64,000 nucleotides of DNA from an uncultured Nitrososphaerota archaeon. GTDB lineage: Archaea > Thermoproteota > Nitrososphaeria > Conexivisphaerales > DTJL01. Positions 1-64,000 of the stretch are shown in pieces (within the stretch, counting starts at the first letter, position 1; each line of letters opens with the position of its first letter). The stretch covers positions 461,927-525,926 of the forward strand of contig CAWJIE010000005.1 of the NCBI GenBank assembly GCA_963842885.1. The letters run 5' to 3'. Both the position numbers and the translations under genes were made by a program. The notes beneath the pieces are model-generated. The model worked only from the letters and a program-made list of their open reading frames with translations. It had not been told where the DNA came from and made no database searches.

Positions 1-360
1 AGTAGAGACCAAGATGACGTGAGCGGTCTTCTCCATTACTATCCTAGCTAGTTCGACGGGGTGGGGGACGTCTCGGACGCACCCGACTCCGCCAGCGAGC
101 AGCCTCTCACCGTCCATGATCCCCGCATCTAGCTCGATGTAACCTTCATAGTTAAGCGCGGCTCCCCTTCCAGCGTTAAGGACGCCCGAATCCTCCATCA
201 CCCTGACGGCGGCGACGACAGCATCGACAGCACTGCCCTTCCTGAGGGTCGAAGCCCCGGTCTCCGCCGCGTCTTCAAGAACCTTCCTGGCTTCTAGTGC
301 AGCTCCTTCGTTCAAAGTCCAACGGCCGGCACCCCCTTGAACCACCATTTTGCCGTTCAA
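1..360 (-). CDS. iaaA: Isoaspartyl peptidase/L-asparaginase (Ntn-hydrolase), N-terminal part; runs off the window edge
   Basis: Manual translation: MNGKMVVQGGAG...SAVDAVVAAVRVMEDSGVLNAGRGAALNYEGYIELDAGIMDG...HPVELARIVMEKTAHVILV, typical type-2 asparaginase motifs. Not in the ORF track because it is truncated. Confidence 0.9.
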   Translation of the reverse strand, partial: MNGKMVVQGGAGRWTLNEGAALEARKVLEDAAETGASTLRKGSAVDAVVAAVRVMEDSGVLNAGRGAALNYEGYIELDAGIMDGERLLAGGVGCVRDVPHPVELARIVMEKTAHVILVST

Positions 361-442
361 GTTTCTGCAGAACTCCAGGCGGAGGCTCCAAGCTACCTCT
401 TCTTAAAAGCATGGGGGAAGATGGAGGAGGACTCCGACCGGT

Positions 443-610
443 CTACTTCCGCCTGAGTCCCTGCCGGATGATCTCCTCGATAAGTCGGCTTCTGTTAGCG
501 GTGACCAGCTGGCCAGCCCTGACCTGGTCCGCCTGATGGCGACGAACGAGCTTGTCAAGATCCTGCAGAAGGTCTTCAGACAGGGTGATAGTCACCTTGG
601 ATTTCTTCAT
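443..610 (-). CDS. Ribbon-helix-helix (CopG/MetJ-like) small DNA-binding protein, 55 aa
   Basis: MKKSKVTITLSEDLLQDLDKLV...NRSRLIEEII: alternating beta strand plus two helices with the xRS signature; likely ATG at 610. Confidence 0.75.
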   Translation of the reverse strand: MKKSKVTITLSEDLLQDLDKLVRRHQADQVRAGQLVTANRSRLIEEIIRQGLRRK

Positions 611-621
611 AACATAAGATG

Positions 622-637
622 GTATGATAGTATGATA
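622..637. promoter_or_regulatory. Tandem GTATGATA x2, putative operator of the RHH gene
   Basis: Exact 8-bp tandem repeat 12-27 bp upstream of the RHH start codon. Confidence 0.4.
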
Positions 638-815
638 TAGCCTTTGTGCAAATAGACCATGATGTCCCGATACAACAAGATGACGGTCATGGCCGCTCAG
701 GCAGGCCGTCGTCGGCGAGTTGCCTAGCATGTCGATTGGGTCCGAGTTGCACGTCCAAGCTAATGCGCTGCAGATATCGAACAAGATATCGTGTAAGATA
801 GAGCCTAGGACCAAG

Positions 816-1157
816 CTATGCGTTTTCCTGTTCGATGCCGGCCGAGTCGCCATAGCCGCATCCGCAGGCCATCGTGTTCGTGAGCACGAAGTGCTTGTCT
901 TCGCCCTCTATAACAAGGTCGATCTCCGCTTGTTCAAGGACCTCCGCGGTCCGCTTGTCTGTCGGGACAAAGACATCTCTTCCGTTGAAGATCAAGTCAC
1001 CTCCGGGGACTTTGTCGACTAGGAACATGCAAAGTGCTAGGTTTACTTGGTCCGCCTGTTGCATGGAGAAACAGATTGCCTCGTACTTGCTTTCAGATAG
1101 CATTCCCTTAAATTTGTCTGTTTTTGCTTTATTAAGTGTAATAAGTGTAATACTTAC
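816..1157 (-). CDS. HesB/IscA-like (A-type Fe-S carrier fold) protein with an eroded N-terminus
   Basis: C-terminal ...DKRTAEVLEQAEIDL...FVLTNTMACGCG resembles IscA/HesB. The frame stays open upstream of the ATG at 1103 (VSITLITLNKAKTDKFKGM), resembling the ITLT..A..K N-terminus. Confidence 0.55.
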   Translation of the reverse strand, partial: VSITLITLNKAKTDKFKGMLSESKYEAICFSMQQADQVNLALCMFLVDKVPGGDLIFNGRDVFVPTDKRTAEVLEQAEIDLVIEGEDKHFVLTNTMACGCGYGDSAGIEQENA

Positions 1158-1219
1158 GAAGTTTGAGTTCGATTTGGTTTGATGTTAACTTTGTTTATTT
1201 TTTTGTTCTGTGATATTGT

Positions 1220-1232
1220 GTGCTTCCTAGTG
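1220..1232 (+). repeat. Polar motif GTGCTTCCTAGTG, copy 1
   Basis: Exact 12-mer shared with 2226, 2657 (rc) and 17206 (rc); C-poor tract on its 5' side. Confidence 0.9.
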
Positions 1233-1288
1233 CCCGAACCGAACGTCTCAAATAGCGCCAAAGCTCGCAATTCACCGGCCGAGATGGC

Positions 1289-2119
1289 TTGAGGAGGAAA
1301 ATCCGCGACTACGAAAGAGACCTTTGGGCACTGTTCTGGAGTTATTCCAATAGCGGCGAATTCAGCGAGATCCGGACTTACCTCCTCCAGCGCAGTGGAC
1401 TCCCCGGGCCCAGGGGAAACCTCGAGCTAGCAACTGCCTTCGGGAACGTCATTCAAAGAGGTGTCGTCTCTGGTGCCCTCGATTCCAAGGAACTCCTCTC
1501 GCTCTGTCAGAGCCTGTGCCAGATACCTCCCGCACTGGCACCCACAAACGATCCCAAGGAGTTCTTGGTGCTCTGCGGAACATGCGGGCTGGGAGCCCTC
1601 GGGACCGTGGCAGCAGATTTCCAAGCCGTCGCTTCCAGTCTGAGCTCCTTAGCCGGCGACCTAAGATGGAGAACTAGGGAGGGGGTTGCCATGGCCCTTC
1701 AGCGGATGATCGACGCAAAGCCAAAACAGACCCTAATGCTACTCGCCCAGTGGGTTGAAGTAAATGACCCCCTTCTCCTTCGAGCCGTCGTCGCGGGGGT
1801 GGCGGAGCCGAGGCTCCTCCGCAACGACGATGTAGCCCGGTCCGCCCTCGGGCTTCACCGGAGGATTTTCGAGAGGCTTTCGGAACTTGACCGCGAAGGC
1901 GACGACTTCAAGGCTCTAAGGAAGAGCCTCGGCTACTCTCTGAGCGTAGTCGTGGCTTCTTCGCCTAGGGAGGGCTTTGCTTTGATGAATGAGTTGGCTA
2001 GGAATGAGGATCATGATGTTATCTGGATAGTGAGAGAGAATTTGACGAAAAAGAGACTGGCGAAGTGCTTGGATAATTTGGATACTGTGAAGAAGATACT
2101 TTCAAGTAAGCAGGTTTAG
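1289..2119 (+). CDS. HEAT-repeat protein (DNA-alkylation-repair/AlkD-like alpha-solenoid)
   Basis: 276-aa helical ORF with SGLPGPRGNLELA, DLRWRTREGVAMALQ and DVIWIVRENLTKKRL HEAT-like motifs. Confidence 0.7.
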   Translation: MRRKIRDYERDLWALFWSYSNSGEFSEIRTYLLQRSGLPGPRGNLELATAFGNVIQRGVVSGALDSKELLSLCQSLCQIPPALAPTNDPKEFLVLCGTCGLGALGTVAADFQAVASSLSSLAGDLRWRTREGVAMALQRMIDAKPKQTLMLLAQWVEVNDPLLLRAVVAGVAEPRLLRNDDVARSALGLHRRIFERLSELDREGDDFKALRKSLGYSLSVVVASSPREGFALMNELARNEDHDVIWIVRENLTKKRLAKCLDNLDTVKKILSSKQV

Positions 2120-2225
2120 CCGTTGCATTGTGAAGTGTCTTCTACGTGTCTGGTCTCTTGTATATTGATTCTTTTGTGTTAATTTATTGAATTGGGTTTT
2201 GTTTATAGAGAAGGGTTGGTTGTGT

Positions 2226-2237
2226 GTGCTTCCTAGT
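2226..2237 (+). repeat. Polar motif GTGCTTCCTAGT, copy 2
   Basis: Exact match; only one C in the preceding 65 nt (2161-2225). Confidence 0.9.
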
Positions 2238-2430
2238 AGGAGGCTGGGCAGGGTGGCTCTGAGCTGCCTTGGTGTTGTCCATTAGAAGCGTTCTCGACCC
2301 AGCAGTCTGGGCAATCAAGCTCGGGTATTTGTCAAGCATGCAATGGGGATGCTTTAGGTGTTGAGCGCGATTTAGCCTGTCATCAGGGGGACCCGGTAAT
2401 CGGCGGCGTGCCTACGGGTCATCAGTCGGC

Positions 2431-2661
2431 GTGGACAACTTTATGTATCCAAGAAACGTGGTGTTGTCCGTGCCGCGACAGAATCTGATCAGGTGCCCTA
2501 AGTGCGATAGGCTGGCTTGGAACCCTGATATCGCTATCAGGACCGGTAAGAACCCCGAGAAGAAGTACAGCTACTACAGATACAGGCACCCTCTCGACAG
2601 GCGGACCGGCCGCAACAAAACGTGCTACGTCCCGGTCGTCAAGCCCGACCCCAACCACTAG
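2431..2661 (+). CDS. Small basic CxxC...H...C zinc-binding protein, 76 aa
   Basis: CPKC...YYRYRH...KTCYV; its TAG stop lies inside motif copy 3. Confidence 0.6.
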   Translation: MDNFMYPRNVVLSVPRQNLIRCPKCDRLAWNPDIAIRTGKNPEKKYSYYRYRHPLDRRTGRNKTCYVPVVKPDPNH

Positions 2662-2668
2662 GAAGCAC
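2656..2668 (-). repeat. Polar motif GTGCTTCCTAGTG, copy 3 (reverse orientation)
   Basis: CACTAGGAAGCAC on the + strand, followed by a G-poor tract. Confidence 0.9.
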
Positions 2669-2755
2669 CCCATCAAACCAACAACTGCTCTCAACACTCT
2701 TAACAATAAGAATTCGAATTTACATAAAAAGATTCTCCCTTATCAATATAACGTA

Positions 2756-3172
2756 TCATTTCCCTCGAAACGCATCAGCCTTACGCAACAAAATCTTTAT
2801 GTTTTCATAAATAGTTGCTCTCATAGCCTCTTCCAAGGTCATCCAAACGAAATCCCGGTGTTCATTCGAAATCTTCACGTTGACGCTGTCAGTATAACCC
2901 AGGTAATATCGTACAGATTTATGAACCTTAGCTCCCCCTGGCCGCAAGTAGAAGTAAGTAATTTTCTCCGCGAACCCGTCGACGAGCTTTATGTCAGGGA
3001 GGCCCGTTTCCTCCCTTGCTTCTCGGACCGCCGCGTTCAGCTCCGACTCACCAATTTCGATGTTGCCCTTGGGAAAGTCATACTTCGACTTGTCGTTTCT
3101 CAGCAATAGGTACTTGGTGACTCCATCCTGGGTATGGAAGACTACTACCCCAGCCGAACGCTCTTCGAGCAA
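2756..3172 (-). CDS. Nudix hydrolase, Ap4A hydrolase-like
   Basis: Nudix box PKGNIEIGESELNAAVREAREETGL; SAGVVVF and SNEH motifs. Confidence 0.9.
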   Translation of the reverse strand: MLEERSAGVVVFHTQDGVTKYLLLRNDKSKYDFPKGNIEIGESELNAAVREAREETGLPDIKLVDGFAEKITYFYLRPGGAKVHKSVRYYLGYTDSVNVKISNEHRDFVWMTLEEAMRATIYENIKILLRKADAFRGK

Positions 3173-3288
3173 TGGTCGAACAGCCAGATAGTACCGGAAT
3201 AGAACCTGACGCCGCTTTAAGCATAGTGTACAGGAAACGAAGCGTGGACTCCCCTACCGCCCGTCGTCAAACTCGCTGGATGCCATGC

Positions 3289-4919
3289 TCAGCGCCTCCG
3301 CTTCTTGTCCTTTTTCACCAGTGTTCGATCTTCGCCATCCAGGGGCTTGACGTCGATCCTCATGCCCAGAGACTCCTCGAGGCTCATTATGTTCTCCCCC
3401 TTCCTCCCGATGAGCCTAGGGATGGTCTCCCGGCCCACCCTGACGACGACCTTGTTGCCAGATAGCAGGTCGACTTCTGCGTTGGGGTCGTACTCCTTCA
3501 TCCTCGAAGCTATCTTGTCGAGGGCGAGCTTCTCCACGCCGGACGCCCTTTTCTTGGCGCCCTCGTCTTGGGTGATGGGGACTATCACGTTCTCTTCGCC
3601 GAAGGTGTATATTTCATGCGTGAGCCTCCCCGTTTCAAAGTCCCTGACCTCGACCAGGGGCCTGGCCAGGTCCTCCTCCACCATGCCCGTCGGGGTCCTG
3701 ACGACAAGGTTCAGATCCAGTACGGCTTGGATCTTCCCGGCCTTGACGAAGATGATCGTGTCGATGATGTGAGGTATCATCCCGAGCTCCACGCGTCCAA
3801 TGAAGCGCTGGACTGCGTCGACGGGCCCGCTGGCGTGGACCACCCCCACCATGCCCACCCCCGCCAGCCTCATGTCGGCGAAAACGGTGAAGTCGGAGGT
3901 CTTCCTCACTTCGTCATATATCGTGAAGTCGGGCCGGACGAGCAAGAGGATCTCCGCGGACTTCTCAAACTCGCCCTCCAGGGCGCCATACTGGGTGATA
4001 GCCGGTGGCACCTGAAGGTCCCTCGGGGACTCGAACGTCTTGACGATCTTCCCCTGCCTCATGTAGTACTCCGCGATACTCGAAGCCAATGTGCTCTTGC
4101 CGGACCCAGGGGGCCCTGCGATGATGACGCCTTCGGCCTTGTGGGCGAGCCTCTCCATGAGCTTCTCGGAGAGATTGTAGTCCTCCAGCGTAAGCTTCAC
4201 TATGGGTCGGACGATCGTTATCTCCACACCGTCGCTGAAGGGGGGCCTCGCCACCGCAATCCTGAAGTTCCCCAGCTGAGTAGACGCTGGCCCCGCTCAT
4301 CTTGAGTTCCTGGAAGGCGTCCCTGCTGACCCTGGAGGCCTCATGTATCTCGGTCTCAATCTCCTCCAGCTCCTCCCTGGTGAGGGGCTTCTCCCCTATC
4401 TTCACCAGCTCAAAGGCCCCTGGCCCGCCTCTCTTTGCCATGGGCACGACGTCCTCCTTCAGATGGACGCTGAGGGTCTTGGAGTCGAAATAGCTCTCGA
4501 ACTTCAGGTCCTTGGTCTTTATTGCCGGGCCGGAGATGCTTCACCTTCACTCCCTCGGCCTCGGCCGTCAGATAGAGGACGTAGTCGGCGGTGTAAAGGG
4601 TCCCGTTCACTTCACGGGCGACGTCCCGGATCATCCCGTCAATCCTTCCCTTCTTCGCCAACCTGATGTCGTCGAAGGAGGGCTTGGGACCGTAGAAGTA
4701 GAGCCTGTAGCCCTTTGACTCGCAGAAAAGGCGGATCTTCTTGAGCTCTGCCAGACCTATGAAACCCACGTTCACGTTTCTTGAAGCCTGTGCTTGAAGT
4801 TCGTCGAGGGCGGCGTAAGGGACGCAGACTTCGACGTCCTTTATCTCTCCGCTCTCAAGCGAGCGCCAGAAAATACCATCTATGATGGCGCTCGTATCCA
4901 GTACGGCAGTATCTGTCAT
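3289..4919 (-). CDS. PIN-domain ATPase with KH domain (PINA family); split by two frameshifts (~4500, ~4280)
   Basis: PIN VLDTSAIIDG (4410-4919 frame), middle segment (3965-4447 frame), Walker A GPPGSGKST and DEVR, then KH LIGRKG (3289-4254 frame). Confidence 0.9.
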
Positions 4920-5143
4920 ATGTTTTCTTCAAGTCTGACGTGAAAGTTCTGTGTATAATACCTTTCTGTCCGCTTTAGGACTCTGGTCCTCTTTCAGCCC
5001 CGTTCACTCTTAGGTGTGGCCTGCGGAAGGAGGCAGGCCAGTAAGGTCGTCAGGAGGTACGCCTTGGAATCCGAGAAAGTCATCGAAATGGAGGAATCTG
5101 AAATCAGATTGGCGCTCGAAGCGACATGCATCCTTGCTTGGAA

Positions 5144-6043
5144 CTAGAGGCCGATGATTACGTCCAAGGCTAGCACGCTGAACAGGAGGGCGAGGTAGGG
5201 GCCGGTGAACTTGAACAGGTCCCAGGCCATCTTCTCGGTGGGCTCCTTGATGAGCCAAAGGCTCATAGCCAGAAGAACGATGCTGAGCACCGAACCCACG
5301 ACGGCAGCGGATACACCGAACGGAGAACCCGGGAGGAATGGAAGGATGGCCGTGAACGCGGCAAGGAGGATTGACGTGTACGCTATGCAGCGTATTCCGG
5401 TCTTGACACCGAGGGACACGGGGAGCATGGGTATGTCGGCCCTGCCGTAGTCGTCCTTGAACCTGACGGCGAGGCTCCAGATGTGCACTGGAGTCCACAG
5501 GACCACCAGGGCCGCCAGGACAATCGACGTCCAGTCGACGAACCCTTTGATGGCGACGTACCCCACGAAGGCTGGAATCCCGCCGCTTGGAGCCCCAAGG
5601 ATGATGTTCCAGGCGGTCTTCCTCTTCGTTAGGAGGTTGTAGACAACGATGTTGTCGATGAGTCCCAATCCGAGGTAGACCGGGAGGAGCGCGCCCATGG
5701 GAAATGAGAGGACCAGTCCGGCGACGATGAGCCCACCGCCGTATACCAGAGCGTTTCTGGCCGGCATGGTGTTCCTCGGAAGCGGGCGCTGCTGGGTCCT
5801 GTGCATCAAGGCGTCGATATCCCTGTCAATGAAGTTCGTGACCGAACGGGCGCCGGCTGAGCAGAGTGCCGTCGCAAGGGTGATGGCCACGACCTGCAGG
5901 GGCTTGTTCATTCCACCCGCTACCAGGGCAGACGTCGCCGCAGTGAAGGCGAGCAGGTAGACGATGTTCGGATTTGTGAGCTGTACGTAGTCGCGAATCA
6001 AGCCTTGGCCTCCAGAAGGGTCGTCCCAAGAACTATGTGCCAT
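5144..6043 (-). CDS. cyoE: Protoheme IX farnesyltransferase (heme o synthase)
   Basis: NFIDRDIDALMHRTQQRPLP, WTPVHIWSLA, DDYGRADIPMLPV; likely ATG at 6043. Confidence 0.93.
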   Translation of the reverse strand: MAHSSWDDPSGGQGLIRDYVQLTNPNIVYLLAFTAATSALVAGGMNKPLQVVAITLATALCSAGARSVTNFIDRDIDALMHRTQQRPLPRNTMPARNALVYGGGLIVAGLVLSFPMGALLPVYLGLGLIDNIVVYNLLTKRKTAWNIILGAPSGGIPAFVGYVAIKGFVDWTSIVLAALVVLWTPVHIWSLAVRFKDDYGRADIPMLPVSLGVKTGIRCIAYTSILLAAFTAILPFLPGSPFGVSAAVVGSVLSIVLLAMSLWLIKEPTEKMAWDLFKFTGPYLALLFSVLALDVIIGL

Positions 6044-6484
6044 TCTATATAACAATTGTGAACGACTATGCTCCTGTTCGTCGAGCTTCCGAATCCGAAT
6101 GACTTCCGAGAGGGTATTCCGCGGTCTGGGGAACCATGGTGCATTGCACTTCAAATACGCCGACGCAGCGGGAGATTCCTCCGACTTGGGAAGGGAAAAA
6201 CTATATGGCGACCCCCACTTTCTGTCACTACGGCGATGAAGCGAGCTGGTATTTCTGACCCATGATGAATGACATCAGTGCTGAGCCAATCAACGCCCTC
6301 GTTCCAAAGCATAAATGACACATAGGGAGGATATTTTCGTTTGCGGCTGTTTCAATCAGTGGCATTGGGCCTGATGCTCGCCACATCATTCGGCCTCTTG
6401 TAGGTCCTTACTGCGATGATGGCAATCTCGACGGCTCTCCTCATCACCTATGGGGCACGGATCATCAACCTGTTCTTGGCCTGA

Positions 6485-7561
6485 TTGTGGGATTCACAGG
6501 GTTTTTCTAGGGCGCTGGTTCCCGGACAGGGCAGGAGCGGTGAGGCGAAGCTGAAGGTCGTTCGTCTTTGGTCGAGCCCCGAGCCCGAAAGGCTCATCGG
6601 ACTGGCCATGCGTAGATGCTATACGACGAAGGTCTGGGAGGAGCTGCTGCAGGATGTCCAGACCGCCGGCTATCCAGAGTACCTCACCGAAAGTGCATTC
6701 AGACGGCTTGAGTTCGACGTATACGAGCATGTGAGAATGCTGTTCACCGTCCTCGCTGTCCCATCCGAGATGCTCTCCCTGCTCCAGACGCACCCTCAAG
6801 TCGTCTCCAGCAAGCTCTCCGAAGGTAGCTTCCTCGTCAGCATGAACCTCCGGACTCTTACCGAGATGAGCCGAAAGCTGAACTGCGTCGGTTGGGAGTG
6901 TGGGGAATTCTCGCGGCTCCTCGCCGAAGTCTCCCCCACGGTTTCCGCCTGCTTGAAGTTCGACGGTAAGGAGAGGCGATCCGAAGGCGAGAAGCCAGGC
7001 AGCACTGGCACTTCAGAGGCGGACTTCAGGGTAATCCTTGTTCAGCAGCTGACCCAGGCAGATGTGGGGGAGCTTGCAAGAGCGGACTTGCCACCCAAGG
7101 AGCTGGTCAAACACGCCTTTGCCACGGTCGAGGTGGAAGGGATCTCCAGGGCATGCTCCCATCAGCTGGTTCGCCACAGGCTCTTCAGCTACTCCCAGGA
7201 AAGCCAGCGCTTCTCCGACGCCGTGAACGAGACAGGGGTCCTCCCTCCCAGCCTTTCGGCAGACGACCGGGCTTTGGCCATCTTCAGCCAGCACATGGAG
7301 GCCAGTCGCAGGGCTTACTCAAAGTTGAGAGAACTGGGGATAAAGAAGGAGGACGCCAGGTTCGTCCTTCCGACCGCGCTCAAGACGAAGATATTGATGA
7401 CGGCCTCCCTTTACGAGATACTCCACGCGTCCTTCTACCGCAGCAGCTTCAGCGAGGTAGGTAACAAGGCCCAGTGGGAGATCAACCGGCTATTTACGAG
7501 CCTCTACGCCGAGCTGAGGAGACGGGACCCGGGGCTCCCTGAAAGGATTTCTGAGACGTAA
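6485..7561 (+). CDS. thyX: FAD-dependent thymidylate synthase, extended two-lobe form
   Basis: GISRACSHQLVRHRLFSYSQESQRF, EDARFVLP, AQWEI; true start uncertain. Confidence 0.88.
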   Translation: MWDSQGFSRALVPGQGRSGEAKLKVVRLWSSPEPERLIGLAMRRCYTTKVWEELLQDVQTAGYPEYLTESAFRRLEFDVYEHVRMLFTVLAVPSEMLSLLQTHPQVVSSKLSEGSFLVSMNLRTLTEMSRKLNCVGWECGEFSRLLAEVSPTVSACLKFDGKERRSEGEKPGSTGTSEADFRVILVQQLTQADVGELARADLPPKELVKHAFATVEVEGISRACSHQLVRHRLFSYSQESQRFSDAVNETGVLPPSLSADDRALAIFSQHMEASRRAYSKLRELGIKKEDARFVLPTALKTKILMTASLYEILHASFYRSSFSEVGNKAQWEINRLFTSLYAELRRRDPGLPERISET

Positions 7562-7603
7562 CCACGGAGCTAGTATAGATCAATAGGTGCAAAGGTCAAG
7601 GAT

Positions 7604-7629
7604 TATCTTACTCGATATCGAGTAAGATA
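7604..7629. repeat. Perfect 26-bp palindrome TATCTTACTCGAT|ATCGAGTAAGATA
   Basis: Read directly; lies between convergent thyX and methyltransferase genes. Confidence 0.9.
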
Positions 7630-7767
7630 CGGGTAGAAATTTGGACCGAGAGTGATTTCTCCCAGCTGGTGGACGCAAGCGGGCTCATGATTGTCTTCGG
7701 CAAGGCGTGCCACATCCACAGGTTTTAGTCGCCAGTCAAGAGCCCTCCCGAAGAATGAGCACCAGGC

Positions 7768-8922
7768 TCAGCGACCGCCCAAAGTAAAGGCCACGCCCTC
7801 CACCCACAGGTGGCTGTGAAGGGTCCGGGCCACGCCTTCCTGTCTTATCGCCTTTCGCCCAAGGAGACGCTTCAGCTCGTCGAAGTCCGAAGTCACCACG
7901 ACCGCCCTTCCCCCCTCCTTGAGCACGTTCGGGAGGTTGTCGACGAACCTGGCATAGAGGAGCGCCATCCGGTTCAGCTTGGCACCCCTCACGCCGAAGG
8001 GAGGGTTGGTCACGATGACATCGGCCTTGTGCGGCAGGACGGTCTTCGTGCAGTCGCCGAGGACCACGCTCACATCCCGGAGGCCGGCGGCCTCCAGGTT
8101 CCTCCTGCATCCCTTAAGGTGGACGGAGTTGATCTCAGAGCCCAGTATGGAGCTGAACCCCGGCATCACCGGCTTCGCAGGGGCGGCGGCCTCCTCGGCC
8201 ATCGGGTCGAAGTCAACAAAACCTCTGTACCTATAGTCTCTCTTCCCATGGGTCGGCTGCGACTTGGACATCTGCGCCGCTTCGATGAGGATGGTTCCTC
8301 CTCCACAGAACGGGTCGTAGAGGATCCCTCCCCTGGGTTTGGCCATGAGAAGGAGCGAAGCGGCCAGCGTTGGTCGGATGCCTGAAGGGTGGTTGTACAC
8401 CCTGTATTCCCTGAAGTTCAGAGACTCCCCCGTCGTGTCAGCATAGAGCGAAGCCGTCTCACCCTCGACGCACAGGTACAGGTGGGCGTCGGACCTCCCC
8501 CTTGCCAGCCTCGCGCCGCCCCGCGAACCGAACGCTCTGGGAAGGAAGGATGAAAGCTGGGTGATCCAGCGGGAACGGACCCTGGTGACGAATTCGTCGG
8601 CATCCAACGTGACCCCGGAGACGTGCCCAAGCAGGCCGAAGTCGCATCCGGAAAGGAGCTCGCCGACGACGTCAGCCTCTCGCTGAGGCTGGAGCTGGCG
8701 ATCTGGACCATGACGCGGTCGAAGGTCCTCCCAAATCGGTTCAGAGTGTAGATGAGCTCGAACGGGCCGTTGAGCGTGATGGAGCCGCTGCCCTTCCCCT
8801 CGACACGTTCCACCAAGGGAGACGAGCTCGTCGGCGCAGAACGCTTCGAATCCTTCGTGACAGGAGACTCTGAACCGCAACCTCGGATTGAGCGTCGAAT
8901 CCCTCGTCTTAAAAACTTGCAA
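7768..8922 (-). CDS. THUMP-domain tRNA guanine-N2 methyltransferase (Trm14-like); frameshifted in the N-terminal part
   Basis: DTTGESLNFREYR, DPFCGGGTILIEAA, NPPFG; the THUMP segment IYTLNRFGRTFDRV is in the 8418-8933 frame. Confidence 0.82.
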   Translation of the reverse strand: MQVFKTRDSTLNPRLRFRVSCHEGFEAFCADELVSLGGTCRGEGQRLHHAQRPVRAHLHSEPIWEDLRPRHGPDRQLQPQREADVVGELLSGCDFGLLGHVSGVTLDADEFVTRVRSRWITQLSSFLPRAFGSRGGARLARGRSDAHLYLCVEGETASLYADTTGESLNFREYRVYNHPSGIRPTLAASLLLMAKPRGGILYDPFCGGGTILIEAAQMSKSQPTHGKRDYRYRGFVDFDPMAEEAAAPAKPVMPGFSSILGSEINSVHLKGCRRNLEAAGLRDVSVVLGDCTKTVLPHKADVIVTNPPFGVRGAKLNRMALLYARFVDNLPNVLKEGGRAVVVTSDFDELKRLLGRKAIRQEGVARTLHSHLWVEGVAFTLGGR

Positions 8923-9026
8923 AGGCCGACCACCGCTTCACAGTACTGCTCCAGCGGCCAAGCTCCTCGTTAAGGAGCATCAGCCTTAAATATGGAAATT
9001 ACCACTTCCTGCGCAGGTATTTGCAA

Positions 9027-9458
9027 ATGGCTCGCGCAGTCGACTATAAGCCGAAGCCCATCGACCAAGACTTCCTCAAGAAACCGGAGGAATTCCCTGT
9101 GACCGGCGAGCATGCCGGCCACAAGATCAGGGCCGAAGGCAAGGAAAGGCTGGACAACGAAGGCAAGCCCAATCCGACGCGCCTGGGAATCCACGGCACC
9201 GCCGTTGGCGTAGATTGGGAGGCCTGCGTAGCCGATGGAGCCTGCATGGACGTTTGCCCAGTGAACGTGTTCGAGTGGCTTCTCGCCCCCGGCAAATCGG
9301 GAACGGGCAACGACAAGCTTGTGGAGCAGGGGAGCGACGAGTACAACAAGTACAGAACGGACAAGTGCGACCCCATAAGAGAGGCCGACTGCATCTTCTG
9401 TCACGCGTGCGAGACTGCATGCCCCACTGCAGCCATCAAGATCACCGAAGCGTCGTAA
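9027..9458 (+). CDS. zfx: Zinc-containing dicluster (7Fe-type) ferredoxin
   Basis: GEHAGH and LGIHGT Zn ligands; CVADGACMDVCP and CIFCHACETACP. Confidence 0.88.
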   Translation: MARAVDYKPKPIDQDFLKKPEEFPVTGEHAGHKIRAEGKERLDNEGKPNPTRLGIHGTAVGVDWEACVADGACMDVCPVNVFEWLLAPGKSGTGNDKLVEQGSDEYNKYRTDKCDPIREADCIFCHACETACPTAAIKITEAS

Positions 9459-9566
9459 GCTCGCCGAAATGTCCTCTTCCGTCGGTCGTAGCGTGAGCTT
9501 TTCCCTCTCCGACGTCGCGCCAAAGCTTATAGAACAGGATGCTCGCGCACGGTTCGAGTATAGAAT

Positions 9567-10077
9567 TTGGACGCCCTTGAAGCCGTTCTAAGCCGAATAG
9601 AGGTCAGGGACTTCGCACCCACTCCCGTGCCGCGCGATGTACAAATCAAGGTCCTCGAGGCGGCAAGGATGGCCCCCAGTGCCTACAACAAACAACTGTG
9701 GCACTTCATCCTCATCGACGACAGGAAACTCCTGACCGACTTGGGGAAGATTTCGACCACAGGGCCCTACATCAAGGACGCCGCGTTCGCCGTTGCTGTG
9801 CTCGTCGACAAGACGTATCCGCAGTCTAGCATGGACTCCGATAAGATGCATCCAGGGCATGATGATCGCCGCATGGGGGTTAGGTCTGGGGTAATGCTAT
9901 GTTGGGGGCATCGACAGAGAGAAAGCCAAGGAGATATTGAAGGCGCCAGCGAAGCTTTACGTCGCCTCCATCATCCCGTTCGGATACCCGGCGAAGGCTC
10001 TAGAAGGGAAGAAGAGCAGAAAACCTCTGTCGGAGGTAGCGTCCCTCAACACCTACGGTAACAAGATCCTTCACTAG
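9567..10077 (+). pseudogene. Nitroreductase family protein with a frameshift (~9840) and an in-frame TAA (~9892)
   Basis: SRIEVRDF, APSAYNKQLWHF; continues in another frame as CIQGMMIAAWGLGLG*CYVGG...PFGYP...RKPLSEV. Confidence 0.75.
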
Positions 10078-10438
10078 TCGTTTCAGAACATCCGATAAGC
10101 GTCGCCATGCGGCCAAACCGAGCCCATCTGAGCACTTTTCGGTACGGAATGCGTCCACCGAGGGACCGTTGGGACTGGCGGTGAAGAACTATCCACTCTG
10201 GACGAGCCGGCAGGAATTATCCATTCTAGGAAACCAAGAAGAACCCCGTTCAATAATTTGACTGAGTCAATATCGCACGGATTGTGCTCAACACCCAAAG
10301 AGTCTCCATTACCTGCCAGGGGCTACTGCACGCATGGTTCCCCGCTAAGCCTGAACTCAGGGAAGTTGTCCACTGTGCAACAACACCGCCGGCATCGCCA
10401 ACTGATGTTTTAATACTAGGCGAATCGTCTTTCGACTC

Positions 10439-10969
10439 ATGCCCATCGTCGAATTCCAGCATCGTAAGCCCATCCTGAGCAGAGACTGCTGGGTCGCTCA
10501 TTCCGCGCTGCTGATTGGCGACGTGTCTCTCGCTTCAGGGAGCAGCGTCTGGTTCAACGCGGTCCTTCGCGGGGACAACGCCTCGATAAAGGTCGGCAAC
10601 GACAGCAACATCCAAGAAGGGGTGGTCGTCCATCCTGACCGGAGTGCGGCCTTCATAGGCCAGAGGGTCACTGTCGGCCATCACGCCTCCCTGGAGGGGG
10701 TCTACATCGACGACGAAGTCCTCATAGGGATTGGTGCCCTGGTCCTGGAGGACACAAGGGTGGGGAAAGGCAGCCTTGTCGCCGCCGGAAGCGTGGTTCC
10801 GTCAGGCCTCTCCATTCCGCCAGGTAGCCTCGTGATGGGCAACCCGGCGAGGATTGTCGGTGAGGTGGAGCCGAAACACCTCAAGCTCATCCAGGAAGGC
10901 TGGCATCATTACACCGAGCTTAAGGAGGAATACAGACAGATCCCCTCCTTCGACATCAAGAAGACATAG
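10439..10969 (+). CDS. Gamma carbonic anhydrase family (hexapeptide repeat) protein
   Basis: IGDV...SVWFNAVLRGD...SNIQEG..VH...VTVGH. Confidence 0.92.
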   Translation: MPIVEFQHRKPILSRDCWVAHSALLIGDVSLASGSSVWFNAVLRGDNASIKVGNDSNIQEGVVVHPDRSAAFIGQRVTVGHHASLEGVYIDDEVLIGIGALVLEDTRVGKGSLVAAGSVVPSGLSIPPGSLVMGNPARIVGEVEPKHLKLIQEGWHHYTELKEEYRQIPSFDIKKT

Positions 10970-11040
10970 GCGGTGACGCAATGAGAGCGTCATGCCCCAA
11001 TCGACTTATACCCGCTGACGGTTGCCCCCAGTAGGCTGAA

Positions 11041-13917
11041 TTGAGCACTAAGCGCGGCGTCGAAGGGGTATTCAGGAGCTTCACTCCGGCGATAGTGGAG
11101 CTGCTCATAGAGGGGAACATCCTGAAGCCCACGCCGCCTCAGGTGGAGGCCATCCCCCTGATCTCCTCTGGCAGGAACACTTTGGTCGTCTCCCCAACGG
11201 GATCCGGCAAGACGGAGGCCGCCATCCTCCCCATCCTGGATATAATGGTGAGGGGCTCGGTGCAGTCGAAACGGGGGGTCCTCCTCCTCTTCATCACCCC
11301 GCTGAGGGCTCTCAACCGTGACCTCCTCGACAGGATGACGCGCTGGTGCAAGACCCTCGACATTCGGCTGGCCGTAAGGCACGGAGACACGGAAACCGCG
11401 GAAAGGAGGACGCAGACCATGGCGCCCCCGCACGTCCTCATCACCACGCCGGAGACCCTGGAGGTCCTCCTCGTCGCTAAGGTATTCAGGGAGCACCTTA
11501 GGAGCCTGCGTTGGGTCGTGGTGGACGAAATACACGAGCTCGCCACCGACAAGCGGGGCACGCAGCTGGCCGTCGCCCTGGAGCGCCTAAGAAGGCTCAC
11601 GGATGCGGACTTCCAGCGCATCGGATTGTCCGCCACCGTCGGCGATCCCGAGAAGGTCGCCAACTTCCTTGTGGGCCCAGGTAGGGAATGCTCCGTCGTC
11701 AAGACGCCGGTGGCCAAGCTTTTCAAGTTCGAGGTCCTCTACCCGGAGGCGAGCAAACAGGACTCGGCCATGGCTGACAAGATGATGAGCCACCCGGACG
11801 TGACCGCCAGGCTGAGGACCATGCTGCGCCTCATCGAAGAAGGGCCCCTCCTCATCTTCACCAACACCAGGACCGAAGCTGAAATCCTGACAAGCCGGCT
11901 CAGGCAGTGGAGTCCCCGCATAGCGATAGCCGTCCACCACGGGAGCCTCTCTCGGGCCTCCAGGTCAAAGGCTGAAGAGGACCTGAAGTCGGGCCGATTA
12001 AAGGCCGTTGTATGCACCAGCAGCCTCGAGCTGGGCATTGACGTGGGCCTGTTGAACCTCGTCATCCAATATAACTCTCCGAGACAGGTCGTTCGGCTCA
12101 TACAGCGTGCTGGGCGGAGCGGCCACACTCTGGAGAGGACCAGCAGGTGCGTAGTCATCTGCCAGGACGCCGACGACGCCCTAGAGGCTGCGGTGGTAGG
12201 GAGGAGGGCGAAGGAGGAGCTTCTCGAAGAACCCGTCATCCCCATGCTGTGCAGCGACGTGCTGGTGCAGCAGCTCTCTGGCCTGCTCATCGAATCCGGC
12301 AGGCTGGAGACGAGCGATGCACTTTCCCTATTCAGGAGGAGCTTTCCATTCACCCAGCTGAACGAGCGCGACATCAGGGAGGCCGTCGACTACATGGCGA
12401 TGCTCAAGCCTCGTCTGGCAAGGGCTGCGGGGGATGACATCGCCCGACCTTCGGACAACCGCGGCCTTTTCACGTATTATTTCGACAACCTCACCATGAT
12501 CCCTGAGCACCGGCAGTACCCCGTCATCACCGAAAAGAAGGAGGCGGTGGGGCTCCTCGACGAGGAGTTCGTGTCGGAGCACGGCGAGATAGGGAAGAAG
12601 TTCATCCTCAGGGGGAGCGTCTGGAGGATAAACCAGGTTTACAACTCCAAGGTCTTTGTCGAGGAAGACGACGACCCGATGGGAGCCATCCCGAGCTGGG
12701 TGGGCGAAGAGATACCCGTGCCCACCGAGGTCGCAATGGAGGTCGGGAGCCTCAGGGGCCTGGCCCCGAGAGCCGAGTCGGAGGGGAAGCACCTCTCTGC
12801 GCTCTGCGAGGAGCTGGCCGCCCGGTACCCCATGAGGGAGGAGGGGTTCAAGAGATCCCTCTCCTCCGCCGTCCAGCAGCTGAAGATGGGTCTGGCTCTT
12901 CCGTCAGACTTCACGATCACGGTCGAACAGTGGAAGGAGCTCGTCATCATAGTGACCCACAGGGGGCTCAAGGCGAACAGGACGCTGGGTCGACTGCTTT
13001 CATACAGATGCTCTTCGGTCCTGGGGAAGCCCGTCAGCGTCAACCAGGACGCATACAGGATATTCCTGGAGGGCAAGACGCTCACCTGCGAATCCGTCAA
13101 GGACGCCCTCGGCTATCTGGCAGAGAGCGACCTCGTGTCCTATGTGACCGCCGCCTGCGAAGACACGGGCCTCTTCCGGAGGAGGTTTGTCCACGTCGCT
13201 CGTAAGATGGGCGTCCTCTCGAGAGACGCAGAGCTAACGAGCTCCCTGGTCAAGCAGCTCGTCGAGACCTACAAGGGCTCCCTCCCGTACAGAGAGGCCT
13301 GGAGGACCTTCCTCCAAGAGGACTTGGATTCGAGAGAGACCAGCGCCCTCCTCGCAGGGCTCGCCTCAGGCAGGATCGCCGTCGAGCTGCTGGGCCGGCT
13401 GGCTGAGCCCAGCCCCATCGCCATGATAGGGCTCGAAGAGATGTCCCGCAAGGGCGAGGTGATGGATCCGGCAAAGATGAAGCGGCTCCTCCTCGAGTCG
13501 GCCAGGTCCAGGGTGCTCAACGGAAGGACCATCCTCGTCTGTCCCAACTGTTGGAACTACGTCGAAGAGAAGTACGTCGTCGACCTTCCCGAAAGGATCT
13601 CCTGCCCCCTGTGCAAATCCGACAGGGTGGCATCGTCCTACCGCGAACTTGAAGAGATGCAGGACCTGGCCAGAAAGGTGCGGAGCCGCACGAGCCTCTC
13701 CAGAGGGACGCTGAGACACAAGAAGGAACTGGAGGGAAGCTCGCGCCTAAATTCGACCTTCGGATCCATGGGAGTAAAGGCCCAGGTCTTCAACGTCGCC
13801 CTCGCACGGCTGGCCGAGATGCTCGCCAGGGCCCCAGGGAACGAAGACGACCTCCTCCTCGCTCTGATGGAGGAGGAGAGGAAGACGTACTTGAAGCGCT
13901 TCGTGGGCTCTAGGTAG
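11041..13917 (+). CDS. lhr: Lhr-family SF2 helicase with C-terminal Zn ribbon
   Basis: SPTGSGKT, ITTPETL, DEIH, GLSAT, HHGSLS, SLELGIDVG, QRAGRSGH; CPNC..CPLC. Confidence 0.93.
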   Translation: MSTKRGVEGVFRSFTPAIVELLIEGNILKPTPPQVEAIPLISSGRNTLVVSPTGSGKTEAAILPILDIMVRGSVQSKRGVLLLFITPLRALNRDLLDRMTRWCKTLDIRLAVRHGDTETAERRTQTMAPPHVLITTPETLEVLLVAKVFREHLRSLRWVVVDEIHELATDKRGTQLAVALERLRRLTDADFQRIGLSATVGDPEKVANFLVGPGRECSVVKTPVAKLFKFEVLYPEASKQDSAMADKMMSHPDVTARLRTMLRLIEEGPLLIFTNTRTEAEILTSRLRQWSPRIAIAVHHGSLSRASRSKAEEDLKSGRLKAVVCTSSLELGIDVGLLNLVIQYNSPRQVVRLIQRAGRSGHTLERTSRCVVICQDADDALEAAVVGRRAKEELLEEPVIPMLCSDVLVQQLSGLLIESGRLETSDALSLFRRSFPFTQLNERDIREAVDYMAMLKPRLARAAGDDIARPSDNRGLFTYYFDNLTMIPEHRQYPVITEKKEAVGLLDEEFVSEHGEIGKKFILRGSVWRINQVYNSKVFVEEDDDPMGAIPSWVGEEIPVPTEVAMEVGSLRGLAPRAESEGKHLSALCEELAARYPMREEGFKRSLSSAVQQLKMGLALPSDFTITVEQWKELVIIVTHRGLKANRTLGRLLSYRCSSVLGKPVSVNQDAYRIFLEGKTLTCESVKDALGYLAESDLVSYVTAACEDTGLFRRRFVHVARKMGVLSRDAELTSSLVKQLVETYKGSLPYREAWRTFLQEDLDSRETSALLAGLASGRIAVELLGRLAEPSPIAMIGLEEMSRKGEVMDPAKMKRLLLESARSRVLNGRTILVCPNCWNYVEEKYVVDLPERISCPLCKSDRVASSYRELEEMQDLARKVRSRTSLSRGTLRHKKELEGSSRLNSTFGSMGVKAQVFNVALARLAEMLARAPGNEDDLLLALMEEERKTYLKRFVGSR

Positions 13918-14479
13918 AAGGTTGTGAGGCGTCTATGCGCTTCGAAAGTATGGAGGTGAGGAGCTCGTCCCTGTCTATCTCCACGCGGCTCCTCCACCCG
14001 ACCCGGATGAAGTCGCCATCTTCCTCCAGGTAGCCCAGGCGCACGAGCTTGTTCATGATCTGCTGAACGCGCCACGCTGGAAGCTTCTCCTTGATGGTGT
14101 CCTCAAGGAGGCGCTTGGGGGCCGAGCCCGCACGCACGAAGAGCTGGCTCAAGAGGATGGCCAGGCTCGCCGCCTCCTCCATCCTGAGCCATCCGCCAAG
14201 CTCCCTGTCCTTCAGGGGCGCCTTGGTCACCAGCACGTAGCGGGCCTTGTCCGGATCCTTCTCGTCTTCCTCGTCGGGCACCGCGACGAGCTTCAGGCCG
14301 AATTCCGAGGCCAAAGAGTCCGTCAGCTTGAGGACGTCAAGGTAGCTCCTCCCGAGGAGGCGCTTGAGCTCCCAACCTTTGAGACCAGGCTGGAAGTGGC
14401 GCTGGTAGAGCAGTGTCGTAAGGCCCTTCAGGGCCTTCTCTTTGAGCTCTTGCGTGTCCTTGTTCTGTTCTTGTGTCAC
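13910..14479 (-). CDS. Kite-type tandem winged-helix subunit (ScpB / Nse1-Nse3-MAGE-like)
   Basis: Third gene of the SMC operon; RYVLV, LAILLSQLFV, GYLEE..IRVGWRSRVEI recall Nse1/3 winged-helix motifs; likely GTG at 14479. Confidence 0.6.
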   Translation of the reverse strand: MTQEQNKDTQELKEKALKGLTTLLYQRHFQPGLKGWELKRLLGRSYLDVLKLTDSLASEFGLKLVAVPDEEDEKDPDKARYVLVTKAPLKDRELGGWLRMEEAASLAILLSQLFVRAGSAPKRLLEDTIKEKLPAWRVQQIMNKLVRLGYLEEDGDFIRVGWRSRVEIDRDELLTSILSKRIDASQPST

Positions 14480-14484
14480 CCATC

Positions 14485-15213
14485 TCACCCCAATGAAATC
14501 GCAACGGACCTGTCTACTTTGCCCTCCGCAGGCGTTATGAGATAGTCCGAAGTGGACGGGTCGTAGCGGAGGGCGAACGCTCCCCTCATGCACAGGTGGG
14601 CAAGAGAGTAGGTCTCCTTGAGCTTCTCCGCCCCCTGGAAGCCGCCCGCGAACTCCTTGAAGAGAAGAGGACCTTCGGCAAGCCTCCGGCTGACCCTGAG
14701 GAATGTGGACCGGAGGCACTTTTCAAGCTCCTCGGGGTCCATCCTTATGGATTCATAGGCGGTCCCTTCGTCCGCTGGTCCCAGCGGCCCCAGCCGGCCT
14801 AAAGAACCCCACCCGTAGAGCTGCACCCAGTAATCGGCGGCCTCGAGCAGCCTCGAGGTGGGCATCAGCTTCGCAGCGGCCGGGGGATGGTGCGCCTCCC
14901 CCAATGCCCCCGCTATGTCCGAGACGCTGAGAGACATCAGCTTGGAGATGAGAAGGCCCGGGTCCACCTGGAAGGTCGTCAATTGGAAGGTGAGCCATTC
15001 GTCCTGCAGGCCGACGACCTTGCTGACCGCGTTGATGGCCTGGGCGTCGGCGAGGAGGTCTTGCCTCTCCAGCTCCTTGAGGCCCTTCTTTAGCCTCCTC
15101 AGTATGGGCTTGACCTCCACCATGAAGGGATCTCCTCCCTGGTCCTTGAGGTCCTCAGGGAGCGAAGCCACCCTGAGCCTGTACTCCTTCGCGTCACTCG
15201 ACTTTGCTGACAC
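14485..15213 (-). CDS. Kleisin (ScpA/Nse4-like)
   Basis: DPFMVEV N-terminal kleisin-like motif, C-terminal winged helix (ETYSLAHLCMRG); overlaps the SMC gene. Confidence 0.6.
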   Translation of the reverse strand: MSAKSSDAKEYRLRVASLPEDLKDQGGDPFMVEVKPILRRLKKGLKELERQDLLADAQAINAVSKVVGLQDEWLTFQLTTFQVDPGLLISKLMSLSVSDIAGALGEAHHPPAAAKLMPTSRLLEAADYWVQLYGWGSLGRLGPLGPADEGTAYESIRMDPEELEKCLRSTFLRVSRRLAEGPLLFKEFAGGFQGAEKLKETYSLAHLCMRGAFALRYDPSTSDYLITPAEGKVDRSVAISLG

Positions 15214-17122
15214 CCTTGGCCACCTTGATCTGCGAAGCCGTAGCCACCTTCTGGACCATTATGTAGTGAGCAGACTCGTCATAGAAAGCCGGCGAGCCGG
15301 GCGTTATGACCAGATACTGCACCGACCTGTCCGCCTTGAAATAGTCGTGGATGGCCCTGATGAAAGTCTCGCGGCTGGACGGGTCCATGTGGACGTCGAA
15401 CTCGTCCACGGCCCTGAACGGCGAGATGATGTGCTCTTGGAGGGCGAACAGGAAAGCGGTAACGGCCGAGCTCCGCTCGCCTCCGCTCTGTGTGTACGCG
15501 TCCAGCGGGACCAAGTCCTGTCCCCTGAAGGCCACTTGGAGCTCGAGGCCCGCCCTGAGGGGGTCATCCTCCCCAACTACCCTCACCCTTCCGCTACCGC
15601 CGATCAGGGACAGCATCTTGCCGTAGCTTTCGTTGACCCCGGAGATGAGTTCGTCCAGCTGCTTGCGCCAGACCTTGAACCTCTCGTTGACCTCCTCCAG
15701 GGTGGCCTCCTTGTTCTCCTTCAACTCGTCCAGCTTCCCGGAGAGATCCTGTATCCTGATCTGGAAATCGCGATAAATCTGCTCGGCCTCCTGGGGGATG
15801 TCGCCCAGCTGGACTAGCTGCGCTTCGTCCACCTTGATGGCAAGCTGGATGTCGCCCAGGCTCCTCGTAGAGGTCACTCTGAGGCCAAGGGCTTCCGCGG
15901 CCGACTTCGCCGCCACCAGCTCTTCTTGCGACGAAACCTGCAAACCTTCAAGGGTCTTCAGCTCCCTCTTCTTCTCCTTGAGGCGATAGTCCAAGACAGC
16001 GACCTTCTCTCTTGACACGGCGTATGCCTCTACCTTGGCGGGGAATCCCGAGCTCTCCGCACCCAGCCCTCTTTCGACGGAGGAGATCTCGTCCTCCAGC
16101 GTCTTGACTCTTCCCTGTCCAGAGCTCAACACCTTCTCTACCTCTTCGGCAAGGTCCTTCGAAGCGTCCTGCAGCGCTGCCTTCAAAGAGCCGTAGGACG
16201 AAGAATCATGCTGAATCGTTAGCAGGTCACCTCGCAGCCTGGACAGGCTCCTCTCTCCCTTGAGCAGCGATTCTAGGGCTTCGGTGATGGCCTTGGCTCG
16301 TTCCTGAACGTCTCCCTGCCCTTCCCCCAGCTTCGTCGTCATCTCAGCGATCGTCGATTCGGCCTCCCTGATGCGCTGGGCGATGGAGGTAAGCTTCTCC
16401 TCCTCTCTAGAGACCCTGCACCACACCTCTTCAAGCCTGAACCTGGTGAGCTCTTCGCGTAGACCCTGGATTTTCACACTCTTTTCATAGTTCTCCTGCC
16501 AGCGAGCCAACGTGGTCTTCGCAGTCTCCAGCTCCTTCTTCTTCTCCTCTTCCTCGGTCAGAATGGAATCGAGCCTGCCTTTGGCCTCCAGCAGGCTCGC
16601 CCTGTACGAGGCCAATCCGGCGGCATCCTCGACAAGGGCCAGCTTCTCTTCAGGCCTGACGACACTGAATGTGTCTCCAAGGCCTTGATGCATCATTATG
16701 AGCATGTTGTCCGGGTTGAGGCCGAGCTTGCCCAGCGTTTCGACGACCGCCTGCTTGTCAGCCTCCTTGAAATCGATCTCGAACCAGTATGTGCCATCCT
16801 TCCGGATGTACCTCGAGAGGTGAATCGTGTCGGCCCTGTAAGGGAGGGGCCTTTTGCCATTGACGGGAGAGTTATCAAGGAGAAGCGTAACCCTGGAAAT
16901 GTCCCTGCCTCTCTTGACCAGGTCGCTGAGCTTCCTCGACCTCTCGGTCGAGGCTTGGCCCAAAGCGACAGATATGCCAATCAGAATGCTTGACTTCCCC
17001 GCGCCATTTGGGCCCATGACTACGTTGAGGCCAGGCTTGAGCATGACTCGGCCATAGTCGTAGCTAAGGAAGTTCTCGAGGATGACCTCCTTGATGAATG
17101 CCCGGCCCTCCCCTTTCTCCAA
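15194..17122 (-). CDS. Short SMC-family ATPase (Smc5/6- or ClsN-like), 642 aa
   Basis: LENFLSY, Walker A GPNGAGKS, Q-loop MHQG, coiled coils, signature QSGGERS, Walker B FRAVDEFDVHMD. Confidence 0.88.
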   Translation of the reverse strand: MEKGEGRAFIKEVILENFLSYDYGRVMLKPGLNVVMGPNGAGKSSILIGISVALGQASTERSRKLSDLVKRGRDISRVTLLLDNSPVNGKRPLPYRADTIHLSRYIRKDGTYWFEIDFKEADKQAVVETLGKLGLNPDNMLIMMHQGLGDTFSVVRPEEKLALVEDAAGLASYRASLLEAKGRLDSILTEEEEKKKELETAKTTLARWQENYEKSVKIQGLREELTRFRLEEVWCRVSREEEKLTSIAQRIREAESTIAEMTTKLGEGQGDVQERAKAITEALESLLKGERSLSRLRGDLLTIQHDSSSYGSLKAALQDASKDLAEEVEKVLSSGQGRVKTLEDEISSVERGLGAESSGFPAKVEAYAVSREKVAVLDYRLKEKKRELKTLEGLQVSSQEELVAAKSAAEALGLRVTSTRSLGDIQLAIKVDEAQLVQLGDIPQEAEQIYRDFQIRIQDLSGKLDELKENKEATLEEVNERFKVWRKQLDELISGVNESYGKMLSLIGGSGRVRVVGEDDPLRAGLELQVAFRGQDLVPLDAYTQSGGERSSAVTAFLFALQEHIISPFRAVDEFDVHMDPSSRETFIRAIHDYFKADRSVQYLVITPGSPAFYDESAHYIMVQKVATASQIKVAKGVSKVE

Positions 17123-17204
17123 CGCCGCCTATCCGCTAAGAAGACAGGTAATAAACCGTTTGCCATCCTACTTAGTTGACAACCGCCTAGATGTGGCTGA
17201 CCGA

Positions 17205-17220
17205 CACTAGGAAGCACACA
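17205..17220 (-). repeat. Polar motif TGTGTGCTTCCTAGTG, copy 4 (reverse orientation), upstream of the SMC operon
   Basis: CACTAGGAAGCACACA on the + strand, followed by 30 nt with no G (17221-17250). Confidence 0.9.
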
Positions 17221-17381
17221 CCAAAACAACTCCAAAATTCAACAACAACTATGCGAATGGAACCCAGAGCAAGAGAAGCTAACAGAACTCATGAAGCGGT
17301 AGAAAGAAGCACAAATGCCGACCCTAACCATAAGGCCCCAGTGCCCAAGAAACAAGACGGCCGCCGCACCTGTCGGCTCTC

Positions 17382-18347
17382 TCAACTTGGAGAGTTTTCA
17401 ATCTTTTTCGCGAACGACTCCAACTCATCTGCTGTGGGGCTTCCTCTCGTGTCTCTGTGTGTCGCCTTGAAGCTCCCCGCATAGTTGGCGAGCATCAGGG
17501 AGTCCTCCGGCGAGCGACCCAAGACGATCTGGACGGCGAAGCAGCCAATAAAGGCGTCGCCGCAGCCCACGGTGTTCACCGCTTTCATGCCCAGGGCGGA
17601 GAGGTCCACCCCAGCCACCTCCTCCTCGATGCCGGGTCCCAGCATGATTGCTCCGTTCCTCCCTCTCGTCACCACTAGCTTCAACTCCTCCTGGAAATTG
17701 CTGAGCTCCCGGTATGCGGCCGCTAGCGTCGAAGCCCCGGCCAAGTTCATGACCTCGGCCTCGTTGAGTACAAGGTAGTCTACGTACTTCAGCAGCTTGG
17801 TCACGGCCGCAGCCCCCTTGAGGGTGCGCACGCCGGGCGCCCACAGCCGCGGGATAGGACGCCTCGACGCGGTCCAAAGGAGGGCATGAGTGAAGTCCAA
17901 CGGCGTGTCCATCACTACCAAGAAGCGTATCGTGTTGAGGACCTGTTTGACGCCCGGACTCTCAAGGAGGGTTGGCTTCAGGGAGGCGTTCGCTCCGAAG
18001 TAGGTGTTGATGGCGTTCTGGCCCCCGTCATCTATGAGGATGTATGCTTGGCCGGACTCCACGTTCTTGAGCCTGACCAAGCCTCGCACGTCCACCCGCT
18101 CCTTCTTGAAGATGTCAAGCTGCCAGTCGCCCACGGCGTCCGCACCGAGGGCTCCGATAACGCCGCTGGTGGCTGGCTTCAGTAGCCGCGCCATCGCCAC
18201 CGCGACGTTCGCGGCCTTCCCACCGGGGACGCGGGTTATGCTCTTCACAGGCATCTCCTCCCCGCCCGCGGGGATCCTTTCTAGGAAAAGGTTGACGTCC
18301 GCGTTGATCGCCCCGGCAGCTGCGGCAAGAGGGCCGTAGTCCTTCAA
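17382..18347 (-). CDS. PfkB/ribokinase-family carbohydrate kinase
   Basis: PGGKAANVAVA, LNEAE, VNTVGCGDAF. Confidence 0.9.
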   Translation of the reverse strand: MKDYGPLAAAAGAINADVNLFLERIPAGGEEMPVKSITRVPGGKAANVAVAMARLLKPATSGVIGALGADAVGDWQLDIFKKERVDVRGLVRLKNVESGQAYILIDDGGQNAINTYFGANASLKPTLLESPGVKQVLNTIRFLVVMDTPLDFTHALLWTASRRPIPRLWAPGVRTLKGAAAVTKLLKYVDYLVLNEAEVMNLAGASTLAAAYRELSNFQEELKLVVTRGRNGAIMLGPGIEEEVAGVDLSALGMKAVNTVGCGDAFIGCFAVQIVLGRSPEDSLMLANYAGSFKATHRDTRGSPTADELESFAKKIENSPS

Positions 18348-18473
18348 ACCGTTGTCCTTAGCCTATCGAAACGATTTAAACCATTCTGGCGTGCCGAATC
18401 ATGGGTTCGATGCCCAAATCACAATTCCCCGTCCTTAGGCTGTCTTAGGTCGCAGCTTTGGTGTCCCCCGAGC

Positions 18474-19673
18474 CTACTTCTTCAGCAGCGCTTCTGTGGA
18501 CTCCTTCTTGATCCATCTGATGCTTCCACTGATGTTGATCTGGACTGGGCAAATCTCGTTGCACGCGTCGCATTCAAGGCAGTAGTAGGTCAGAGGCTCA
18601 GCGGCGTCCCTCCCCTCAGTTATCGCCGTCCAAAGCAGACCCACGGCGGCTGTGTATGTGGGGCCTCCCCAGGTAGGGCCGTCGACTGAAAAAGTCGGGC
18701 ACACCAGCTGGCACGCTCCGCACCTTATGCAGCGGAGGGCGTCCCACAACGGCGTCTTCAGAGCTTCGAGCCTGCCGTTGTTCACAAGCACGACATGCAT
18801 CTCCTTCGAGCCCTGGGCGGGCCTCACGAGCGTCTTCTCGATGTCTCGAGTGCCGCTAGGGCCCGCGGAGAGGTTGACGTAAGTGGGGACGGGCGAGCCT
18901 CCGTAGTACCCCTGCAGGAGGGCCGTTTTCACCGCGTCCAGAGTCGTGGGGACAACCTTTTCGATTCCACCGACCACGATGTTCACCGGAGGAATCGCCC
19001 CAGTCAGGCGAACGTTCGCCTCGTTCTCCACGGTCACCACGGTCCCGTCGGCCGCCGAGATAGCGTTAATCCCCGTCATGCCCACCTGCGCTGTGAGGAG
19101 CTTAGTGCGGAGGAACTCTCTTGCTGCCGCCACCATGGCGGGGAGATCGTTGGGGTCGAACGTCTTACCGAACTTCTCCTTGAAGATCTCGGCGACGGCT
19201 TCTCTAGGAACGTGCAGGGCCGGCGAAATCATATGGGCCGGCTTCTCGCCCCTGAATTGGATGATGAGCTCTCCCAAGTCCGTCTCCCAGACCTCGTTAC
19301 CCTTCTCCTGGAGAAAGTGTCGGATGCCGATCTCTTCTGTGACCATGCTCTTGGACTTGACGACGATCTTGCCCGTGCCCACGAGCTTGGAGATGATGTC
19401 CAAAGCGTCCTGCTTAGTGTTCGCGTAGTAGGCGGCGACGCCGTTGGCCTGGAGGGCCTCCATCGCCTGCCTGTAAAGCTCCTCCATGTGCTTGACGTCG
19501 TAGTCCTTGATTGACTTGACCTCAGTGCGGAGCTGAACGACGTCGGCTCTATCCTTGACCTTGTCGTAGTTGCTGACGTAGCTATCCATGCCCCTCTTGA
19601 TGCCCGTTCGCATCGCCTTGTCTCCGAGGGCCTCGTACATCTCCCTCTTGACTTCGAGGAAAGTCTTTGCCAA
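18474..19673 (-). CDS. LUD-domain Fe-S protein (LutB/YkgF-like)
   Basis: KSKSMVTEEI, ETDLGE, GPSGTRDIE, CIRCGACQLVCP, CLECDACNEICP. Confidence 0.88.
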   Translation of the reverse strand: MAKTFLEVKREMYEALGDKAMRTGIKRGMDSYVSNYDKVKDRADVVQLRTEVKSIKDYDVKHMEELYRQAMEALQANGVAAYYANTKQDALDIISKLVGTGKIVVKSKSMVTEEIGIRHFLQEKGNEVWETDLGELIIQFRGEKPAHMISPALHVPREAVAEIFKEKFGKTFDPNDLPAMVAAAREFLRTKLLTAQVGMTGINAISAADGTVVTVENEANVRLTGAIPPVNIVVGGIEKVVPTTLDAVKTALLQGYYGGSPVPTYVNLSAGPSGTRDIEKTLVRPAQGSKEMHVVLVNNGRLEALKTPLWDALRCIRCGACQLVCPTFSVDGPTWGGPTYTAAVGLLWTAITEGRDAAEPLTYYCLECDACNEICPVQINISGSIRWIKKESTEALLKK

Positions 19674-19680
19674 CCTATGA

Positions 19681-20643
19681 TCACCTTAGAACCTCCAGCA
19701 GGTCGAGCGTCTGAAGCCCGGTCTTTGCCTCCACCCTTGTGAAGTTCGCCAGACAGATGGGGCAGGCCAAGATGGCCTTGTCGGCCATCTGTTTCAGCTC
19801 GGCTGCCCTCTTGATGGTGATTTCGTTCGAAACCTTTGGCGCGATGTTCTCGATGGGCCCGCCGCAGCAGAAGGTGAAGTTGCGCGTCCTGACAGGCTCG
19901 GCGACTTCAGCGCCGGCCTGCTCCAGCATGGCCCTGGAGTTCTTCCAAAGGCCCAGCTTCCTGGCCAGAAGGCAGGGGTCGTGAATCGTGAACTTCTGCC
20001 CCTCAAGGGAGTCCTTCGAGACGGCGACGGCTGGGTCGACCACCTCAAGATAGTGCTTGACTTCGATGTCGTAGCCTTTGATGATCTCCGGGTAGAGCAG
20101 TTTGAGGGCCACCGTGGAATGAGGGTCCATGGTTATGACCTTCTTGACGCCATGCTTCTTGAACCTCGCATACACCTCGCGGGCTTGCTCTTCGAAAACC
20201 CAGTCGATGCCCATGTCGTGGAAGAGCACGCCGGAGTAGAGCTCGTCAGAGCCCAGGTAGCTCACTTCCACGCCGCTCCTCTTCAGTAAGAAGACGACGT
20301 TCGTGATTATCTGGCTGAAGCGCTTCTTGTCGCCGGCGGTCAAGGCAGCATACGCCGAAGTGACATCGAGCCCGATGCTGCTCAAGGCTCTGAAGACCCT
20401 AAAGCCGGCGCCTCCGACGCTGGACGACTCCAACCGGTCGAGGCCCGCAACAAACGCATTGATGAACGGGACCATCTGATAGAGACCTCCCGTGTAGATG
20501 ATCGTCCCCGTGTCGGTCGGAAGATTGAGGCCCTCCGACCAGGCCGTGAATTCGGACGTCTTGAGGCCTACGGGGTTGGTCGTCTTCTTCCAGTTGTCTA
20601 TGAGCGTGTTGAAAACGTCTTTCCTGTCCAGCAAGATGGGCAC
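19681..20643 (-). CDS. CCG-domain (Fe-S)-binding oxidoreductase subunit (LutA/GlpC-like)
   Basis: HDPCLLAR, FCCGG, ACPIC; co-oriented with the LUD gene. Confidence 0.8.
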   Translation of the reverse strand: MPILLDRKDVFNTLIDNWKKTTNPVGLKTSEFTAWSEGLNLPTDTGTIIYTGGLYQMVPFINAFVAGLDRLESSSVGGAGFRVFRALSSIGLDVTSAYAALTAGDKKRFSQIITNVVFLLKRSGVEVSYLGSDELYSGVLFHDMGIDWVFEEQAREVYARFKKHGVKKVITMDPHSTVALKLLYPEIIKGYDIEVKHYLEVVDPAVAVSKDSLEGQKFTIHDPCLLARKLGLWKNSRAMLEQAGAEVAEPVRTRNFTFCCGGPIENIAPKVSNEITIKRAAELKQMADKAILACPICLANFTRVEAKTGLQTLDLLEVLR

Positions 20644-20698
20644 TGATGCCCTGAGCCAGATTTAAAAGTATTGGGAAGCTGTGTGCGCAAGCGTAGCG

Positions 20699-21479
20699 CT
20701 ACTTGACCCTCCTCTGGTGCCTCGCTTCGTAGAGGAAGAGGTCCCTGAAGCTTTCATCCAGCTTCTTGTGGTCCAGCTTCTCGTATGTCTCGATGCTGCC
20801 GACGTCCAGCCAGTAGTCCTTGGTCAGGAAGACGTTCACCTTCTTCTTGGCCTCAATCATGCTGGGGATGAGCTGCCCCATGATGTCCAGCTCACTCGTG
20901 CCCTTGGAGATCTCCTCGAGCGCAACGAGGGAGTCGCCCTTGAGAGCAGAGTATCCCTATCCCGACGTCGATGTCGATGACGGGCTTCTCCTCCATCTTG
21001 ACAAGACGGCCACCCTTCACCTTGGCGACGCCCACCGGAAGCTTGTAGCCCTGCGCCACCGCCAGCGTGGCGTCAGAGCCGGAGGAGGCGTGCTGGCTCA
21101 GCATCCGTTTCAGGTCCATCCGCGTCAGTATGTCCCCGTAGTAGACGAGAAGCTGGTCGTCCTCGTTCAAGACTCCCTGCCGGTAGGCGTTGAGGACGGC
21201 GCCGCCGTTGCCCTTCAGCGATGGGTCATCGGCGACGTAGGAAAGCTCCATGGAGACAGGAGCTCCAGATTTGAAGTAGTTCTGGATCTGCTCCGCTTTG
21301 TAGCTGGCAAGGAGGACTGCCCTGTCGATGCCGTTGTACTTCAGCGAGCGCAGGATGTACTCCAGGATGGGCTTCTGCCTCTCGCCCACCGGGAGCATGG
21401 TCTTCTGGAAGTAGTACGTGAGCGGCCTGAGACGACTTCCCAGGCCTCCGCAAAGGACCACCGCCTTCACGCTGCCCAT
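20699..21479 (-). CDS. NDP-sugar pyrophosphorylase / nucleotidyltransferase; frameshifted (~20935)
   Basis: LCGGLGSRLRPLT..QKTML, YGD, EEKP; the C-terminal YWLDVGS is in the 20699-20881 frame. Confidence 0.85.
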
Positions 21480-21593
21480 GGCTGGGCTCATAAGGACGGA
21501 GGCGTTAAAAGAGTTGTGCCTGCCTAGCCGCAACGGAGCAGGGAACACGCTGGGGAGACACGGTGCAAAGAAACGACGCGCCGGTTGGCGGCC

Positions 21594-22331
21594 CTAGACT
21601 ATGGGCGGGCCCACCTTGAAGTGCTCTGCCTTCTGCAAGAGCTCGGCCGGAACCTTCTGGCTCCCTACGTAGGCTGCGAACTTCTTCTTGATGAAGTTCT
21701 CCCACAGGTCCCTGTCCAGGTAGAAGACCCTCGCTCCGCCCAGCTCCGTCTGGAACTCGGGGTACGGCCTGGCCTTGTGCGCCCACTGCAGGCCGATGAC
21801 GCGGTACCCGTTGTAGCTCTCGAAGCAGGCCTCCCAGGACTCCGCGCCCAGATAGTCGAAGGCATACTCGGCCTTCGCGAAGTAGAGGGCTGGACCCGAG
21901 TCGGTCCCTCGCATGAAACTCATCGTATGGAGGCTGTAGGCGACCTTCTCGTTGAACATCCTGGCGTTGGCCAGGCCGGCGAGCTGGCCGTCTATGATGC
22001 CGACAAGGCTGTACGCGTCCTTGATCCGATGCACCTTCTGGGAGAGCACCTCGCCGTAGGTCCTCACGCCGACGATGTCGTAGAAGTCCTTCGGGATGAA
22101 CATGTAGGGCTTGATGGCTTCGAGCACCTGGTCGTACTCGTCTTCCCTGAGCGACCTCACGACCATCTGCTGGCCACCCCTGAGCGTAACGACCTTGGGC
22201 TTCCAAGGTCTCTCTGTCATGGCCTTCATTTCCGGAACGCCACATCGAAGCACCGGCTCCATGTCCTCCACCTTCAGCTTGTGCTCCAGATAGGAGACGG
22301 CCTCCGGGGGCTGGTAATAGGACGAACTCAT
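21594..22331 (-). CDS. Uncharacterised GNAT-like protein, paralog A
   Basis: 245 aa, colinear with 48041-48769 (VEDMEPVLR, FYDIV, SLHT, KAEYAFD, FESYNG, ELGG); the GNAT fold is inferred. Confidence 0.6.
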   Translation of the reverse strand: MSSSYYQPPEAVSYLEHKLKVEDMEPVLRCGVPEMKAMTERPWKPKVVTLRGGQQMVVRSLREDEYDQVLEAIKPYMFIPKDFYDIVGVRTYGEVLSQKVHRIKDAYSLVGIIDGQLAGLANARMFNEKVAYSLHTMSFMRGTDSGPALYFAKAEYAFDYLGAESWEACFESYNGYRVIGLQWAHKARPYPEFQTELGGARVFYLDRDLWENFIKKKFAAYVGSQKVPAELLQKAEHFKVGPPIV

Positions 22332-22465
22332 TTCGGTTACCCTGTTTGTGCGCTTAATGCGAGTTGATATAAATATTTCCGTGCAGAAAATGCAGGATTG
22401 GCCGCGGTGGATGCGTCGCGCCCTAGACTTATTAAAGAGAAAGGCGGTGCAGTTGTGTAAGTCAT

Positions 22466-22894
22466 TTGACGGCTCATCCTCTCAAGACGACTAGGAAGGA
22501 GAAGAGAGTGAAGGTCCTCGTAACCAAGGTGGGGCTGGACGGCCACGACAGGGGACTCAAGGTCGTGGCTAAGGGGCTCGCCGACGCTGGTCTGGAGGTC
22601 GTCTACCTGGGCGTCCACCAGACGGTGGCCAACGTCGTCGCGACGGCAATCCAGGAGGACGTGGACGTCATCGCAGTGAGCATACTCTCCGGCTCCCATC
22701 TGGAGCTAGGCGCCGACCTCGTCAGGGCGATGAAGGCAAAGGGCCTCGACCGGCCATTGGTGTTCGGAGGGGTCATACCCAAGGCGGACGTCGAGCCCCT
22801 GACGAAGCTCGGCGTATTCGCCGTCTACGGGCCCGGGACTTCGCTAGCCTCCATAGCCCAGGCCGTGAAAGACGCTTCGGAGGCGAAGAGCTGA
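22466..22894 (+). CDS. Methylmalonyl-CoA mutase small (B12-binding) subunit
   Basis: KVGLDGHDRG, QEDVDVIAVSILSGSH, GGVIP. Confidence 0.93.
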   Translation: MTAHPLKTTRKEKRVKVLVTKVGLDGHDRGLKVVAKGLADAGLEVVYLGVHQTVANVVATAIQEDVDVIAVSILSGSHLELGADLVRAMKAKGLDRPLVFGGVIPKADVEPLTKLGVFAVYGPGTSLASIAQAVKDASEAKS

Positions 22895-23311
22895 ATGGCC
22901 GTCTCACCAACGAAGTTGGACCACATAGGGATAGCGGTAAGGAGCGTCGACGAAGCCTGCAAGTTCTACCAGGAGACGATGGGGCTTCAGCTCGTGAAGA
23001 AGGAGACCGTTGAAGAGGAGAAGGTCCGCATCGCCATGTTCAAGGTGGGCGAGAGCTATGTGGAGCTGCTGGAGCCGACATCTCCCGACAGCAGCATCGC
23101 GAAGTTCATCGAGAAGAGGGGTGAAGGGGTTCATCACGTCGCCCTCGGATACGACGACGTCAAGGAGGCCCAGGAGTTCTGCAAGCTCAAGGGCGCAGTT
23201 ATGATTCACCCCGAGCCAGAAGACTTGAAGGGAGACAGGATCATCAACTTCATCCATCCCAGGTCGACCCATGGCGTCCTCCTGGAGATCGTCAAGAGGT
23301 ATGGTGACTGA
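22895..23311 (+). CDS. mce: Methylmalonyl-CoA epimerase (VOC fold)
   Basis: [34 protein letters not shown]. Confidence 0.93.
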
Positions 23312-25011
23312 AGCGATGAAAGGGACAGAACGTTCCGGGCGTAGGAGGAAGGCCGACGGGCGCCACCTCATCGGTTTGGCCAAGTGGGAGTCGGAGGTCC
23401 TGTCGCCCTACCTGGCAGCCTCTCCGGAAAGGGCGACCCAGTTCCTTTCGGAGGACGGCGTCCCCGTACAGCGGCTGGGCACCCCCTCTCAACTGGAGGA
23501 GGAGGGGTGGAGCTACGAGTCCTCGTTGGGATTCCCTGGCAGCTACCCGTTCACTCGGGGAGTGTACCCTACAATGTATAGGGGCCGCCAGTGGACGATA
23601 AGGCAGTACGCTGGCTTCGGGTCGGCCGAGGACACCAACAGACGGTACAGATACCTCCTGAAGACCGGCCAGACGGGGCTCAGCGTGGCCTTCGACCTCC
23701 CCACGCAGCTGGGACTGGACCCAGACCACGAACTCGCCTTCTATGAAGTCGGCAAGGTGGGGGTCTCCCTCTCCAACCTCCGCGAAATGGAGATGGTCTT
23801 CCAACTCAATCCCCCTGAGCAAGGTGTCGACTTCGATGACCATCAACGCCACCGCCATGGAGCTTCTGGCGCTCTACGCCGCTGCCGCCGAAGCCCAGTC
23901 CGTGGACCCCTCTACCCTTCGCGGCACCGTGCAGAACGATATCCTGAAGGAGTACGTAGCCAGGAACAACTTCATCTATCCGCCCGGCCCTTCGATGCGC
24001 TACTCCACCGACATCATAATGCACTGCACGAAGGCCATGCCACAGTGGAACTCGATAAGCATTAGCGGATATCACTTCGAGGAGGCCGGCGCCACACCGT
24101 CCCAGGAGGTGGGATTCACGTTGGCCGACGGCATCGAATACACGCGAGCCGTCGTGGAGAGGGGGATACGCATCGACGAGTTCGCGCCACGCCTCTCCTT
24201 CTTCTTCGCCTCTAGGACGAACCTCCTGGAGCAGGTGGCCAAGTTCAGAGCTGCCAGGAGGATGTGGGCGAAGATCATGAAGGAGAGGTTCGGGGCCAAG
24301 GACCAGAAGTCGCAGATGCTGAGGTTCCATGCCCAGACGGCAGGAGTCACGATGACGGCCCAGCAGCCGGAGGTGAACATAATACGGACGACGCTTCAGG
24401 CCCTGGCTGCTACGCTCGGCGGGGCTCAGTCGCTTCACGTCAACTCGTACGACGAGGCCATCTCCCTGCCCACCGAATCGGCCGTGAAACTTTCGGTTAG
24501 GGTGCAGCAGGCCCTGATGCTGGAATCCGGTATCTCGGACTCGGTAGACCCGCTCGGCGGCTCCTACCTTCTAGAGGAGTTGACCGACTCCATCGAAGAA
24601 AGGGCTTGGAAGATAGTCGACGACGTAGAGAAGATGGGAGGGATGGTCAAGGCTATCGAAAGGGCCTACCCCCAGCGCGAAATCGCAAGCAGCGCGTACG
24701 AATACCAGCTGGGTGTAGAGAAGGGTCGGATCCCCATCATCGGGGTCAACACCATCAAGGAGGATAGCGACGCCAAGCTCGAACCGCTAAGGGTGGACCC
24801 GACCTCGCGAAACAGGGTGATAGAGAGGGTCAAGGAGTACAGGGAGACGAGAGACCGGCCATCCTCTAAGGCCTCCCTCGGAAAGCTGGAGAGGGCGGCG
24901 TCATCTGACGCTAACCTCTTCCCCTACGTGCAGGACTGCATAAAGTCCAGATGCACGGTGGGCGAGATCAGCGGTACCCTCAGGGAAGTCTGGGGGGAGT
25001 GGACCCAGTAG
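23301..25011 (+). CDS. Methylmalonyl-CoA mutase large subunit; frameshifted (~23805)
   Basis: [57 protein letters not shown]. Confidence 0.93.
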
Positions 25012-25014
25012 GGC

Positions 25015-25917
25015 TCAGAACCCCATCGACTTGGACATCTTTGCGGCGAGGGAACCATGGTCTATCAGGTCCAAGATGGTGGAGGACGCCAAGACCATGC
25101 CCACCGACATGTCCAAGCCGGAGGAGTGGCCTCTGGCGACGACGTCCTGTAGGGAAAGTATGTAGGCATCGCCTTCACCCCTCAGGAACGAAGAGACCAC
25201 CGACTCGACGTCTTCGTCCATTAGCCCATGCTGCATGTAGTCAAGGAGCTTGGCGCTGGCCCAGCTGGTCCTCTTCTGAGCCTCTGCGGCGTCTACTAGG
25301 AGCTGGCTCCGCCCCAGGAGCCTGTTCCCCGCGTTGTACATGCAGAGGAAGCCGGCCACGAAGTCGTCGAACGAGGGCGTGAAGCCCGAACCGAGACCCA
25401 AGAGACCATAGGCTCTTCCCAGGAAGGAGGCTTCGTCGAATGGTGAAGAGGGGAGGAAAACGGTGTTGATGAACGACCGATAGGTCTCGAACGCCCTGCC
25501 GTTAGCATCCAGGATGCTCTCCGGGAGGTTGAAGACCCTGAGAAGTGCGGCCGCGGCCGGCAGCTTCTCCCTCAGACTCGCTATGGAATCCTTGCTACTC
25601 CTCTCCGGCCTCACAGAATTGGCAAAGATCCGGTCCGAAAGGAGGAGCTCCACCTGGCCCAGGGAGAGCATGCCGGAATCGAAGGTCGCAGGCTCCCCCA
25701 GCCTGAATGTCTTCTGGAAGTCTGGTCCCCCAGGTTCCACGTTGATGTTAACTGGGCTCCTCACCTCCTTGCGCGTGACGTTGATCAGGTCTGAGGATGA
25801 CGTTTTCAAGTAGACGGAGTTGGGGAAGACGTTGGCCACGACCGGAGAGGCAGCGTCCGCTCTGATCCATTCGAATGCCTTCTCACCTGTGCTCCAGCCG
25901 GTAAGAGTAACGGACAA
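25015..25917 (-). CDS. DUF2877 family protein (YlbF/AllH-like)
   Basis: LLGLGSGFTPSFDDFVAG and GHSSGLD motifs; next to DUF1116 and FdrA. Confidence 0.8.
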   Translation of the reverse strand: MSVTLTGWSTGEKAFEWIRADAASPVVANVFPNSVYLKTSSSDLINVTRKEVRSPVNINVEPGGPDFQKTFRLGEPATFDSGMLSLGQVELLLSDRIFANSVRPERSSKDSIASLREKLPAAAALLRVFNLPESILDANGRAFETYRSFINTVFLPSSPFDEASFLGRAYGLLGLGSGFTPSFDDFVAGFLCMYNAGNRLLGRSQLLVDAAEAQKRTSWASAKLLDYMQHGLMDEDVESVVSSFLRGEGDAYILSLQDVVARGHSSGLDMSVGMVLASSTILDLIDHGSLAAKMSKSMGF

Positions 25918-25925
25918 CCTTGCCC

Positions 25926-27185
25926 TTAGAGGGCGTACTTCTCTGCGTATCCTTTAAGGGCTTTCTTGAACATCTCCATAGGGAAGACCACGAGCCCAGC
26001 TCCCACCTGACCCACGCCCGCCTCCCTGCTGGCGACGCCGGTGTTGATGTTGGGGGTGATTCCGGTCTTAACGACCTTCCTGATGTCGACGCCTGTAGGC
26101 GTCCCCGCGAAGTCGAGGTTGGGGATCAGGAAGTACTTGTGTCGGGCGTAGGTTATCTCGTACATCTTTCTGGTGATCTCGAATGCTGCTGCGACGCTGC
26201 CGCCAACCCATGAGACGATGGCGGGCGCTGTGGCCATGGCAAAGCCTCCGAACCCCGCCGTCTCGGTGATCGAGCTGTCTCCCAAGTCAGGGTTGGAGTC
26301 CTTCGCCGTGAAGCCGGGGAACCAGAGGCCGTTGACCATTGAGGCCGGTGCAGTGAACCAATCTCCGCCGAGGCCGCTCACCCTAATGCCGATGTCGGTC
26401 CCGTTGCGTGCCATGGTGGTTACGATAGTGCTATACTTGACGCCGTGGGCGGCCATCGTCATGGCCTTGGCAGCAGCCATGCCCAGGTTGAGCACCGTGA
26501 AGTTGTTGGCGTTCATGAAGGAGAACGCCTCCTTCAGCTCCCTTCTCTCCCTCCCCGAAGCGACTAGGAAGGGCGAAAGCTCCTTGACGAAGAGACTTGT
26601 GGTGGCGACATACCTGTTGTGGCAGTCGTCTCCCATCGTGAGCCCTTGGGTGATTAGTGGCTTGAAGGCAAATCCGGGCTTCTCCTTCTTCAGCTCCTTC
26701 AGCCCGTCGAGGAGGGTCGGAGCGAAGCTGGTCTCGATGTACGAGAGCCTCTTCATGACCTCTTCGTTGTAAGCGCCGTAGCGAAGGACCTTCCCGATCC
26801 CTTCGTTGAAGTTGCTGTAGGACTTCAGGCCGAACTTCCTGTCAGTCACTTCGAAGACCGGCATCCTGGGCGAAATTATCCCCGCCATGGGGCCGACGGC
26901 ATCGTGGTGGTGGCAGGGCTCGAACTGGACACCCCCGCCCTTGACGAGCCTTTCGGCTTCAGCCGCATCCTTCGCCCAACCCTCGTAGATGCAGGCCCCC
27001 AGGACCGCCCCCTTGACGGGTCCCGACATCCTCTCCCAGGAGATTGGCGGCCCCGCGTGCAGGAGGAGATGGTCCTTCATCCCGGGGATAACCTTGAGGG
27101 CCGGGGCGACGTCGGTCCAGTAGGGCTCGGACTCCATCATCCGATCCACCGCGGTCTGATTCGCCTTCTCGACCTCGTCTTTCAT
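25926..27185 (-). CDS. DUF1116 family protein (YlbE/YahG/AllG-like)
   Basis: LLHAGPP, AVGPMAG, NEGIGKVLRYGA, MGDDCHNR, DLGDSSITE, INTG. Confidence 0.88.
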   Translation of the reverse strand: MKDEVEKANQTAVDRMMESEPYWTDVAPALKVIPGMKDHLLLHAGPPISWERMSGPVKGAVLGACIYEGWAKDAAEAERLVKGGGVQFEPCHHHDAVGPMAGIISPRMPVFEVTDRKFGLKSYSNFNEGIGKVLRYGAYNEEVMKRLSYIETSFAPTLLDGLKELKKEKPGFAFKPLITQGLTMGDDCHNRYVATTSLFVKELSPFLVASGRERRELKEAFSFMNANNFTVLNLGMAAAKAMTMAAHGVKYSTIVTTMARNGTDIGIRVSGLGGDWFTAPASMVNGLWFPGFTAKDSNPDLGDSSITETAGFGGFAMATAPAIVSWVGGSVAAAFEITRKMYEITYARHKYFLIPNLDFAGTPTGVDIRKVVKTGITPNINTGVASREAGVGQVGAGLVVFPMEMFKKALKGYAEKYAL

Positions 27186-27411
27186 GTTGATAGAAGAGCT
27201 CAAACGGCGCACCGAAAATGGCTTTTCGCCCTCTCGATATAAAAGCGTTGCTCAGTCGTGGGCATTGTCGGACCAAATGACCGATTGCATATATAGCGTG
27301 CTGCATTAGTTGCACAGAATGCGAAAGGCGCAAAGCAATGAAACACAGGCAAACCGTACGCAAACAGTTTAAATGGAACCATCAGACTTAGAGATTCTGC
27401 AGGTTCGTAGA

Positions 27412-29028
27412 ATGACTTCTGTCAAGAACGTGGTAAGGGCCAACTTCTACAAGGATTCTCTTCAGCTCATGCAGCTTTCAGAGGACGCGAAGAAGCTCCC
27501 GGGGGTGAAGGACGCCGCCGTCGTCATGGGGACCACCACCAACAAGGAGCTCCTGGAGCGCCTTGGCCTCCTAGCGAAGGAGGGAAGAGAGGCCTCCGAA
27601 AGCGATATGCTCATCGCGGTCCTGACCGAGGACGCAGCTCGACTCGACGGGGCCATCAAGGAAGTGGAAGAACTCCTCACCAGGCCAGCTGCAGTGAAGA
27701 CCGAGGCCTTCAGCAGCGTCGAGGACGCCATGAAGGCGATGCCCGACGCCAACTTCGCTGTCGTCTCAGTACCTGGCGAATATGCCCGGGAAGTGGTCAA
27801 GAAGCTCCTTGACAGGGGAATCCATGTCCACCTCTTCAGTGACCATGTTCCGCATGAGGACGAGACCTACCTGAAGGAGTACGCGAGTGAAAGGGGCCTC
27901 TTCGTCCTCGGCCCGGGCGCGGGCACCTCCATCATCGGTGGGAAGGCCATCGCCTTCGCCAACGTCGTGAACAGGGGGGCCGTCGGAATCGCCGCAGCGG
28001 CCGGCACCGGGTTGCAGGAGGTCAGCGTGCTGGTCAGCAGGGCTGGAAGCGGCATCTCTGAGGGCCTGGGTATCGGAGGAGGAGACGTCAAGGCTTACGT
28101 CGGAGGCATCATGGCCATGGATGCCATCAAGGCCCTTGAGGCCGACCCGGACACCAGGGTCATATGCCTGGTGAGCAAGCCGCCCAGCCCGGAGACCCTG
28201 GACAAGATAATGGCCTTCATAGAAACCCAGACCAAGAAGAAGTACGTCATCTGCTTCCTGGGGAAGAAGAAGTACGAGGTCAAGGACTCCCTTAAAGGGA
28301 GGATCTTCTCGACGAAGTCCCTACACGTCGCCTCCGCACAGGCCATCAGATTCGCCGAAGGAGGCAGGGCCGAGGAGATGATATCGAAGATCTCCATGTC
28401 CCCCGCCGAGGTCGAGAAGCTGGCGAAGGACATGTCAGCTCCTCTCAAGGTCGATCAGAGATTCGTCCGCGGCCTCTACACCGGAGGGACCCTTACCTTC
28501 GAAACGATGCTCCTTCTCACTGAGCTCTTCGGCGGCGTCCATTCGAACGCTCCTCTAGACGACAAGTTCAAGCTTCAGGACAGCTACAAGAGCGAAGGCC
28601 ACACTCTGGTCGACCTGGGCGAAGAGGAGTTCACCGCTGGCAGGGCGCACCCCATGATCGACCCGACCGTTAGGAAGCTGCGGCTCGTCGACGAGGCGAA
28701 GGACAGGTCCGTGGCGGTCATTATCATGGACGTCGTGCTGGGATACGGATCCAACCGGGACCCGGCCGGGGCCATGATACCTTCGATAAGGGAGGCGAAG
28801 GCTATCGCCAAGGCTGACGGGAGGGAGCTTCCCATTCTGGCGCACGTGTGCGGAACCGACCAAGACCCGCAGCCGTTGAAAGAGCAGGAGGGGAAGCTGA
28901 AGAAGGAAGGGGTGATCGTGCTACCCACGAACGCCCTTATGGCCGTCGTCGCAGCGTTGGTGGCGACCAGGGGCCAGGTGAGGGAGGACCTGAAGGTGCA
29001 GATGATGAGGGAGTACTTGGGAGAATAG
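27412..29028 (+). CDS. fdrA: FdrA (AllF-like; succinyl-CoA synthetase-related)
   Basis: YKDSLQLM, MGTTTNK, SVPGEYA, GLYTGGT, GRAHPMIDP, DVVLGYG. Confidence 0.9.
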   Translation: MTSVKNVVRANFYKDSLQLMQLSEDAKKLPGVKDAAVVMGTTTNKELLERLGLLAKEGREASESDMLIAVLTEDAARLDGAIKEVEELLTRPAAVKTEAFSSVEDAMKAMPDANFAVVSVPGEYAREVVKKLLDRGIHVHLFSDHVPHEDETYLKEYASERGLFVLGPGAGTSIIGGKAIAFANVVNRGAVGIAAAAGTGLQEVSVLVSRAGSGISEGLGIGGGDVKAYVGGIMAMDAIKALEADPDTRVICLVSKPPSPETLDKIMAFIETQTKKKYVICFLGKKKYEVKDSLKGRIFSTKSLHVASAQAIRFAEGGRAEEMISKISMSPAEVEKLAKDMSAPLKVDQRFVRGLYTGGTLTFETMLLLTELFGGVHSNAPLDDKFKLQDSYKSEGHTLVDLGEEEFTAGRAHPMIDPTVRKLRLVDEAKDRSVAVIIMDVVLGYGSNRDPAGAMIPSIREAKAIAKADGRELPILAHVCGTDQDPQPLKEQEGKLKKEGVIVLPTNALMAVVAALVATRGQVREDLKVQMMREYLGE

Positions 29029-29211
29029 GTGACAGAGATGTCTCAGAGCGCAAAGAAGCTGTTCGAGTCGGAGCTCAAGGTGATCAACGTCGGCCTGGAG
29101 ATCTTCCACGATGACCTCGCCGCACAGTCGGTCAAGGTGGTGCAGGTGAACTTCACGCCCCCTGCTAAGATCGAGAAGGAATACGAGGACATCCTTTCCA
29201 AGCTGATGTAG
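29029..29211 (+). CDS. Small FdrA-associated protein (detached N-terminal module of YlbE/YahG)
   Basis: LKVINVGLEIFHDDLAAQSVKVVQVNFTPPA. Confidence 0.75.
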   Translation: MTEMSQSAKKLFESELKVINVGLEIFHDDLAAQSVKVVQVNFTPPAKIEKEYEDILSKLM

Positions 29212-29328
29212 GCCTGCCTCGGACGATTCTATCTGCCGACATGGGGCGTCCAGACTCGGCCCTGAAGCCTCAAGAATGCGAAAAAACTTCGGGACGCGCG
29301 AGATCGCTCTCGCGCGCCTTGGTGGGAC

Positions 29329-29808
29329 CTACTTCTTGTAGTACTTCCGCGCGTCCTTCACGGCCTCGACGATCTGGTAGTACGTCCCGCAGCGGCAGAT
29401 GCATCCGCTCAGGTACTCTTTGATCTCTTCTTCGGTGGCATCGGGGTTCGTCTCCAGGAGGTGGTGGGCTGTCAGGACAAAGGCGGGTGTGCAGAAGCCG
29501 CACTGCAGGGCACCATGGTCGACGAATGACTTCTGCAGGGGCGACAGCAGCTCCTCACCCGCGAGGCCCTCGGCCGTCACTATGTCGCTGCCGTCAGCGT
29601 CCACTCCCAACACCAGGCACGTCTTGACAGGCTTGTTGTTGACGAGGGCGGTGCACAGGCCGCATTCCCCCCTCCAGCAGGCCGCCTTGACGCTCTTGAC
29701 TCCCATCCTGTCTCGTAGGACGTCCAGGAGGAGCTCATTGTCCTCGATGGTCGCCCTCCTCTTCGTGCCGTTGACCGTGTACGAAATCTTGTGTGTCAAG
29801 GCTATCAC
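29329..29808 (-). CDS. Molybdenum hydroxylase small 2Fe-2S subunit (CoxS/XdhC-like)
   Basis: CWRGECGLCT, QCGFCTP, CRC. Confidence 0.93.
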   Translation of the reverse strand: MIALTHKISYTVNGTKRRATIEDNELLLDVLRDRMGVKSVKAACWRGECGLCTALVNNKPVKTCLVLGVDADGSDIVTAEGLAGEELLSPLQKSFVDHGALQCGFCTPAFVLTAHHLLETNPDATEEEIKEYLSGCICRCGTYYQIVEAVKDARKYYKK

Positions 29809-30686
29809 GCCTCCAGTATCTCCTTCAGGACTGCCGCCGTCTGCACTTTCACAAGGTGCTTCCGGTACTCCGCGGTCCCAAGCACGTCGGTGACGGTCTC
29901 AACGGTCGCGTCAACGACCTTCAACGCCTCGCTGATGAGCTCTCCCACAGGCCTGTCCTGCTTGAAGACCTTCTCAGCTTCGAAGGCCTCAATGGGCATC
30001 AGATTGATGGCCCCATAGGCCAGCTTGACCATCCTCCTGGCTGGGTCGTTCCTGTTGACGACGAGGGCGCCAACGCTAGCGATGCTGAACTCCGTCCCCT
30101 TTGAGAACTTCAGGTAGCGGCTCACCGTGCCAGGCGCGGGCTCCGGGACGTGAACTGACCGGGCCAGCTCGTTAGGCTGCAGCGCGGTCTCCGCCGTGCC
30201 GATGATGAAGTCCTTGACCTTCACCCTCCTTTCGCCCTTCAGGGAGGAGATCACGACCTCCGCGTCGAAGAGGATCAGAGGAGGAGGGCTGTCAATCCAT
30301 GGAATCGCTTCGCAGAGGTCACCCAATAGCGTGGAGCGGTTCCTGAGGTTGGGGTCGCTGAGGTTCTTCACTGCGTCGTGGAGCGCAGTATACTTCTCCT
30401 TCAGGACCGGAAGATCGAGGAGCTCGGAGAGGGTCACAGCCGCACCTATGCTCAGGCCCTTCCCCCTTTCGGCCGACAACTCGCGAAGCTCGGGTATCCC
30501 CTTTATGTCGAGGACGTATTTGCAGTCGATAAGGCGCTCCTTCATGAATGCCAGGAGGCCCACGCCTCCCGCCATGACCTTGGTGTCCTCTCCCTTTTCG
30601 TCGAGAAACTCCAGGGCCTCCGTGAGCGTCTTAGGCTTCACATACTCGAACTCCGGAATGGTAAAGTAGGGAGACCCGAAGCTCAA
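29805..30686 (-). CDS. Molybdenum hydroxylase FAD subunit (CoxM/XdhB-like)
   Basis: MAGG, SIGAAVT, RNRSTLLGD, TAEYR. Confidence 0.9.
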   Translation of the reverse strand: MSFGSPYFTIPEFEYVKPKTLTEALEFLDEKGEDTKVMAGGVGLLAFMKERLIDCKYVLDIKGIPELRELSAERGKGLSIGAAVTLSELLDLPVLKEKYTALHDAVKNLSDPNLRNRSTLLGDLCEAIPWIDSPPPLILFDAEVVISSLKGERRVKVKDFIIGTAETALQPNELARSVHVPEPAPGTVSRYLKFSKGTEFSIASVGALVVNRNDPARRMVKLAYGAINLMPIEAFEAEKVFKQDRPVGELISEALKVVDATVETVTDVLGTAEYRKHLVKVQTAAVLKEILEA

Positions 30687-33076
30687 GAAGACACCCCCTT
30701 GGCCTTGTACGAAAGGAACTTCTCCGTGGCTTCCTCGATGAGTTCAGGCCTCTGAGCCTTTATCGCCTGCCAGACGTTCTCTGAATTCATCGGAAGGGTC
30801 TCCATCCTGACGCCTATCGAATCGAAGATGGCGTTGGCGATGGCCGGCGCGGTGGCGATCATCACCATCTCACCTATCCCGCGGGCTCCCAGAGGTCCGT
30901 CGGACTGCGGCGTCTCTACGCAGTACTTGTCGATAGCGTCGGGGATATCCTTGCATCGTGGGACGTAATAGTTCGTGAAGTTGGGATTCATCACCCATCC
31001 CTGCTCGTCGAACTTCAGGCCTTCATAGAGGGCCACTCCCTGCCCCATTATGAAGCCCCCGTCCATCTGCCCGTCCAACATGAGCTTGTTGATGATCTTT
31101 CCCACGTCGTAGACCTGCACACCCTTCAGGATGCGGATTTCACCCGTCAGCAGGTCCAGCTCGATCTCCACCCCTGTTCCTCCGAACGTGTGGAAGATCG
31201 TGGGGACGCCTTGCCCCGTGTCGGGGTCAAGGTAGGAATTCAGGATTGACATGAAGGTGCCCTTCCCGACGATGGGCCCTCCGATGGCGTTGCCGTTGGG
31301 GTAGGTGTAGCCCAGCACGAAGTCACTAAGAGGAGCGCTGATCCATGGCCTGGCGCGGACGAACACCTTGCCGTCTCCGAACATGACGTCATCGGCGGGG
31401 ACCCGGAACACCTGGAGAGCGACGTCGGTGATCTGCCTCTTGGCGTCCTTTATCGCGTTCAGAAGGGAGTTGGCGTCAGTGAAAAGCCCCCTGCTCCCCA
31501 CCGTCTGCCAAGTATACGGCACGCTGTCCGTGCTGCGCAGGTTGGAGACCCTCACCTTCTCCAACGGGAGGCCGAACTCCTCGGCCGCTATCATGCACAG
31601 AGAGGTGGTGGTTCCCTGCCCGAAGCTGCCCGTCCCTATCATTATGTCGATGCTCGTGTCCTCGTTGAACTTGAGTAGGGCCGAAGCGGCCGCGTTGGGA
31701 GGCTGCGAAGGCCCCTTCAGGCTCAATGCGAAGCCCTTTGCCCTGACCTTCCAGGGCTCCTTGGGCTGCTCCTCCTTGTCGAAGTACTTTAGGCCGTCCA
31801 CCACGGTCCTCAGAACCTTCTCGGGGTCGCCCGCGTCCAGCCTGATCTTCTCGCCGGTGGCAGTCGTCGACTCTCCTGGCTTCGCGATGTTGAGAAGTCT
31901 CATCTTGAACGGGTCGAGGCCCAGTTTCTTGGCGGCGTGGTCGATTATCTGCTCCAGCGCCCAGTGGCTCTCGGGATAGCCGAAGCCCCTCATCGCCGTG
32001 GTGCAGACCTTGTTCGTGTACACTGCCAGCGAGAGGATGTGGACGTTGTGGATCTCGTAAGACCCCTCGCCAGAGTACCCGGCCGTCCTCGAAACGTTCA
32101 CCGTGTAGTCCGCGTAACCACCGGCGTCCATGACGAACTTGGCGTCGTAAGCCGTGATGGTGCCGTCCTTCTTGAAACCCGCCTTCACATGAGCATAGAA
32201 GGCCTCCCTGACAGCCGCGGAGGCGAACTGATCGCGCCTCGAGAGGATGAGCTTGACTGGCCTGTTCCCCGCTTTCTTCGACAACATGGCGACAAGAGCC
32301 TCCCAACCCAGGCCCGCCTTCCCACCGAAACCGCCGCCAACGAACGGCACGCGGATTATGATGTTGTTGACGGGGATGCCGAGAGAGAGGGCCATGAGGT
32401 ACCTGGTGGCGAAGGCCGACTGGGCGCTCGTCCAGACCTCTATGGTGCCGTCCTTGTGGTAGTCAGCGATGACCACCTGGGTCTCCATGAATCCATGGCT
32501 GACGTAGGGCATCTTGAAGTCCTCCTCAAGGACGAGGTCGGCCTCCTTGAAGCCCACGCCGACGTCCCCGTGCTTCAGTTCGAAGCTATTGGCGATGTTC
32601 GTCCCGGGGAGAGGCTTGAAGGCGGGCATGATCCGGTATTCGCCCAGCTTCTCATGGAGCAGGGTTGCGTTGGGCTTCATGGCTTCCTCCACCGTGAAGA
32701 CGGTGGGGAGGAGTTCGTATTCCACGTCGACCTTCTCCGCCGCCTCCTCGGCCGACCGCATGGATTCGGCTATCACGGCGGCCACCGGATGCCCGACCCA
32801 CCTGACCTTGTCGATGGCAAGGATGTCCCTGTCCCCTACGTAGATGCCAAGCCTGAAGGGGAAGTCCTGGCCGGTGGCTATGGCCACCACCCCAGGCACC
32901 TTCGACGCTTCTGAGGTGTCTATCTTCACGATCTTGGCATGCGCGACATTGCTAACGACGAGTTTCGCGTAAAGCATCCCCGGCAGCTCCATGTCGAAGG
33001 TGTAGACGGCCGTGCCGGTCACCTTCAGATGGGAGTCAAGCTGGGGAATGGATTTACCTATGTATCTTGCTGTCAA
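30683..33076 (-). CDS. Xanthine dehydrogenase-family molybdopterin large subunit
   Basis: VGGGFGGK, AMRGFG, GQG, TVGSRG, GARGIGE. Confidence 0.93.
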   Translation of the reverse strand: MTARYIGKSIPQLDSHLKVTGTAVYTFDMELPGMLYAKLVVSNVAHAKIVKIDTSEASKVPGVVAIATGQDFPFRLGIYVGDRDILAIDKVRWVGHPVAAVIAESMRSAEEAAEKVDVEYELLPTVFTVEEAMKPNATLLHEKLGEYRIMPAFKPLPGTNIANSFELKHGDVGVGFKEADLVLEEDFKMPYVSHGFMETQVVIADYHKDGTIEVWTSAQSAFATRYLMALSLGIPVNNIIIRVPFVGGGFGGKAGLGWEALVAMLSKKAGNRPVKLILSRRDQFASAAVREAFYAHVKAGFKKDGTITAYDAKFVMDAGGYADYTVNVSRTAGYSGEGSYEIHNVHILSLAVYTNKVCTTAMRGFGYPESHWALEQIIDHAAKKLGLDPFKMRLLNIAKPGESTTATGEKIRLDAGDPEKVLRTVVDGLKYFDKEEQPKEPWKVRAKGFALSLKGPSQPPNAAASALLKFNEDTSIDIMIGTGSFGQGTTTSLCMIAAEEFGLPLEKVRVSNLRSTDSVPYTWQTVGSRGLFTDANSLLNAIKDAKRQITDVALQVFRVPADDVMFGDGKVFVRARPWISAPLSDFVLGYTYPNGNAIGGPIVGKGTFMSILNSYLDPDTGQGVPTIFHTFGGTGVEIELDLLTGEIRILKGVQVYDVGKIINKLMLDGQMDGGFIMGQGVALYEGLKFDEQGWVMNPNFTNYYVPRCKDIPDAIDKYCVETPQSDGPLGARGIGEMVMIATAPAIANAIFDSIGVRMETLPMNSENVWQAIKAQRPELIEEATEKFLSYKAKGVSS

Positions 33077-33223
33077 AAACTTCGCCTAGACGAAGGGTAG
33101 GACAATATTAAACAGAATAAAAACGTATCGTCTCGTCGTGGGCTGCCGGGTAGGCCGATGCCAAGACGAGACAGAGTTGTGCACCGACGCGAGGGCTCAT
33201 GATGACAGATGCGGAGGAGTTGC

Positions 33224-33661
33224 CTATGAGAGCTTGGTCTGGACGCAGGAGAAGATCTGGTCCACCATCTTCTTAGCGGCACCCTCCACCATCGGAGCAG
33301 CGAGGCTTCCCAGAGGGCCGCTGACCTTGGCCTCGGAAGTGTACTCGATTTGAGACCCGCCGGCAGCGGCGTCCTTGAGGTCGATCAGGACATCCGCGTT
33401 GAAGGAGCTGGCGGCCCCCGAGCCCGATATCAAGAGCTTCGCGTGGTAGTTGACCTTATCGTTCTCAGCAATCACGCAAGTCACGGCGAACGTGCCTCTG
33501 ATGAAGCCGACGCCGGCCTTAATCCGAGCCTTTATGGTGTTGCCATCGATGCGGCTCTCCTGCAGGCCAGGGAGGCACGTCACGATCTTCTCAGGGGTGG
33601 AGACGAAGTCCCACGTCTTGATCTTGTCCGACGGCACGATGAAACTGCCCTTGATAAGCAT
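33224..33661 (-). CDS. coxG: CoxG / SRPBCC family protein
   Basis: WDFVSTPEKIVTCLPG, VSGPLGSL; adjacent to the L subunit. Confidence 0.85.
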   Translation of the reverse strand: MLIKGSFIVPSDKIKTWDFVSTPEKIVTCLPGLQESRIDGNTIKARIKAGVGFIRGTFAVTCVIAENDKVNYHAKLLISGSGAASSFNADVLIDLKDAAAGGSQIEYTSEAKVSGPLGSLAAPMVEGAAKKMVDQIFSCVQTKLS

Positions 33662-33803
33662 GAGATATCGGCTTCTCGAAAGAAGTATTTCCGTATTTAA
33701 GCCTTCCCGCTACCTTAAGGTGGGAGAGCGCCTCACATCGACGAAGGCGGCCGGGAAGACGCTCTAGCCAACAAATGAAAAAACCAGAAAAAACTGATGC
33801 GAT

Positions 33804-34612
33804 CTACTTGTTGTAGTCGAAGGCAACGACTCTTGCGAAGGCAGCCTCTCCGCCCTTGAATAGGAATGGGAAGCAGCCGATTGTAGTGCGGACCGCCTTC
33901 TTTCCACCCAAGACTTCCTCGATCTGGCCGCCCAGGTTCTCCATGTGTATGCAATCGCGCGGGAAGAGGATGTTGTGCGTGACCTGGTAGTCCTCCGGAG
34001 GGAAGAGCTTGGCCAGGTTCTGCTCGCCGAACTTCGCAGCGGCAGCCGCCCTGACCTTGTCGCTCACTCTTGGCAGGAACCTTCCGATTGGTAGGTTCAT
34101 CGGGTGGTCCGTCGAAACGGCGTCCAGTCCCCAGATGTGTATCTTCTTCCTGAGGAGGTATTCGCAGAAGGACCTCGTCGGGCCTGGGTGCATGTGGATG
34201 TAGCGCTCTTCGTCAGCTGTGCCTTCGGGCTTCGGCTTCTGATACCAGGCGTACTTGCTCCAGCCGGTATAGAGCACAAGGATGTCTCCGTCCTTGACTC
34301 CGCCGGCTGCCTTGGCGTTCCTCTCGACGATCTCCTCGGTGTAGATCCCGAGGTCACCCACTTCGCTGACATCGACGATAATGCCCGGGCCGTAGAGCCA
34401 CTCGAGTGGTATCTGGTCGATGGTCTTTCCGTTCGTCACGAAGTGCAGCGGGGCGTCAAGGTGCGTTCCTATGTGCATCGCAGTCTGGATGTACTGCGCG
34501 TTTACGCCGTGCTCCGGCTTCCTCTTGATGAACTTTACTTCGAAGGGAGGGTAGAGGGGCCAGAAGGGCGTTTCCTGGTTCAGAGGTTGTGACAGATCAT
34601 AAAGCTTCGTCA
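33804..34612 (-). CDS. Cyclase family metal-dependent amidohydrolase (kynurenine formamidase-like)
   Basis: DLSQP, HIGTHLDAPLH, YTGW, HMENL. Confidence 0.9.
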
Positions 34613-34943
34613 TGCCCGTATCTCCATGAGATGGCACAGGATCGTAAACATATAAGCATTGCTTCGATATGCTGCCTGCACAAAATGCAATTCTAGTGCC
34701 TATTCATGCATATCTTGCGCCGAACCTCTTACCGCTTGCGCGAGGTCCTCAGGCGGGCCGTATGCCTCTGGAACGTGATGGGCCATGTCCGTCAGGACAG
34801 TTCCTTCACGGCCACTCTGAGTTTCCGCTTGGACAGTCTCGAGAGCAACTGGCGAGTCCGCCTTCCTTTCCGTCTTAGTCCTTCTCCTTTTCCGTCCTTC
34901 GCATCTGGCACAACTTACCCAAACTTTCCCACCCCACTGCCTT

Positions 34944-35395
34944 TTACGGCTTTTTTCGCGCGATTTGAGAACCTCCTGGCGACGAGCTGTTGATTTCTTC
35001 TGCTGGTCTGCAGGCTGTTTTACGTCCTTTGGGTGCCTATCTTGAGCTACTACATGCGGTTTCTAAAGCCGTAAAATGCCGTAAAGATGCCGTAATGGAA
35101 AAAGGCCGCAATGCCGTAATGCCGTAAAGGTCCAAAGGCTTTGTATCACCACTTCAAGTGGTAATACACAGTGGCCATTGTCCAACACAACGCCATCGCC
35201 GACGGGCGACAAGGAAAGCGAAACCCGAACAGAAGGGAGCACGACATCTCCTAAAGCCGTAATGCCAGCGTCTAAACGCCGTAATTCCCCCGCCGAACAA
35301 GGCAGCAAAGCCGTAATTACGGCCTCTGGACCCCCTGAACCCAAGATTACGGCCTCTGAAAATGCCGTAATGTCAGGGTCTAAACGCCGTACGGC
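34944..35395. repeat. Array of about a dozen GCCGTAA heptamers in both orientations
   Basis: Forward copies at 35068, 35078, 35089, 35113, 35121, 35256, 35278, 35310, 35364; reverse at 34944, 35317, 35347; palindromes at 35310-35323 and 35386-35395. Confidence 0.85.
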
Positions 35396-35619
35396 CCCGC
35401 CCAAGCAAGGTTCTACACCCAAGGCTACGCCCTCTACACCCTCCTCCACACCCTCATCACCTCACCCTGCACAAGCCGCCAGCACCCTAGACCAGGGGCC
35501 GACGCATCCCCAGAAAGCAGCCCGACGCTTGGTGACGCCTCCCCGACGACTCCTCAGGTGCCGACGCCTCCAATTACGCAGACATGGATGAGGATGACCC
35601 AGGGACGAAAGAGAAATCC

Positions 35620-36050
35620 TTAGGAACGTTCAGAGGCCTGTGTCCTGGGGTTGTTCCAGAACCACTGCATCCTGGGCGGTTCGATGTCCTCCTGCCAGAG
35701 CAGGGCGATCAGTTCGCCCATGTGGTATAACTGTTCCGTGGATGACTGCAACAAACACTCCTCGACCGAAAGGTCAAAGGACCCGGAATGAACCGTGAAG
35801 TTCACCCGCCTTCCTAGCTCGTTCTCGTCTGTCCTCTCGATGTAGGCATTGGTCTTCTTCTCGACCTCATCGAGGTGCTCTCTGATCATCAAAATGTCCT
35901 TGTACTCCTCCCAGTCGCGCTCCCTCTTGTATCCAGGGACCTTGAGGTGATCTGGCCGCTGACGACCTCCCAGGGCAAGCTTGCCAGCTTCTCCAGAAAT
36001 GCCCGTCTCACCGTTGAGGAGTACTGGTGGAGTTCACTGATTGTGAACAT
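35620..36050 (-). pseudogene. DinB/YfiT-like protein, frameshifted with apparent internal deletion
   Basis: N-terminal MFTISELHQYSSTVRRAFLEKL and C-terminal TEQLYHMGELIALLWQ..PP are in different frames; the first His motif is missing. Confidence 0.65.
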
Positions 36051-36390
36051 ATATAACGAGTCTCCAGTCAAGAGATAAAACCGTTTGCCTTGATTCAACT
36101 CGTCGCCTCTGGTTCTGGCGGAACCTGGTTCTCGAACTCACCCATTGCATGAAGAAAGAGCCCTTGAGAACGTGCGATTTTGGTCAAACATCTTACACAG
36201 ATGACATGGAAACTGCATAATGCCTTAATCCCCGTGTTAACTCAGGATTCTCTCTGTAACCTGCGAATCCGACAATACTGAGGTCTCGTTGAGCAACATA
36301 TACAGGCCCATTATGCGTATTGTTGCAGTAATTTCTGGACGACAAAAGCTTATATAAGCCGCGCCTGCAAATGAGAAAAGGCGAATTCTA

Positions 36391-37854
36391 TTGGCTACGG
36401 AAACAGAAATCAAACCTGAAGGTTACGTAGAAAATCAAGCGCTACTCCCCGTGAAGATGAGCGACAGGACCTACGGCCTTAGGACCTTCTCCTTCATGAT
36501 GTTCGGCCTGAACACTTGCATCCCCATGTTCTTCCTAGGATCGATTTCATATGGACTCGGGCTGAGCCCGTTCGAGATGGTCATGGCCGCGTTCCTGGGC
36601 AACTTCTTCGCCGTGTTAGCCATGCTCCTTAACTCCCACGCGGGCGTTAAGTATGGCATCCCCTACCCAGTACAGGCCCGTGAAGCGTTCGGCTTCCTGG
36701 GACAATATATCCCGACTCTGTTCAGGGGAATCGTAGGAGCTGGCTGGTTCGGAATCGAGATCTTCGCCGGCTCGTTGGCCCTCACCGACATCATCCTCTA
36801 TGCTATCGGCGTCAGCAACCCCTCTGCAACGGCGTATACATATGTGACCATATTCATCGTCCTCTATCTCATCGCAGCCTACTTTACCCTAGGCGCAGGC
36901 CTGAAGGGCATCGGAATCGTCGCCGACTACGGCGGCCCCCTGATGCTCCTCTACTTCGTCTGGCTGGTCTACTTCATCAGCACCCAACCCTCTTCCACTG
37001 TATTCAAAATCCCCGTCGGCGTTGGGTTCGCCAGCGCCAGTTTCGCTACGATGCTGGGCATCCAGACGAACTGGTGGGCGACCATGGCAATCAACATCTC
37101 CGACCTCTCCAGAGGTGCGAAGAAGTACAGCTCCGTGATAGTCGGATCGATGCTGGGCATCGTGATCGGGCAGATCGTCGGAACATCGTGCGGGTACTAC
37201 CTATCGGCTTTCACCGGCTATATCCTGCCGCAGGACATCATCCTGCACTTTGCACCTGGAGCAATCGCAATCATCCTCGGTCTGTTCTTCGCGTTCCTGG
37301 CGCCGTTTTCAACGGACGTCACAGCTAACATGCCCGCTCTGACCAACATCTTCACCTCCATCTTCAAGCTGAAGTGGAAGTTGGGTGTGCTGGCCGCATG
37401 CATAGTCGGCTTCTTCGTAACGCCGTGGTGGATGGTCGTGACCGCAGCGAACGCCACCCAAGCTGCTACGAACGCCGGCAACTACCTGGGTTATGTGCAG
37501 AACTTCGCAGGTGCTTACGGACTCATCCTCGGACCTATCGCGGGCATTCTGATCGCCAGCTACTGGATCATGCGGAAGTCGAACCTCGACATGAAGCGGT
37601 TGTACACCAAGGGCCAAGGAGGCTACTGGTACCACGGAGGCGTCAGGTACTCGGGAATCATCGCACTGTTCGCTGCTATCATTCTCAACTACGTCCTCGC
37701 TTACGCCCTACCCAACGTGGTAGGGATAGGCGTAACGTCGACCAAGTTCTACTCAGTCTCGTTTGCTACACCTGGACAGCTCGCATGGTATACCGGTGTG
37801 ATCATGGGCTTCGTACTGATGCTGGTCCTGAACGCTGTGACCAAGGAAAACTAG
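36391..37854 (+). CDS. NCS1 nucleobase/allantoin/cytosine permease
   Basis: GVKYGIPYPVQAREAFG, GAGWFG, WATMAINISDLSR, TPW, GPIAGILIA; about 12 TM helices. Confidence 0.9.
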   Translation: MATETEIKPEGYVENQALLPVKMSDRTYGLRTFSFMMFGLNTCIPMFFLGSISYGLGLSPFEMVMAAFLGNFFAVLAMLLNSHAGVKYGIPYPVQAREAFGFLGQYIPTLFRGIVGAGWFGIEIFAGSLALTDIILYAIGVSNPSATAYTYVTIFIVLYLIAAYFTLGAGLKGIGIVADYGGPLMLLYFVWLVYFISTQPSSTVFKIPVGVGFASASFATMLGIQTNWWATMAINISDLSRGAKKYSSVIVGSMLGIVIGQIVGTSCGYYLSAFTGYILPQDIILHFAPGAIAIILGLFFAFLAPFSTDVTANMPALTNIFTSIFKLKWKLGVLAACIVGFFVTPWWMVVTAANATQAATNAGNYLGYVQNFAGAYGLILGPIAGILIASYWIMRKSNLDMKRLYTKGQGGYWYHGGVRYSGIIALFAAIILNYVLAYALPNVVGIGVTSTKFYSVSFATPGQLAWYTGVIMGFVLMLVLNAVTKEN

Positions 37855-37992
37855 ACCGTCCCCTTTCAATACTCAGAACTTTTTTGTTTATTCGTCCTGC
37901 TTAGCGTCAGCAAGGACCCTCCGAGGCGCTGGCCGAAGCGCCAGGTCGGGCAAGGGTTAAAAGCGACTTTCCCCCACGAGAGCGAGACCTTC

Positions 37993-38559
37993 ATGGAGGA
38001 GCTGATGAAGTGCACCTTCAAGTGTTGGAAGAACGGCGAATTCAAGACCTTCCGGGTGATCCACGCCACGGTCTTCTACGACGCTGACAGGGACTGGATC
38101 GTAACCAAGGTCGGCAAGTCGGTGAAGAGCTCTTACAAGCTCTCCAACGTCACCGATGTCCAGCAAGCTTACTGGGGGACCTACCTTCCCCACCACATGG
38201 TTACCGTCTGGATGACCGACGACGACGGTAACCACTTCCAGTTCGACTACGACGGATGGAACGCCCCGAAGGTATATCTGAGGATGAAGGCATTGGCAGA
38301 GGCCTCCAGCCCGCACCTGCGGGCTCGCCCCAAAGTGCTCGCCCTCCTGGAATCCAATGAGAGCGTCCCCCTCAAGGAAGTGCTCGAACGCCTCCCCGAA
38401 AGGGAAGCGAGAAAGGGGATCGACGCCGCTCGCGAGGTCGTGCAGCATCTAATCGAAACCAACGCGGTGATAGGCCACATCCAAGGGGACCTGTTCGTCC
38501 GCGAAGGCGTCGCGGAGGGCGGCTTTCAAGACGCTGCCGCTGGGCCCGGTCGGGAATGA
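37993..38559 (+). CDS. Hypothetical protein with C-terminal winged-helix/PCI-like segment
   Basis: 188-aa ORF with host-like codons and an upstream TTAAAA box; VVQHLIETNAVIGHI. Confidence 0.6.
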   Translation: MEELMKCTFKCWKNGEFKTFRVIHATVFYDADRDWIVTKVGKSVKSSYKLSNVTDVQQAYWGTYLPHHMVTVWMTDDDGNHFQFDYDGWNAPKVYLRMKALAEASSPHLRARPKVLALLESNESVPLKEVLERLPEREARKGIDAAREVVQHLIETNAVIGHIQGDLFVREGVAEGGFQDAAAGPGRE

Positions 38560-38596
38560 TCTCGCGGCCGCGAGGCCTCCAATCTCCGGCCTCGAC

Positions 38597-40223
38597 GTGA
38601 CGGCAAACTTAAGAGGGCGTCCGACTGAAACACGCCCGTTCACATTGCCAGAGCCATCAGATCATGGGGACCCATTCTCGGACCTGCGGGAGCTCCGTGC
38701 CGGCGTGGAAAAGCTCACGACAGGTGAAAAGGCCTCATCGCAGCATGCCAAGGGGAAGCTGACGGCGAGGGAGAGGATCAACCTCCTGGCCGACGAAGGT
38801 TCGTTCGTGGAGCTCGATGCCTTCAAGATGCCCTTCGGGGAGGAGTTCGCGAAGGGGAAGACTAACATGCTGGGCGACGGCCTGGTGATGGGCTACTGCT
38901 CGATAGACGGGAGGACTGTAGTGGCCTTCGCCGAGGACTTCACGTACATGGGAGGCTCCATGGGACGGACTCACCTTGAGAAGATCGCCAAGGCCATCGC
39001 CCTCGCGATGGAGATGAACGTGCCCGTCGTGGGGCTCTACGATTCTGGAGGCGCCAGGATCCAGGAAGGGGTGCAGTCTCTCGCCGAGATGGGTGCGATG
39101 TTCTACAACAACGTCATGGCTTCGGGGGTAATCCCCCAGATAGCCGTCGTCATGGGGCCCTCTGCGGGAGGGGCCTGCTACAGCCCCGCCCTCAACGACT
39201 TCGTCATAATGGTGGAGAAGACGTCATACATGTTCATCACCGGCCCCAAAGTGGTCAAGAGCGTAACTGGCGAAGACATCGACTCAGACGGCCTGGGAGG
39301 GCCCAAGGTCCATGCCTCGGGCAGCGGCGTAGCTACCTTCTCTGCCGCAAGCGACGCGGACGCCTTGAAGCTCGTTAAGAACCATCCTGTCCTACCTTCC
39401 CTCCAGTCACCTGGTGTCACCGCCCGTCTCTTCATCACAGCTAGAGGCGGGTGCCACGGACGCGTCGGTGAACGGCCTCATACCGCTGAACCCGAAGAAG
39501 TCCTACGACGTGAGACGTTTGGTCAGGGCCATCTTCGACAGGGACAGCTTCTTCGAAGTTGCGCCCGGCTACGCGAGGAATGGAGTGGTAGGGTTCGCCC
39601 GCCTGCTGGGGAGAGCCGTGGGTATCGTGGCGACTCAGCCCATGGTCCTGGGAGGCGTATTGGACATAGACGTCTCGGACAAGATATCTCGCTTCGTCAG
39701 ACTCTGCGACTCTTTCAACCTCCCACTGATCACGTTCGTCGACACTCCTGGTTACATGCCCGGAAGGGCACAGGAGCACGGAGGCATCATCCGCCATGGC
39801 GCCAAGGTAATCTATGCTTACAGCGAGGCTACCGTTCCCAAGATCACCATCGTCGTGAGGAAAGCGTACGGAGGCGCCTACATCGCCCTCTGCAGCAAGA
39901 AGCTTGGTGCGGACCTGGTCCTGGCCTATCCAACCGCGGAGATCGCCGTGATGGGAGCCGAAGGAGGCATCGAAATCATAAGGAAGAGAGAGCTGGAGGC
40001 CGTCCCCCCGGAGGGGAAGGAGGAGGCGTTCGCCAGGATGGTGGAGGAGTACCGCGGCGAATACATGAACCCGTACATCTCAGCGGCCAAAGGCTATGTG
40101 GACACCGTCATCGAGCCGGCTGCCACGAGGGAATCGCTGGCTTCGGCCCTCGGAAGGCTGACCGCCAACAAGAGGAGGAAGAACGCCAAGCCTCGGGGTG
40201 TCCACGGAAACATCCCGCTTTAG
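38597..40223 (+). CDS. Acyl-CoA carboxyltransferase (PccB/MmdA family); frameshifted (~39380)
   Basis: GKLTARERI, GGSMG, DSGGARIQEG, FITGP, then FVDTPG..GIIRHGAK, KAYGGAY, HGNIPL. Confidence 0.92.
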
Positions 40224-40255
40224 CCTCGAAGCTCATAAACCTCTGGCAAGCGAAT

Positions 40256-41281
40256 CTAGGGAGAGGAAGTGACCGTAAGATTTAGGACGACCTCTGCTAT
40301 GTCGGCGGCGTATTCTGCCCACCTCCTCAAGTCTTCGGCGACCAGCCTACACGTCGTTTCGTCGCTGCTCTTCTTCTCAGAGATGCGGGCCAGGACCTTG
40401 GCGTCCAGCTTCCTGCACCTGCTGACAACGGCGAAGACCCCCTCGGCCATGGAATAATCGCGCTTGAACAGGGCCGCCAGGCTGTCATCCAACGCCTGGG
40501 CGTCTAACGCCTTGAATTCGGCGAGGTCTGCAAGGGTCAGGCTGTCCAGCTTTCTGTCCATCGAGACAATCGTGCTGGCTATCTTAGTCGCGTGGTCCGC
40601 CATCCTTTCGACGGACTTGACGACGACCCTATAGCCCAGGCAATCTACAGGGCTTGAGAGGCCGATCTCCTTCATCACAAGCTGACTCCTGACGGCGCCT
40701 ACAAGCTGCCGAATCACGTAGAGGCTGAACCTATCCACCTCGTCGTCAGCCCTCAACACGGAATCGGCGAGGCTCTTGTCTAGCGTTTCAACAGCCCTGA
40801 ACGCATCCCTGAGCATGAATCCGGTAATGACGGACATCCTCCTAAGGGCGTCCTCGACTGGAAGCTCGGGCAGGCTCATTAGGACTTGGAGGGTCATGCT
40901 GTCAGAGGATTCGGAGATTATCTCGGTGCCCACGAAACGAGTCCTGATGAGCTCCTTGACGGCTTCCCTCTGAACCATCGTTACGCCGCCGCTGGCCACC
41001 AGCCTGACGGTGTTGTAGCCGCTCAGGTAAAGGGAGACAAGCCTCCTCGTCAGAGCGTCGTTGTCTAGGTCTCCCGGCACTTTCATGACGGCTTCCAAAG
41101 GTTCATCCCCGCGGGCCAAGGACTTCGGGCTGATGCGAAGCGAGCCGTCAACCTGAGGGATGAGGACCAGGGAGTCGCCCTGATGGATGTTTTGTTTGAT
41201 GACCCACTTCTTGGGCAAGTTGACAATATAGGACGCGCGACCTGTAAACTGCACCTTACGTATCTCTTCCTCGGAATCCAC
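40256..41281 (-). CDS. AbrB-PhoU phosphate uptake regulator
   Basis: RKVQFTGRASYIVNLPKKW, DDEVDRF, ERMADHA; divergent from pstS. Confidence 0.9.
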   Translation of the reverse strand: MDSEEEIRKVQFTGRASYIVNLPKKWVIKQNIHQGDSLVLIPQVDGSLRISPKSLARGDEPLEAVMKVPGDLDNDALTRRLVSLYLSGYNTVRLVASGGVTMVQREAVKELIRTRFVGTEIISESSDSMTLQVLMSLPELPVEDALRRMSVITGFMLRDAFRAVETLDKSLADSVLRADDEVDRFSLYVIRQLVGAVRSQLVMKEIGLSSPVDCLGYRVVVKSVERMADHATKIASTIVSMDRKLDSLTLADLAEFKALDAQALDDSLAALFKRDYSMAEGVFAVVSRCRKLDAKVLARISEKKSSDETTCRLVAEDLRRWAEYAADIAEVVLNLTVTSSP

Positions 41282-41409
41282 GGTCGTGCGTACTCGACGC
41301 CCGTATTAAAGGGCCATGGCAAGATATCTATATTCATCACGTTTGCAATATAGTCAATATGCGCCTTGTCTATATATTGCATGAAAGCCTGTAGGCGTCA
41401 GAGAAGGAC

Positions 41410-42555
41410 TTGAATCATATTAGAAAGAGGAGTGCCATCAGCCGAATCGTGGTTGTTGGCATTGTAATATTGCTCGCAGTGGCGGCACTAGGGATCTATG
41501 AAGTATACGACAGCGGGAAGAAGGCCACCACAGTAGTACCAGCGACGCTCAACGGAGCCGGCGGGACCCTCATCAACCCCTTAATGCAGCTCTGGACGTA
41601 CGCCTACGGACAAGCCTATCCCGGCATCAATGTCAACTACGCAAGCGTGGGTAGCGGCGCAGGAGTCAAGGCGATCACGGCCGGAACGGTGGACTTCGGC
41701 GGGTCCGATGCCCCGTTGACGGCGGCCCAGTACGCGGCTCTGCCGGCTGCCTTGGTGACGATTCCGGAGTCGGCCAGCGCGGTGGTGCCCGCATACAACT
41801 TACCTGGAATCGGGAACGGCCTCAACTTCACTGGGCCCATCCTGGCTGAGATATTCCTGGGTAACATTACCATGTGGAACGACCCGGCCCTTCAAGCAAT
41901 CAACTCGAACGTGACGCTCCCCAACCATGCCATCGTGGTCGTGCACAGGTCCGACGGCAGCGGAACGATGTACGCATTCACGGACTACCTCTCTCAAGTG
42001 AGCTCGCAGTGGAAGAGCATTGTGGGGAAGGGTAGCGCTGTGCAATGGCCGGTCGGTTTAGGAGGGAAGGGGAACGAAGGAGTGGCTGGCATCATCGAGA
42101 GCAATCAGTATTCGATCGGCCCCCTGGAGATAGCCTATGAGATCATCAACGCAGGGCTCATCTCCTATGGAGCCGTACAGAACGCAGCCGGCACATATGT
42201 CCTAGCGAACCTGACGAACATCGCCAACGCCTTGACGGCAGGAGGGTCAGCTGCGCTGCCGGCGGGGAACCAACAATGGACTAACGTTTCGATCATCGAT
42301 GCCATCGTCAGCAACTCGACGGCCACCAACGCGTACCCCATAACCACACTCACCTACCTCTTGGCATACCAGAATCAGACGAACCAGGCCCAGGGCACGG
42401 CTCTTGTGAACTTCCTATGGTGGGTGGTTCACACCGGGCAGGGGGCGGGAGCAAAATACGGCTACGCAGCGCTTTCAGCCAACATAGTTGCCCTCGACGA
42501 AGCTACCATAAAGTCGATAACCTACAACGGGCAGGAACTATATCAGGGAGGGTAG
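41410..42555 (+). CDS. pstS: Phosphate ABC transporter substrate-binding protein
   Basis: NYASVGSGAG, DFGGSD, RSDGSGT, AYPI; N-terminal membrane anchor. Confidence 0.95.
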   Translation: MNHIRKRSAISRIVVVGIVILLAVAALGIYEVYDSGKKATTVVPATLNGAGGTLINPLMQLWTYAYGQAYPGINVNYASVGSGAGVKAITAGTVDFGGSDAPLTAAQYAALPAALVTIPESASAVVPAYNLPGIGNGLNFTGPILAEIFLGNITMWNDPALQAINSNVTLPNHAIVVVHRSDGSGTMYAFTDYLSQVSSQWKSIVGKGSAVQWPVGLGGKGNEGVAGIIESNQYSIGPLEIAYEIINAGLISYGAVQNAAGTYVLANLTNIANALTAGGSAALPAGNQQWTNVSIIDAIVSNSTATNAYPITTLTYLLAYQNQTNQAQGTALVNFLWWVVHTGQGAGAKYGYAALSANIVALDEATIKSITYNGQELYQGG

Positions 42556-42589
42556 ATGTCTGCCCTTCATCCGCTGGGTAGTGAAGTAG

Positions 42590-43540
42590 TTGGATGAGCC
42601 GCCAAAGGTACGGCGTGCGTCGCTCACCGGCGACGTCATACTGAAGGGAGTCGTGGCGGCCGCCGCGGCCTTCGTTCTATTTCTTCTCATCCTCATAGCC
42701 TACGAACTAATCTCTGGCTCTCGCCTCTCACTGGAGGCGTTCGGCTTTAGTTTCATACTGACCAAGACCTGGGACCCGGTCCATTCTATCTTTGGTGCGC
42801 TCCCTTTCATCTACGGAACTCTCTTGACTTCGGCCATCGCCCTCCTAATCGGGCTCCCCATCAGCCTCGGCGTCGCCATCTGCCTTGTCGAGAAGCTGAG
42901 GGGCAGAAGAGGGCTTGCATACCTACTCGGGACGATCGTCGAACTGTTGGCGGCCGTTCCTAGTGTGATCTTCGGACTCTGGGGTCTCTTCGTCCTCAGC
43001 CCATTGATCCGCGACTACGTGGAGAAGCCCCTCGGCCATTACTTGGGTTCCGTCCCTCTGTTCACGGGGACTCCCTTCGGTCTCGATTTCCTCACCGCGG
43101 GCGTCATCCTAGCGATCATGATAATCCCTACGGTCTCCGCAATCTCAAGGAATGTTCTGAACGCCGTTCCCAACAGTCAGCGGGAGGCCATGTATTCTCT
43201 CGGGGGCACCGACTGGGAGGTCATCCACAACAGCGTCCTCCCTTACGCGAAATCGGGCCTGTTCGGAGCCACTATCCTGGGCTTGGGGAGGGCCGTGGGC
43301 GAAACGATGGCCGTGACCATGGTGATAGGGAACGCTCCCAGGATCTCCGCCTCCTTGTTCTCCCCGGGCTATACCCTCGCTAGCGTGATAGCCAACGAGT
43401 TCACCGAAGCGGCCTCTCCGCTCTATGCCTCATCCCTCGTCGAGCTGGGCCTGATGCTCTTCGTCCTTGCGCTTACGATAAACGTCTTCGCGAGGCTTCT
43501 CCTCTGGCGTATGACGCGACTCTCGCGCTTCAGGGCATAG
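42590..43540 (+). CDS. pstC: Phosphate ABC transporter permease
   Basis: ELLAAVPSVIFGLWG, LGRAVGETMAV. Confidence 0.95.
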   Translation: MDEPPKVRRASLTGDVILKGVVAAAAAFVLFLLILIAYELISGSRLSLEAFGFSFILTKTWDPVHSIFGALPFIYGTLLTSAIALLIGLPISLGVAICLVEKLRGRRGLAYLLGTIVELLAAVPSVIFGLWGLFVLSPLIRDYVEKPLGHYLGSVPLFTGTPFGLDFLTAGVILAIMIIPTVSAISRNVLNAVPNSQREAMYSLGGTDWEVIHNSVLPYAKSGLFGATILGLGRAVGETMAVTMVIGNAPRISASLFSPGYTLASVIANEFTEAASPLYASSLVELGLMLFVLALTINVFARLLLWRMTRLSRFRA

Positions 43541-43551
43541 GTGGAATTGGA

Positions 43552-44475
43552 TTGGAGAAGCTGAGACTGCCGACGGTCGTGGCGCGCAGGCGCAAGGTTG
43601 TCAACCTAATCTTCTCGGCTCTGGTGATTCTGGCAGTGCTCGTCGCGATGATCCCCCTGATCTTCATATTGGGCGAAGTGGTCGCGAGGGGTGCGCCGGT
43701 CATCTCTTGGAAGTTCCTGACGAGCCTTCCCACGCCCCCGGAAATCCCCGGTGGCGGGATAGCTAATGCCTTGCTGGGGACCTTCACCATGGTGGGGACA
43801 GCGACACTCATCTCTGTCCCTCTAGGCGTCGGCGCGGGCATCTTCTTCTCTGAGTGGCCCGAGTCCAGGCTCTCCTTCCTCTCGAGCTTCCTGAACGATG
43901 TGCTGGCCGAATTCCCCTCCATAGTGATCGGGATATTCGTCTACGTCGTCGTTGTCCTCACGACCAAGACCTTCTCCGCGCTGGCCGGCGCCTTAGCCCT
44001 TGCAATCATCATGACCCCCATAATCGCGCGGACCACGGAGGAATCCTTGAAACTGGTCCCCAGGACCCTCAGGGAGGGCTCCATGGCGTTAGGCGTGTCA
44101 AGGGCCAGGACCATCATCGGCGTGGTCATCAGCACGGGCAGGGCCGGCCTTGCCACGGGCATCCTGCTAGCCATCGCCCGCGCTACGGGAGAGACAGCCC
44201 CACTGATACTCACCACCCTTGGGAGCACTTACTACGCCACCAGCCTCATGCAGCCCACTGCCGCACTCCCCCTCCTGATCTACACGTATGCCATCTCGCC
44301 GTTTCGGGACTGGCAGGCCGACGCTTGGGGGGCTGCCCTGATTCTGGTACTGCTGATGCTCGCCCTCAATCTACTGACCAAGCTCACCATAGGGAGGAAG
44401 TTTGCAGGGGTGAGGGCGGAGATATCAGGTGACGATCATGGAAATGCAGAAAGAGGAGGAGGCTCGACCGGTTGA
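43552..44475 (+). CDS. pstA: Phosphate ABC transporter permease
   Basis: [17 protein letters not shown]. Confidence 0.93.
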
Positions 44476-45274
44476 AGAGAAGGTCGAAATGGGCATCTCG
44501 CCTGAGCTTGAAGAGGGAGTTGCGAAGCTCGAAACGAGGAACCTGAGGGCCGGATTTGGAAACTCAGAGGTGTTGAAGGGCATCAGCCTGAGGTTCAGGG
44601 AGAAGAGCATAACCGCCATCATGGGCCCATCCGGCTGCGGAAAGACCACGTTCATCAGATGCCTGAACAGGATACATGAACTCACCCCAGGCGCCACTAC
44701 GTCTGGTCAGGTGCTCCTCGACGGGGAGGACATCTACGCGCCGAACGTGGATTCGGTGGCGATCCGGCGTAAGATAGGGATGATCTTCCAGAAGCCCAAC
44801 CCGTTCCCTATGATGTCCATCTACGACAACGCCGCGGCCGGCCTCAAGTTGAACGGCATCAGGGACAGGAAAGTGCTCGACGAGGTGGTCGAGCGCAGCT
44901 TGAAGATGGCCTTCCTTTGGGACGAGGTCAAGGGGGACCTGAAGAAGTCCGGGGCGGCGCTTTCAGGGGGGCAGCAGCAGAGGCTCTGCATCGCCAGGGC
45001 GCTGGCGGTCCAGCCCGAAGTCCTCCTCATGGACGAGCCGGCATCCGCGTTGGATCCCACGGCCACCGCGAAGATCGAGGAGGCGATGGCGGAGCTGAAG
45101 AAGGACTACACCATCGTCATAGTGACCCACAACCTCCAGCAGGCGGCCAGGGTCTCCGACTACACCGCCTTCTTCTACCTCGGCGAGCTCATCGAGTACG
45201 GTGTTACGACTAGGCTCTTTGAGAACCCCGTGGAGCAGCTCACCGAGAGGTACATCACGGGCAAGTTCGGGTAA
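44429..45274 (+). CDS. pstB: Phosphate ABC transporter ATPase
   Basis: [38 protein letters not shown]. Confidence 0.96.
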
Positions 45275-45277
45275 TCA

Positions 45278-45917
45278 ATGTTGACAAGGCTAATAGATCC
45301 AGGACTGGAAAGGCTCAGAAACATGCTGAGGGAGATGGCCTCTCTTTCCGAGCGGTCAGTCGAGACTGCCATCAAGGCCTACACCGAAAGCAAAGCCGTG
45401 ACGGAGGAGATCTTCGGCTGGTCGGAGCAGCTGAACATACTCCACGGTCAGGCCAGCGACCTCGCAGTCGAGCTGATCGCGCGGTACCAGCCGCTCGCGG
45501 GAGATCTCCGTTATGTCGAATCCTGTTTCGAAATCTCCTACGGCTTCTCCAGGCTGGGAAGGTACGCCTACGACGTCGCGCAGATCATCGACGCCTTCGG
45601 AGACCTCTCGGATTGTGATAGCGGCGAAGTGGCTCAGATGGGGGAGAAGGTGAAGAAGATGATCTACACCGGCGTGGAGGCGTTCTTCAGCGGGGACACC
45701 ACAGCCGCCCTTGGATTAAAGCAAATGGATGACGAGGTCGATGAAGCGTACAGGCAACATATCCGCAGGATCGCCGCCAACAAGAAGGGGAACCCCCGAT
45801 GCATCGTCGCTGTAACGCCTAGCCATAAGGTACCTTGAAAGAATGGCCGACCACGCCTGCTACATCGGCGACACTGTCGTCTATGTGGCCAGCGGCACTA
45901 GGACCTCCCTTCGCTAA
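45278..45917 (+). CDS. phoU: Phosphate signalling protein PhoU; frameshifted (~45815)
   Basis: ARYQPLAGDLR, DDEVD; the C-terminal RYLERMADHACYIG is in a shifted frame ending TAA 45917. Confidence 0.88.
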
Positions 45918-45944
45918 GGAGCCCCGGTTACGCAGTGGCGCCAG

Positions 45945-47201
45945 TTAATGGAAGAGCACCGGCACCAAGGTAAGGTAGGCCGCGCTGACTATGGCCGTCG
46001 TGATGACCCCAGCGACGTTGGGGCCCATGGCGAAGAGCACTATGTAGTTCTTCTTGTTGAGCTTACTGGCATTAAGCTGGGCTATCTTTGCGCTCGTGGG
46101 GACGCAGGACACGGCAGCCGAACCCAGGAGAGGGTTGACCTTCCCCTTAGTGTAGTAGTAGGCGATGATCCCGCCGATGTTGCCACCTATGGCCGACAGC
46201 ATGAGGGCGGTGATGCCGAGTATCAGAATTAGGTAGATCCTGGAGTCCAGCACGGTCGTCGGAGTCAGGAGCATCCCTAAGACGAATCCTAGGAAGAGGG
46301 TGGAGACGCTGAGGATGGTCTCGTCGGCGAGCTTCTTGAAACGTTCGACGCCGCTCTCCTTGATCGCGTTGCCCAGGAAGAAGGCAGCGAACAGAGGTGA
46401 CGCGACGGGGAAGAGAAGGCTCAGCACTGTGCCCACTATGACCGCGAACAGGAACTTCTCCTGCTGCGAGATCTTGGGCAGCTGCCTGGAATCCATGAAA
46501 GTGGCCCTCAGCTTCTCCGGTATCGTCAGCTCGTTGAGCTTTCCCTGGAAGAGGTAGAGGATTGAAAGGTAGATGTAGGCCACGACCGTAATCGGGACGA
46601 AGATATCCCTGGCCAGCGAGAGGGAGGTGAAAAGGACCATGGGCCCGTCAGCGCCTCCCACCATTGCTACCGAAGCAGCCTGACCAGGGTTGAGCCCTGC
46701 AGCTATGGCGATGGGGAAGGTCAGGACCGTGCCCAGCTCGGCGAAGGCGGCGAGGATCATCGAAGTGAACGGCCTGGCGATGAGGAAGTCGAGGTCAGTG
46801 ATGGCACCGATGCCGAGGAATACAAGACATGCTATGAGGCCGTTCGTGAACGTCAGAGAGTAGATGGGCTGCAGCCATAACATCGAGTTGGCCTGGCTCG
46901 TCTCAAACGTCGCGTTGACGTAGTCCGTAGCGTTCGCCCCTGCAAGAGGGTTGACATGGGGGTTAGATATGCCAGCGAGGAGCGGCGGAAGAGGGTTGAT
47001 GAAGAAGATGGCCGTGTTAACGAAAAGGAGGCCGATCCCCATGGGTATCATGATGAGGGGCTCGGTTATCCGCTTGTAGCCGGTCCAGACCATGAAGGCC
47101 CCCACGGCGATGAGCACGATCCTCACCAGAGAGAACTCAAGCGTGGTCTGGAAGAAGGATAGAAGGCCCGGGAAGAAATTGGCCGGGTTGATGGCTACCA
47201 A
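45945..47201 (-). CDS. Na+-translocating decarboxylase beta subunit (OadB/MmdB family)
   Basis: EPLIMIPMGIG, FLGIGAITD, GGADGP, NPLLGSAAVSCVP, GPNVAGVI. Confidence 0.92.
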   Translation of the reverse strand: MVAINPANFFPGLLSFFQTTLEFSLVRIVLIAVGAFMVWTGYKRITEPLIMIPMGIGLLFVNTAIFFINPLPPLLAGISNPHVNPLAGANATDYVNATFETSQANSMLWLQPIYSLTFTNGLIACLVFLGIGAITDLDFLIARPFTSMILAAFAELGTVLTFPIAIAAGLNPGQAASVAMVGGADGPMVLFTSLSLARDIFVPITVVAYIYLSILYLFQGKLNELTIPEKLRATFMDSRQLPKISQQEKFLFAVIVGTVLSLLFPVASPLFAAFFLGNAIKESGVERFKKLADETILSVSTLFLGFVLGMLLTPTTVLDSRIYLILILGITALMLSAIGGNIGGIIAYYYTKGKVNPLLGSAAVSCVPTSAKIAQLNASKLNKKNYIVLFAMGPNVAGVITTAIVSAAYLTLVPVLFH

Positions 47202-47207
47202 GGCCTG

Positions 47208-47342
47208 TCACTTCTTCTCCGGCTGCTTTCCGCCCACGACTCTGTGGATGATCCTGATGACCACGGCCACAACGGCAGACATCGCAAAGAGGATGATGAA
47301 GATCAGGCCCGAGGTGTAAAGGGCCATCCCCAGATTGTCCAA
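47208..47342 (-). CDS. Na+-decarboxylase gamma/delta (OadG/MmdD-like) single-TM subunit
   Basis: LDNLGMALYTSGLIFIILFAMSAVVAVVIRII; lies between the carrier and beta genes. Confidence 0.6.
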   Translation of the reverse strand: MDNLGMALYTSGLIFIILFAMSAVVAVVIRIIHRVVGGKQPEKK

Positions 47343-47352
47343 GTCCCATCGC

Positions 47353-47568
47353 CTACTCGATTTTCGCGAGGACCCTGTCCTGCTCCGCGAAGTCGCCGGC
47401 CTTGACAAGGATCTCCTTGACGACGCCTGCGGAGTCGGGGAAGACGTCTATCTCCATCTTCATGGATTCGAGGGTAACGACGGATGTGTCCGCCGTCACC
47501 TGGTCTCCGACTTTGCAGTTTATGCGAATAACCTTGCCAGGAATGGGCGCAACGACATCGACAATCAT
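47353..47568 (-). CDS. Biotin carboxyl carrier protein
   Basis: APIPGKV, LESMKME (biotinylated Lys), GVVKEILV. Confidence 0.92.
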   Translation of the reverse strand: MIVDVVAPIPGKVIRINCKVGDQVTADTSVVTLESMKMEIDVFPDSAGVVKEILVKAGDFAEQDRVLAKIE

Positions 47569-47614
47569 TACGTTCGTGGTTGAAATTGCAGACGTATTTA
47601 AGCATAACTTGGGC

Positions 47615-47914
47615 CTACCTGCGTTTCATCTGCCAGGTCGCGACGAACACTGCGACGACTAACAGGCCGAAGGATGCGAAGAACAGGTAGTCCCTGTCGA
47701 GACCCGTTAAGACCAGCACAAGATAGTATACAACCACGGGTGTAAAGAAGGCCAGCGACCTAGCGGCACCCAGCCTGGCGAGGTAGAAGCCCAGGAGGAC
47801 GCCCGCCACGCCGATAAAAAGCTGCGCTGCCAGCCTGACATTATATTCCATCGGGATGTACTGAATGGCGAAGATGTATAGAAAGAGGAGGGCCGCAAGG
47901 ATGCTGTTGTTCAA
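47615..47914 (-). CDS. Small membrane protein of unknown function
   Basis: 99 aa with about 4 hydrophobic segments. Confidence 0.6.
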   Translation of the reverse strand: MNNSILAALLFLYIFAIQYIPMEYNVRLAAQLFIGVAGVLLGFYLARLGAARSLAFFTPVVVYYLVLVLTGLDRDYLFFASFGLLVVAVFVATWQMKRR

Positions 47915-48040
47915 CGAATCCTGCCATCAATGCGCTCGGCTCATAAGGTTTGCCGGCGGACGCGGAACTCCAGGCCCGACCGTGGCCGGTGAAGGCGGAA
48001 AGAGGACTGAGAGGCGGAAGCCTCCGCCTCTCCGGCAGAC

Positions 48041-48769
48041 CTATATCTCGACCTTTTCAGGGACCTTGAATGTCTCGGCGGACGCGAGCACGTCAGTGGG
48101 CACGGGGCGCAATCCCAGCCTTTCGGAGAAGAGAGGCTTTACGAAACGCTCCCAGTCGTCCTTTGTGTTGAAGTATATCCTAGAGCCTCCCAGCTCGTGC
48201 TGCATCTGGGGGAACGGCTTCTCGTGCTGCGCCAGCTTCAACCCCCAGTAGCGGAAGCCTGTATAGCTTTCGTAGCAGGCGTACCATTCGTTGACCCCCA
48301 TGAAGTCGAACGCGTACTCCATCTTGGCCACGTACATGAGCGCGCCGATGCCAGCCCCCCTCTTGAATGCCAGGGTGTGGAGGCTGATCGCGGTCTTGTC
48401 GTCCCAAAGCCTGAAGTTGGCTATCGCCGCCAGCTGGCCGTTCAGGATGCCGAGGAGGGCGACATGGTCTTTCACGCGGCTCCTGTACCACCCCACGAAT
48501 TCTGCGTAGACCCTCGGCGCAACGACGTCATAGAAATCGATGGACTTGTCGAAGAGCTTGAGGCAGGTTTGCATGACGAGTGGTGCCTCCTCCTTCTTTG
48601 CCCTTCTGACGACCAGCTTGTCGCCCGTCGGAAGCGTCAGATACCTGGCGGGGTACTCCTTCTGCAGGAGCGGCGATTCGAGGCCGCGCAGGATGGGCTC
48701 TAGGTCCTCGACGTTGATCTCTACCTTGTTTAGCGTGACGTTCTCCGGAGGTGTCCATTTTGAAGACAT
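48041..48769 (-). CDS. Uncharacterised GNAT-like protein, paralog B
   Basis: Colinear with 21594-22331; contains KRGAGIGA, resembling the GNAT acyl-CoA-binding motif A. Confidence 0.65.
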   Translation of the reverse strand: MSSKWTPPENVTLNKVEINVEDLEPILRGLESPLLQKEYPARYLTLPTGDKLVVRRAKKEEAPLVMQTCLKLFDKSIDFYDVVAPRVYAEFVGWYRSRVKDHVALLGILNGQLAAIANFRLWDDKTAISLHTLAFKRGAGIGALMYVAKMEYAFDFMGVNEWYACYESYTGFRYWGLKLAQHEKPFPQMQHELGGSRIYFNTKDDWERFVKPLFSERLGLRPVPTDVLASAETFKVPEKVEI

Positions 48770-48871
48770 AACGCTACATTAGCCGCGAGTTGGCTATAAA
48801 ACCTTCTCGTCCAAGCTGACCAGGAAGGAATCATCGTCAGACGGACAGGCATCGGGTCACGTCGAGGCCCT

Positions 48872-49171
48872 TCAGCCGCCGCCCTCGGTCTGCAAGATGT
48901 CAATGTTGTCTATCACTATGTCGTTATTACCGTAGAGCATGGTCTTGAGGCCATGGAGGAGGCGTATGCTGTGGCCATTGACCAGCATGACGAAGGAGGG
49001 TCGGATCTCCCTTGTGCCGGGGTCGAAGAAAAACTCGGAGAGCTTGTTGCCGCTCTTCGCGTTCAAGATGTCCACCAACTCCTCCACCGTCCCGACGTCT
49101 TCCTCAACGGTTATCTCGGGAGTGTCGAGGTAGTCCCTGATGCGGCCGTAAAGCTTGACCGTGATGCCCAA
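48872..49171 (-). CDS. MoaD/ThiS/SAMP ubiquitin-like protein
   Basis: ITVKLYG, TVEELV, LVNG, C-terminal GG. Confidence 0.8.
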   Translation of the reverse strand: MGITVKLYGRIRDYLDTPEITVEEDVGTVEELVDILNAKSGNKLSEFFFDPGTREIRPSFVMLVNGHSIRLLHGLKTMLYGNNDIVIDNIDILQTEGGG

Positions 49172-49229
49172 CGCGATTCCTGCTCTCGCGCCATGACAAG
49201 AGACACTAATAAACGCAGCATGAAACCCC

Positions 49230-50234
49230 TCACCAGCCCAGGCCGACCGGGGTCCGAAGATGGATCACGTCCCCACTGTGCACCTTCACCGTCCTTCCCT
49301 CAGACTCGACTTCGAGTGCACCTCTATCATCAATGCCCGTCGCCCTCCCTTCCAGCACTTTGTCGGAATACAAAACGCGGACTCTCTCTCCGATTGTCGC
49401 GCAGCCTGCGCGATACTCTTCGATGATGCCGCTGTATCCATCCCTCTTCGACTTCGCGTATCTCGAGTCGATCCCTCTCAGTATGGTGACAAGAAGGTCG
49501 CTCCTGTTCACCATCGCCCCCGAGGCCTCCTTCAACGAAGCGGCCCCATAGCCCCGTCCGTCGACGGAACTCACGTCGTTATTCACGTTGACACCTATCC
49601 CAAGCAAAACATAGCGGATTTCGTCGACGGTGGCGGCTATCTCGGCAAGCACCCCGCACACCTTCTTCGCTTGCACGAACACGTCGTTGGGCCATTTGAG
49701 CCATGCGTTCGCACCTACCAGAGGCCCGATGGATTCCCTCACGCTCAACGAAGCCATGTAGCTGAAGACCTGGATGAAGTCGGGCGACGCCGTCGGCTTC
49801 AGCGCTACGGTGAACCATAGGCCTCCCCTGTCCGACACCCACGGTCGCCCCAGCCTTCCCCTTCCCGCCGACTGGCTCTCCGCTACGACGACAAGACCGT
49901 CTTGGAGACCGTCGTCGGCGAAAGTGCGAGCAAGCGCCTGCGTGGATCCTATGCTATCCCTGTAGACTATGGCATGCCCGACGACACACCCTTCGAGCGA
50001 AGGAATCAGTTCCCCGGGGTTGAGGAGATCGGCCGGCTCCACGAGGAAGTATCCCTTCCTCGTGGCGGTGATGCTCACCCCCCTACCCTTGAGCTCCTGC
50101 ACAGCCTTCCACACGGCGACTCGTGACACGCCGAGTGTCCGCGCCATATCTGCGCCCGAGACGACCTCCCCCGCACGAAGCAGGGAGAGAAGCCTGGCGG
50201 ACACCCTCAGAGAAGACATGTTAACCAACGCCAT
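49230..50234 (-). CDS. birA: Biotin-protein ligase with N-terminal HTH
   Basis: SGADMARTLGVSRVAVWK, QSAGRGRLGRPW, KWPND, KVCGVL. Confidence 0.95.
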   Translation of the reverse strand: MALVNMSSLRVSARLLSLLRAGEVVSGADMARTLGVSRVAVWKAVQELKGRGVSITATRKGYFLVEPADLLNPGELIPSLEGCVVGHAIVYRDSIGSTQALARTFADDGLQDGLVVVAESQSAGRGRLGRPWVSDRGGLWFTVALKPTASPDFIQVFSYMASLSVRESIGPLVGANAWLKWPNDVFVQAKKVCGVLAEIAATVDEIRYVLLGIGVNVNNDVSSVDGRGYGAASLKEASGAMVNRSDLLVTILRGIDSRYAKSKRDGYSGIIEEYRAGCATIGERVRVLYSDKVLEGRATGIDDRGALEVESEGRTVKVHSGDVIHLRTPVGLGW

Positions 50235-50279
50235 GGCGCAGGTTAACTATATTAAAGAAACCCCCATGCCGGTTCAGCG

Positions 50280-50819
50280 ATGGCCTCCAGGGCCCAGAGG
50301 GTCACCTACTCAGCGCTCTTCGCTGTGCTCATGGTCCTGGGCGCCTATGTTCGCTTACCCTTCGCTCAGGTGCCAGCTACCCTGCAGACGTTCTTCGTTT
50401 ATCTCGCAGGGCTGATCTTCGACCCGTGGACAGCGGCTGGAAGTCAGGCCCTCTATATCCTCCTGGGGGTCGTGGGGCTTCCTGTCTTCGCCAGCGGTGA
50501 AGCCGGGCCGCAGGCGCTCCTAGGTCCCACCGCAGGCTTCCTGTTGGCCTTCCCCCTTGCCGCCCTAGTGGAGTCATTCATCGCAGGAGACGGGAGTAGG
50601 TTCAGGGATGCCGTAGCCTTGGCTGCGGGCTTCTTCGTCGTGTTCGGACTGGGAATAACCTACTTCTCCTTGTATTTCGATACGAAAGGCCCAGCTTACG
50701 CCTTCGTCCTCTTCCCTCCATTGATGGCGTGGGATGCTGTGAAGGCCGGCTTGGCCTACGTGGTGGGGCGCCGGCTAAGGGTCGCGGTTCGAGGGCGGCC
50801 TACTTCTGTGAGACGGTGA
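50280..50819 (+). CDS. bioY: Biotin transporter BioY
   Basis: VPATLQT, GLPVFA, GPTAGFL. Confidence 0.92.
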   Translation: MASRAQRVTYSALFAVLMVLGAYVRLPFAQVPATLQTFFVYLAGLIFDPWTAAGSQALYILLGVVGLPVFASGEAGPQALLGPTAGFLLAFPLAALVESFIAGDGSRFRDAVALAAGFFVVFGLGITYFSLYFDTKGPAYAFVLFPPLMAWDAVKAGLAYVVGRRLRVAVRGRPTSVRR

Positions 50820-52008
50820 CCAGGCTTACGACGTCTCTGTCCTGTAGATGGTAGTCGTTGGGGAGCCGGAGCTTAGTCCGGGCGTCGACCGCGTAGAGAA
50901 GCCCCTTGGCCAGCTGAGTGTGGACCACCTGGGCCAGGTCGGACACCGTCGCGCCGTCCTTCTCGAGGTAGGCGTCAGGAAGCACGTGGCCATGCTTGTC
51001 CGAAAGCTTCTCTGGATCGTAGACTGGGTAGACGACGTTCATTCGCAGGAGCTTGAACACCGCAGTATTGAGGGCGAACTGGACTCCCGTCCGCATGAAC
51101 TCCCTGAAGACGAGGTTCTGTATGTGCTGTAGGGCCCACCTCTGTCTCTCCGTCATGGCTTTCTCGTTTAGGACGACGAAGCTCTCATCGCCGGGATTGT
51201 ACTTGATTAGCTTCGACTGCTCGGCCTTCCTGAGGGCAAGCTCGGCCTCGGCGCTGGCTGGCACAGTTATCAGGTCTGGGTTAGCGTCCCTGAGCCTGCG
51301 GTAGTTCTTCACCGCGCCAAAAAGGTCCATCTTGTTGGCGACTACAATGGTGGGCTTGGAGACCTCCCTGAGGAAGCCGGTGAACCTCCACAGCTGCTCG
51401 CCGTTCCACGAGTTGAACGCAGCGCCGTCGAGCTTCGACAGAAGGAGGGCCTTCGACACGTCGGCATCGGTTACCCTCATCCCCTTCAGAGGTTCGGATA
51501 TGGCCAGGGGGGCCGGATGGTTCTCCAGGCGCTTGACGATACGGTCCCTGTTGTTCTCGATGATCTTCTGATACCATGACACGAGCTCTCCTTCGATCTC
51601 CTCGAAGTCCTTCTGAGGGTCGCCTGTCCCGGGATCAGCTATCTTCCCTTCTTCGTCGATGCTCCCAGAGGAATCGACGACATGGATCAGGGCATCCGAC
51701 TGAGAGGCGACCGAGAGGAACTGGTTCCCCAGCCCCTTGCCTTCGCTCGCTCCCTTGATGAGCCCGGGGAGATCGACGAGCTCGATTGGGACGTAGCGCC
51801 AGCCCTCTATGCACCTCGAGTTGACGGGCGAATCCTGCACGCCCAGCTCCCTGCAGACGCAGAGCGAGACCGTGTACGCGATCCCTATGTTGGGCACCTT
51901 AGTCGTGAAGGCATAGTTCGAAACATCCGCCTGCTGAAGAGTCGCGGAGTTGAAGAACGTGGTCTTCCCGGTGTTGGTCTTCCCTATGAGCCCTACCCTG
52001 ATGTTCAT
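50800..52008 (-). CDS. ychF: OBG-family translation-associated GTPase/ATPase YchF, archaeal type
   Basis: GKTNTGKTT, YAFTT, DLPGL..GASEGKGLGNQFL, NKMD, TGS domain. Confidence 0.9.
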   Translation of the reverse strand: MNIRVGLIGKTNTGKTTFFNSATLQQADVSNYAFTTKVPNIGIAYTVSLCVCRELGVQDSPVNSRCIEGWRYVPIELVDLPGLIKGASEGKGLGNQFLSVASQSDALIHVVDSSGSIDEEGKIADPGTGDPQKDFEEIEGELVSWYQKIIENNRDRIVKRLENHPAPLAISEPLKGMRVTDADVSKALLLSKLDGAAFNSWNGEQLWRFTGFLREVSKPTIVVANKMDLFGAVKNYRRLRDANPDLITVPASAEAELALRKAEQSKLIKYNPGDESFVVLNEKAMTERQRWALQHIQNLVFREFMRTGVQFALNTAVFKLLRMNVVYPVYDPEKLSDKHGHVLPDAYLEKDGATVSDLAQVVHTQLAKGLLYAVDARTKLRLPNDYHLQDRDVVSLVTVSQK

Positions 52009-52140
52009 CTAGTCTTACCTCCTCCAATGCCCCATTCTTAAATGAAACTGCCAGAAGAAAAGCCTGTCTACGTTTCGAACGCCTCTCCGAAGGGTTAATA
52101 GAACGACTACGCGAACCGTCCAGAACGTCCCTGGTGGCCC

Positions 52141-53152
52141 AACCTGTTCAGTGACTCCGGTGGCGGAAAGATACACCTGACACCCCGCGGCATCATCGTG
52201 GAGGAGTCAGGCATTCGCATCGCCCTCGACCCCAGGGGACCGGTAAAGGCCGACTACGTCTTCATATCCCATGCGCACAGCGATCATGTCCCTTCCTCGG
52301 TTCAATCGTCCAAGGTCATCACGTCAAAGGAGACGGCGAGGCTGGTCCGTGAAAAAGGGCTCACGATCACCGATTTCGTGGAGGAGACACCCCTTTTGAA
52401 GCTGGTCGACACGGGCCACATCCTCGGAGCCCGGGGCATACTGATAGACGGGAGGATTTTCTACACGGGTGACCTCGCCGGAAGACCCCGGGGTTTCCTC
52501 CCGCGGGGCAGGCAGGTGAGCTGCGACGAGCTCATCGTCGAATCAACATATGGCATGCCCGAGTATGTCTTCCCCACCATGGCGGAGATTCTCAACTCTG
52601 CCAACAAAGCCATCGCAACGGCGTTCTCCCAGAACAGGCCCGTCGCGCTCATGGGCTACTCCCTGGGCAAGTCCCAGATCCTCTCCTACCTGTTCCAGTC
52701 TTGGGACGTCCTCTACACGTACGGAAGCGTGCAGCAGTACAACCTGGCTTACAAGGAACTGGGCGTGGAGATGCCCCCTTCCACCTGGCTTAAGACGCCT
52801 CAGGACCTCCTGGGACTGGGGCGAAAGCCGGCGATCATAATCTGCCCCTCCTTCTCATCGAAAGGCCCCTCGGGCGAAGCGCTGAAGATGATTGACGCCG
52901 TAACGATCGGGTTCAGCGGGTGGGCCACCGGCTCTGGTTACGCCTATGCCAGCAAGTTGAGCCGTGCCTTTCCTCTCAGTGACCACGCGGACTTCAAGGA
53001 GCTCCTCTCTTTCGTTGAGGGGGCTCGACCGACGCAAGGTGCACACTGTCCACGGCTTCACCGATGACTTCGCCTTGCTCCTCAGGACGAAGGGCTACGA
53101 CGCCAAGCCCCTGGGGCGGCGCCAGCAGTCCTTGACGGAGTTCATGGGCTGA
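52141..53152 (+). CDS. MBL-fold beta-CASP-type exonuclease; frameshifted (~53030)
   Basis: ISHAHSDH, GHILG, YTGD, ESTYG, SDHAD, VHGF; start uncertain. Confidence 0.82.
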
Positions 53153-53218
53153 GTGGCGGGATCTCCGCTGACTACAACGTTTAAATTCGCATCGCCACCC
53201 ATTGAGCACTGAAGAACG

Positions 53219-54230
53219 ATGGTCAAGGTCGCAGTGAACGGCTACGGTGTTATAGGAAGAAGGGTCGCCGATGCCATCAGGCTTCAGAAGGACATGGAGC
53301 TCGTAGGCATCGTCAAGCGCACCCCCGACTACCGGGCCTTCGTGGCGCAGGGAAAGGGGATCTCCATCTTCGCCCCCGACGCCGCCGGCAAGAAGAAACT
53401 CGAAGACGCTGGCCTTAGGGTCTCAGGGGTAATGGAGGACCTCCTCCGGAACGCGGAGGTGGTGGTGGACGCCTCCCCCGAAGGGAAGGGTGAGGAGAAC
53501 AAGAAGCTCTACCAGGGAGCCGGAGTGAAGGCCATCTTCCAGGGTGGCGAGGAGCATTCCATATGCGGCATCAGCTTCGTGGCCCAGTGCGATTTCGAGC
53601 AGGCCGTCGGGAAGCAGTTCGTGAGAGTCGTCTCATGCAACACGACTGGCCTCTGTCGCACGCTGAAGACCTTAGACGACGCCCTGGGCATCGACGAGGC
53701 CCTGGCCACCCTCGTCCGAAGGTCGACTGACCCCGACGATTCATCGAAAGGCCCCATAGACTCCATCGTGCCCGACCCCCTGGAGCTCCCCTCGCATCAT
53801 GCCGAGGACGTCAAGACCGTCCTTCCCACGATCAACCTCGTGACACTGGCGGTGAAGGTCCCGGCGACCCACATGCACCTCCATGCCCTGGCGCTTCGGG
53901 TCAGGAAGAGGGAGCCGGAGGCAGCCCTATCGGCCATCTCGAAGGAGAAGAGGCTCCTCATCGTGGACGGGAAGCGGGGCTTCAAGTCCACCTCAAACGT
54001 GGTGGACTACGCCCGGGAGATCGGGAGGATCGCGCAACGACCTCTATGAGACGGCGGTGTGGCGTGAATCGGTCAAAGAGCAGAACGGATGGCTCTTCCT
54101 ATTCCAGGGTGTCCATCAGGAGGCAATCGTAATCCCGGAGAACATCGACGCCATCCGGGCGGTCATGGCCTCGGGGACTAAGGAGCTCTCGATGGAGGCC
54201 ACCAACCAGAGCCTAGGAATCGGCAGATGA
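53219..54230 (+). CDS. gap: Archaeal type II glyceraldehyde-3-phosphate dehydrogenase; frameshifted (~54025)
   Basis: NGYGVIGRRVADA, FQGGE, VVSCNTTG, HQEAIVIPENIDAIRA. Confidence 0.95.
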
Positions 54231-54295
54231 GTGATTTCACCTCCCGTGTGGAATAGCTTAAAATAACCTCACGTCGGTGTATTCATGGGTAACAA

Positions 54296-55573
54296 ATGAA
54301 GAACGGCAGCGAAAGCGCTACCGAGAATGATTTCCTGACGTTGGAGGACCTTTCCCTCGAGGGCAAAACTGTCCTCATCCGGGCCGACATTAACACTCCA
54401 GTGGACCCCCAGACGGGGAAGCTCATTGAAAGGATGAGAATCGAAGAAGCGACCATAACGCTGAGGGACCTGTCGAAGTCCAAAGTGGTGCTATGCTCTC
54501 ATCAGGGTAGGGTGGGGCGGGACGACTACATACCTCTCGACCAGCACGCCTCGGCCCTTTCTGAGACCTTGGGGAAAAAGGTGGAGTTCATCGACGACAT
54601 TTACGGCCCCTACGCGAGGGAGAGGATCTCCGACCTCAGCAACGGAGAGATCCTCCTGTTGGACAACCTCCGTTTCTCCGCTGAAGAGGCGAATGAGTAC
54701 CTCCCCGAGCCGGCGGCCAGGACCCAGATCGTGCACAAGTTAAGCCCGAGCTTCGATGCTTTCGTGCTTGACGCGTTTCCGACAGCCCACAGGGCCCACC
54801 CATCGGTGGTCGGGTTCCCTCAGCTTCTTCCGACGGCGGGAGGGAGGCTCGTGGTGAAGGAGCTCAAGGCGGTCAACAGGATCCAGCAGATCGCCAAGGG
54901 ACCTTTCACCGCTGTGTTGGGCGGGTCCAAGGTGACCGACAGGATTGAGGCCATAGGGGCCCTGATAGAGAACAAGAGAGCCGACAAGGTCCTTCTTACG
55001 GGCGTTGCCGGTCTAGCGTTCCTCAAGGGCGCCGGGAAGCTGAAGGCCGACCTTGGCCTAGAGAAGGAGGACGCGGTCGTCGAGAAAGCCCTTGAGCTCA
55101 TGCGCAGTTACCCCGAAGTCTTCGAGCTCCCTGAGGATCTGGCCATCGACAAGGACGGGGAGAGGTACGAGGTCCCGATAGAATCCGTGACGCCGACGGA
55201 TAAGACTTACGACATAGGAGGAAGGACCATCTCGAGGTACGAGAAGATCATACGCAGCAGCGGAACCGTCTTCATGAGCGGCCCGGCCGGAGCGTTCGAA
55301 CGGAAGGGCTTCGGCGTGGGGACCGAAGAGCTCCTTAGGATCATGGCGACGTCGTATGGCACCACAATAGTGAGCGGCGGCCACCTGAGCACCGCGCTGA
55401 AGCTCTTCAACATCCACTCCTGGATCGACCACGTCAGCTCCGCCGGCGGCGCCCTTATCCTCTATCTTGCAGGCAGAAAGCTCCCCCTCATCGAATCGCT
55501 CAGCTACTCGGCGAAACGCTACAGGGCGGCGGGCTACACCAGGAAGTCGAACGCCCCGGGGACTCCGGCGTAA
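54296..55573 (+). CDS. pgk: Phosphoglycerate kinase
   Basis: RADINTP, SHQGR, LDNLRF, AHRAH, LGGSK, DIG, SAGGA. Confidence 0.95.
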   Translation: MKNGSESATENDFLTLEDLSLEGKTVLIRADINTPVDPQTGKLIERMRIEEATITLRDLSKSKVVLCSHQGRVGRDDYIPLDQHASALSETLGKKVEFIDDIYGPYARERISDLSNGEILLLDNLRFSAEEANEYLPEPAARTQIVHKLSPSFDAFVLDAFPTAHRAHPSVVGFPQLLPTAGGRLVVKELKAVNRIQQIAKGPFTAVLGGSKVTDRIEAIGALIENKRADKVLLTGVAGLAFLKGAGKLKADLGLEKEDAVVEKALELMRSYPEVFELPEDLAIDKDGERYEVPIESVTPTDKTYDIGGRTISRYEKIIRSSGTVFMSGPAGAFERKGFGVGTEELLRIMATSYGTTIVSGGHLSTALKLFNIHSWIDHVSSAGGALILYLAGRKLPLIESLSYSAKRYRAAGYTRKSNAPGTPA

Positions 55574-55913
55574 AGTCCGCCACATCTTTACATCCGTTGG
55601 AGCCGAAGATGACCAGCCATGATGCTGGAAAAGGCTGTCGGCGACGTCTTGGAGGAGATCGTTGAGGAAGGCCTCAAGGCGGACTGGGACAGCGACCAGC
55701 CGTCCGACGGGAAGGGAATATGCTGACCTCTGGGCTTGCTGTTCAGGCTTTCTGAAGGGACTGAGTGGGGTCTTGTGCAAAGAGCAGTCAGGCAGGATGC
55801 AATTCTAATAGGAGGAGGTCACATTTGAAAGGATGTTAGCCAATTCGCAGGTAATAACGGCGTTTAACGAAAGGGTCAAAGGCTAATAGCCTTGACTTCA
55901 CCAGCGTCTCCAT

Positions 55914-56273
55914 GTGGTCGCGTCCTTGGACAACAAGATGAAAGACGAGGCAATCATCGACGCACTGCTCAAGTTGGACAAGCGAGTTAGGTCCGTCGCC
56001 GTGATGTCTAACGACCTCGACGTGGTCGCCATGAAGATGCAGTCGGGGACCACTACCTACTCTCCTCCATTCATCGACGAAGTCGTCATCCCCATCATCG
56101 CCGGGATGCTCAAACGCCTGACCGAATACGCCGGGGAGTTCGAGCTGTGCCGAATCAGCTACAAGAAGGTGCGCCTGGTGGTGTACAAGCTACACGACGG
56201 GTTCCTCGTGGTCTCGGCGGAGCCGACCCTCAATCTGGACCCGCTCTGCGACAGTATCGTCCGCCTTGCGTGA
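55914..56273 (+). CDS. Roadblock/profilin-like (DUF6659-like) protein
   Basis: LLKLDKRVRSVAVM...YKKVRLVV...LVVSAEP. Confidence 0.55.
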   Translation: MVASLDNKMKDEAIIDALLKLDKRVRSVAVMSNDLDVVAMKMQSGTTTYSPPFIDEVVIPIIAGMLKRLTEYAGEFELCRISYKKVRLVVYKLHDGFLVVSAEPTLNLDPLCDSIVRLA

Positions 56274-56368
56274 ACTCGCCTTCTGCGAGCTCACCTCTGG
56301 TTCCTGGCGTCCGCCGCTCTGCCGACCGATAGAAAAGGCTATTAGAATTGAAGCCATCGTCGAGGAAT

Positions 56369-56800
56369 ATGGCAGACCCGACTTCGGTAAACGTCCGGTG
56401 GGTGGACGGTTTCACATTCATTGCGAGCAATCAGAAGGGTTACTCGGTCCTGATGGATGCCCCCGTGGAGGAAGGAGACATCCCCTTCAGCATGTCTCCG
56501 GCACAGACGCTCCTCGCCTCCCTCGGCGGGTGCACAGGCATCGACGTAGTTTCCATAATGAAAAAGATGAGGCAGAAGGTCACTGGGCTTCGGGTGGAAG
56601 TGACGGGAGACAGGACACCAGGCTATCCCAAGTACTTCAAGGAGATTCACGTCAAGTACGTGGTGCAGGGGAAAGGGATCGACAAGGCGGCTCTTGAGAG
56701 GGCCATCTCCCTGTCTCATGAGAAGTACTGCACCGTCTCGAATACGGTCAGCGGCAGGGCGAAGCTGGACTGGTCCTACGAAATCGTGGAACCTCAGTAG
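56369..56800 (+). CDS. OsmC family protein
   Basis: SPAQTLLASLGGCTGIDV, AISLSHEKYCTV. Confidence 0.9.
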   Translation: MADPTSVNVRWVDGFTFIASNQKGYSVLMDAPVEEGDIPFSMSPAQTLLASLGGCTGIDVVSIMKKMRQKVTGLRVEVTGDRTPGYPKYFKEIHVKYVVQGKGIDKAALERAISLSHEKYCTVSNTVSGRAKLDWSYEIVEPQ

Positions 56801-56887
56801 CTCGACCTGTCGCTAAGGTATTTGAACCATAGGTCAAGGCTAGTTCTCCACGTCGATTAAGCCTGCAGTCCCCCAGCTCACTGCTGG

Positions 56888-57214
56888 ATGCACAGACTAG
56901 CGAAGAGAATCCAGAAGGAGGCGAAATACGTTCACGAGAAGTCCAGCTTCATGAGTGAAATAGAGTCCGGCTCGAGGCTCAGCGATGCAAGGGACGCGGT
57001 CCTGACTCTCAGGGAGAGGCCTAAGGTGGGGAAGCGGCTGGTCAAGGTGGGGGCCGTCCTGGCCCTCTCGCCAGATCCCTTCGGCGACATCCCGGGAGGG
57101 GTCTTGATAGCTTCCGGCCTTGCCATGGCGAAGTATCGCGACCAGGCAGGGATAGCCGATATCAAGCCGAACATTAGGAAGATCTTGAAGGAATTCGAAT
57201 CGGGCTCCCTGTGA
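56888..57214 (+). CDS. Hypothetical protein
   Basis: 108-aa ORF with a hydrophobic hairpin (GAVLALSPDPFGDIPGGVLIASG). Confidence 0.6.
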   Translation: MHRLAKRIQKEAKYVHEKSSFMSEIESGSRLSDARDAVLTLRERPKVGKRLVKVGAVLALSPDPFGDIPGGVLIASGLAMAKYRDQAGIADIKPNIRKILKEFESGSL

Positions 57215-57259
57215 TACCTGCCGACATGTTTTTCTCCCAGGGCTCTCTCTTGTCACGTC

Positions 57260-57922
57260 ATGCTCAAACTCGGCGCGATGACGGTCAGCTATCTCGAGCA
57301 CGACTGCTTCAGGATAGAAGCGGAGGGAAAGGTCCTCTACACGGACCCCTTTCAGATAAGTGAGCAGCAGAAGAAGGCCGACTTCGTCACGATCTCCCAC
57401 GAGCACTCAGACCACATGAGCAAGGCAGACCTCGGCAAGGTGCTGAAGCCGTCCACCGTGGTGGTCGCATCGGAGAGTTGCCGCGGCAAGCTGGATGGAG
57501 TTGTGAATGAAGTCCACTACCTGAAGCCTGGAGAGACATACCGCACCGGCGACATTGCTTTCGTTGCATTCCCGGCCTACAACACGAACAAGTTCAGGTC
57601 GCCCGGCCACCCCTTCCACCCGAGAGACTACAACGGGGTGGGATTCGTGGTGGAGGTGGGAGGAATCCGAATCTACCACGCTGGCGACACCGACCTGATC
57701 AGGGAAATGGAGACGCTGGGCAAGATCGACCTGGCCCTCCTGCCGGTGAGCGGCACCTATGTCATGACAGCCGACGAGGCAATCGAGGCTGCCCGGAAGA
57801 TTTCACCTGGCTTGGCCGTCCCCATGCACTGGGGCGCCATAGTCGGAGGACATGGCGATGCCGAGAGATTCGTTCGGGGGGTCTCAGCTTTCGGGAAAGC
57901 CCAGCTTGAAGAGAAGGAGTAG
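57260..57922 (+). CDS. MBL-fold metal-dependent hydrolase (UlaG-like)
   Basis: TDP, ISHEHSDH, YHAGDT, PMHWG. Confidence 0.9.
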   Translation: MLKLGAMTVSYLEHDCFRIEAEGKVLYTDPFQISEQQKKADFVTISHEHSDHMSKADLGKVLKPSTVVVASESCRGKLDGVVNEVHYLKPGETYRTGDIAFVAFPAYNTNKFRSPGHPFHPRDYNGVGFVVEVGGIRIYHAGDTDLIREMETLGKIDLALLPVSGTYVMTADEAIEAARKISPGLAVPMHWGAIVGGHGDAERFVRGVSAFGKAQLEEKE

Positions 57923-58057
57923 TAGGGGAATCCCCTCCGAAAGAACAACAGTTGACTTCATCCTTGTTAGTGGCCCTATCTCCCCTACCGCCGGGCTGAG
58001 ATGCCTCCCGGTCTGCACTCGGCGTGAAATGGGAGAGACAAGTTGCTATCGGAACGA

Positions 58058-58534
58058 CTACTTTGACTGAAAGGCGGAGAGCAGCTTATCGTAGGTGGCT
58101 TCCAGATACTCAGGGATGACCTTTGCTTCCCCCAGAATCGGCATGAAATTTGTGTCCCCATCCCAGCGCGGCACGACATGGAAGTGAAGGTGCTCGAAAC
58201 CAGCACCGGAGGCGCGTCCGACGTTGGCGCCAAGATTGTAGCCGGCTGGCTTCAAGGTCTTCTGAAGGGCTTTCATGGAGAGGCCCACCTGGGCCATCAG
58301 TTCCAGTTGTTCATCGGCGCTCAAGTCTCCGGGCTCGAGGACGTGCCTGAAGGGGGCCACCATAATATGGCCGTTGTTGTAAGGGTACCTGTTCATCACA
58401 ACGAAGGTGTACCGATCCCTTCGGAGGATGAGCGACTCCCGGTCGTCGCGGCTCTGAGGCAGCGTGCAGAAGACGCACCCCTTCGGGCCGCCGCCGATGA
58501 ACTCCATGCGCCAGGGAGCCCAGATCTTCTTCAT
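58058..58534 (-). CDS. HIT family nucleotide hydrolase/phosphorylase
   Basis: WAPWR, CVFC, NRYPYNNGH, HLHFHVVPRW. Confidence 0.92.
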   Translation of the reverse strand: MKKIWAPWRMEFIGGGPKGCVFCTLPQSRDDRESLILRRDRYTFVVMNRYPYNNGHIMVAPFRHVLEPGDLSADEQLELMAQVGLSMKALQKTLKPAGYNLGANVGRASGAGFEHLHFHVVPRWDGDTNFMPILGEAKVIPEYLEATYDKLLSAFQSK

Positions 58535-58625
58535 CGCGTCGTCTGTCTACCCGTCGCGGGTAGAAAAGGATAGCAACCGGATAGCTCTGGGCCCAGCCTC
58601 GGAATCTCCCCGAGCATATGACCTG

Positions 58626-59288
58626 TCAGTGGAACTCAGAGCCCGGCTTCTTAGCGATGAGCAGCGCCGAAAAGGCGTCCCTCCTGCCGTGCTGGTGGAT
58701 GGGGGCGCGCATGGTCTTGGTCGTCCCCCTTTCGTCCACCATCTCAATCCGTGCAGATTCAGCGCAGCGCGCCCGTATTCCCCTGGCCAGATAAAAGGCC
58801 TTAGACCTGTCGCCTCGTCCGATCCTGACGAGCTTGTCTCTGGACTCCACCTGGAGGACGCCGCAGACCAGGTCCAGGGCCCTCTCCAACGAATCACAGG
58901 AGGTAGCGAAGAGGTTGTATCCGCGGTAGAGACAGGCGATGCCGGTGTTCTCCCCCGGGTCAAGGCCCACGATGAAAGTGTCTCGCCGCGACTTCAGAAG
59001 GCGAGAAAGGACCCTCGCAGAGTCCATAAACCGGTCCCCGGTGAGTTGTTCGTGCAGGACGCAGTCGCCGCCATAGCCGCGGGGCAGCTCCTGAGCCGTG
59101 GTGAGGAGGAGTCGCGTCACCTCCTCCGAGACCTCCCAGGGGAGCTTCGAAGAGTACAGCAGCTCAAGGACGCGGAGAAGCTGAACGAAATCATAATAGG
59201 CCCTTCCGTTCACGGTGGCGACGACGACCTCGGGTTCTGCCCTTGCATAGCTCCCTCCTCGGAGTCCCTCCGGCGGTCTGGTTCTCAT
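58626..59288 (-). CDS. Hypothetical protein with RNase H-like (YqgF-type) C-terminal domain
   Basis: IVGLDPGENTGIA, VRIG, VDERGTT, DAFSALLIA. Confidence 0.65.
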   Translation of the reverse strand: MRTRPPEGLRGGSYARAEPEVVVATVNGRAYYDFVQLLRVLELLYSSKLPWEVSEEVTRLLLTTAQELPRGYGGDCVLHEQLTGDRFMDSARVLSRLLKSRRDTFIVGLDPGENTGIACLYRGYNLFATSCDSLERALDLVCGVLQVESRDKLVRIGRGDRSKAFYLARGIRARCAESARIEMVDERGTTKTMRAPIHQHGRRDAFSALLIAKKPGSEFH

Positions 59289-59294
59289 TTGGTC

Positions 59295-59504
59295 TTAGCC
59301 TGGCTGCTTCCCCTTCGCTTCGCCCTTGCTCTCTTCCTGGTACTGCACCTCGAATTCAAAGGCATCAGACTGGTTGGCCAAGTTGGATAGGAGCTCTCCG
59401 AGCATGTTGCCGAGATAGATGTTGTCCACCCAGCCGGCCTTGGGTTTGAATGTGACGACGTACCTGTAGGTGACGCTCAAGACACCAGACCATGGTGCGT
59501 TCAA
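59295..59504 (-). CDS. Small hypothetical protein
   Basis: 69-aa ORF, co-oriented and tightly packed with its neighbours. Confidence 0.5.
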   Translation of the reverse strand: MNAPWSGVLSVTYRYVVTFKPKAGWVDNIYLGNMLGELLSNLANQSDAFEFEVQYQEESKGEAKGKQPG

Positions 59505-59577
59505 GTTGAAAAGGGTTTTTCGTCGCTTGGCTTGTGCTGGCGGCTGGTCCCGTATGGGCTGTGCGAAGCTGGCGGGC

Positions 59578-59850
59578 TCATTTCCTCGAGGGCTTGTAGT
59601 ATGCCGGAGGCTGCAGGCCCGCGCAGTGGACCACTCCCTTCACGCGCCTGAGGAAGGAAGGGCAGGTGAAGCAAACGAGGAAGGTGACTTCGTCGTTGAC
59701 CATCGGACACTTGACGGCTTCCTTCTTCATCCGACCCATCATCTTGCCGCTGACAACGCCCTTGAGCTGAGACGTCACTTCCTTGGGCACCTTGGAGGGC
59801 TTCTCGACGGCGAAGATGGGGACCTCGTACTTGGTTGGGGGAACCGACAA
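59578..59850 (-). CDS. Small Cys-rich putative Zn-binding protein
   Basis: KKEAVKCP...CFTC..F.RR..G...C. Confidence 0.65.
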   Translation of the reverse strand: MSVPPTKYEVPIFAVEKPSKVPKEVTSQLKGVVSGKMMGRMKKEAVKCPMVNDEVTFLVCFTCPSFLRRVKGVVHCAGLQPPAYYKPSRK

Positions 59851-60009
59851 CGGCTATCCGGATGGGCAACGGAGAGGAAGGTTATATCGAGTTCGGTTCA
59901 GATCTCTTGGTCTTCATCGGCGTGACCTCGGTCAAGCAAATGCTGCAGAGACAGATTCCCGGTGTCCGCGGATTCCACAGTTACACGTTAAAGGCGGCTT
60001 GGGCCGATA

Positions 60010-60544
60010 TTGGGGCATGTGCTCAACGCGTTCATCCGGTTCAAGGTGTCCCCATCGATCCTCGGATACCTGCTAGATCGGACTGGGGATAATCCTCGCG
60101 GTAATCCTACCGTCGACGCTGGTGGGGCTTCCCGGGCCTGGAAGCTACATCCTCGCCAACTACCAGCTCATCCCCTACGCGCCGCTAGTGCCGCTCATGG
60201 GGGTCGCTATCGGCGTTGCGACGGTGTGGTCGGTCAACCGGTCCTCCAGAACTCGAGGATTCTGGGTCATGCTGTCCTCGGGCTTCATCCTGACGCTCGC
60301 GTTCTTCTGGATCTCCGTCGCTAAGCCCGGCACCTACGTCCATGGGCTGGGCTTCCCGCTGAGCTGGATCCTCTTCCTCGCCCTCCCCCTCAGGCCGGTC
60401 CAAGTGCTAGGGACATCTGTCATAGCCTTCCTCCTTGACTGGACGCTCTGGACGCTCTTCATAGACAGCCTGAGCTTACGTCTCAGAGCAGCGCAGGCTC
60501 CGACGGAGGTTCTATCTCGCCGGAAAACCCTCCCGAAATCTTGA
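60010..60544 (+). CDS. Membrane protein, probably frameshifted (~60060)
   Basis: Hydrophobic segments in the 60122-60544 frame, which stays open upstream; the ATG at 60018 is in another frame. Confidence 0.5.
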
Positions 60545-60618
60545 CAAGTCAAGGAGATTTGATTAAATGTATTACAGTTTGGGTGCGATACGTTAAAGTA
60601 AGGCGCGGGAGTAACAAT

Positions 60619-60950
60619 GATTCGTCCGCGCGCTATCTGGTGGCGACGTGACACAGGTCGTTCAAGAGCGCCTGTGCGCAGTCCGGCTTCCTGATCAGAA
60701 GTCGGAGGATGTATCCGGCTCGCAAGGCGACCCGTATCATGGGACCACCGGCCCTGGCGCGAAAGCCCGAAAGGCTCTAGGATGGACGGAGAAAGGCGGA
60801 AGTGTGCGCCGCGGCGGGGCTCTGCCCCAAAGAGTCGCATGCTGAAGTCTGGAACCGTTCAAACGAAAGCCTCGACGGTGATCGAACTTGGGGTTTTGCG
60901 CGCGGGCCGGAACAGTCCCCAGCGTAACGCGTCAGCTTGCTGGACGATCA
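60619..60950 (+). ncRNA. Putative ~330-nt structured non-coding RNA, family unassigned
   Basis: Nested helices, GNRA loops (GCGAAAGC, CCGAAAGG), 5'/3' pairing, TTAAAG box at ~60593; no credible ORF. Confidence 0.6.
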
Positions 60951-61171
60951 GAAGGCGGCAGGCTCAACCCAGGTCGATTTCAAATTCGCCGGCCTTAGAG
61001 CCCAAGCCCGGCCCGTTGTTCAGAACCTTGACCGACTACCCCGTCTTCTTGTGAAGCCCCACCTCAAGGATACCACCTCTAAGTGGACAGTTCACTGTGT
61101 CGCCTTGCAGATTCCGCAGTGCCGCAGCGTACATTCGATGTCCCTGTCCATCCTTGCCTTTGGCACGCGGA

Positions 61172-61780
61172 CTAAACAGTAAGCGGGAGATCGATGAGCT
61201 GCACGGAACCGGCGTCCTCCATATCCTTCAGCAATCTCCTCAGGGTCGAGATGTCTAGGCCCTGATATGAGCTCCCTCCGAAGGCCCCAAGCCTGAATAT
61301 CGCCCTGCCCAGGATCGACAGGGCTACGGTTTCTTCACCCTTCTGAAAGTGAACGTAAGCAGCAGCCAGGAGTATGAGACCCTGGAGCACCTCCCTCTCT
61401 GGCACCCCCTTCGGGAGCTTCCTCCACTGGAACTCCAGCTCTTCATGGACCTCCCAGAACCTCTCCTCCGAGTACATGGACTTGGCCAGCTCGACACTCT
61501 GCTCGACCGTCCGCTCGCCCTCGATGACGCTCAGATTCCTTACGCTCAGCACCGGCCCGAGTGCCGAGTTGACCGTGCGCACGTCCAATTCGAGATCGTC
61601 AGACGAGTCCTCATAGAGATCGAATTCGACTGCCACTCTGGAGACCCTGAAGTTCTCATGGCGCGGAAGCCGACTCCCTGACAGACTCCTCTTCATCTCG
61701 GCGATGGAGGCCTGAGATGCCTTCCGGCCTTCGTTCTTCACGCGGACGAGATACCTCAATGCGTCATTCACGTGTCCCAT
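61172..61780 (-). CDS. DUF309-domain protein
   Basis: ERFWEVHEELEFQW, LQGLILLAAAYVH. Confidence 0.85.
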   Translation of the reverse strand: MGHVNDALRYLVRVKNEGRKASQASIAEMKRSLSGSRLPRHENFRVSRVAVEFDLYEDSSDDLELDVRTVNSALGPVLSVRNLSVIEGERTVEQSVELAKSMYSEERFWEVHEELEFQWRKLPKGVPEREVLQGLILLAAAYVHFQKGEETVALSILGRAIFRLGAFGGSSYQGLDISTLRRLLKDMEDAGSVQLIDLPLTV

Positions 61781-61807
61781 GTCGACCTCGCCGTTGGGCC
61801 GTCCGCC

Positions 61808-63934
61808 CTAGGCCCTCTCATCGGCCGCCCTCGACAACGCCTTGATGCCAGCAGACAAGGCCTCTGGGTCGGTGGTGGGGAGATGACATGCGCGGCTCTG
61901 ACAGACGTACGCCGCGGCCTTCCCGCCAACGGGGGTCATGGCCGAAAGGAAAGGGGCGACCTCCTCTAGCGAACCATCATCGGGGTCATGGAGCAGGACG
62001 ACGGCGTTGGGCAGGTACGGCCCGTTCACCCTCTGCAACATCTCGGAGGTGTCTGGGCGTCCCTTCACGCCTGCGAGGACGATCTCGCTGGAGGGCCCGA
62101 AGTAGTAGTCAAGGGCGCAGAGGAGCATGGTGTAACCCGACGGCGCCCTTTCCACGGCATCATATGCAGCCTTCACGATGTCAAGCGCGACGTCCTCCAG
62201 GCTAGCATCGGATGTGATGCGCCCGAGCCTGAAGAGGACGTAAGAGGCGACCGAGTTCCCAGAGGGGATGGCGCCGTCGTAGAGGGTCATCTGGCGGGCA
62301 AGGACTTCTTCGGAGTCGTCGGCCGTGAAGAAGAAGGCTCCGGAAGAGGAGCCCCCAAAGTGGGCGATCATGTCCTTCGCCAGGGATACGGACGCCTTGA
62401 GTAAGCCCGCGTCGAACGTGGCCTCGTAGAGCTCGAGCAGCCCCCAGATGACGAAGGAGTAGTCGTCCAACGTGCCCCTTTCAGCAGCCCCGCCCCCCGC
62501 GGTGTGCAGCAGTCTCCCGTCTCGTATCATCTTGGAGAGGATCAAGTCGGCGATCTCGCTCCCTTCGTCGGCGTAGTCCTGTCGGCCCAGTACCCGGGAT
62601 GCTTTCGCCAGGGCGGCCATGAGAAGGCCGTTCCAGTCGGCGAGGACCTTGCCGTCTACCTTGGGACGCTCCCGCCGCTCCCGTGCGGCAAGAAGCTTCG
62701 ACCTCGCCTCCTCCAATCTCGACAGGAAGGCTTCCGTCGACATCCCCAGCTCAGCCACCCATTCCGAGGCCGGACGCCGCATCTCCAAGACATTCATCCC
62801 GGCCATTCCGCTATCCCCGCCGCCGTGGAGGTTTCCCGACTCCTCTATGCCGAAGACCTTCCCGAACAGCTCGGCATCGGGTTCGCCCAAGCAGGATCTG
62901 AATTCGTCCGAGGTCCACAGGTAGAACCTGCCCTCCGAGCCCTCGCTGTCGGCGTCCTCTGAAGAGCAGAAGCCTCCCGCGCCAGACTTCATCCGGCAGA
63001 CAAGGTACTCGACGGTCTCCTCGACGACCTCCGCGAATTCGGCCTTCCGGGTAGCCTGGAAGGCTTCGGCATATGCCATGATCGTCATGGCCTGGTCATA
63101 GAGCATCTTCTCGAAGTGAGGAACCCTCCATCTCCTGTCCGTCGAATAGCGATGGAAGCCATGGCCCAGCTGGTCATGGATCCCGCCGGAGCGCATGGAA
63201 GAAAGGGACCTCTCGACCATCGCCAGGGCTCGGGCGTCGCCTGTCCTCAGCCAATAGCGCAACAGGAACATGTAGTTATGAAGTGTCGGGAACTTCGGCG
63301 CATCGCCGAACCCGCCGTCCTCCTTGTCGAACCTCTCGTTGAGCTCCCCGAAGGCCAGCTTGAAGACGACCTCCTGTGGGTCGCCGGGCACGTTGGCAAC
63401 CGCGGAAGGGTGGAGGGCTTCGGCCATCTGGTTGCCGGTGTAGAGGAGCTCGCCCCTCTCCTCCCGCCACATCTGCTTCACCTTTGGGATGAGCTGCAAC
63501 AGGCCCATCCTGCCGAACGCGTCCTGCTTCGGTATGTAGGTCGCAGCCATGAAGGGCTTCTTGTCGGGGGTCATTATGATGGTGAGCGGCCAGCCCCCAC
63601 TCCCCGTCATCATCTGGGAAACGGACATGTACACCAAGTCTATGTCAGGCCTCTCCTCCCTGTCCACCTTCACGTTGACGAATGCATCGTTCATCATCTG
63701 GGCGACCCGGGGGTCCTCAAACGACTCCTCCCTCATCCTATGGCACCAGTGGCAACTGGAGTACCCCACGGAGAGGAAGACTGGCTTGTCCTCGGCCTTG
63801 GCCTTCCGGAACGCCTCCTCACCCCACGGGTACCAGTCGACGGGGTTGAACGAGTGCTCCAAAAGGTAGGGACTCTTCTCATTGGCGAGGTGATTCTTGA
63901 CCTTCTGCTGCGCGGGCCGTTCAGGGGCAGGCAT
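61808..63934 (-). CDS. Thioredoxin-domain protein, YyaL/SSP411 (DUF255) family
   Basis: [48 protein letters not shown]. Confidence 0.93.
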
Positions 63935-64000
63935 TTGCAGGACACTTCGTGGGAGCCACCGCAGATAATGCTATTGCCAGAAACGGCTTGCCACGATGCG

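What the first reader, a model, noticed from the sequence alone, without database searches (positions are those of the whole stretch)
1104..17480. Polar GTGCTTCCTAGT motif with a one-sided, strand-specific C-to-T footprint: candidate undescribed site-directed mutagenesis or ssDNA-exposure system
Seen: the exact 12-mer occurs four times (1220 +, 2226 +, 2657 -, 17206 -). On the strand reading GTGCTTCCTAGT, the 200-300 nt 5' of the motif are depleted of C while G is retained; normal high-GC sequence resumes right after the 3' side. Hand counts: 1 C in 2161-2225; 2 C in 1171-1219; 3 G on + in 2669-2730; 0 G on + in 17221-17250. The effect enters genes. The last 47 codons of the HEAT gene (1979-2119) have 16 NNT vs 2 NNC and TTG x5 vs CTG x1, but keep GAG/AAG. 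The Nudix and PfkB 3' ends shift the same way. At copy 1 the affected gene lies on the opposite strand, so the bias follows motif orientation, not transcription. Inference: a protein binding this site repeatedly leaves one strand single-stranded or deaminates it (polar fork barrier, Chi-like resection stop, helicase/SMC loading or nicking site, or a targeted deaminase). I do not recognise it as a described element.
Basis: partly seen in the sequence, partly recalled or inferred. Interest (0 to 1): 0.93.

Follow-up and report, generated by a model that had tools for sequence, protein, structure and literature searches.

The report
Polar 12-mer with one-sided cytosine loss
A strictly conserved, direction-dependent 12-14-base DNA word found only a handful of times in one genus of soil archaea is bordered, on one side and one strand only, by DNA that has lost nearly all its cytosines; this probably marks a spot where that strand is often single-stranded, possibly during replication.

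Summary
All four copies and all hand counts are exact. The whole 2.03 Mb genome has only five exact copies, all within 24 kb. Each has 0-5 C in the 50 nt on its 5' side; 0.39% of genome windows are that poor. The HEAT gene's last 150 nt hold the fewest C of 1277 long ORFs. The tracts are not homologous to each other and overlie sequence orthologous to normal genes. The PfkB 3' end is not shifted.

The motif (extended G-K-GTGCTTCCTAGT) sits at the same intergenic spots in three same-genus genomes and in none of 36 more distant relatives. It co-occurs exactly with the HEAT gene. The footprint varies by lineage: 4 of 12 relatives' copies show none.

The + + + | - - orientation is centred on a switch in strand composition. 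That switch has the same polarity as the one at this genome's canonical ORB/cdc6 origin. It is not seen in relative G003.

Best reading (about 0.4): a polar protein-bound site whose 5' flank is recurrently single-stranded, probably linked to replication. The mechanism is unproven.

The parts
1220..1231 (+). Motif copy 1 (GTGCTTCCTAGT; preceded by G-T). It lies between the IscA-like gene (-) and the HEAT gene (+), 57 nt before the HEAT start.
   Evidence: same site in G002 and G003
1104..1219 (+). C-depleted, G-retaining tract 5' of copy 1. It has 6 C in the last 100 nt. It is intergenic and ends at the start codon of the opposite-strand gene.
2226..2237 (+). Motif copy 2, 106 nt after the HEAT stop codon.
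   Evidence: syntenic in G003 and G004, 1-mismatch copy in G002
1976..2225 (+). C-depleted tract 5' of copy 2 (22 C in 250 nt, with an abrupt onset). It covers the last 47 HEAT codons and the 3' intergenic DNA.
2657..2668 (-). Motif copy 3, after Nudix. It overlaps the stop codon of the small Zn-ribbon gene on the other strand.
2669..2960 (-). Tract 5' of copy 3 on the minus strand. It is C-poor on the minus strand (G-poor on plus), grading out over about 300 nt. It includes the last ~50 Nudix codons (C3 9, T3 17).
17206..17217 (-). Motif copy 4, between PfkB and the SMC-like gene, 83 nt upstream of the SMC-like start.
17218..17262 (-). Short C-poor tract 5' of copy 4 (0 C in the first 25 nt, 5 in 50). 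Next to it, G000 has a 73-nt deletion relative to G002, G003 and G004.
1289..2119 (+). HEAT/ARM-repeat gene flanked by direct motif copies 1 and 2. Among 41 relatives it is found only in the four motif-bearing genomes.
2467..2661 (+). Small Zn-ribbon protein gene (64 aa from the conserved GTG; ORF callable from 2431). It lies between inverted copies 2 and 3. It is a paralogue of a gene 15 kb away that weakly matches PF13408.
2756..3172 (-). Nudix hydrolase gene whose 3' end lies in the copy-3 tract.
816..1103 (-). IscA-like gene. Its promoter region is the copy-1 tract.
17382..18347 (-). PfkB kinase gene upstream of copy 4. Its 3' end is not compositionally shifted.
15194..17122 (-). SMC_N/Rad50-like ATPase gene downstream of copy 4.

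Best explanation
GKGTGCTTCCTAGT is the recognition site of an as yet unidentified, orientation-dependent DNA-binding factor. The ancestor of this Conexivisphaerales genus acquired it, probably together with the HEAT gene.

The site marks a sharp boundary. On its 5' side the motif-bearing strand spends unusually long periods single-stranded. There its cytosines are lost, mainly by deamination to uracil and then T. G on the same strand, and everything 3' of the site, stay normal.

I think the single-strandedness is most likely linked to replication. The copies point away from a centre between copies 2 and 3. The tract strand is the one that would be the leading-strand template for helicases or forks moving from each motif into its tract. 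That polarity matches both the local and the replichore-scale asymmetry around this genome's canonical ORB/cdc6 origin. The locus would then be an origin-like or helicase-entry/egress locus.

Shown: the motif, its exclusivity, conservation and polarity; the extreme one-sided composition; its independence from gene direction; and the coincidence with a composition switch in G000.

Inferred: protein binding, single-strandedness, deamination, and any role in replication.

Odds: about 0.4 for the core (polar bound site plus a mutational ssDNA footprint), and about 0.25 for the origin-like version specifically.
For: 1. Specificity. There are five exact copies and no enrichment of near-copies. All 17 copies in four genomes are identical, and position -2 is always G. 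This argues for strict sequence recognition.

2. Extremeness and sharpness. See the window fractions, the HEAT 3' end ranking 1 of 1277, and gene 3' ends genome-wide not being C-poor.

3. A mutational look.
- In the -50 bin, C+T stays about 0.5 while G and A are unchanged, in G000 and more weakly in relatives.
- Both GC and TA skews are positive.
- Nearly all non-obligatory C are gone from HEAT synonymous sites (C3 3 of 50, against 22 of 50 just upstream).
- Tract sequence is not conserved; only its composition is.

4. The coding coincidence. Copy 0 arises from a conserved VCFLV peptide. The C count in the preceding 50 nt follows match quality: G000 exact 4-5; G002, mismatch at the first base, 6-7; G003, 1 internal mismatch, 10-11; G004, 2 mismatches, 11-13. 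This suggests the motif causes the flank.

5. Independence from transcription.

6. Replication link.
- The canonical origin (three ORB cores plus cdc6 at C4:345.9-346.2 kb) lies at a sharp maximum of cumulative GC skew. It is also at the maximum of gene-orientation-corrected third-position keto skew (345,271).
- The motif cluster lies at the contig-wide maximum on C5: cumulative GC 461 kb, keto 469 kb, corrected 460,024.
- Gene-orientation-independent asymmetry has the same sign on each side.
- The canonical origin also has a ~450-nt flank with only 5-11 G against 12-22 C per 50 nt, in the same polarity.
Against: - The composition switch is seen only in G000. Naive odds of a contig maximum falling within the 23.5-kb cluster span are about 4.5%. 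G003, whose 172-kb contig carries the same cluster, shows no maximum there.
- No ORB cores, no orc1/cdc6 and no other initiator gene lie at the locus.
- The AT-rich tracts lie outside the inverted pair, not between them. The centre is about 55% GC.
- Copies are spread over 24 kb.
- Four of 12 copies in relatives have no footprint. One of these, G003 post-PINA, has the same composition as the two motif-less orthologues that were scored, G000 and G002.
- Polarised C losses in HEAT go to T, G and A at 7:5:4. In that coding stretch A rises more than T. Pure deamination does not predict this.
- The HEAT protein is a generic alpha-solenoid with no DNA-binding relative detected. 142 loci of distant homologues were scored for repeats flanking the gene, and few have any.
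Confidence: 0.4

Rival explanations
1. Selected composition. The G+T-rich, C-free flank is itself a functional part of the element. It could be a platform for a protein that binds G/T(U)-rich single strands, an unstructured or R-loop-prone 3' region, or an easily melted zone. In this reading C is removed by selection rather than by a local mutation bias.
For: - A G/T-rich 20-50 nt flank accompanies most copies in all four genomes.
- C losses in HEAT go to T, G and A alike, and A rises in the coding part.
- The tracts are stable between two strains that are about 97% identical.
Against: - Purging almost every synonymous C over 250 nt would need selection on each individual site.
- No sequence motif is conserved inside the tracts.
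- No consistent RNA fold is predicted (z-scores -2.4 to +0.4).
- Four of 12 copies in relatives lack the flank yet keep the motif.
- In intergenic bins, G and A are untouched and only C is exchanged for T.
Confidence: 0.2
2. Polar barrier. A protein bound at the motif blocks machines that arrive from the tract side. These could be replication forks (leaving a lagging-strand-template gap) or RNA polymerases (giving queues and R-loops, as at roadblock terminators). The blocked machine leaves the motif strand single-stranded upstream.
For: - The boundary is sharp and one-sided.
- Tract lengths of 50-300 nt are of Okazaki-fragment scale.
- Copies 2 and 3 and G003's post-PINA copy follow co-directional genes.
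- Three G003 copies are followed directly by T5-T7 runs.
- The copies form two opposed groups, like Ter sites.
Against: - The orientation would keep forks out of the 430-bp centre (a fence) rather than trap them.
- The large-scale asymmetry has the polarity seen at the origin, not that expected of a terminus.
- Copy 1, and the post-PfkB copy in relatives, have no co-directional gene upstream.
- Genome-wide, gene 3' ends show no such composition.
- In the one archaeon studied for this (Sulfolobus), termination is by random fork collision (abstract of PMC3020120).
Confidence: 0.15
3. Recombination or nicking site. The motif is an att-like or nickase target left by cassette or element insertion (HEAT, and the Zn-ribbon gene duplicate). 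Repeated nicking of the complementary strand, followed by 5'-3' resection, exposes the motif strand on its 5' side.
For: - Direct copies flank HEAT. In G003 they also flank Nudix.
- HEAT and the motif were gained together.
- The Zn-ribbon paralogue weakly resembles a serine-recombinase zinc ribbon (E 3e-4, below the family cut-off).
- Variable insertions lie just 3' of the post-PfkB copy in G002 and G004.
- Divergence between G000 and strain L145 jumps from 1.8% to 5.4% at copy 3.
Against: - Gene order is identical in all four genomes, with no shuffling.
- No recombinase, integrase or HUH nuclease was found among the 20 ORFs scanned in window 443-20643.
- The insertions in G002 and G004 begin 20-45 nt away from the motif, not at it.
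- The tracts overlie orthologous coding sequence, so they are not inserted DNA.
Confidence: 0.1
4. Targeted deaminase. An enzyme recruited to the motif deaminates cytosines processively on one strand.
For: The cytosine loss is strand-coordinated and clustered, with sharp borders.
Against: - The only PF00383 deaminase-family hits in the genome are an ordinary 137-aa gene on C4 and fragments near an AT-rich end of contig C2. None is near the locus.
- Two UDG genes are present.
- The C-loss spectrum is not clean C-to-T.
- No deaminase domain was found in the 20 local ORFs.
Confidence: 0.04
5. Chance, or foreign AT-rich DNA that happens to lie next to a conserved regulatory word.
For: Three other C-poor tracts in the genome are plain AT-rich DNA at contig ends.
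Against: - Joint probabilities are of order 1e-12 for five flanks with C<=5.
- The tracts are orthologous to normal genes.
- The asymmetry (G .29-.32, C .06-.09) is unlike that of any AT-rich genome.
- 62 loci in viral contigs hold the 14-mer by chance, and 61 copies could be scored. Their flanks average C 9.8 and G 12.0. Only 4 of 61 are C-poor, all in low-GC contigs.
Confidence: 0.02

Closest known systems
Archaeal replication origins (ORB/mini-ORB elements with a DNA-unwinding element, bound by Orc1/Cdc6)
   Same: - Polar repeated recognition elements occur in opposed orientation around a centre, with AT-rich, easily melted DNA beside them.
- The locus lies at a strand-composition switch of the same sign as this genome's own ORB/cdc6 origin. 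That origin also has a strongly strand-skewed flank.
- New origins are thought to arise by capture of foreign elements (recalled: Robinson and Bell 2007; cited in PMC12999951, passages seen).
   Different: - The locus has no ORB sequence and no adjacent initiator gene.
- The AT-rich tracts lie outside the inverted pair.
- Copies are spread over 24 kb.
- The switch is not seen in G003.
ucm element and its binding protein UBP at Sulfolobus origins (PMC12141716; abstract and passages read)
   Same: It is a short (11 bp), asymmetric, lineage-restricted non-ORB element. A small protein binds it as a monomer and acts on MCM egress.
   Different: - The sequence is unrelated.
- ucm has more than 300 genomic sites, whereas this motif has five.
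- No flank composition effect is described in the passages I read.
Tus-Ter and RTP-Ter replication fork traps of bacteria (reviews listed; details recalled)
   Same: - The sites are non-palindromic and strictly conserved, act in one orientation, and are arranged in two opposed groups.
- The terminator protein gene lies beside the innermost sites. Compare the small Zn-ribbon gene between copies 2 and 3.
- An arrested fork leaves a single-stranded gap on one template strand.
   Different: - If the footprint marks the arrest side, this arrangement would exclude forks rather than trap them.
- The large-scale skew has origin polarity, not terminus polarity.
- I did not search for Tus or RTP homologues.
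Roadblock terminators that double as polar fork barriers (Reb1/Nsi1, TTF-I Sal boxes, mTERF). Recalled from memory, not from any call.
   Same: - They combine an orientation-dependent protein site with a T-rich element immediately upstream.
- Copies lie downstream of a gene, plus one upstream of its promoter.
- mTERF is a helical-repeat protein.
   Different: - Two sites here have no co-directional transcription unit upstream.
- The HEAT protein shows no specific similarity to mTERF in the PDB fold search.
Strand asymmetry of vertebrate mitochondrial DNA and its D-loop/TAS region. Recalled from memory.
   Same: The magnitude of C loss on one strand is comparable, and it is attributed to time spent single-stranded. 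A conserved termination-associated word bounds a three-stranded region.
   Different: That asymmetry is genome-wide in mtDNA. Here it is confined to 50-300 nt beside five sites. There is no A-to-G component here.
Diversity-generating retroelements (variable region ending at an IMH word). Recalled from memory.
   Same: The 3' ends of genes are altered up to a conserved boundary word, with a variable 5' extent.
   Different: - DGRs are adenine-specific and need a homologous template repeat and a reverse transcriptase.
- The tracts here are C-specific and mutually non-homologous.
- No reverse transcriptase is among the local ORFs.

Membership tests
Archaeal oriC (ORB/Orc1-Cdc6 type) | Cluster of ORB or mini-ORB elements | tested here: not met
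   ORB-like cores cluster only at C4:345.86 kb (three within 1.5 kb). None is at the motif locus.
Archaeal oriC (ORB/Orc1-Cdc6 type) | Initiator gene (orc1/cdc6 or whiP) adjacent | tested here: not met
   The two Cdc6_C hits are at C4:344.7 kb and C3:234.2 kb. None is among the 20 ORFs of window 443-20643. whiP/Cdt1 was not searched for specifically.
Archaeal oriC (ORB/Orc1-Cdc6 type) | AT-rich unwinding element between opposed recognition elements | tested here: not met
   The 430 bp between copies 2 and 3 are 53-56% GC. The AT-rich tracts lie outside the pair.
Archaeal oriC (ORB/Orc1-Cdc6 type) | Switch of strand-composition asymmetry at the site | tested here: inconclusive
   Met in G000, with the same sign as at the canonical origin. 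Not seen in G003:C17. The motif-less G005 has no switch at the syntenic place.
Archaeal oriC (ORB/Orc1-Cdc6 type) | Replication initiates there (marker-frequency peak) | not testable with these tools
Tus-Ter / RTP-Ter fork trap | Polar, non-palindromic conserved sites in two opposed groups | tested here: met
   The arrangement is + + + - - in G000 and G003, with analogous arrangements in G002 and G004.
Tus-Ter / RTP-Ter fork trap | Orientation lets forks enter but not leave; sites lie in the terminus | tested here: inconclusive
   If the footprint marks the arrest side, the orientation is the reverse of a trap (inference). The composition switch has origin polarity by the C4 calibration.
Tus-Ter / RTP-Ter fork trap | Tus or RTP family protein present | not tested
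   No search was made. None of the 20 local ORFs hit such a family at the thresholds used.
Diversity-generating retroelement | Reverse transcriptase, homologous template/variable repeat pair, adenine-specific change | tested here: not met
   No RT among the local ORFs. The tracts are not homologous. The change concerns C.
MITE / IS / inserted AT-rich element | Copies share a homologous body; insertion relative to orthologues | tested here: not met
   Pairwise tract alignment scores lie within or near the shuffle range. The highest is 16, against a shuffle maximum of 15, for one pair of ten. The tracts cover orthologous HEAT and Nudix codons.
Integron-like cassette array / att sites | Adjacent recombinase; variable cassette order between genomes | tested here: not met
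   No recombinase in the local ORFs. Gene order is the same in four genomes. There is only a weak sub-threshold Zn_ribbon_recom hit in the paralogue.
Known RNA families (Rfam) | Match to a covariance model over motif or tract | tested here: not met
   Within 1-20000 the only matches, all below gathering score, are C/D-box models at 6229-6286. No tRNA is present.
Chi-like recombination hotspot | Frequent, genome-wide, co-oriented with replication | tested here: not met
   There are only five copies, all within 24 kb.

The most novel reading that the evidence does not exclude
The locus is a lineage-specific replication origin, or a helicase entry/egress locus, that uses a previously unknown polar 14-nt recognition element and an unknown factor instead of ORB/Orc1. 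Candidate factors are the co-acquired HEAT-repeat protein, the 64-aa Zn-ribbon protein between the inverted copies, and the ORB-less second Cdc6. Repeated unwinding at the locus has left a readable deamination footprint on the leading-strand template beside every element. If so, single-strand exposure at archaeal origins could be read directly from sequence. It would also be a fresh case of origin birth by gene capture in an uncultured soil archaeon.
Probability: 0.22. Interest if true: 0.8.

Novelty: new variant of a known kind. Interest (0 to 1): 0.62.

Why it matters
Local, strand-specific base decay this extreme is very rare in prokaryotic chromosomes. C falls from about 27% to 0-6% on one strand, stops exactly at a 14-nt word, and enters genes.

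If it records recurrent single-strandedness at a polar protein site, it gives a sequence-only read-out of a DNA transaction in an uncultured archaeal lineage. That transaction could be origin firing, helicase egress or fork pausing. The case also points to an unknown site-specific factor, and it shows how much such a process can reshape the ends of ordinary genes.

Archaea have no described fork barriers, and only a few non-ORB origin elements are known. Either replication reading would therefore be new for the domain.

If the flank is instead a selected feature, it defines a new kind of bipartite element: a strict word plus a C-free strand.

Tried and rejected
- **RNA gene or structure.** Rfam found nothing at the sites, and there is no tRNA. 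Folds around the five copies share no structure (z -2.4 to +0.4). Rejected.
- **C/D-box guide complementary to the motif.** The 9-10-mer complements found elsewhere are scattered. The single 'guide plus CTGA' case is the leader of a tRNA gene. Rejected.
- **Promoter or terminator consensus.** The scan is of bacterial type and found nothing at the tracts. It is uninformative for archaea.
- **Typical terminator composition.** Gene 3' ends genome-wide are not C-poor. Rejected.
- **Other C-poor tracts sharing a boundary word.** The three others are plain AT-rich contig ends. Rejected.
- **HEAT protein as a recognisable DNA binder.**
  - No Pfam or NCBIfam hit and no PDB sequence hit.
  - The model is confident (pLDDT 95.9), but only generic ARM/HEAT matches appear, at TM about 0.3.
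  - 160 loci of distant homologues were scanned for the motif, and none outside this genus has it.
  - 142 of them were scored for flanking repeats, and few have any.
  - Unresolved rather than rejected.
- **Second Cdc6 as a genus-specific partner.** It has orthologues across the family. No special co-occurrence.
- **Virus or plasmid origin of the word.** 62 single chance hits in viral contigs, without the footprint. Rejected.
- **Polarising substitutions.** With the three same-genus genomes the sites are saturated and the result is ambiguous. The near-identical strain L145 cannot be polarised.
- **Footprint at a copy against motif-less orthologues (PINA 3' end).** There is no difference between G003 and G000/G002. 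The script stopped before G004, which is therefore not scored.
- **Replication of the skew switch.** Absent in G003.
- **Literature.**
  - The motif string and its complement occur in one unrelated paper.
  - Searches on archaeal fork barriers, deamination/R-loop skew and origin capture turned up no description of such an element.
  - Listings and abstracts were seen for all of these. Passages were read only in PMC12141716 and PMC12999951.
  - Supplementary files were not consulted.

Full report
**Setting.** The window is G000:C5:461927-525926 of a 2.03 Mb, 11-contig assembly. The closest named records for its genes are Conexivisphaerales archaeon MAGs. C/D-box-like sRNA matches and Cdc6 genes also indicate an archaeon.

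**Checking the observation.**
- GTGCTTCCTAGT occurs at 1220+, 2226+, 2657- and 17206-.
- The whole genome holds only one more exact copy, at C5:455692+, 6.2 kb upstream of the window. All five therefore lie within 24 kb.
- One-mismatch copies number six. That is chance level against 30 shuffled words, and none has a C-poor flank.
- The 50 nt 5' of the five copies contain 4, 3, 0, 3 and 5 C, with 10-16 G. Only 0.39% of all strand-specific 50-nt windows have C<=5.
- The 250 nt before copy 2 (22 C), and the 100 nt before copies 1 and 3 (6 C each), fall in the 1e-6 to 1e-5 tails.
- Of six tracts genome-wide with C<=4 and G>=12 per 80 nt, three abut the motif. The other three are ordinary AT-rich contig ends.
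- Averaged over the five copies, the last 50 nt have C .06, G .29, A .19, T .46. The first 50 nt after the motif have C .26, G .33.
- The HEAT gene's last 50 codons have third positions C3, T17, G24, A6, against C22, T10, G13, A5 in the 50 codons before. Its last 150 nt contain 13 C, the fewest among 1277 long ORFs; the next lowest is 21.
- Gene 3' ends and their downstream DNA are not C-poor genome-wide.
- Two details do not hold. The PfkB 3' end is normal. The copy-4 tract is only about 25-45 nt long.

**What the tracts are not.**
- They are not copies of one another. Ten pairwise local alignments score like composition-matched shuffles.
- They are not inserted DNA. They cover codons orthologous to HEAT and Nudix of related genomes.
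- They match no Rfam family.
- They share no predicted fold.

**The motif in relatives.**
- Among 40 other genomes of the class, exact copies occur only in three of the four other same-genus genomes, with 3-5 copies each. None occurs in 36 genomes of other genera. The fourth, G001, is 59% complete.
- The copies occupy the same intergenic spots:
  - after Nudix, usually as a tandem pair;
  - after HEAT;
  - before HEAT;
  - after PfkB;
  - in G003, also after the PINA ATPase gene.
- All 17 exact copies share an invariant G at -2 and G/T at -1, so the word is effectively 14 nt.
- The sister genus (G005) has the same gene neighbourhood without the motif.
- The HEAT gene is found in exactly the four motif-bearing genomes of 41. 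Its next relatives are at 47-51% identity or less, in other phyla. HEAT and the motif were therefore probably gained together.
- The fifth G000 copy is a coding coincidence. It encodes the conserved peptide VCFLV of a CoxM-like gene. The orthologues carry 1-2 mismatches to the word.
- The C count in the 50 nt before that site falls with match quality: 4-5 in G000, 6-7 in G002, 10-11 in G003 and 11-13 in G004. This is a small hint that the word causes the flank.

**How general the footprint is.**
- It is strongest in G000 (5 of 5 copies) and G002 (4 of 4).
- It is weaker in G004 and G003.
- Four of 12 copies in relatives show none.
- At G003's post-PINA copy, the gene's 3' end is no different from the motif-less orthologues in G000 and G002 (G004 was not scored because the script stopped).
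- Nudix shows the third-position C-to-T shift in several lineages. Last 50 codons, C3/T3: G000 9/17, G003 7/21, G002 10/12, G004 14/12. The rest of the gene is about 20/6.
- A metagenome contig about 97% identical to G000 (L145) keeps both central motifs and both tracts. It carries a CAG-to-TAG change that shortens HEAT by two codons.

**Mutation or selection?**
- For mutation:
  - In intergenic bins only C is exchanged for T, while G and A stay put.
  - GC and TA skews are both positive, as expected from C deamination.
  - Almost every synonymous C is gone.
  - No sequence is conserved inside the tracts.
- Against a pure C-to-T process:
  - With the three distant outgroups, C losses in the HEAT tract go to T, G and A at 7:5:4, against four gains of C.
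  - In that coding stretch A rises more than T.
  - The outgroups are 59-65% identical in protein, so saturation limits this test.

**Relation to transcription.**
- Copies 2 and 3 follow co-directional genes.
- Copy 1 lies upstream of the opposite-strand IscA-like gene. Its tract ends at that gene's start codon.
- In relatives, the post-PfkB copy lies beside the start of an opposite-strand small ORF. G000 has destroyed that ORF by a 73-nt deletion.

**Relation to replication.**
- The genome has one canonical origin. At C4:345.86-346.2 kb, next to a cdc6 gene, there are three ORB-like cores (TTTCCACTGGAAA and variants) and AT-rich DNA.
- That origin sits at a sharp maximum of cumulative GC skew (346 kb). 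It is also at the maximum of a gene-orientation-corrected third-position G+T excess (345,271).
- In this genome an origin is therefore a maximum, the reverse of the bacterial convention.
- Around that origin the asymmetry is independent of gene strand. The right flank of the ORBs has a ~450-nt zone with only 5-11 G against 12-22 C per 50 nt.
- On contig C5 the same measures peak at the motif cluster: cumulative GC skew at 461 kb, G+T excess at 469 kb, and the corrected index at 460,024. The cluster spans 455.7-479.1 kb, with its core at 463.1-464.6 kb.
- Genes left and right of the cluster show orientation-independent asymmetry of the same sign as at the origin, at roughly one third to equal strength.
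- The tracts themselves have that polarity: C-poor on the top strand to the left, and on the bottom strand to the right.
- The + + + | - - orientation thus points away from a centre between copies 2 and 3. The tract strand is the one that would be the leading-strand template for forks or helicases leaving that centre.
- Caveats:
  - This rests on one contig. A contig maximum would fall in the 23.5-kb span by chance about 4.5% of the time.
  - G003's 172-kb contig with the same cluster shows no maximum there. The motif-less G005 shows none at the syntenic place.
  - The locus has no ORBs or initiator gene.
  - Its AT-rich DNA lies outside the inverted pair.
  - The second cdc6 gene (C3:234 kb) lies in a broad minimum without ORBs and is family-wide, not genus-specific.

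**Candidate factors.**
- The HEAT protein folds confidently (pLDDT 95.9). It is only a generic alpha-solenoid, at TM about 0.3 to designed armadillo proteins and importins.
- The small gene between copies 2 and 3 encodes a Zn-ribbon protein. A paralogue 15 kb away gives a sub-threshold match to the zinc ribbon of serine recombinases.
- Neither protein is shown to bind DNA.
- No deaminase gene is near the locus. Two UDG genes exist elsewhere in the genome.

**Verdict.**
- The finding is genuine and statistically extreme. It concerns a genus-specific, strictly conserved polar word.
- I did not find it described. I searched for the motif string and ran three topic searches.
- My best reading is a polar protein-bound site whose 5' flank is recurrently single-stranded on the motif strand, so that it loses cytosine. 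I give this core reading about 0.4.
- The cause is most likely linked to replication and origin-like in polarity. I give that specific version about 0.25.
- The rivals are:
  - a selected C-free flank (0.2);
  - a barrier to incoming forks or polymerases (0.15);
  - a nick or recombination site (0.1);
  - a dedicated deaminase (0.04).
- None of these can be settled without read-depth, ssDNA or binding data.

Noticed in passing
G000:C4:345,850-346,250 (outside the window; locus L285:4846-5240): This is the canonical replication origin: ORB-like elements (CCCC-N-TTTCCACTGGAAA and shorter cores) beside a cdc6 gene, with AT-rich DNA. It sits at the maximum, not the minimum, of cumulative GC skew, so skew polarity is the reverse of the bacterial convention. 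The surrounding 10 kb are only 42-50% GC, against 58% for the genome.
   Followed up: partly
G000:C3:233,380-234,522 (locus L286:4381-5526): A second Orc1/Cdc6 gene has no ORB cluster nearby. It lies in a broad minimum of the corrected skew profile. Orthologues are 91% identical within the genus and about 50% in sister genera.
   Followed up: partly
window 3289-4919, minus strand: The PINA-type Holliday-junction ATPase appears as two ORFs: a PIN domain at 4410-4919 and an ATPase+KH part at 3289-4254 matching profile positions 225-537 of 613. A third ORF overlaps the gap. This may be a frameshift, an assembly error or a genuine split.
   Followed up: no
window 17250-17380, compared with G002, G003 and G004: The relatives carry a small opposite-strand ORF between PfkB and the motif. 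It begins MCCGNSAELYEKMREWE in G002 (my own reading of the aligned DNA, not a tool translation). G000 has lost its start through a 73-nt deletion and has a premature stop.
   Followed up: partly
G002:C57:2841-3479 (locus L123): A ~565-nt insertion lies between the post-PfkB motif and the SMC-like promoter. It carries a 198-aa opposite-strand ORF with no Pfam hit. G004 has a different ~250-nt insertion at the same place.
   Followed up: partly
window 15194-18347 against G002:C57: PfkB and the SMC-like protein are 92-93% identical between G000 and G002. HEAT, Nudix and CoxM are only 64-76% identical. This suggests a recently exchanged block.
   Followed up: no
window 1778-3242 against metagenome contig L145: Divergence between the two strains is 1.8% left of motif copy 3 (16 differences in 891 nt) and 5.4% right of it (31 in 574 nt). 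L145 also has a 32-nt C-poor segment in the copy-2 tract that G000 lacks, plus a 1-nt insertion nearby (33 gap columns in all). The 32-nt segment is flanked by GTGTCT repeats.
   Followed up: partly
window 2272-2280, 2432-2440 (inverted) and 2461-2469: The 9-mer GTGTTGTCC occurs 9 times in the genome, and 2 of those are here. Together with the inverted GGACAAC it brackets the TATA-like TTTATG of the small Zn-ribbon gene. The pattern is conserved in G002 and G003 and is probably an operator. A second conserved block, AATGGGGAT-N-CTTTAGGTGTTGAGCGCGAT, lies at 2343-2372.
   Followed up: partly
window 6229-6286, plus strand: A C/D-box sRNA-like match (sR1, 28.3 bits, below the gathering score of 45).
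   Followed up: no
G000:C2:4,500-6,700 and C3:575,400-575,520: Strongly AT-rich stretches lie near contig ends. C2 also has deaminase-family fragments at 10.8-11.1 kb. These may be foreign or misbinned DNA.
   Followed up: no
whole genome G000: CTAG is under-represented (observed/expected 0.43), as is TTAA (0.48). The conserved CTAG inside the motif therefore stands out.
   Followed up: no

Follow-up and report, generated by a model that had tools for sequence, protein, structure and literature searches.

To our knowledge, archaea have very few large structured RNAs besides rRNA, RNase P RNA and SRP RNA. An intergenic region in a 64,000-nt stretch of DNA, hereafter called the window (G000:C5:461927-525926), raises the question of whether a further RNA of this kind is present in a poorly studied and mostly uncultured lineage of Nitrososphaeria from peat and wetland metagenomes. 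The host genome (G000) has a size of 2.03 Mb and is 87% complete. An earlier note on this DNA had proposed a highly structured RNA at 60590-60975, interpreted as a novel non-coding RNA or ribozyme or as a very divergent RNase P RNA, and all the strings quoted in support of it could be located where they had been placed. Our results show that the window carries, on the + strand (60624-60907; Table 1), a single-copy gene encoding a stable and highly structured non-coding RNA of ~285 nt, which represents a new family of structured archaeal RNA. Leaving aside the mechanism, we consider it very probable that this is a real, new and trans-acting structured RNA. With its conserved three-part architecture, putative promoter of its own and clear covariation, it could represent a new kind of cellular RNA function.

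Table 1. Coordinates of the RNA, its structural elements and adjacent features (positions in the window)
Feature	Position	Strand	Remarks
90-aa Cys4 protein gene	59578-59850	-	Basic, four invariant Cys
Upstream ORF, 140 aa	60122-60544	+	Same strand as the RNA
Upstream AT-rich box TTGATTAAATGTAT	60559-60572	+	Conserved in the genus; just after the stop of the 140-aa ORF; role uncertain
TATA-like box GTTAAAGTAA	60592-60601	+	TTAAAG starts 31 nt 5′ of P1; invariant in 4/4 genus sequences
Conserved RNA core	60624-60907	+	~284 nt, first to last base of P1; block in alignments A2/A4
P1, 5′ strand GUCCGCGCGC	60624-60633	+	Pairs with 60898-60907; 10 bp; invariant in the genus
Arm A	60637-60751	+	Closed by P2, CUGGUGG (60637-43) / CCACCGG (60745-51)
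P5 hairpin UCCGGCUUC-CUGAUCA-GAAGUCGGA	60682-60706	+	Palindromic loop UGAUCA, 60692-60697
P6 mini-hairpin GGA-UGUA-UCC	60707-60716	+	Directly 3′ of P5; one pair changed on both sides
Distal arm B	60782-60862	+	Helices 60784-89/60855-60, 60794-97/60847-50, 60802-08/60836-42; tip 60816-20/60824-28
7x7 internal loop, 5′ YYRCGGM / 5′ RAAGNRY, around tip hairpin GGGGY-NNN-RYCYC	60809-60835	+	Most conserved motif
P1, 3′ strand GCGCGCGGGC	60898-60907	+	Partner of 60624-60633
P1 in G005			CCGUGCGCC / GGCGCACGG
P1 in G007			CGUUGCGCCC / GGGCGCAA(A)CG
P1 in G006			AGCUUGUGCACC / GGUGCACAGGCU
P1 in G012			GCUUGCGCGCCCGCUG / UAGCGGGCGCGCAAGC

The extent of the RNA could be read from conservation within the genus. 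The covariance model R1 matched over its full length, with 320.9-339.1 bits, in the host genome and in three genomes of the same genus (G002, G003 and G004). From 5′ to 3′, the alignment of this genus contained the AT-rich box at 60559-60572, an invariant stretch ending in GTTAAAGTAAGGC (60592-60604), a variable spacer of 18 nt that separates the region of the GTTAAAGTAA box from the core, and the core itself, spanning GUCCGCGCGC (60624) to GCGCGCGGGCCGGA (60912). On the 3′ side of P1, the helix that joins the two ends, conservation ran on to CCGGA at 60912 and stopped there, to return downstream where a convergent gene has its 3′ end. Thus, the RNA occupies about 60624-60907, and the ends previously placed at 60590 and 60975 were too wide. 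The outermost pairing proposed before (GATTCGTCC at 60619 with GGACGATC at 60942) has a 3′ partner whose surroundings lack conservation even among members of the genus. The preference for the + strand was borne out both by folding (z of -2.52 on + vs -0.79 on - for 60590-60975, and -3.4 vs -2.4 for the core) and by the R1 score (339 bits on + vs 21 bits on -). Folding z-scores of the core were -3.4 in G000, -4.7 in G006, -3.2 in G007 and -15.9 in G012, and the RNA of G005 taken alone (z of -1.1) was no better than its shuffled versions. The RNA formed a G+C-rich island in G007 and G006, whose genomes are low in G+C. Its length is ~285 nt in the genus of the window and 293-340 nt in the relatives.

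The RNA fits no described family, for which searches against Rfam 15 were the test. No match was obtained for the whole 64,000-nt window at the gathering score, for the region 60400-61200 at E<=10 or for the loci of four relatives at E<=1; OLE, ROOL, GOLLD, raiA, HgcC and the ribozymes were all without a match in these searches. No tRNA was found within the 64,000-nt window. Literature searches gave no account of a non-coding RNA of Conexivisphaerales, and passages of a recent preprint yielded nothing on this RNA (bioRxiv 10.64898/2026.10.21.760802). The claim of a novel non-coding RNA stood, given the absence of an Rfam match in the window or at the relatives' loci, conservation across genera with compensatory changes above shuffled controls (0/500), a dedicated promoter box and no coding signal.

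The other proposal, a very divergent RNase P RNA, or SRP RNA, has in its favor the size of ~300 nt, the end-closing helix and a GAGGA string. The archaeal RNAs of RNase P (RF00373) and SRP (RF01857) are indeed similar in length, have an end-joining helix and a box at about -30, and are single copy. However, both are present separately in the same genome, on another contig: a canonical RNaseP_arch at G000:C4:255918-256212 (189.9 bits, model positions 1-288) and a canonical Archaea_SRP at G000:C4:217011-217324 (127.1 bits, model positions 1-317). Neither RF00373 nor RF01857 matched the candidate in 60400-61200 at E<=10. RNaseP-T (RF02357) had no match in G000 either, which is weak evidence because the control genomes also gave none. 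In RNase P RNA, the CR-I consensus GAGGAAAGUCC is paired with a 3′ partner (the P4 pseudoknot). We considered GAGGAUGUAUCC as CR-I and rejected it: it consists of the end of P5 and a local 3-bp hairpin, differs in sequence in G005, G006, G007 and G012, and no conserved partner was found for it. Similarly, GAGGATGTATCC, which had been compared with an RNase P motif, corresponds to the 3′ end of P5 and to a small local hairpin, the latter with a different sequence in each lineage, and the GAGGA string is a part of P5/P6 that is also different in every lineage. The SRP helix-8 motif and a P4 partner are absent, as had been noted before. With canonical RNase P RNA found elsewhere in the genome, the divergent RNase P RNA is refuted, and an RNase P or SRP identity of any kind is practically out of the question.

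Homologs were searched for by several approaches. By blastn, three of the four remaining genomes in the genus were seen to contain the region, at 79-83% identity, and none of 36 further relatives did. Model R1, applied to 36 genomes of the order, detected nothing beyond the host family; it gave a weak full-length match (20.7 bits) in a sister genus (G005). When the neighboring 90-aa gene was traced through the order, the arm-B motif came to light in G007. Synteny together with a local rise in G+C led to a full copy in G006, which a second model built on the arm (R2) placed as the top match of 24 loci (17.9 bits). A scan of genome contigs with the motif yielded 20 loci, of which only 4 were archaeal and all from already known genomes, whereas 6 of 22 loci from metagenome contigs were real, including three new variants of the genus (L034, L041 and L051). 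Sequence diversity was small, with seven distinct sequences of the genus and one each from four other lineages. Within the host family, which belongs to Conexivisphaerales, homologs are present in each of the four genera and in seven of nine genomes, G000 included; the two genomes in which the RNA was missed are 59% (G001) and 85% (G008) complete. G012, from a second family, is a probable member, judging from architecture, motif, box and position. It should be noted that pairwise identity between lineages was only 43-51%, so that homology across genera rests on architecture, motif, promoter box and position.

None of the methods used detected the RNA in the two remaining families, f3 (8 genomes) and f4 (17 genomes), in which scans around the 90-aa gene for a closing helix plus box and for MFE residuals also gave nothing convincing. 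When 401 genomes of the class were searched with up to one mismatch in the motif, matches were confined to the host family, a weak negative since G006 and G012, which are true members, also escape this motif. Several candidates were rejected: the motif matches in G008, G023 and G031 lay in coding-looking DNA; an R2 match in contig C2 of G000 (24.6 bits) fell inside a 506-aa ORF; another at L075 (G009) was inside the 90-aa gene, on a contig that ends 26 nt past this gene; a candidate in G023 (L073:1105-1420) began with 46 nt of a multi-copy repeat, with nothing of full length kept in its genus; and a candidate in G017 (L068) had a z of only -1.6 and no box. The RNA is restricted to a narrow set of uncultured archaea from peat and wetlands.

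In all lineages, the two ends of the RNA meet in P1, which closes a junction from which two long arms extend. The complementarity of P1 is kept with five different sequences (the window genus, G005, G006, G007 and G012; Table 1), and the compensatory change in G005 was already apparent from its R1 match. The pairing of GCGCGC (60628) with 60898-60903, proposed earlier, is part of this helix. A bulge-helix-bulge (BHB) element or circularisation at P1 was considered and dropped because there were no bulges.

Arm A, which begins 0-5 nt after P1 and measures ~105-115 nt, holds in all lineages a hairpin of 8-11 bp (P5) and, on its 3′ side, a mini-hairpin of 3 bp. Helices equivalent to P2, starting with (U)GGU, follow P1 in G005, G006, G007 and G012. 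Within the genus, P2 itself, already proposed from the window sequence, is conserved; G004 has a single compensatory change in it, and two cells are mismatched. Another pairing that had been proposed in this arm, CACAGG/CCTGTG, has some support as a local hairpin (60652-57/60671-76); a rival long-range pairing (60656-62/60726-32), with three pairs changed on both sides and three mismatched cells, has some as well. In P5, which the earlier note had recognized as TCCGGCTTC/GAAGTCGGA, changes on both sides affected three pairs among the sequences of the genus, and six of nine once G005 was added. Equivalents of P6 occur in the same place in G005 (GGG-UUAA-CCC) and G006 (GGG-CUGG-CCC). A GGAGG string resembling a Shine-Dalgarno sequence was rejected, being the purine strand of P5 in G006 and G007.

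Arm B follows directly after arm A as an irregular rod of short G+C-rich helices and symmetric purine-rich loops with a conserved loop-plus-hairpin end. The loops of its distal part are AGAA/GGAA, GGAA/UGAA and CCGCGGC/AAAGAGU in the window, and regularly spaced GA/AA and AA/AA in G012. Over the distal 81 nt, nine sequences could be aligned free of gaps (alignment A7), and R2 scored 92.9-95.8 bits in the genus, 65.7 in G007, 59.1 in G005 and 17.9 in G006, with only 11.9 bits (E 0.88) in the arm of G012. In the motif, the pair C31-G51 is invariant in all eight distinct rows of A7, and Y29-R53 is CG in seven and UA in one. The motif would, on our reading, juxtapose G and A across the 7x7 loop, which recalls K-turns and L7Ae-binding elements, whose internal loops also place G and A opposite each other next to G+C helices. 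In the K-turn consensus, tandem sheared G.A / A.G pairs come after a bulge of 3 nt, and position 2b should be A. In contrast, the arm-B loop is symmetric (7x7) without a 3-nt bulge, and position 2b, read by eye from A7, is A, U or C depending on the lineage; a K-turn was thus rejected. Among the remaining helices of the earlier note, GGGGC/GCCCC is conserved and forms the tip of arm B, ACCGT/ACGGT competes with a covarying pairing of GGACGG (60784-89) with CCGTTC (60855-60), CCAGC/GCTGG lies outside the conserved core, and we could not confirm the three-way junction that was to carry two GAAA loops. On the whole, the note was right that a structured RNA exists and about pairings that belong to P1, P2, P5 and the tip of arm B, and wrong about the ends and several helices.

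Covariation strongly supported a structured RNA. Among four sequences of the genus, 14 of 101 predicted pairs were compensatory. In a four-sequence alignment, which had been fitted to the model, 27 of 90 pairs were changed on both sides, compared with 10.7±2.5 after shuffling (0/500) and 1-9 when the pairing was slid. For arm B we used the ungapped alignment A7 (nine sequences), which was not fitted to a model; 94.3% of cells were paired in a hand-drawn structure, and 14 of 24 pairs were changed on both sides (6.0±1.7 shuffled, 0/500; 2-6 slid), the structure having been drawn from these same sequences.

The same region could also be read as something other than an independent RNA, that is, the 3′ UTR or a cis element of the 140-aa gene, a conserved DNA element or a degraded gene. 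The RNA follows the ORF at 60122-60544 on the same strand, a 168-aa ORF on the - strand overlaps it, and a real gene remnant lies just downstream. However, among the relatives compared, the 140-aa gene was matched in G002 and G003 of the same genus and had no match in G005, and other genera, in which the neighbors are different, keep the box of the RNA at a constant spacing from P1. The compensatory changes together with frame-breaking indels fit an RNA rather than a DNA site or a protein. The 168-aa ORF is spurious. Alignments contained indels of 1-2 nt inside the core, variable columns were distributed as 30/37/34 over the three codon positions, and no ORF similarity was found across genera (best E 0.003 in a tiny database). 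Taken together, it is very unlikely that the locus lacks an RNA of its own.

The structured RNA would be transcribed from its own archaeal promoter of the TATA type, with a box starting 27-32 nt before P1. The AT-rich box noticed earlier (60559-60572) is present and conserved in the genus, but the box that lies at the right distance and is common to other genera is GTTAAAGTAA, which is probably the TATA box. The same box was found 27-32 nt 5′ of P1 in G007 (CTTAAAGTAAAC) and G006 (GGTTAAAGTTAT); G012 has a TTATAA box 29-33 nt 5′ of P1, and G005 has a weaker one (TCTATTAGG) at about -29. The RNase P and SRP RNA genes of G000 are preceded by TTTAAAT / TTTAATTA, ~32-36 nt upstream of where the model match begins. 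The usual spacing from TATA box to start is established for archaea and would put the transcription start at or within ~2 nt of P1, so that the transcript probably begins at or next to this helix. On the 3′ side, no oligo-T terminator was found after P1 in the window, and G012 has a run of six T 4-8 nt 3′ of P1. A scan for promoters and terminators of bacterial type, which is not relevant to archaea, gave 0 and 0. None of the sequencing runs on record as RNA contained this stretch of the window. Two small runs that we guessed to be RNA each had one contig in it (60643-60904 and 60652-60805) and no cover on the flanks (60100-60642 and 60905-61500), a third run had none, and the DNA run X1 covered everything. 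These contigs, which lie inside the core and contain no transcript ends, are at most a weak hint of expression.

Genomic context offers a clue to function. A gene for a 90-aa Cys4 protein lies within ~1 kb of the RNA in five genera, and the layout of the pair changes: divergent with one gene between in the window genus, convergent in G005, G006 and G007, and divergent with a distance of ~110 nt in G012. Because neighbors and orientation differ between genera, the RNA would act in trans. The RNA might be the RNA moiety of a ribonucleoprotein with this protein, as the pair is kept together through changes of orientation and the protein is basic with four invariant Cys. On the other hand, the protein was found in 34 of 36 genomes of the order and the RNA in only two of its four families, with no RNA detected beside the 90-aa gene in f3 and f4, so that the linkage may be plain synteny. 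The PGK, HIT and MBL genes of the neighborhood are shared as well. The protein had no sequence match in Pfam, NCBIfam or PDB, and only hypothetical Nitrososphaerota proteins matched in the Atlas; searches with its AlphaFold model (pLDDT 85.4) gave no match in either Foldseek (E<=0.001) or VIA (Z>=2), and no RNA-binding fold could be recognised. We regard a ribonucleoprotein of the two as rather unlikely, and the 90-aa protein as a correspondingly doubtful candidate partner of the RNA. Narrow distribution, the lack of a cultured host among the carriers and gene linkage as the only functional clue set the limits of what the locus can tell at present.

Mobile or defence elements have accessory RNAs, such as omega RNAs, bridge RNAs, retron RNAs and group II intron RNAs, that are similar in size and have an elaborate fold. 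A guide or accessory RNA of such an element (or a group II intron fragment) would resemble the present RNA in these two respects. However, there is one copy per genome, no transposase, reverse transcriptase or nuclease gene was found among the scanned neighbors, the chromosomal neighborhood is kept in four genera and Rfam gave no match, all of which makes this origin extremely unlikely. A self-cleaving or otherwise catalytic RNA of a new ribozyme class, for which the complex conserved architecture, the invariant internal-loop motif and the presence in the genus of several loops of the GNRA type (GAAA at 60763, 60771 and 60865) could be cited, is less remote and still improbable: no Rfam ribozyme family matched, neither a conserved pseudoknot nor a candidate active site was detected, and the single-copy gene sits in conserved housekeeping synteny and not in a repeat, an intron or a mobile element.

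The RNA may be a scaffold RNA, and the loop of P5 suggests how it could work. This loop is self-complementary in every lineage of the host family: UGAUCA in the window, GAUC in the genus variant L041, CUAG/ACUAGU in G005 and GCUAGC in G006 and G007. In L041 a single uncompensated change shortens the palindrome, and the P5-like loop of G012 (ACCC) is not palindromic, with CUAG in the adjacent mini-hairpin instead. As a control, 395 hairpin calls in 26 loci included 65 with palindromes of 4 nt in the loop, which are thus common by chance, whereas palindromes of 6 nt occurred only in the G006 RNA and one other hairpin. Two copies of the RNA would form a kissing-loop dimer by way of the palindrome in the loop of P5, and the purine-rich loops of arm B would serve as protein-binding or tertiary-contact sites. 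Such a dimer, and with it a self-pairing scaffold acting in trans, is possible and is put forward tentatively; a conserved self-complementary loop makes it a simple hypothesis that can be tested at once. Kissing-loop dimers of the HIV-1 DIS type are formed by retroviral hairpins with a stable stem and an apical loop carrying a palindrome of 4-6 nt. The P5 palindrome is comparable in that it varies between lineages yet stays self-complementary, but its context is entirely different, G012 departs from the palindromic pattern and the dimer is predicted from sequence.

The closest analogy may be with the ornate RNAs of bacteria (OLE, ROOL, GOLLD and the raiA motif), which likewise are stand-alone RNAs of the 300-nt class with elaborate conserved structure, no known function and a narrow range. 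ROOL, GOLLD and OLE are much larger than the archaeal RNA. The hosts differ, being bacterial there and archaeal here, and no sequence or structure match to these families was found in Rfam. According to a preprint, OLE, ROOL and GOLLD assemble into homo-oligomers in which kissing loops provide some of the contacts (bioRxiv 10.1101/2024.12.08.627333), and the conserved self-complementary hairpin loop hints at similar self-pairing in the archaeal RNA, from which we infer that it could oligomerise. It is conceivable, if somewhat doubtful, that the present RNA is the first archaeal counterpart of these self-assembling RNAs: a three-armed RNA of 285-340 nt that would form a homodimer or a higher assembly via its lineage-specific P5 palindrome, with the arm-B rod displaying spaced purine-rich loops for protein, possibly the linked Cys4 protein without a recognised fold. 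The G012 RNA folds into exactly the shape of P1 plus two arms, with one structure making up 20% of the predicted ensemble and a z of -18.5 for a slightly longer stretch, and this striking stability makes it attractive for structure determination.

Wherever the RNA was found, the gene for a small basic protein with four cysteines was never more than about 1 kb away, and the protein itself could be identified in 34 of the 36 genomes of the order. Its four cysteines are invariant and spaced C-x11-C-x2-C-x12-C. No match to this protein was found in Pfam, NCBIfam or PDB, and its AlphaFold model, which was confident (pLDDT 85.4), had no match by fold (Foldseek at E ≤ 0.001, VIA at Z ≥ 2). Coordinates of this gene and of the other features are listed in the table below.

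Features noted in the window and in other genomes of the order
Feature	Location	Strand	Remark
90-aa basic protein gene	window 59578-59850	-	four invariant Cys
Hydrophobic 140-aa ORF	window 60122-60544	+	separates the 90-aa gene from the RNA
V4R-domain gene, broken remnant	window 60964-61334	-	homologue intact in G002
Probable RNA homologue, second family	G012 L067:261-600	-	
Putative 8-bp closure GAGCCGAC / GTCGGCTC	2571-2865 in L069, L070 and L071	+	
~46-nt repeat	L073:1075-1120 (G023); many sites in G017, G011 and G024		

The hydrophobic ORF belonged to no family; it was matched in two genomes of the same genus (G002 and G003) and had no counterpart in G005, from a sister genus. It is probably an insertion into the ancestral divergent pair. 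Downstream of the RNA, the V4R-domain gene is split between frames; it is interrupted by an in-frame stop and has lost an internal segment. Its intact counterpart in G002 (L004:1908-2360, minus strand) encodes 150 aa and resembles the C-terminal half of the MsvR transcription factor, in an NCBIfam match (E 1.2e-17) that fell short of the cut-off.

The probable homologue of the RNA in G012 appeared extraordinarily stable (-238.8 kcal/mol, z -18.5, over the 351-nt stretch L067:255-605). Its end-closing helix, P1, comprises 15-16 bp and the closing helix of arm A 21 bp, and it should be a good target for structural biology. In the window, the arm-A pairings 60652-60676 and 60656-60662/60726-60732 are mutually exclusive. 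Each of them gained some support from sequence comparison, and G005 could form either one. The rivalry may point to a conformational switch, or it may be an artefact of the alignment.

The strands of the putative closure lie about 295 nt apart and are kept in three genomes of genus g11. Copies of the ~46-nt repeat were 80-89% identical and numbered about 8-9 per genome in several genomes that represent two of the order's families, and the sequence is possibly a small mobile or repeat element. The L073 locus also holds a second segment that is duplicated 4 kb away.
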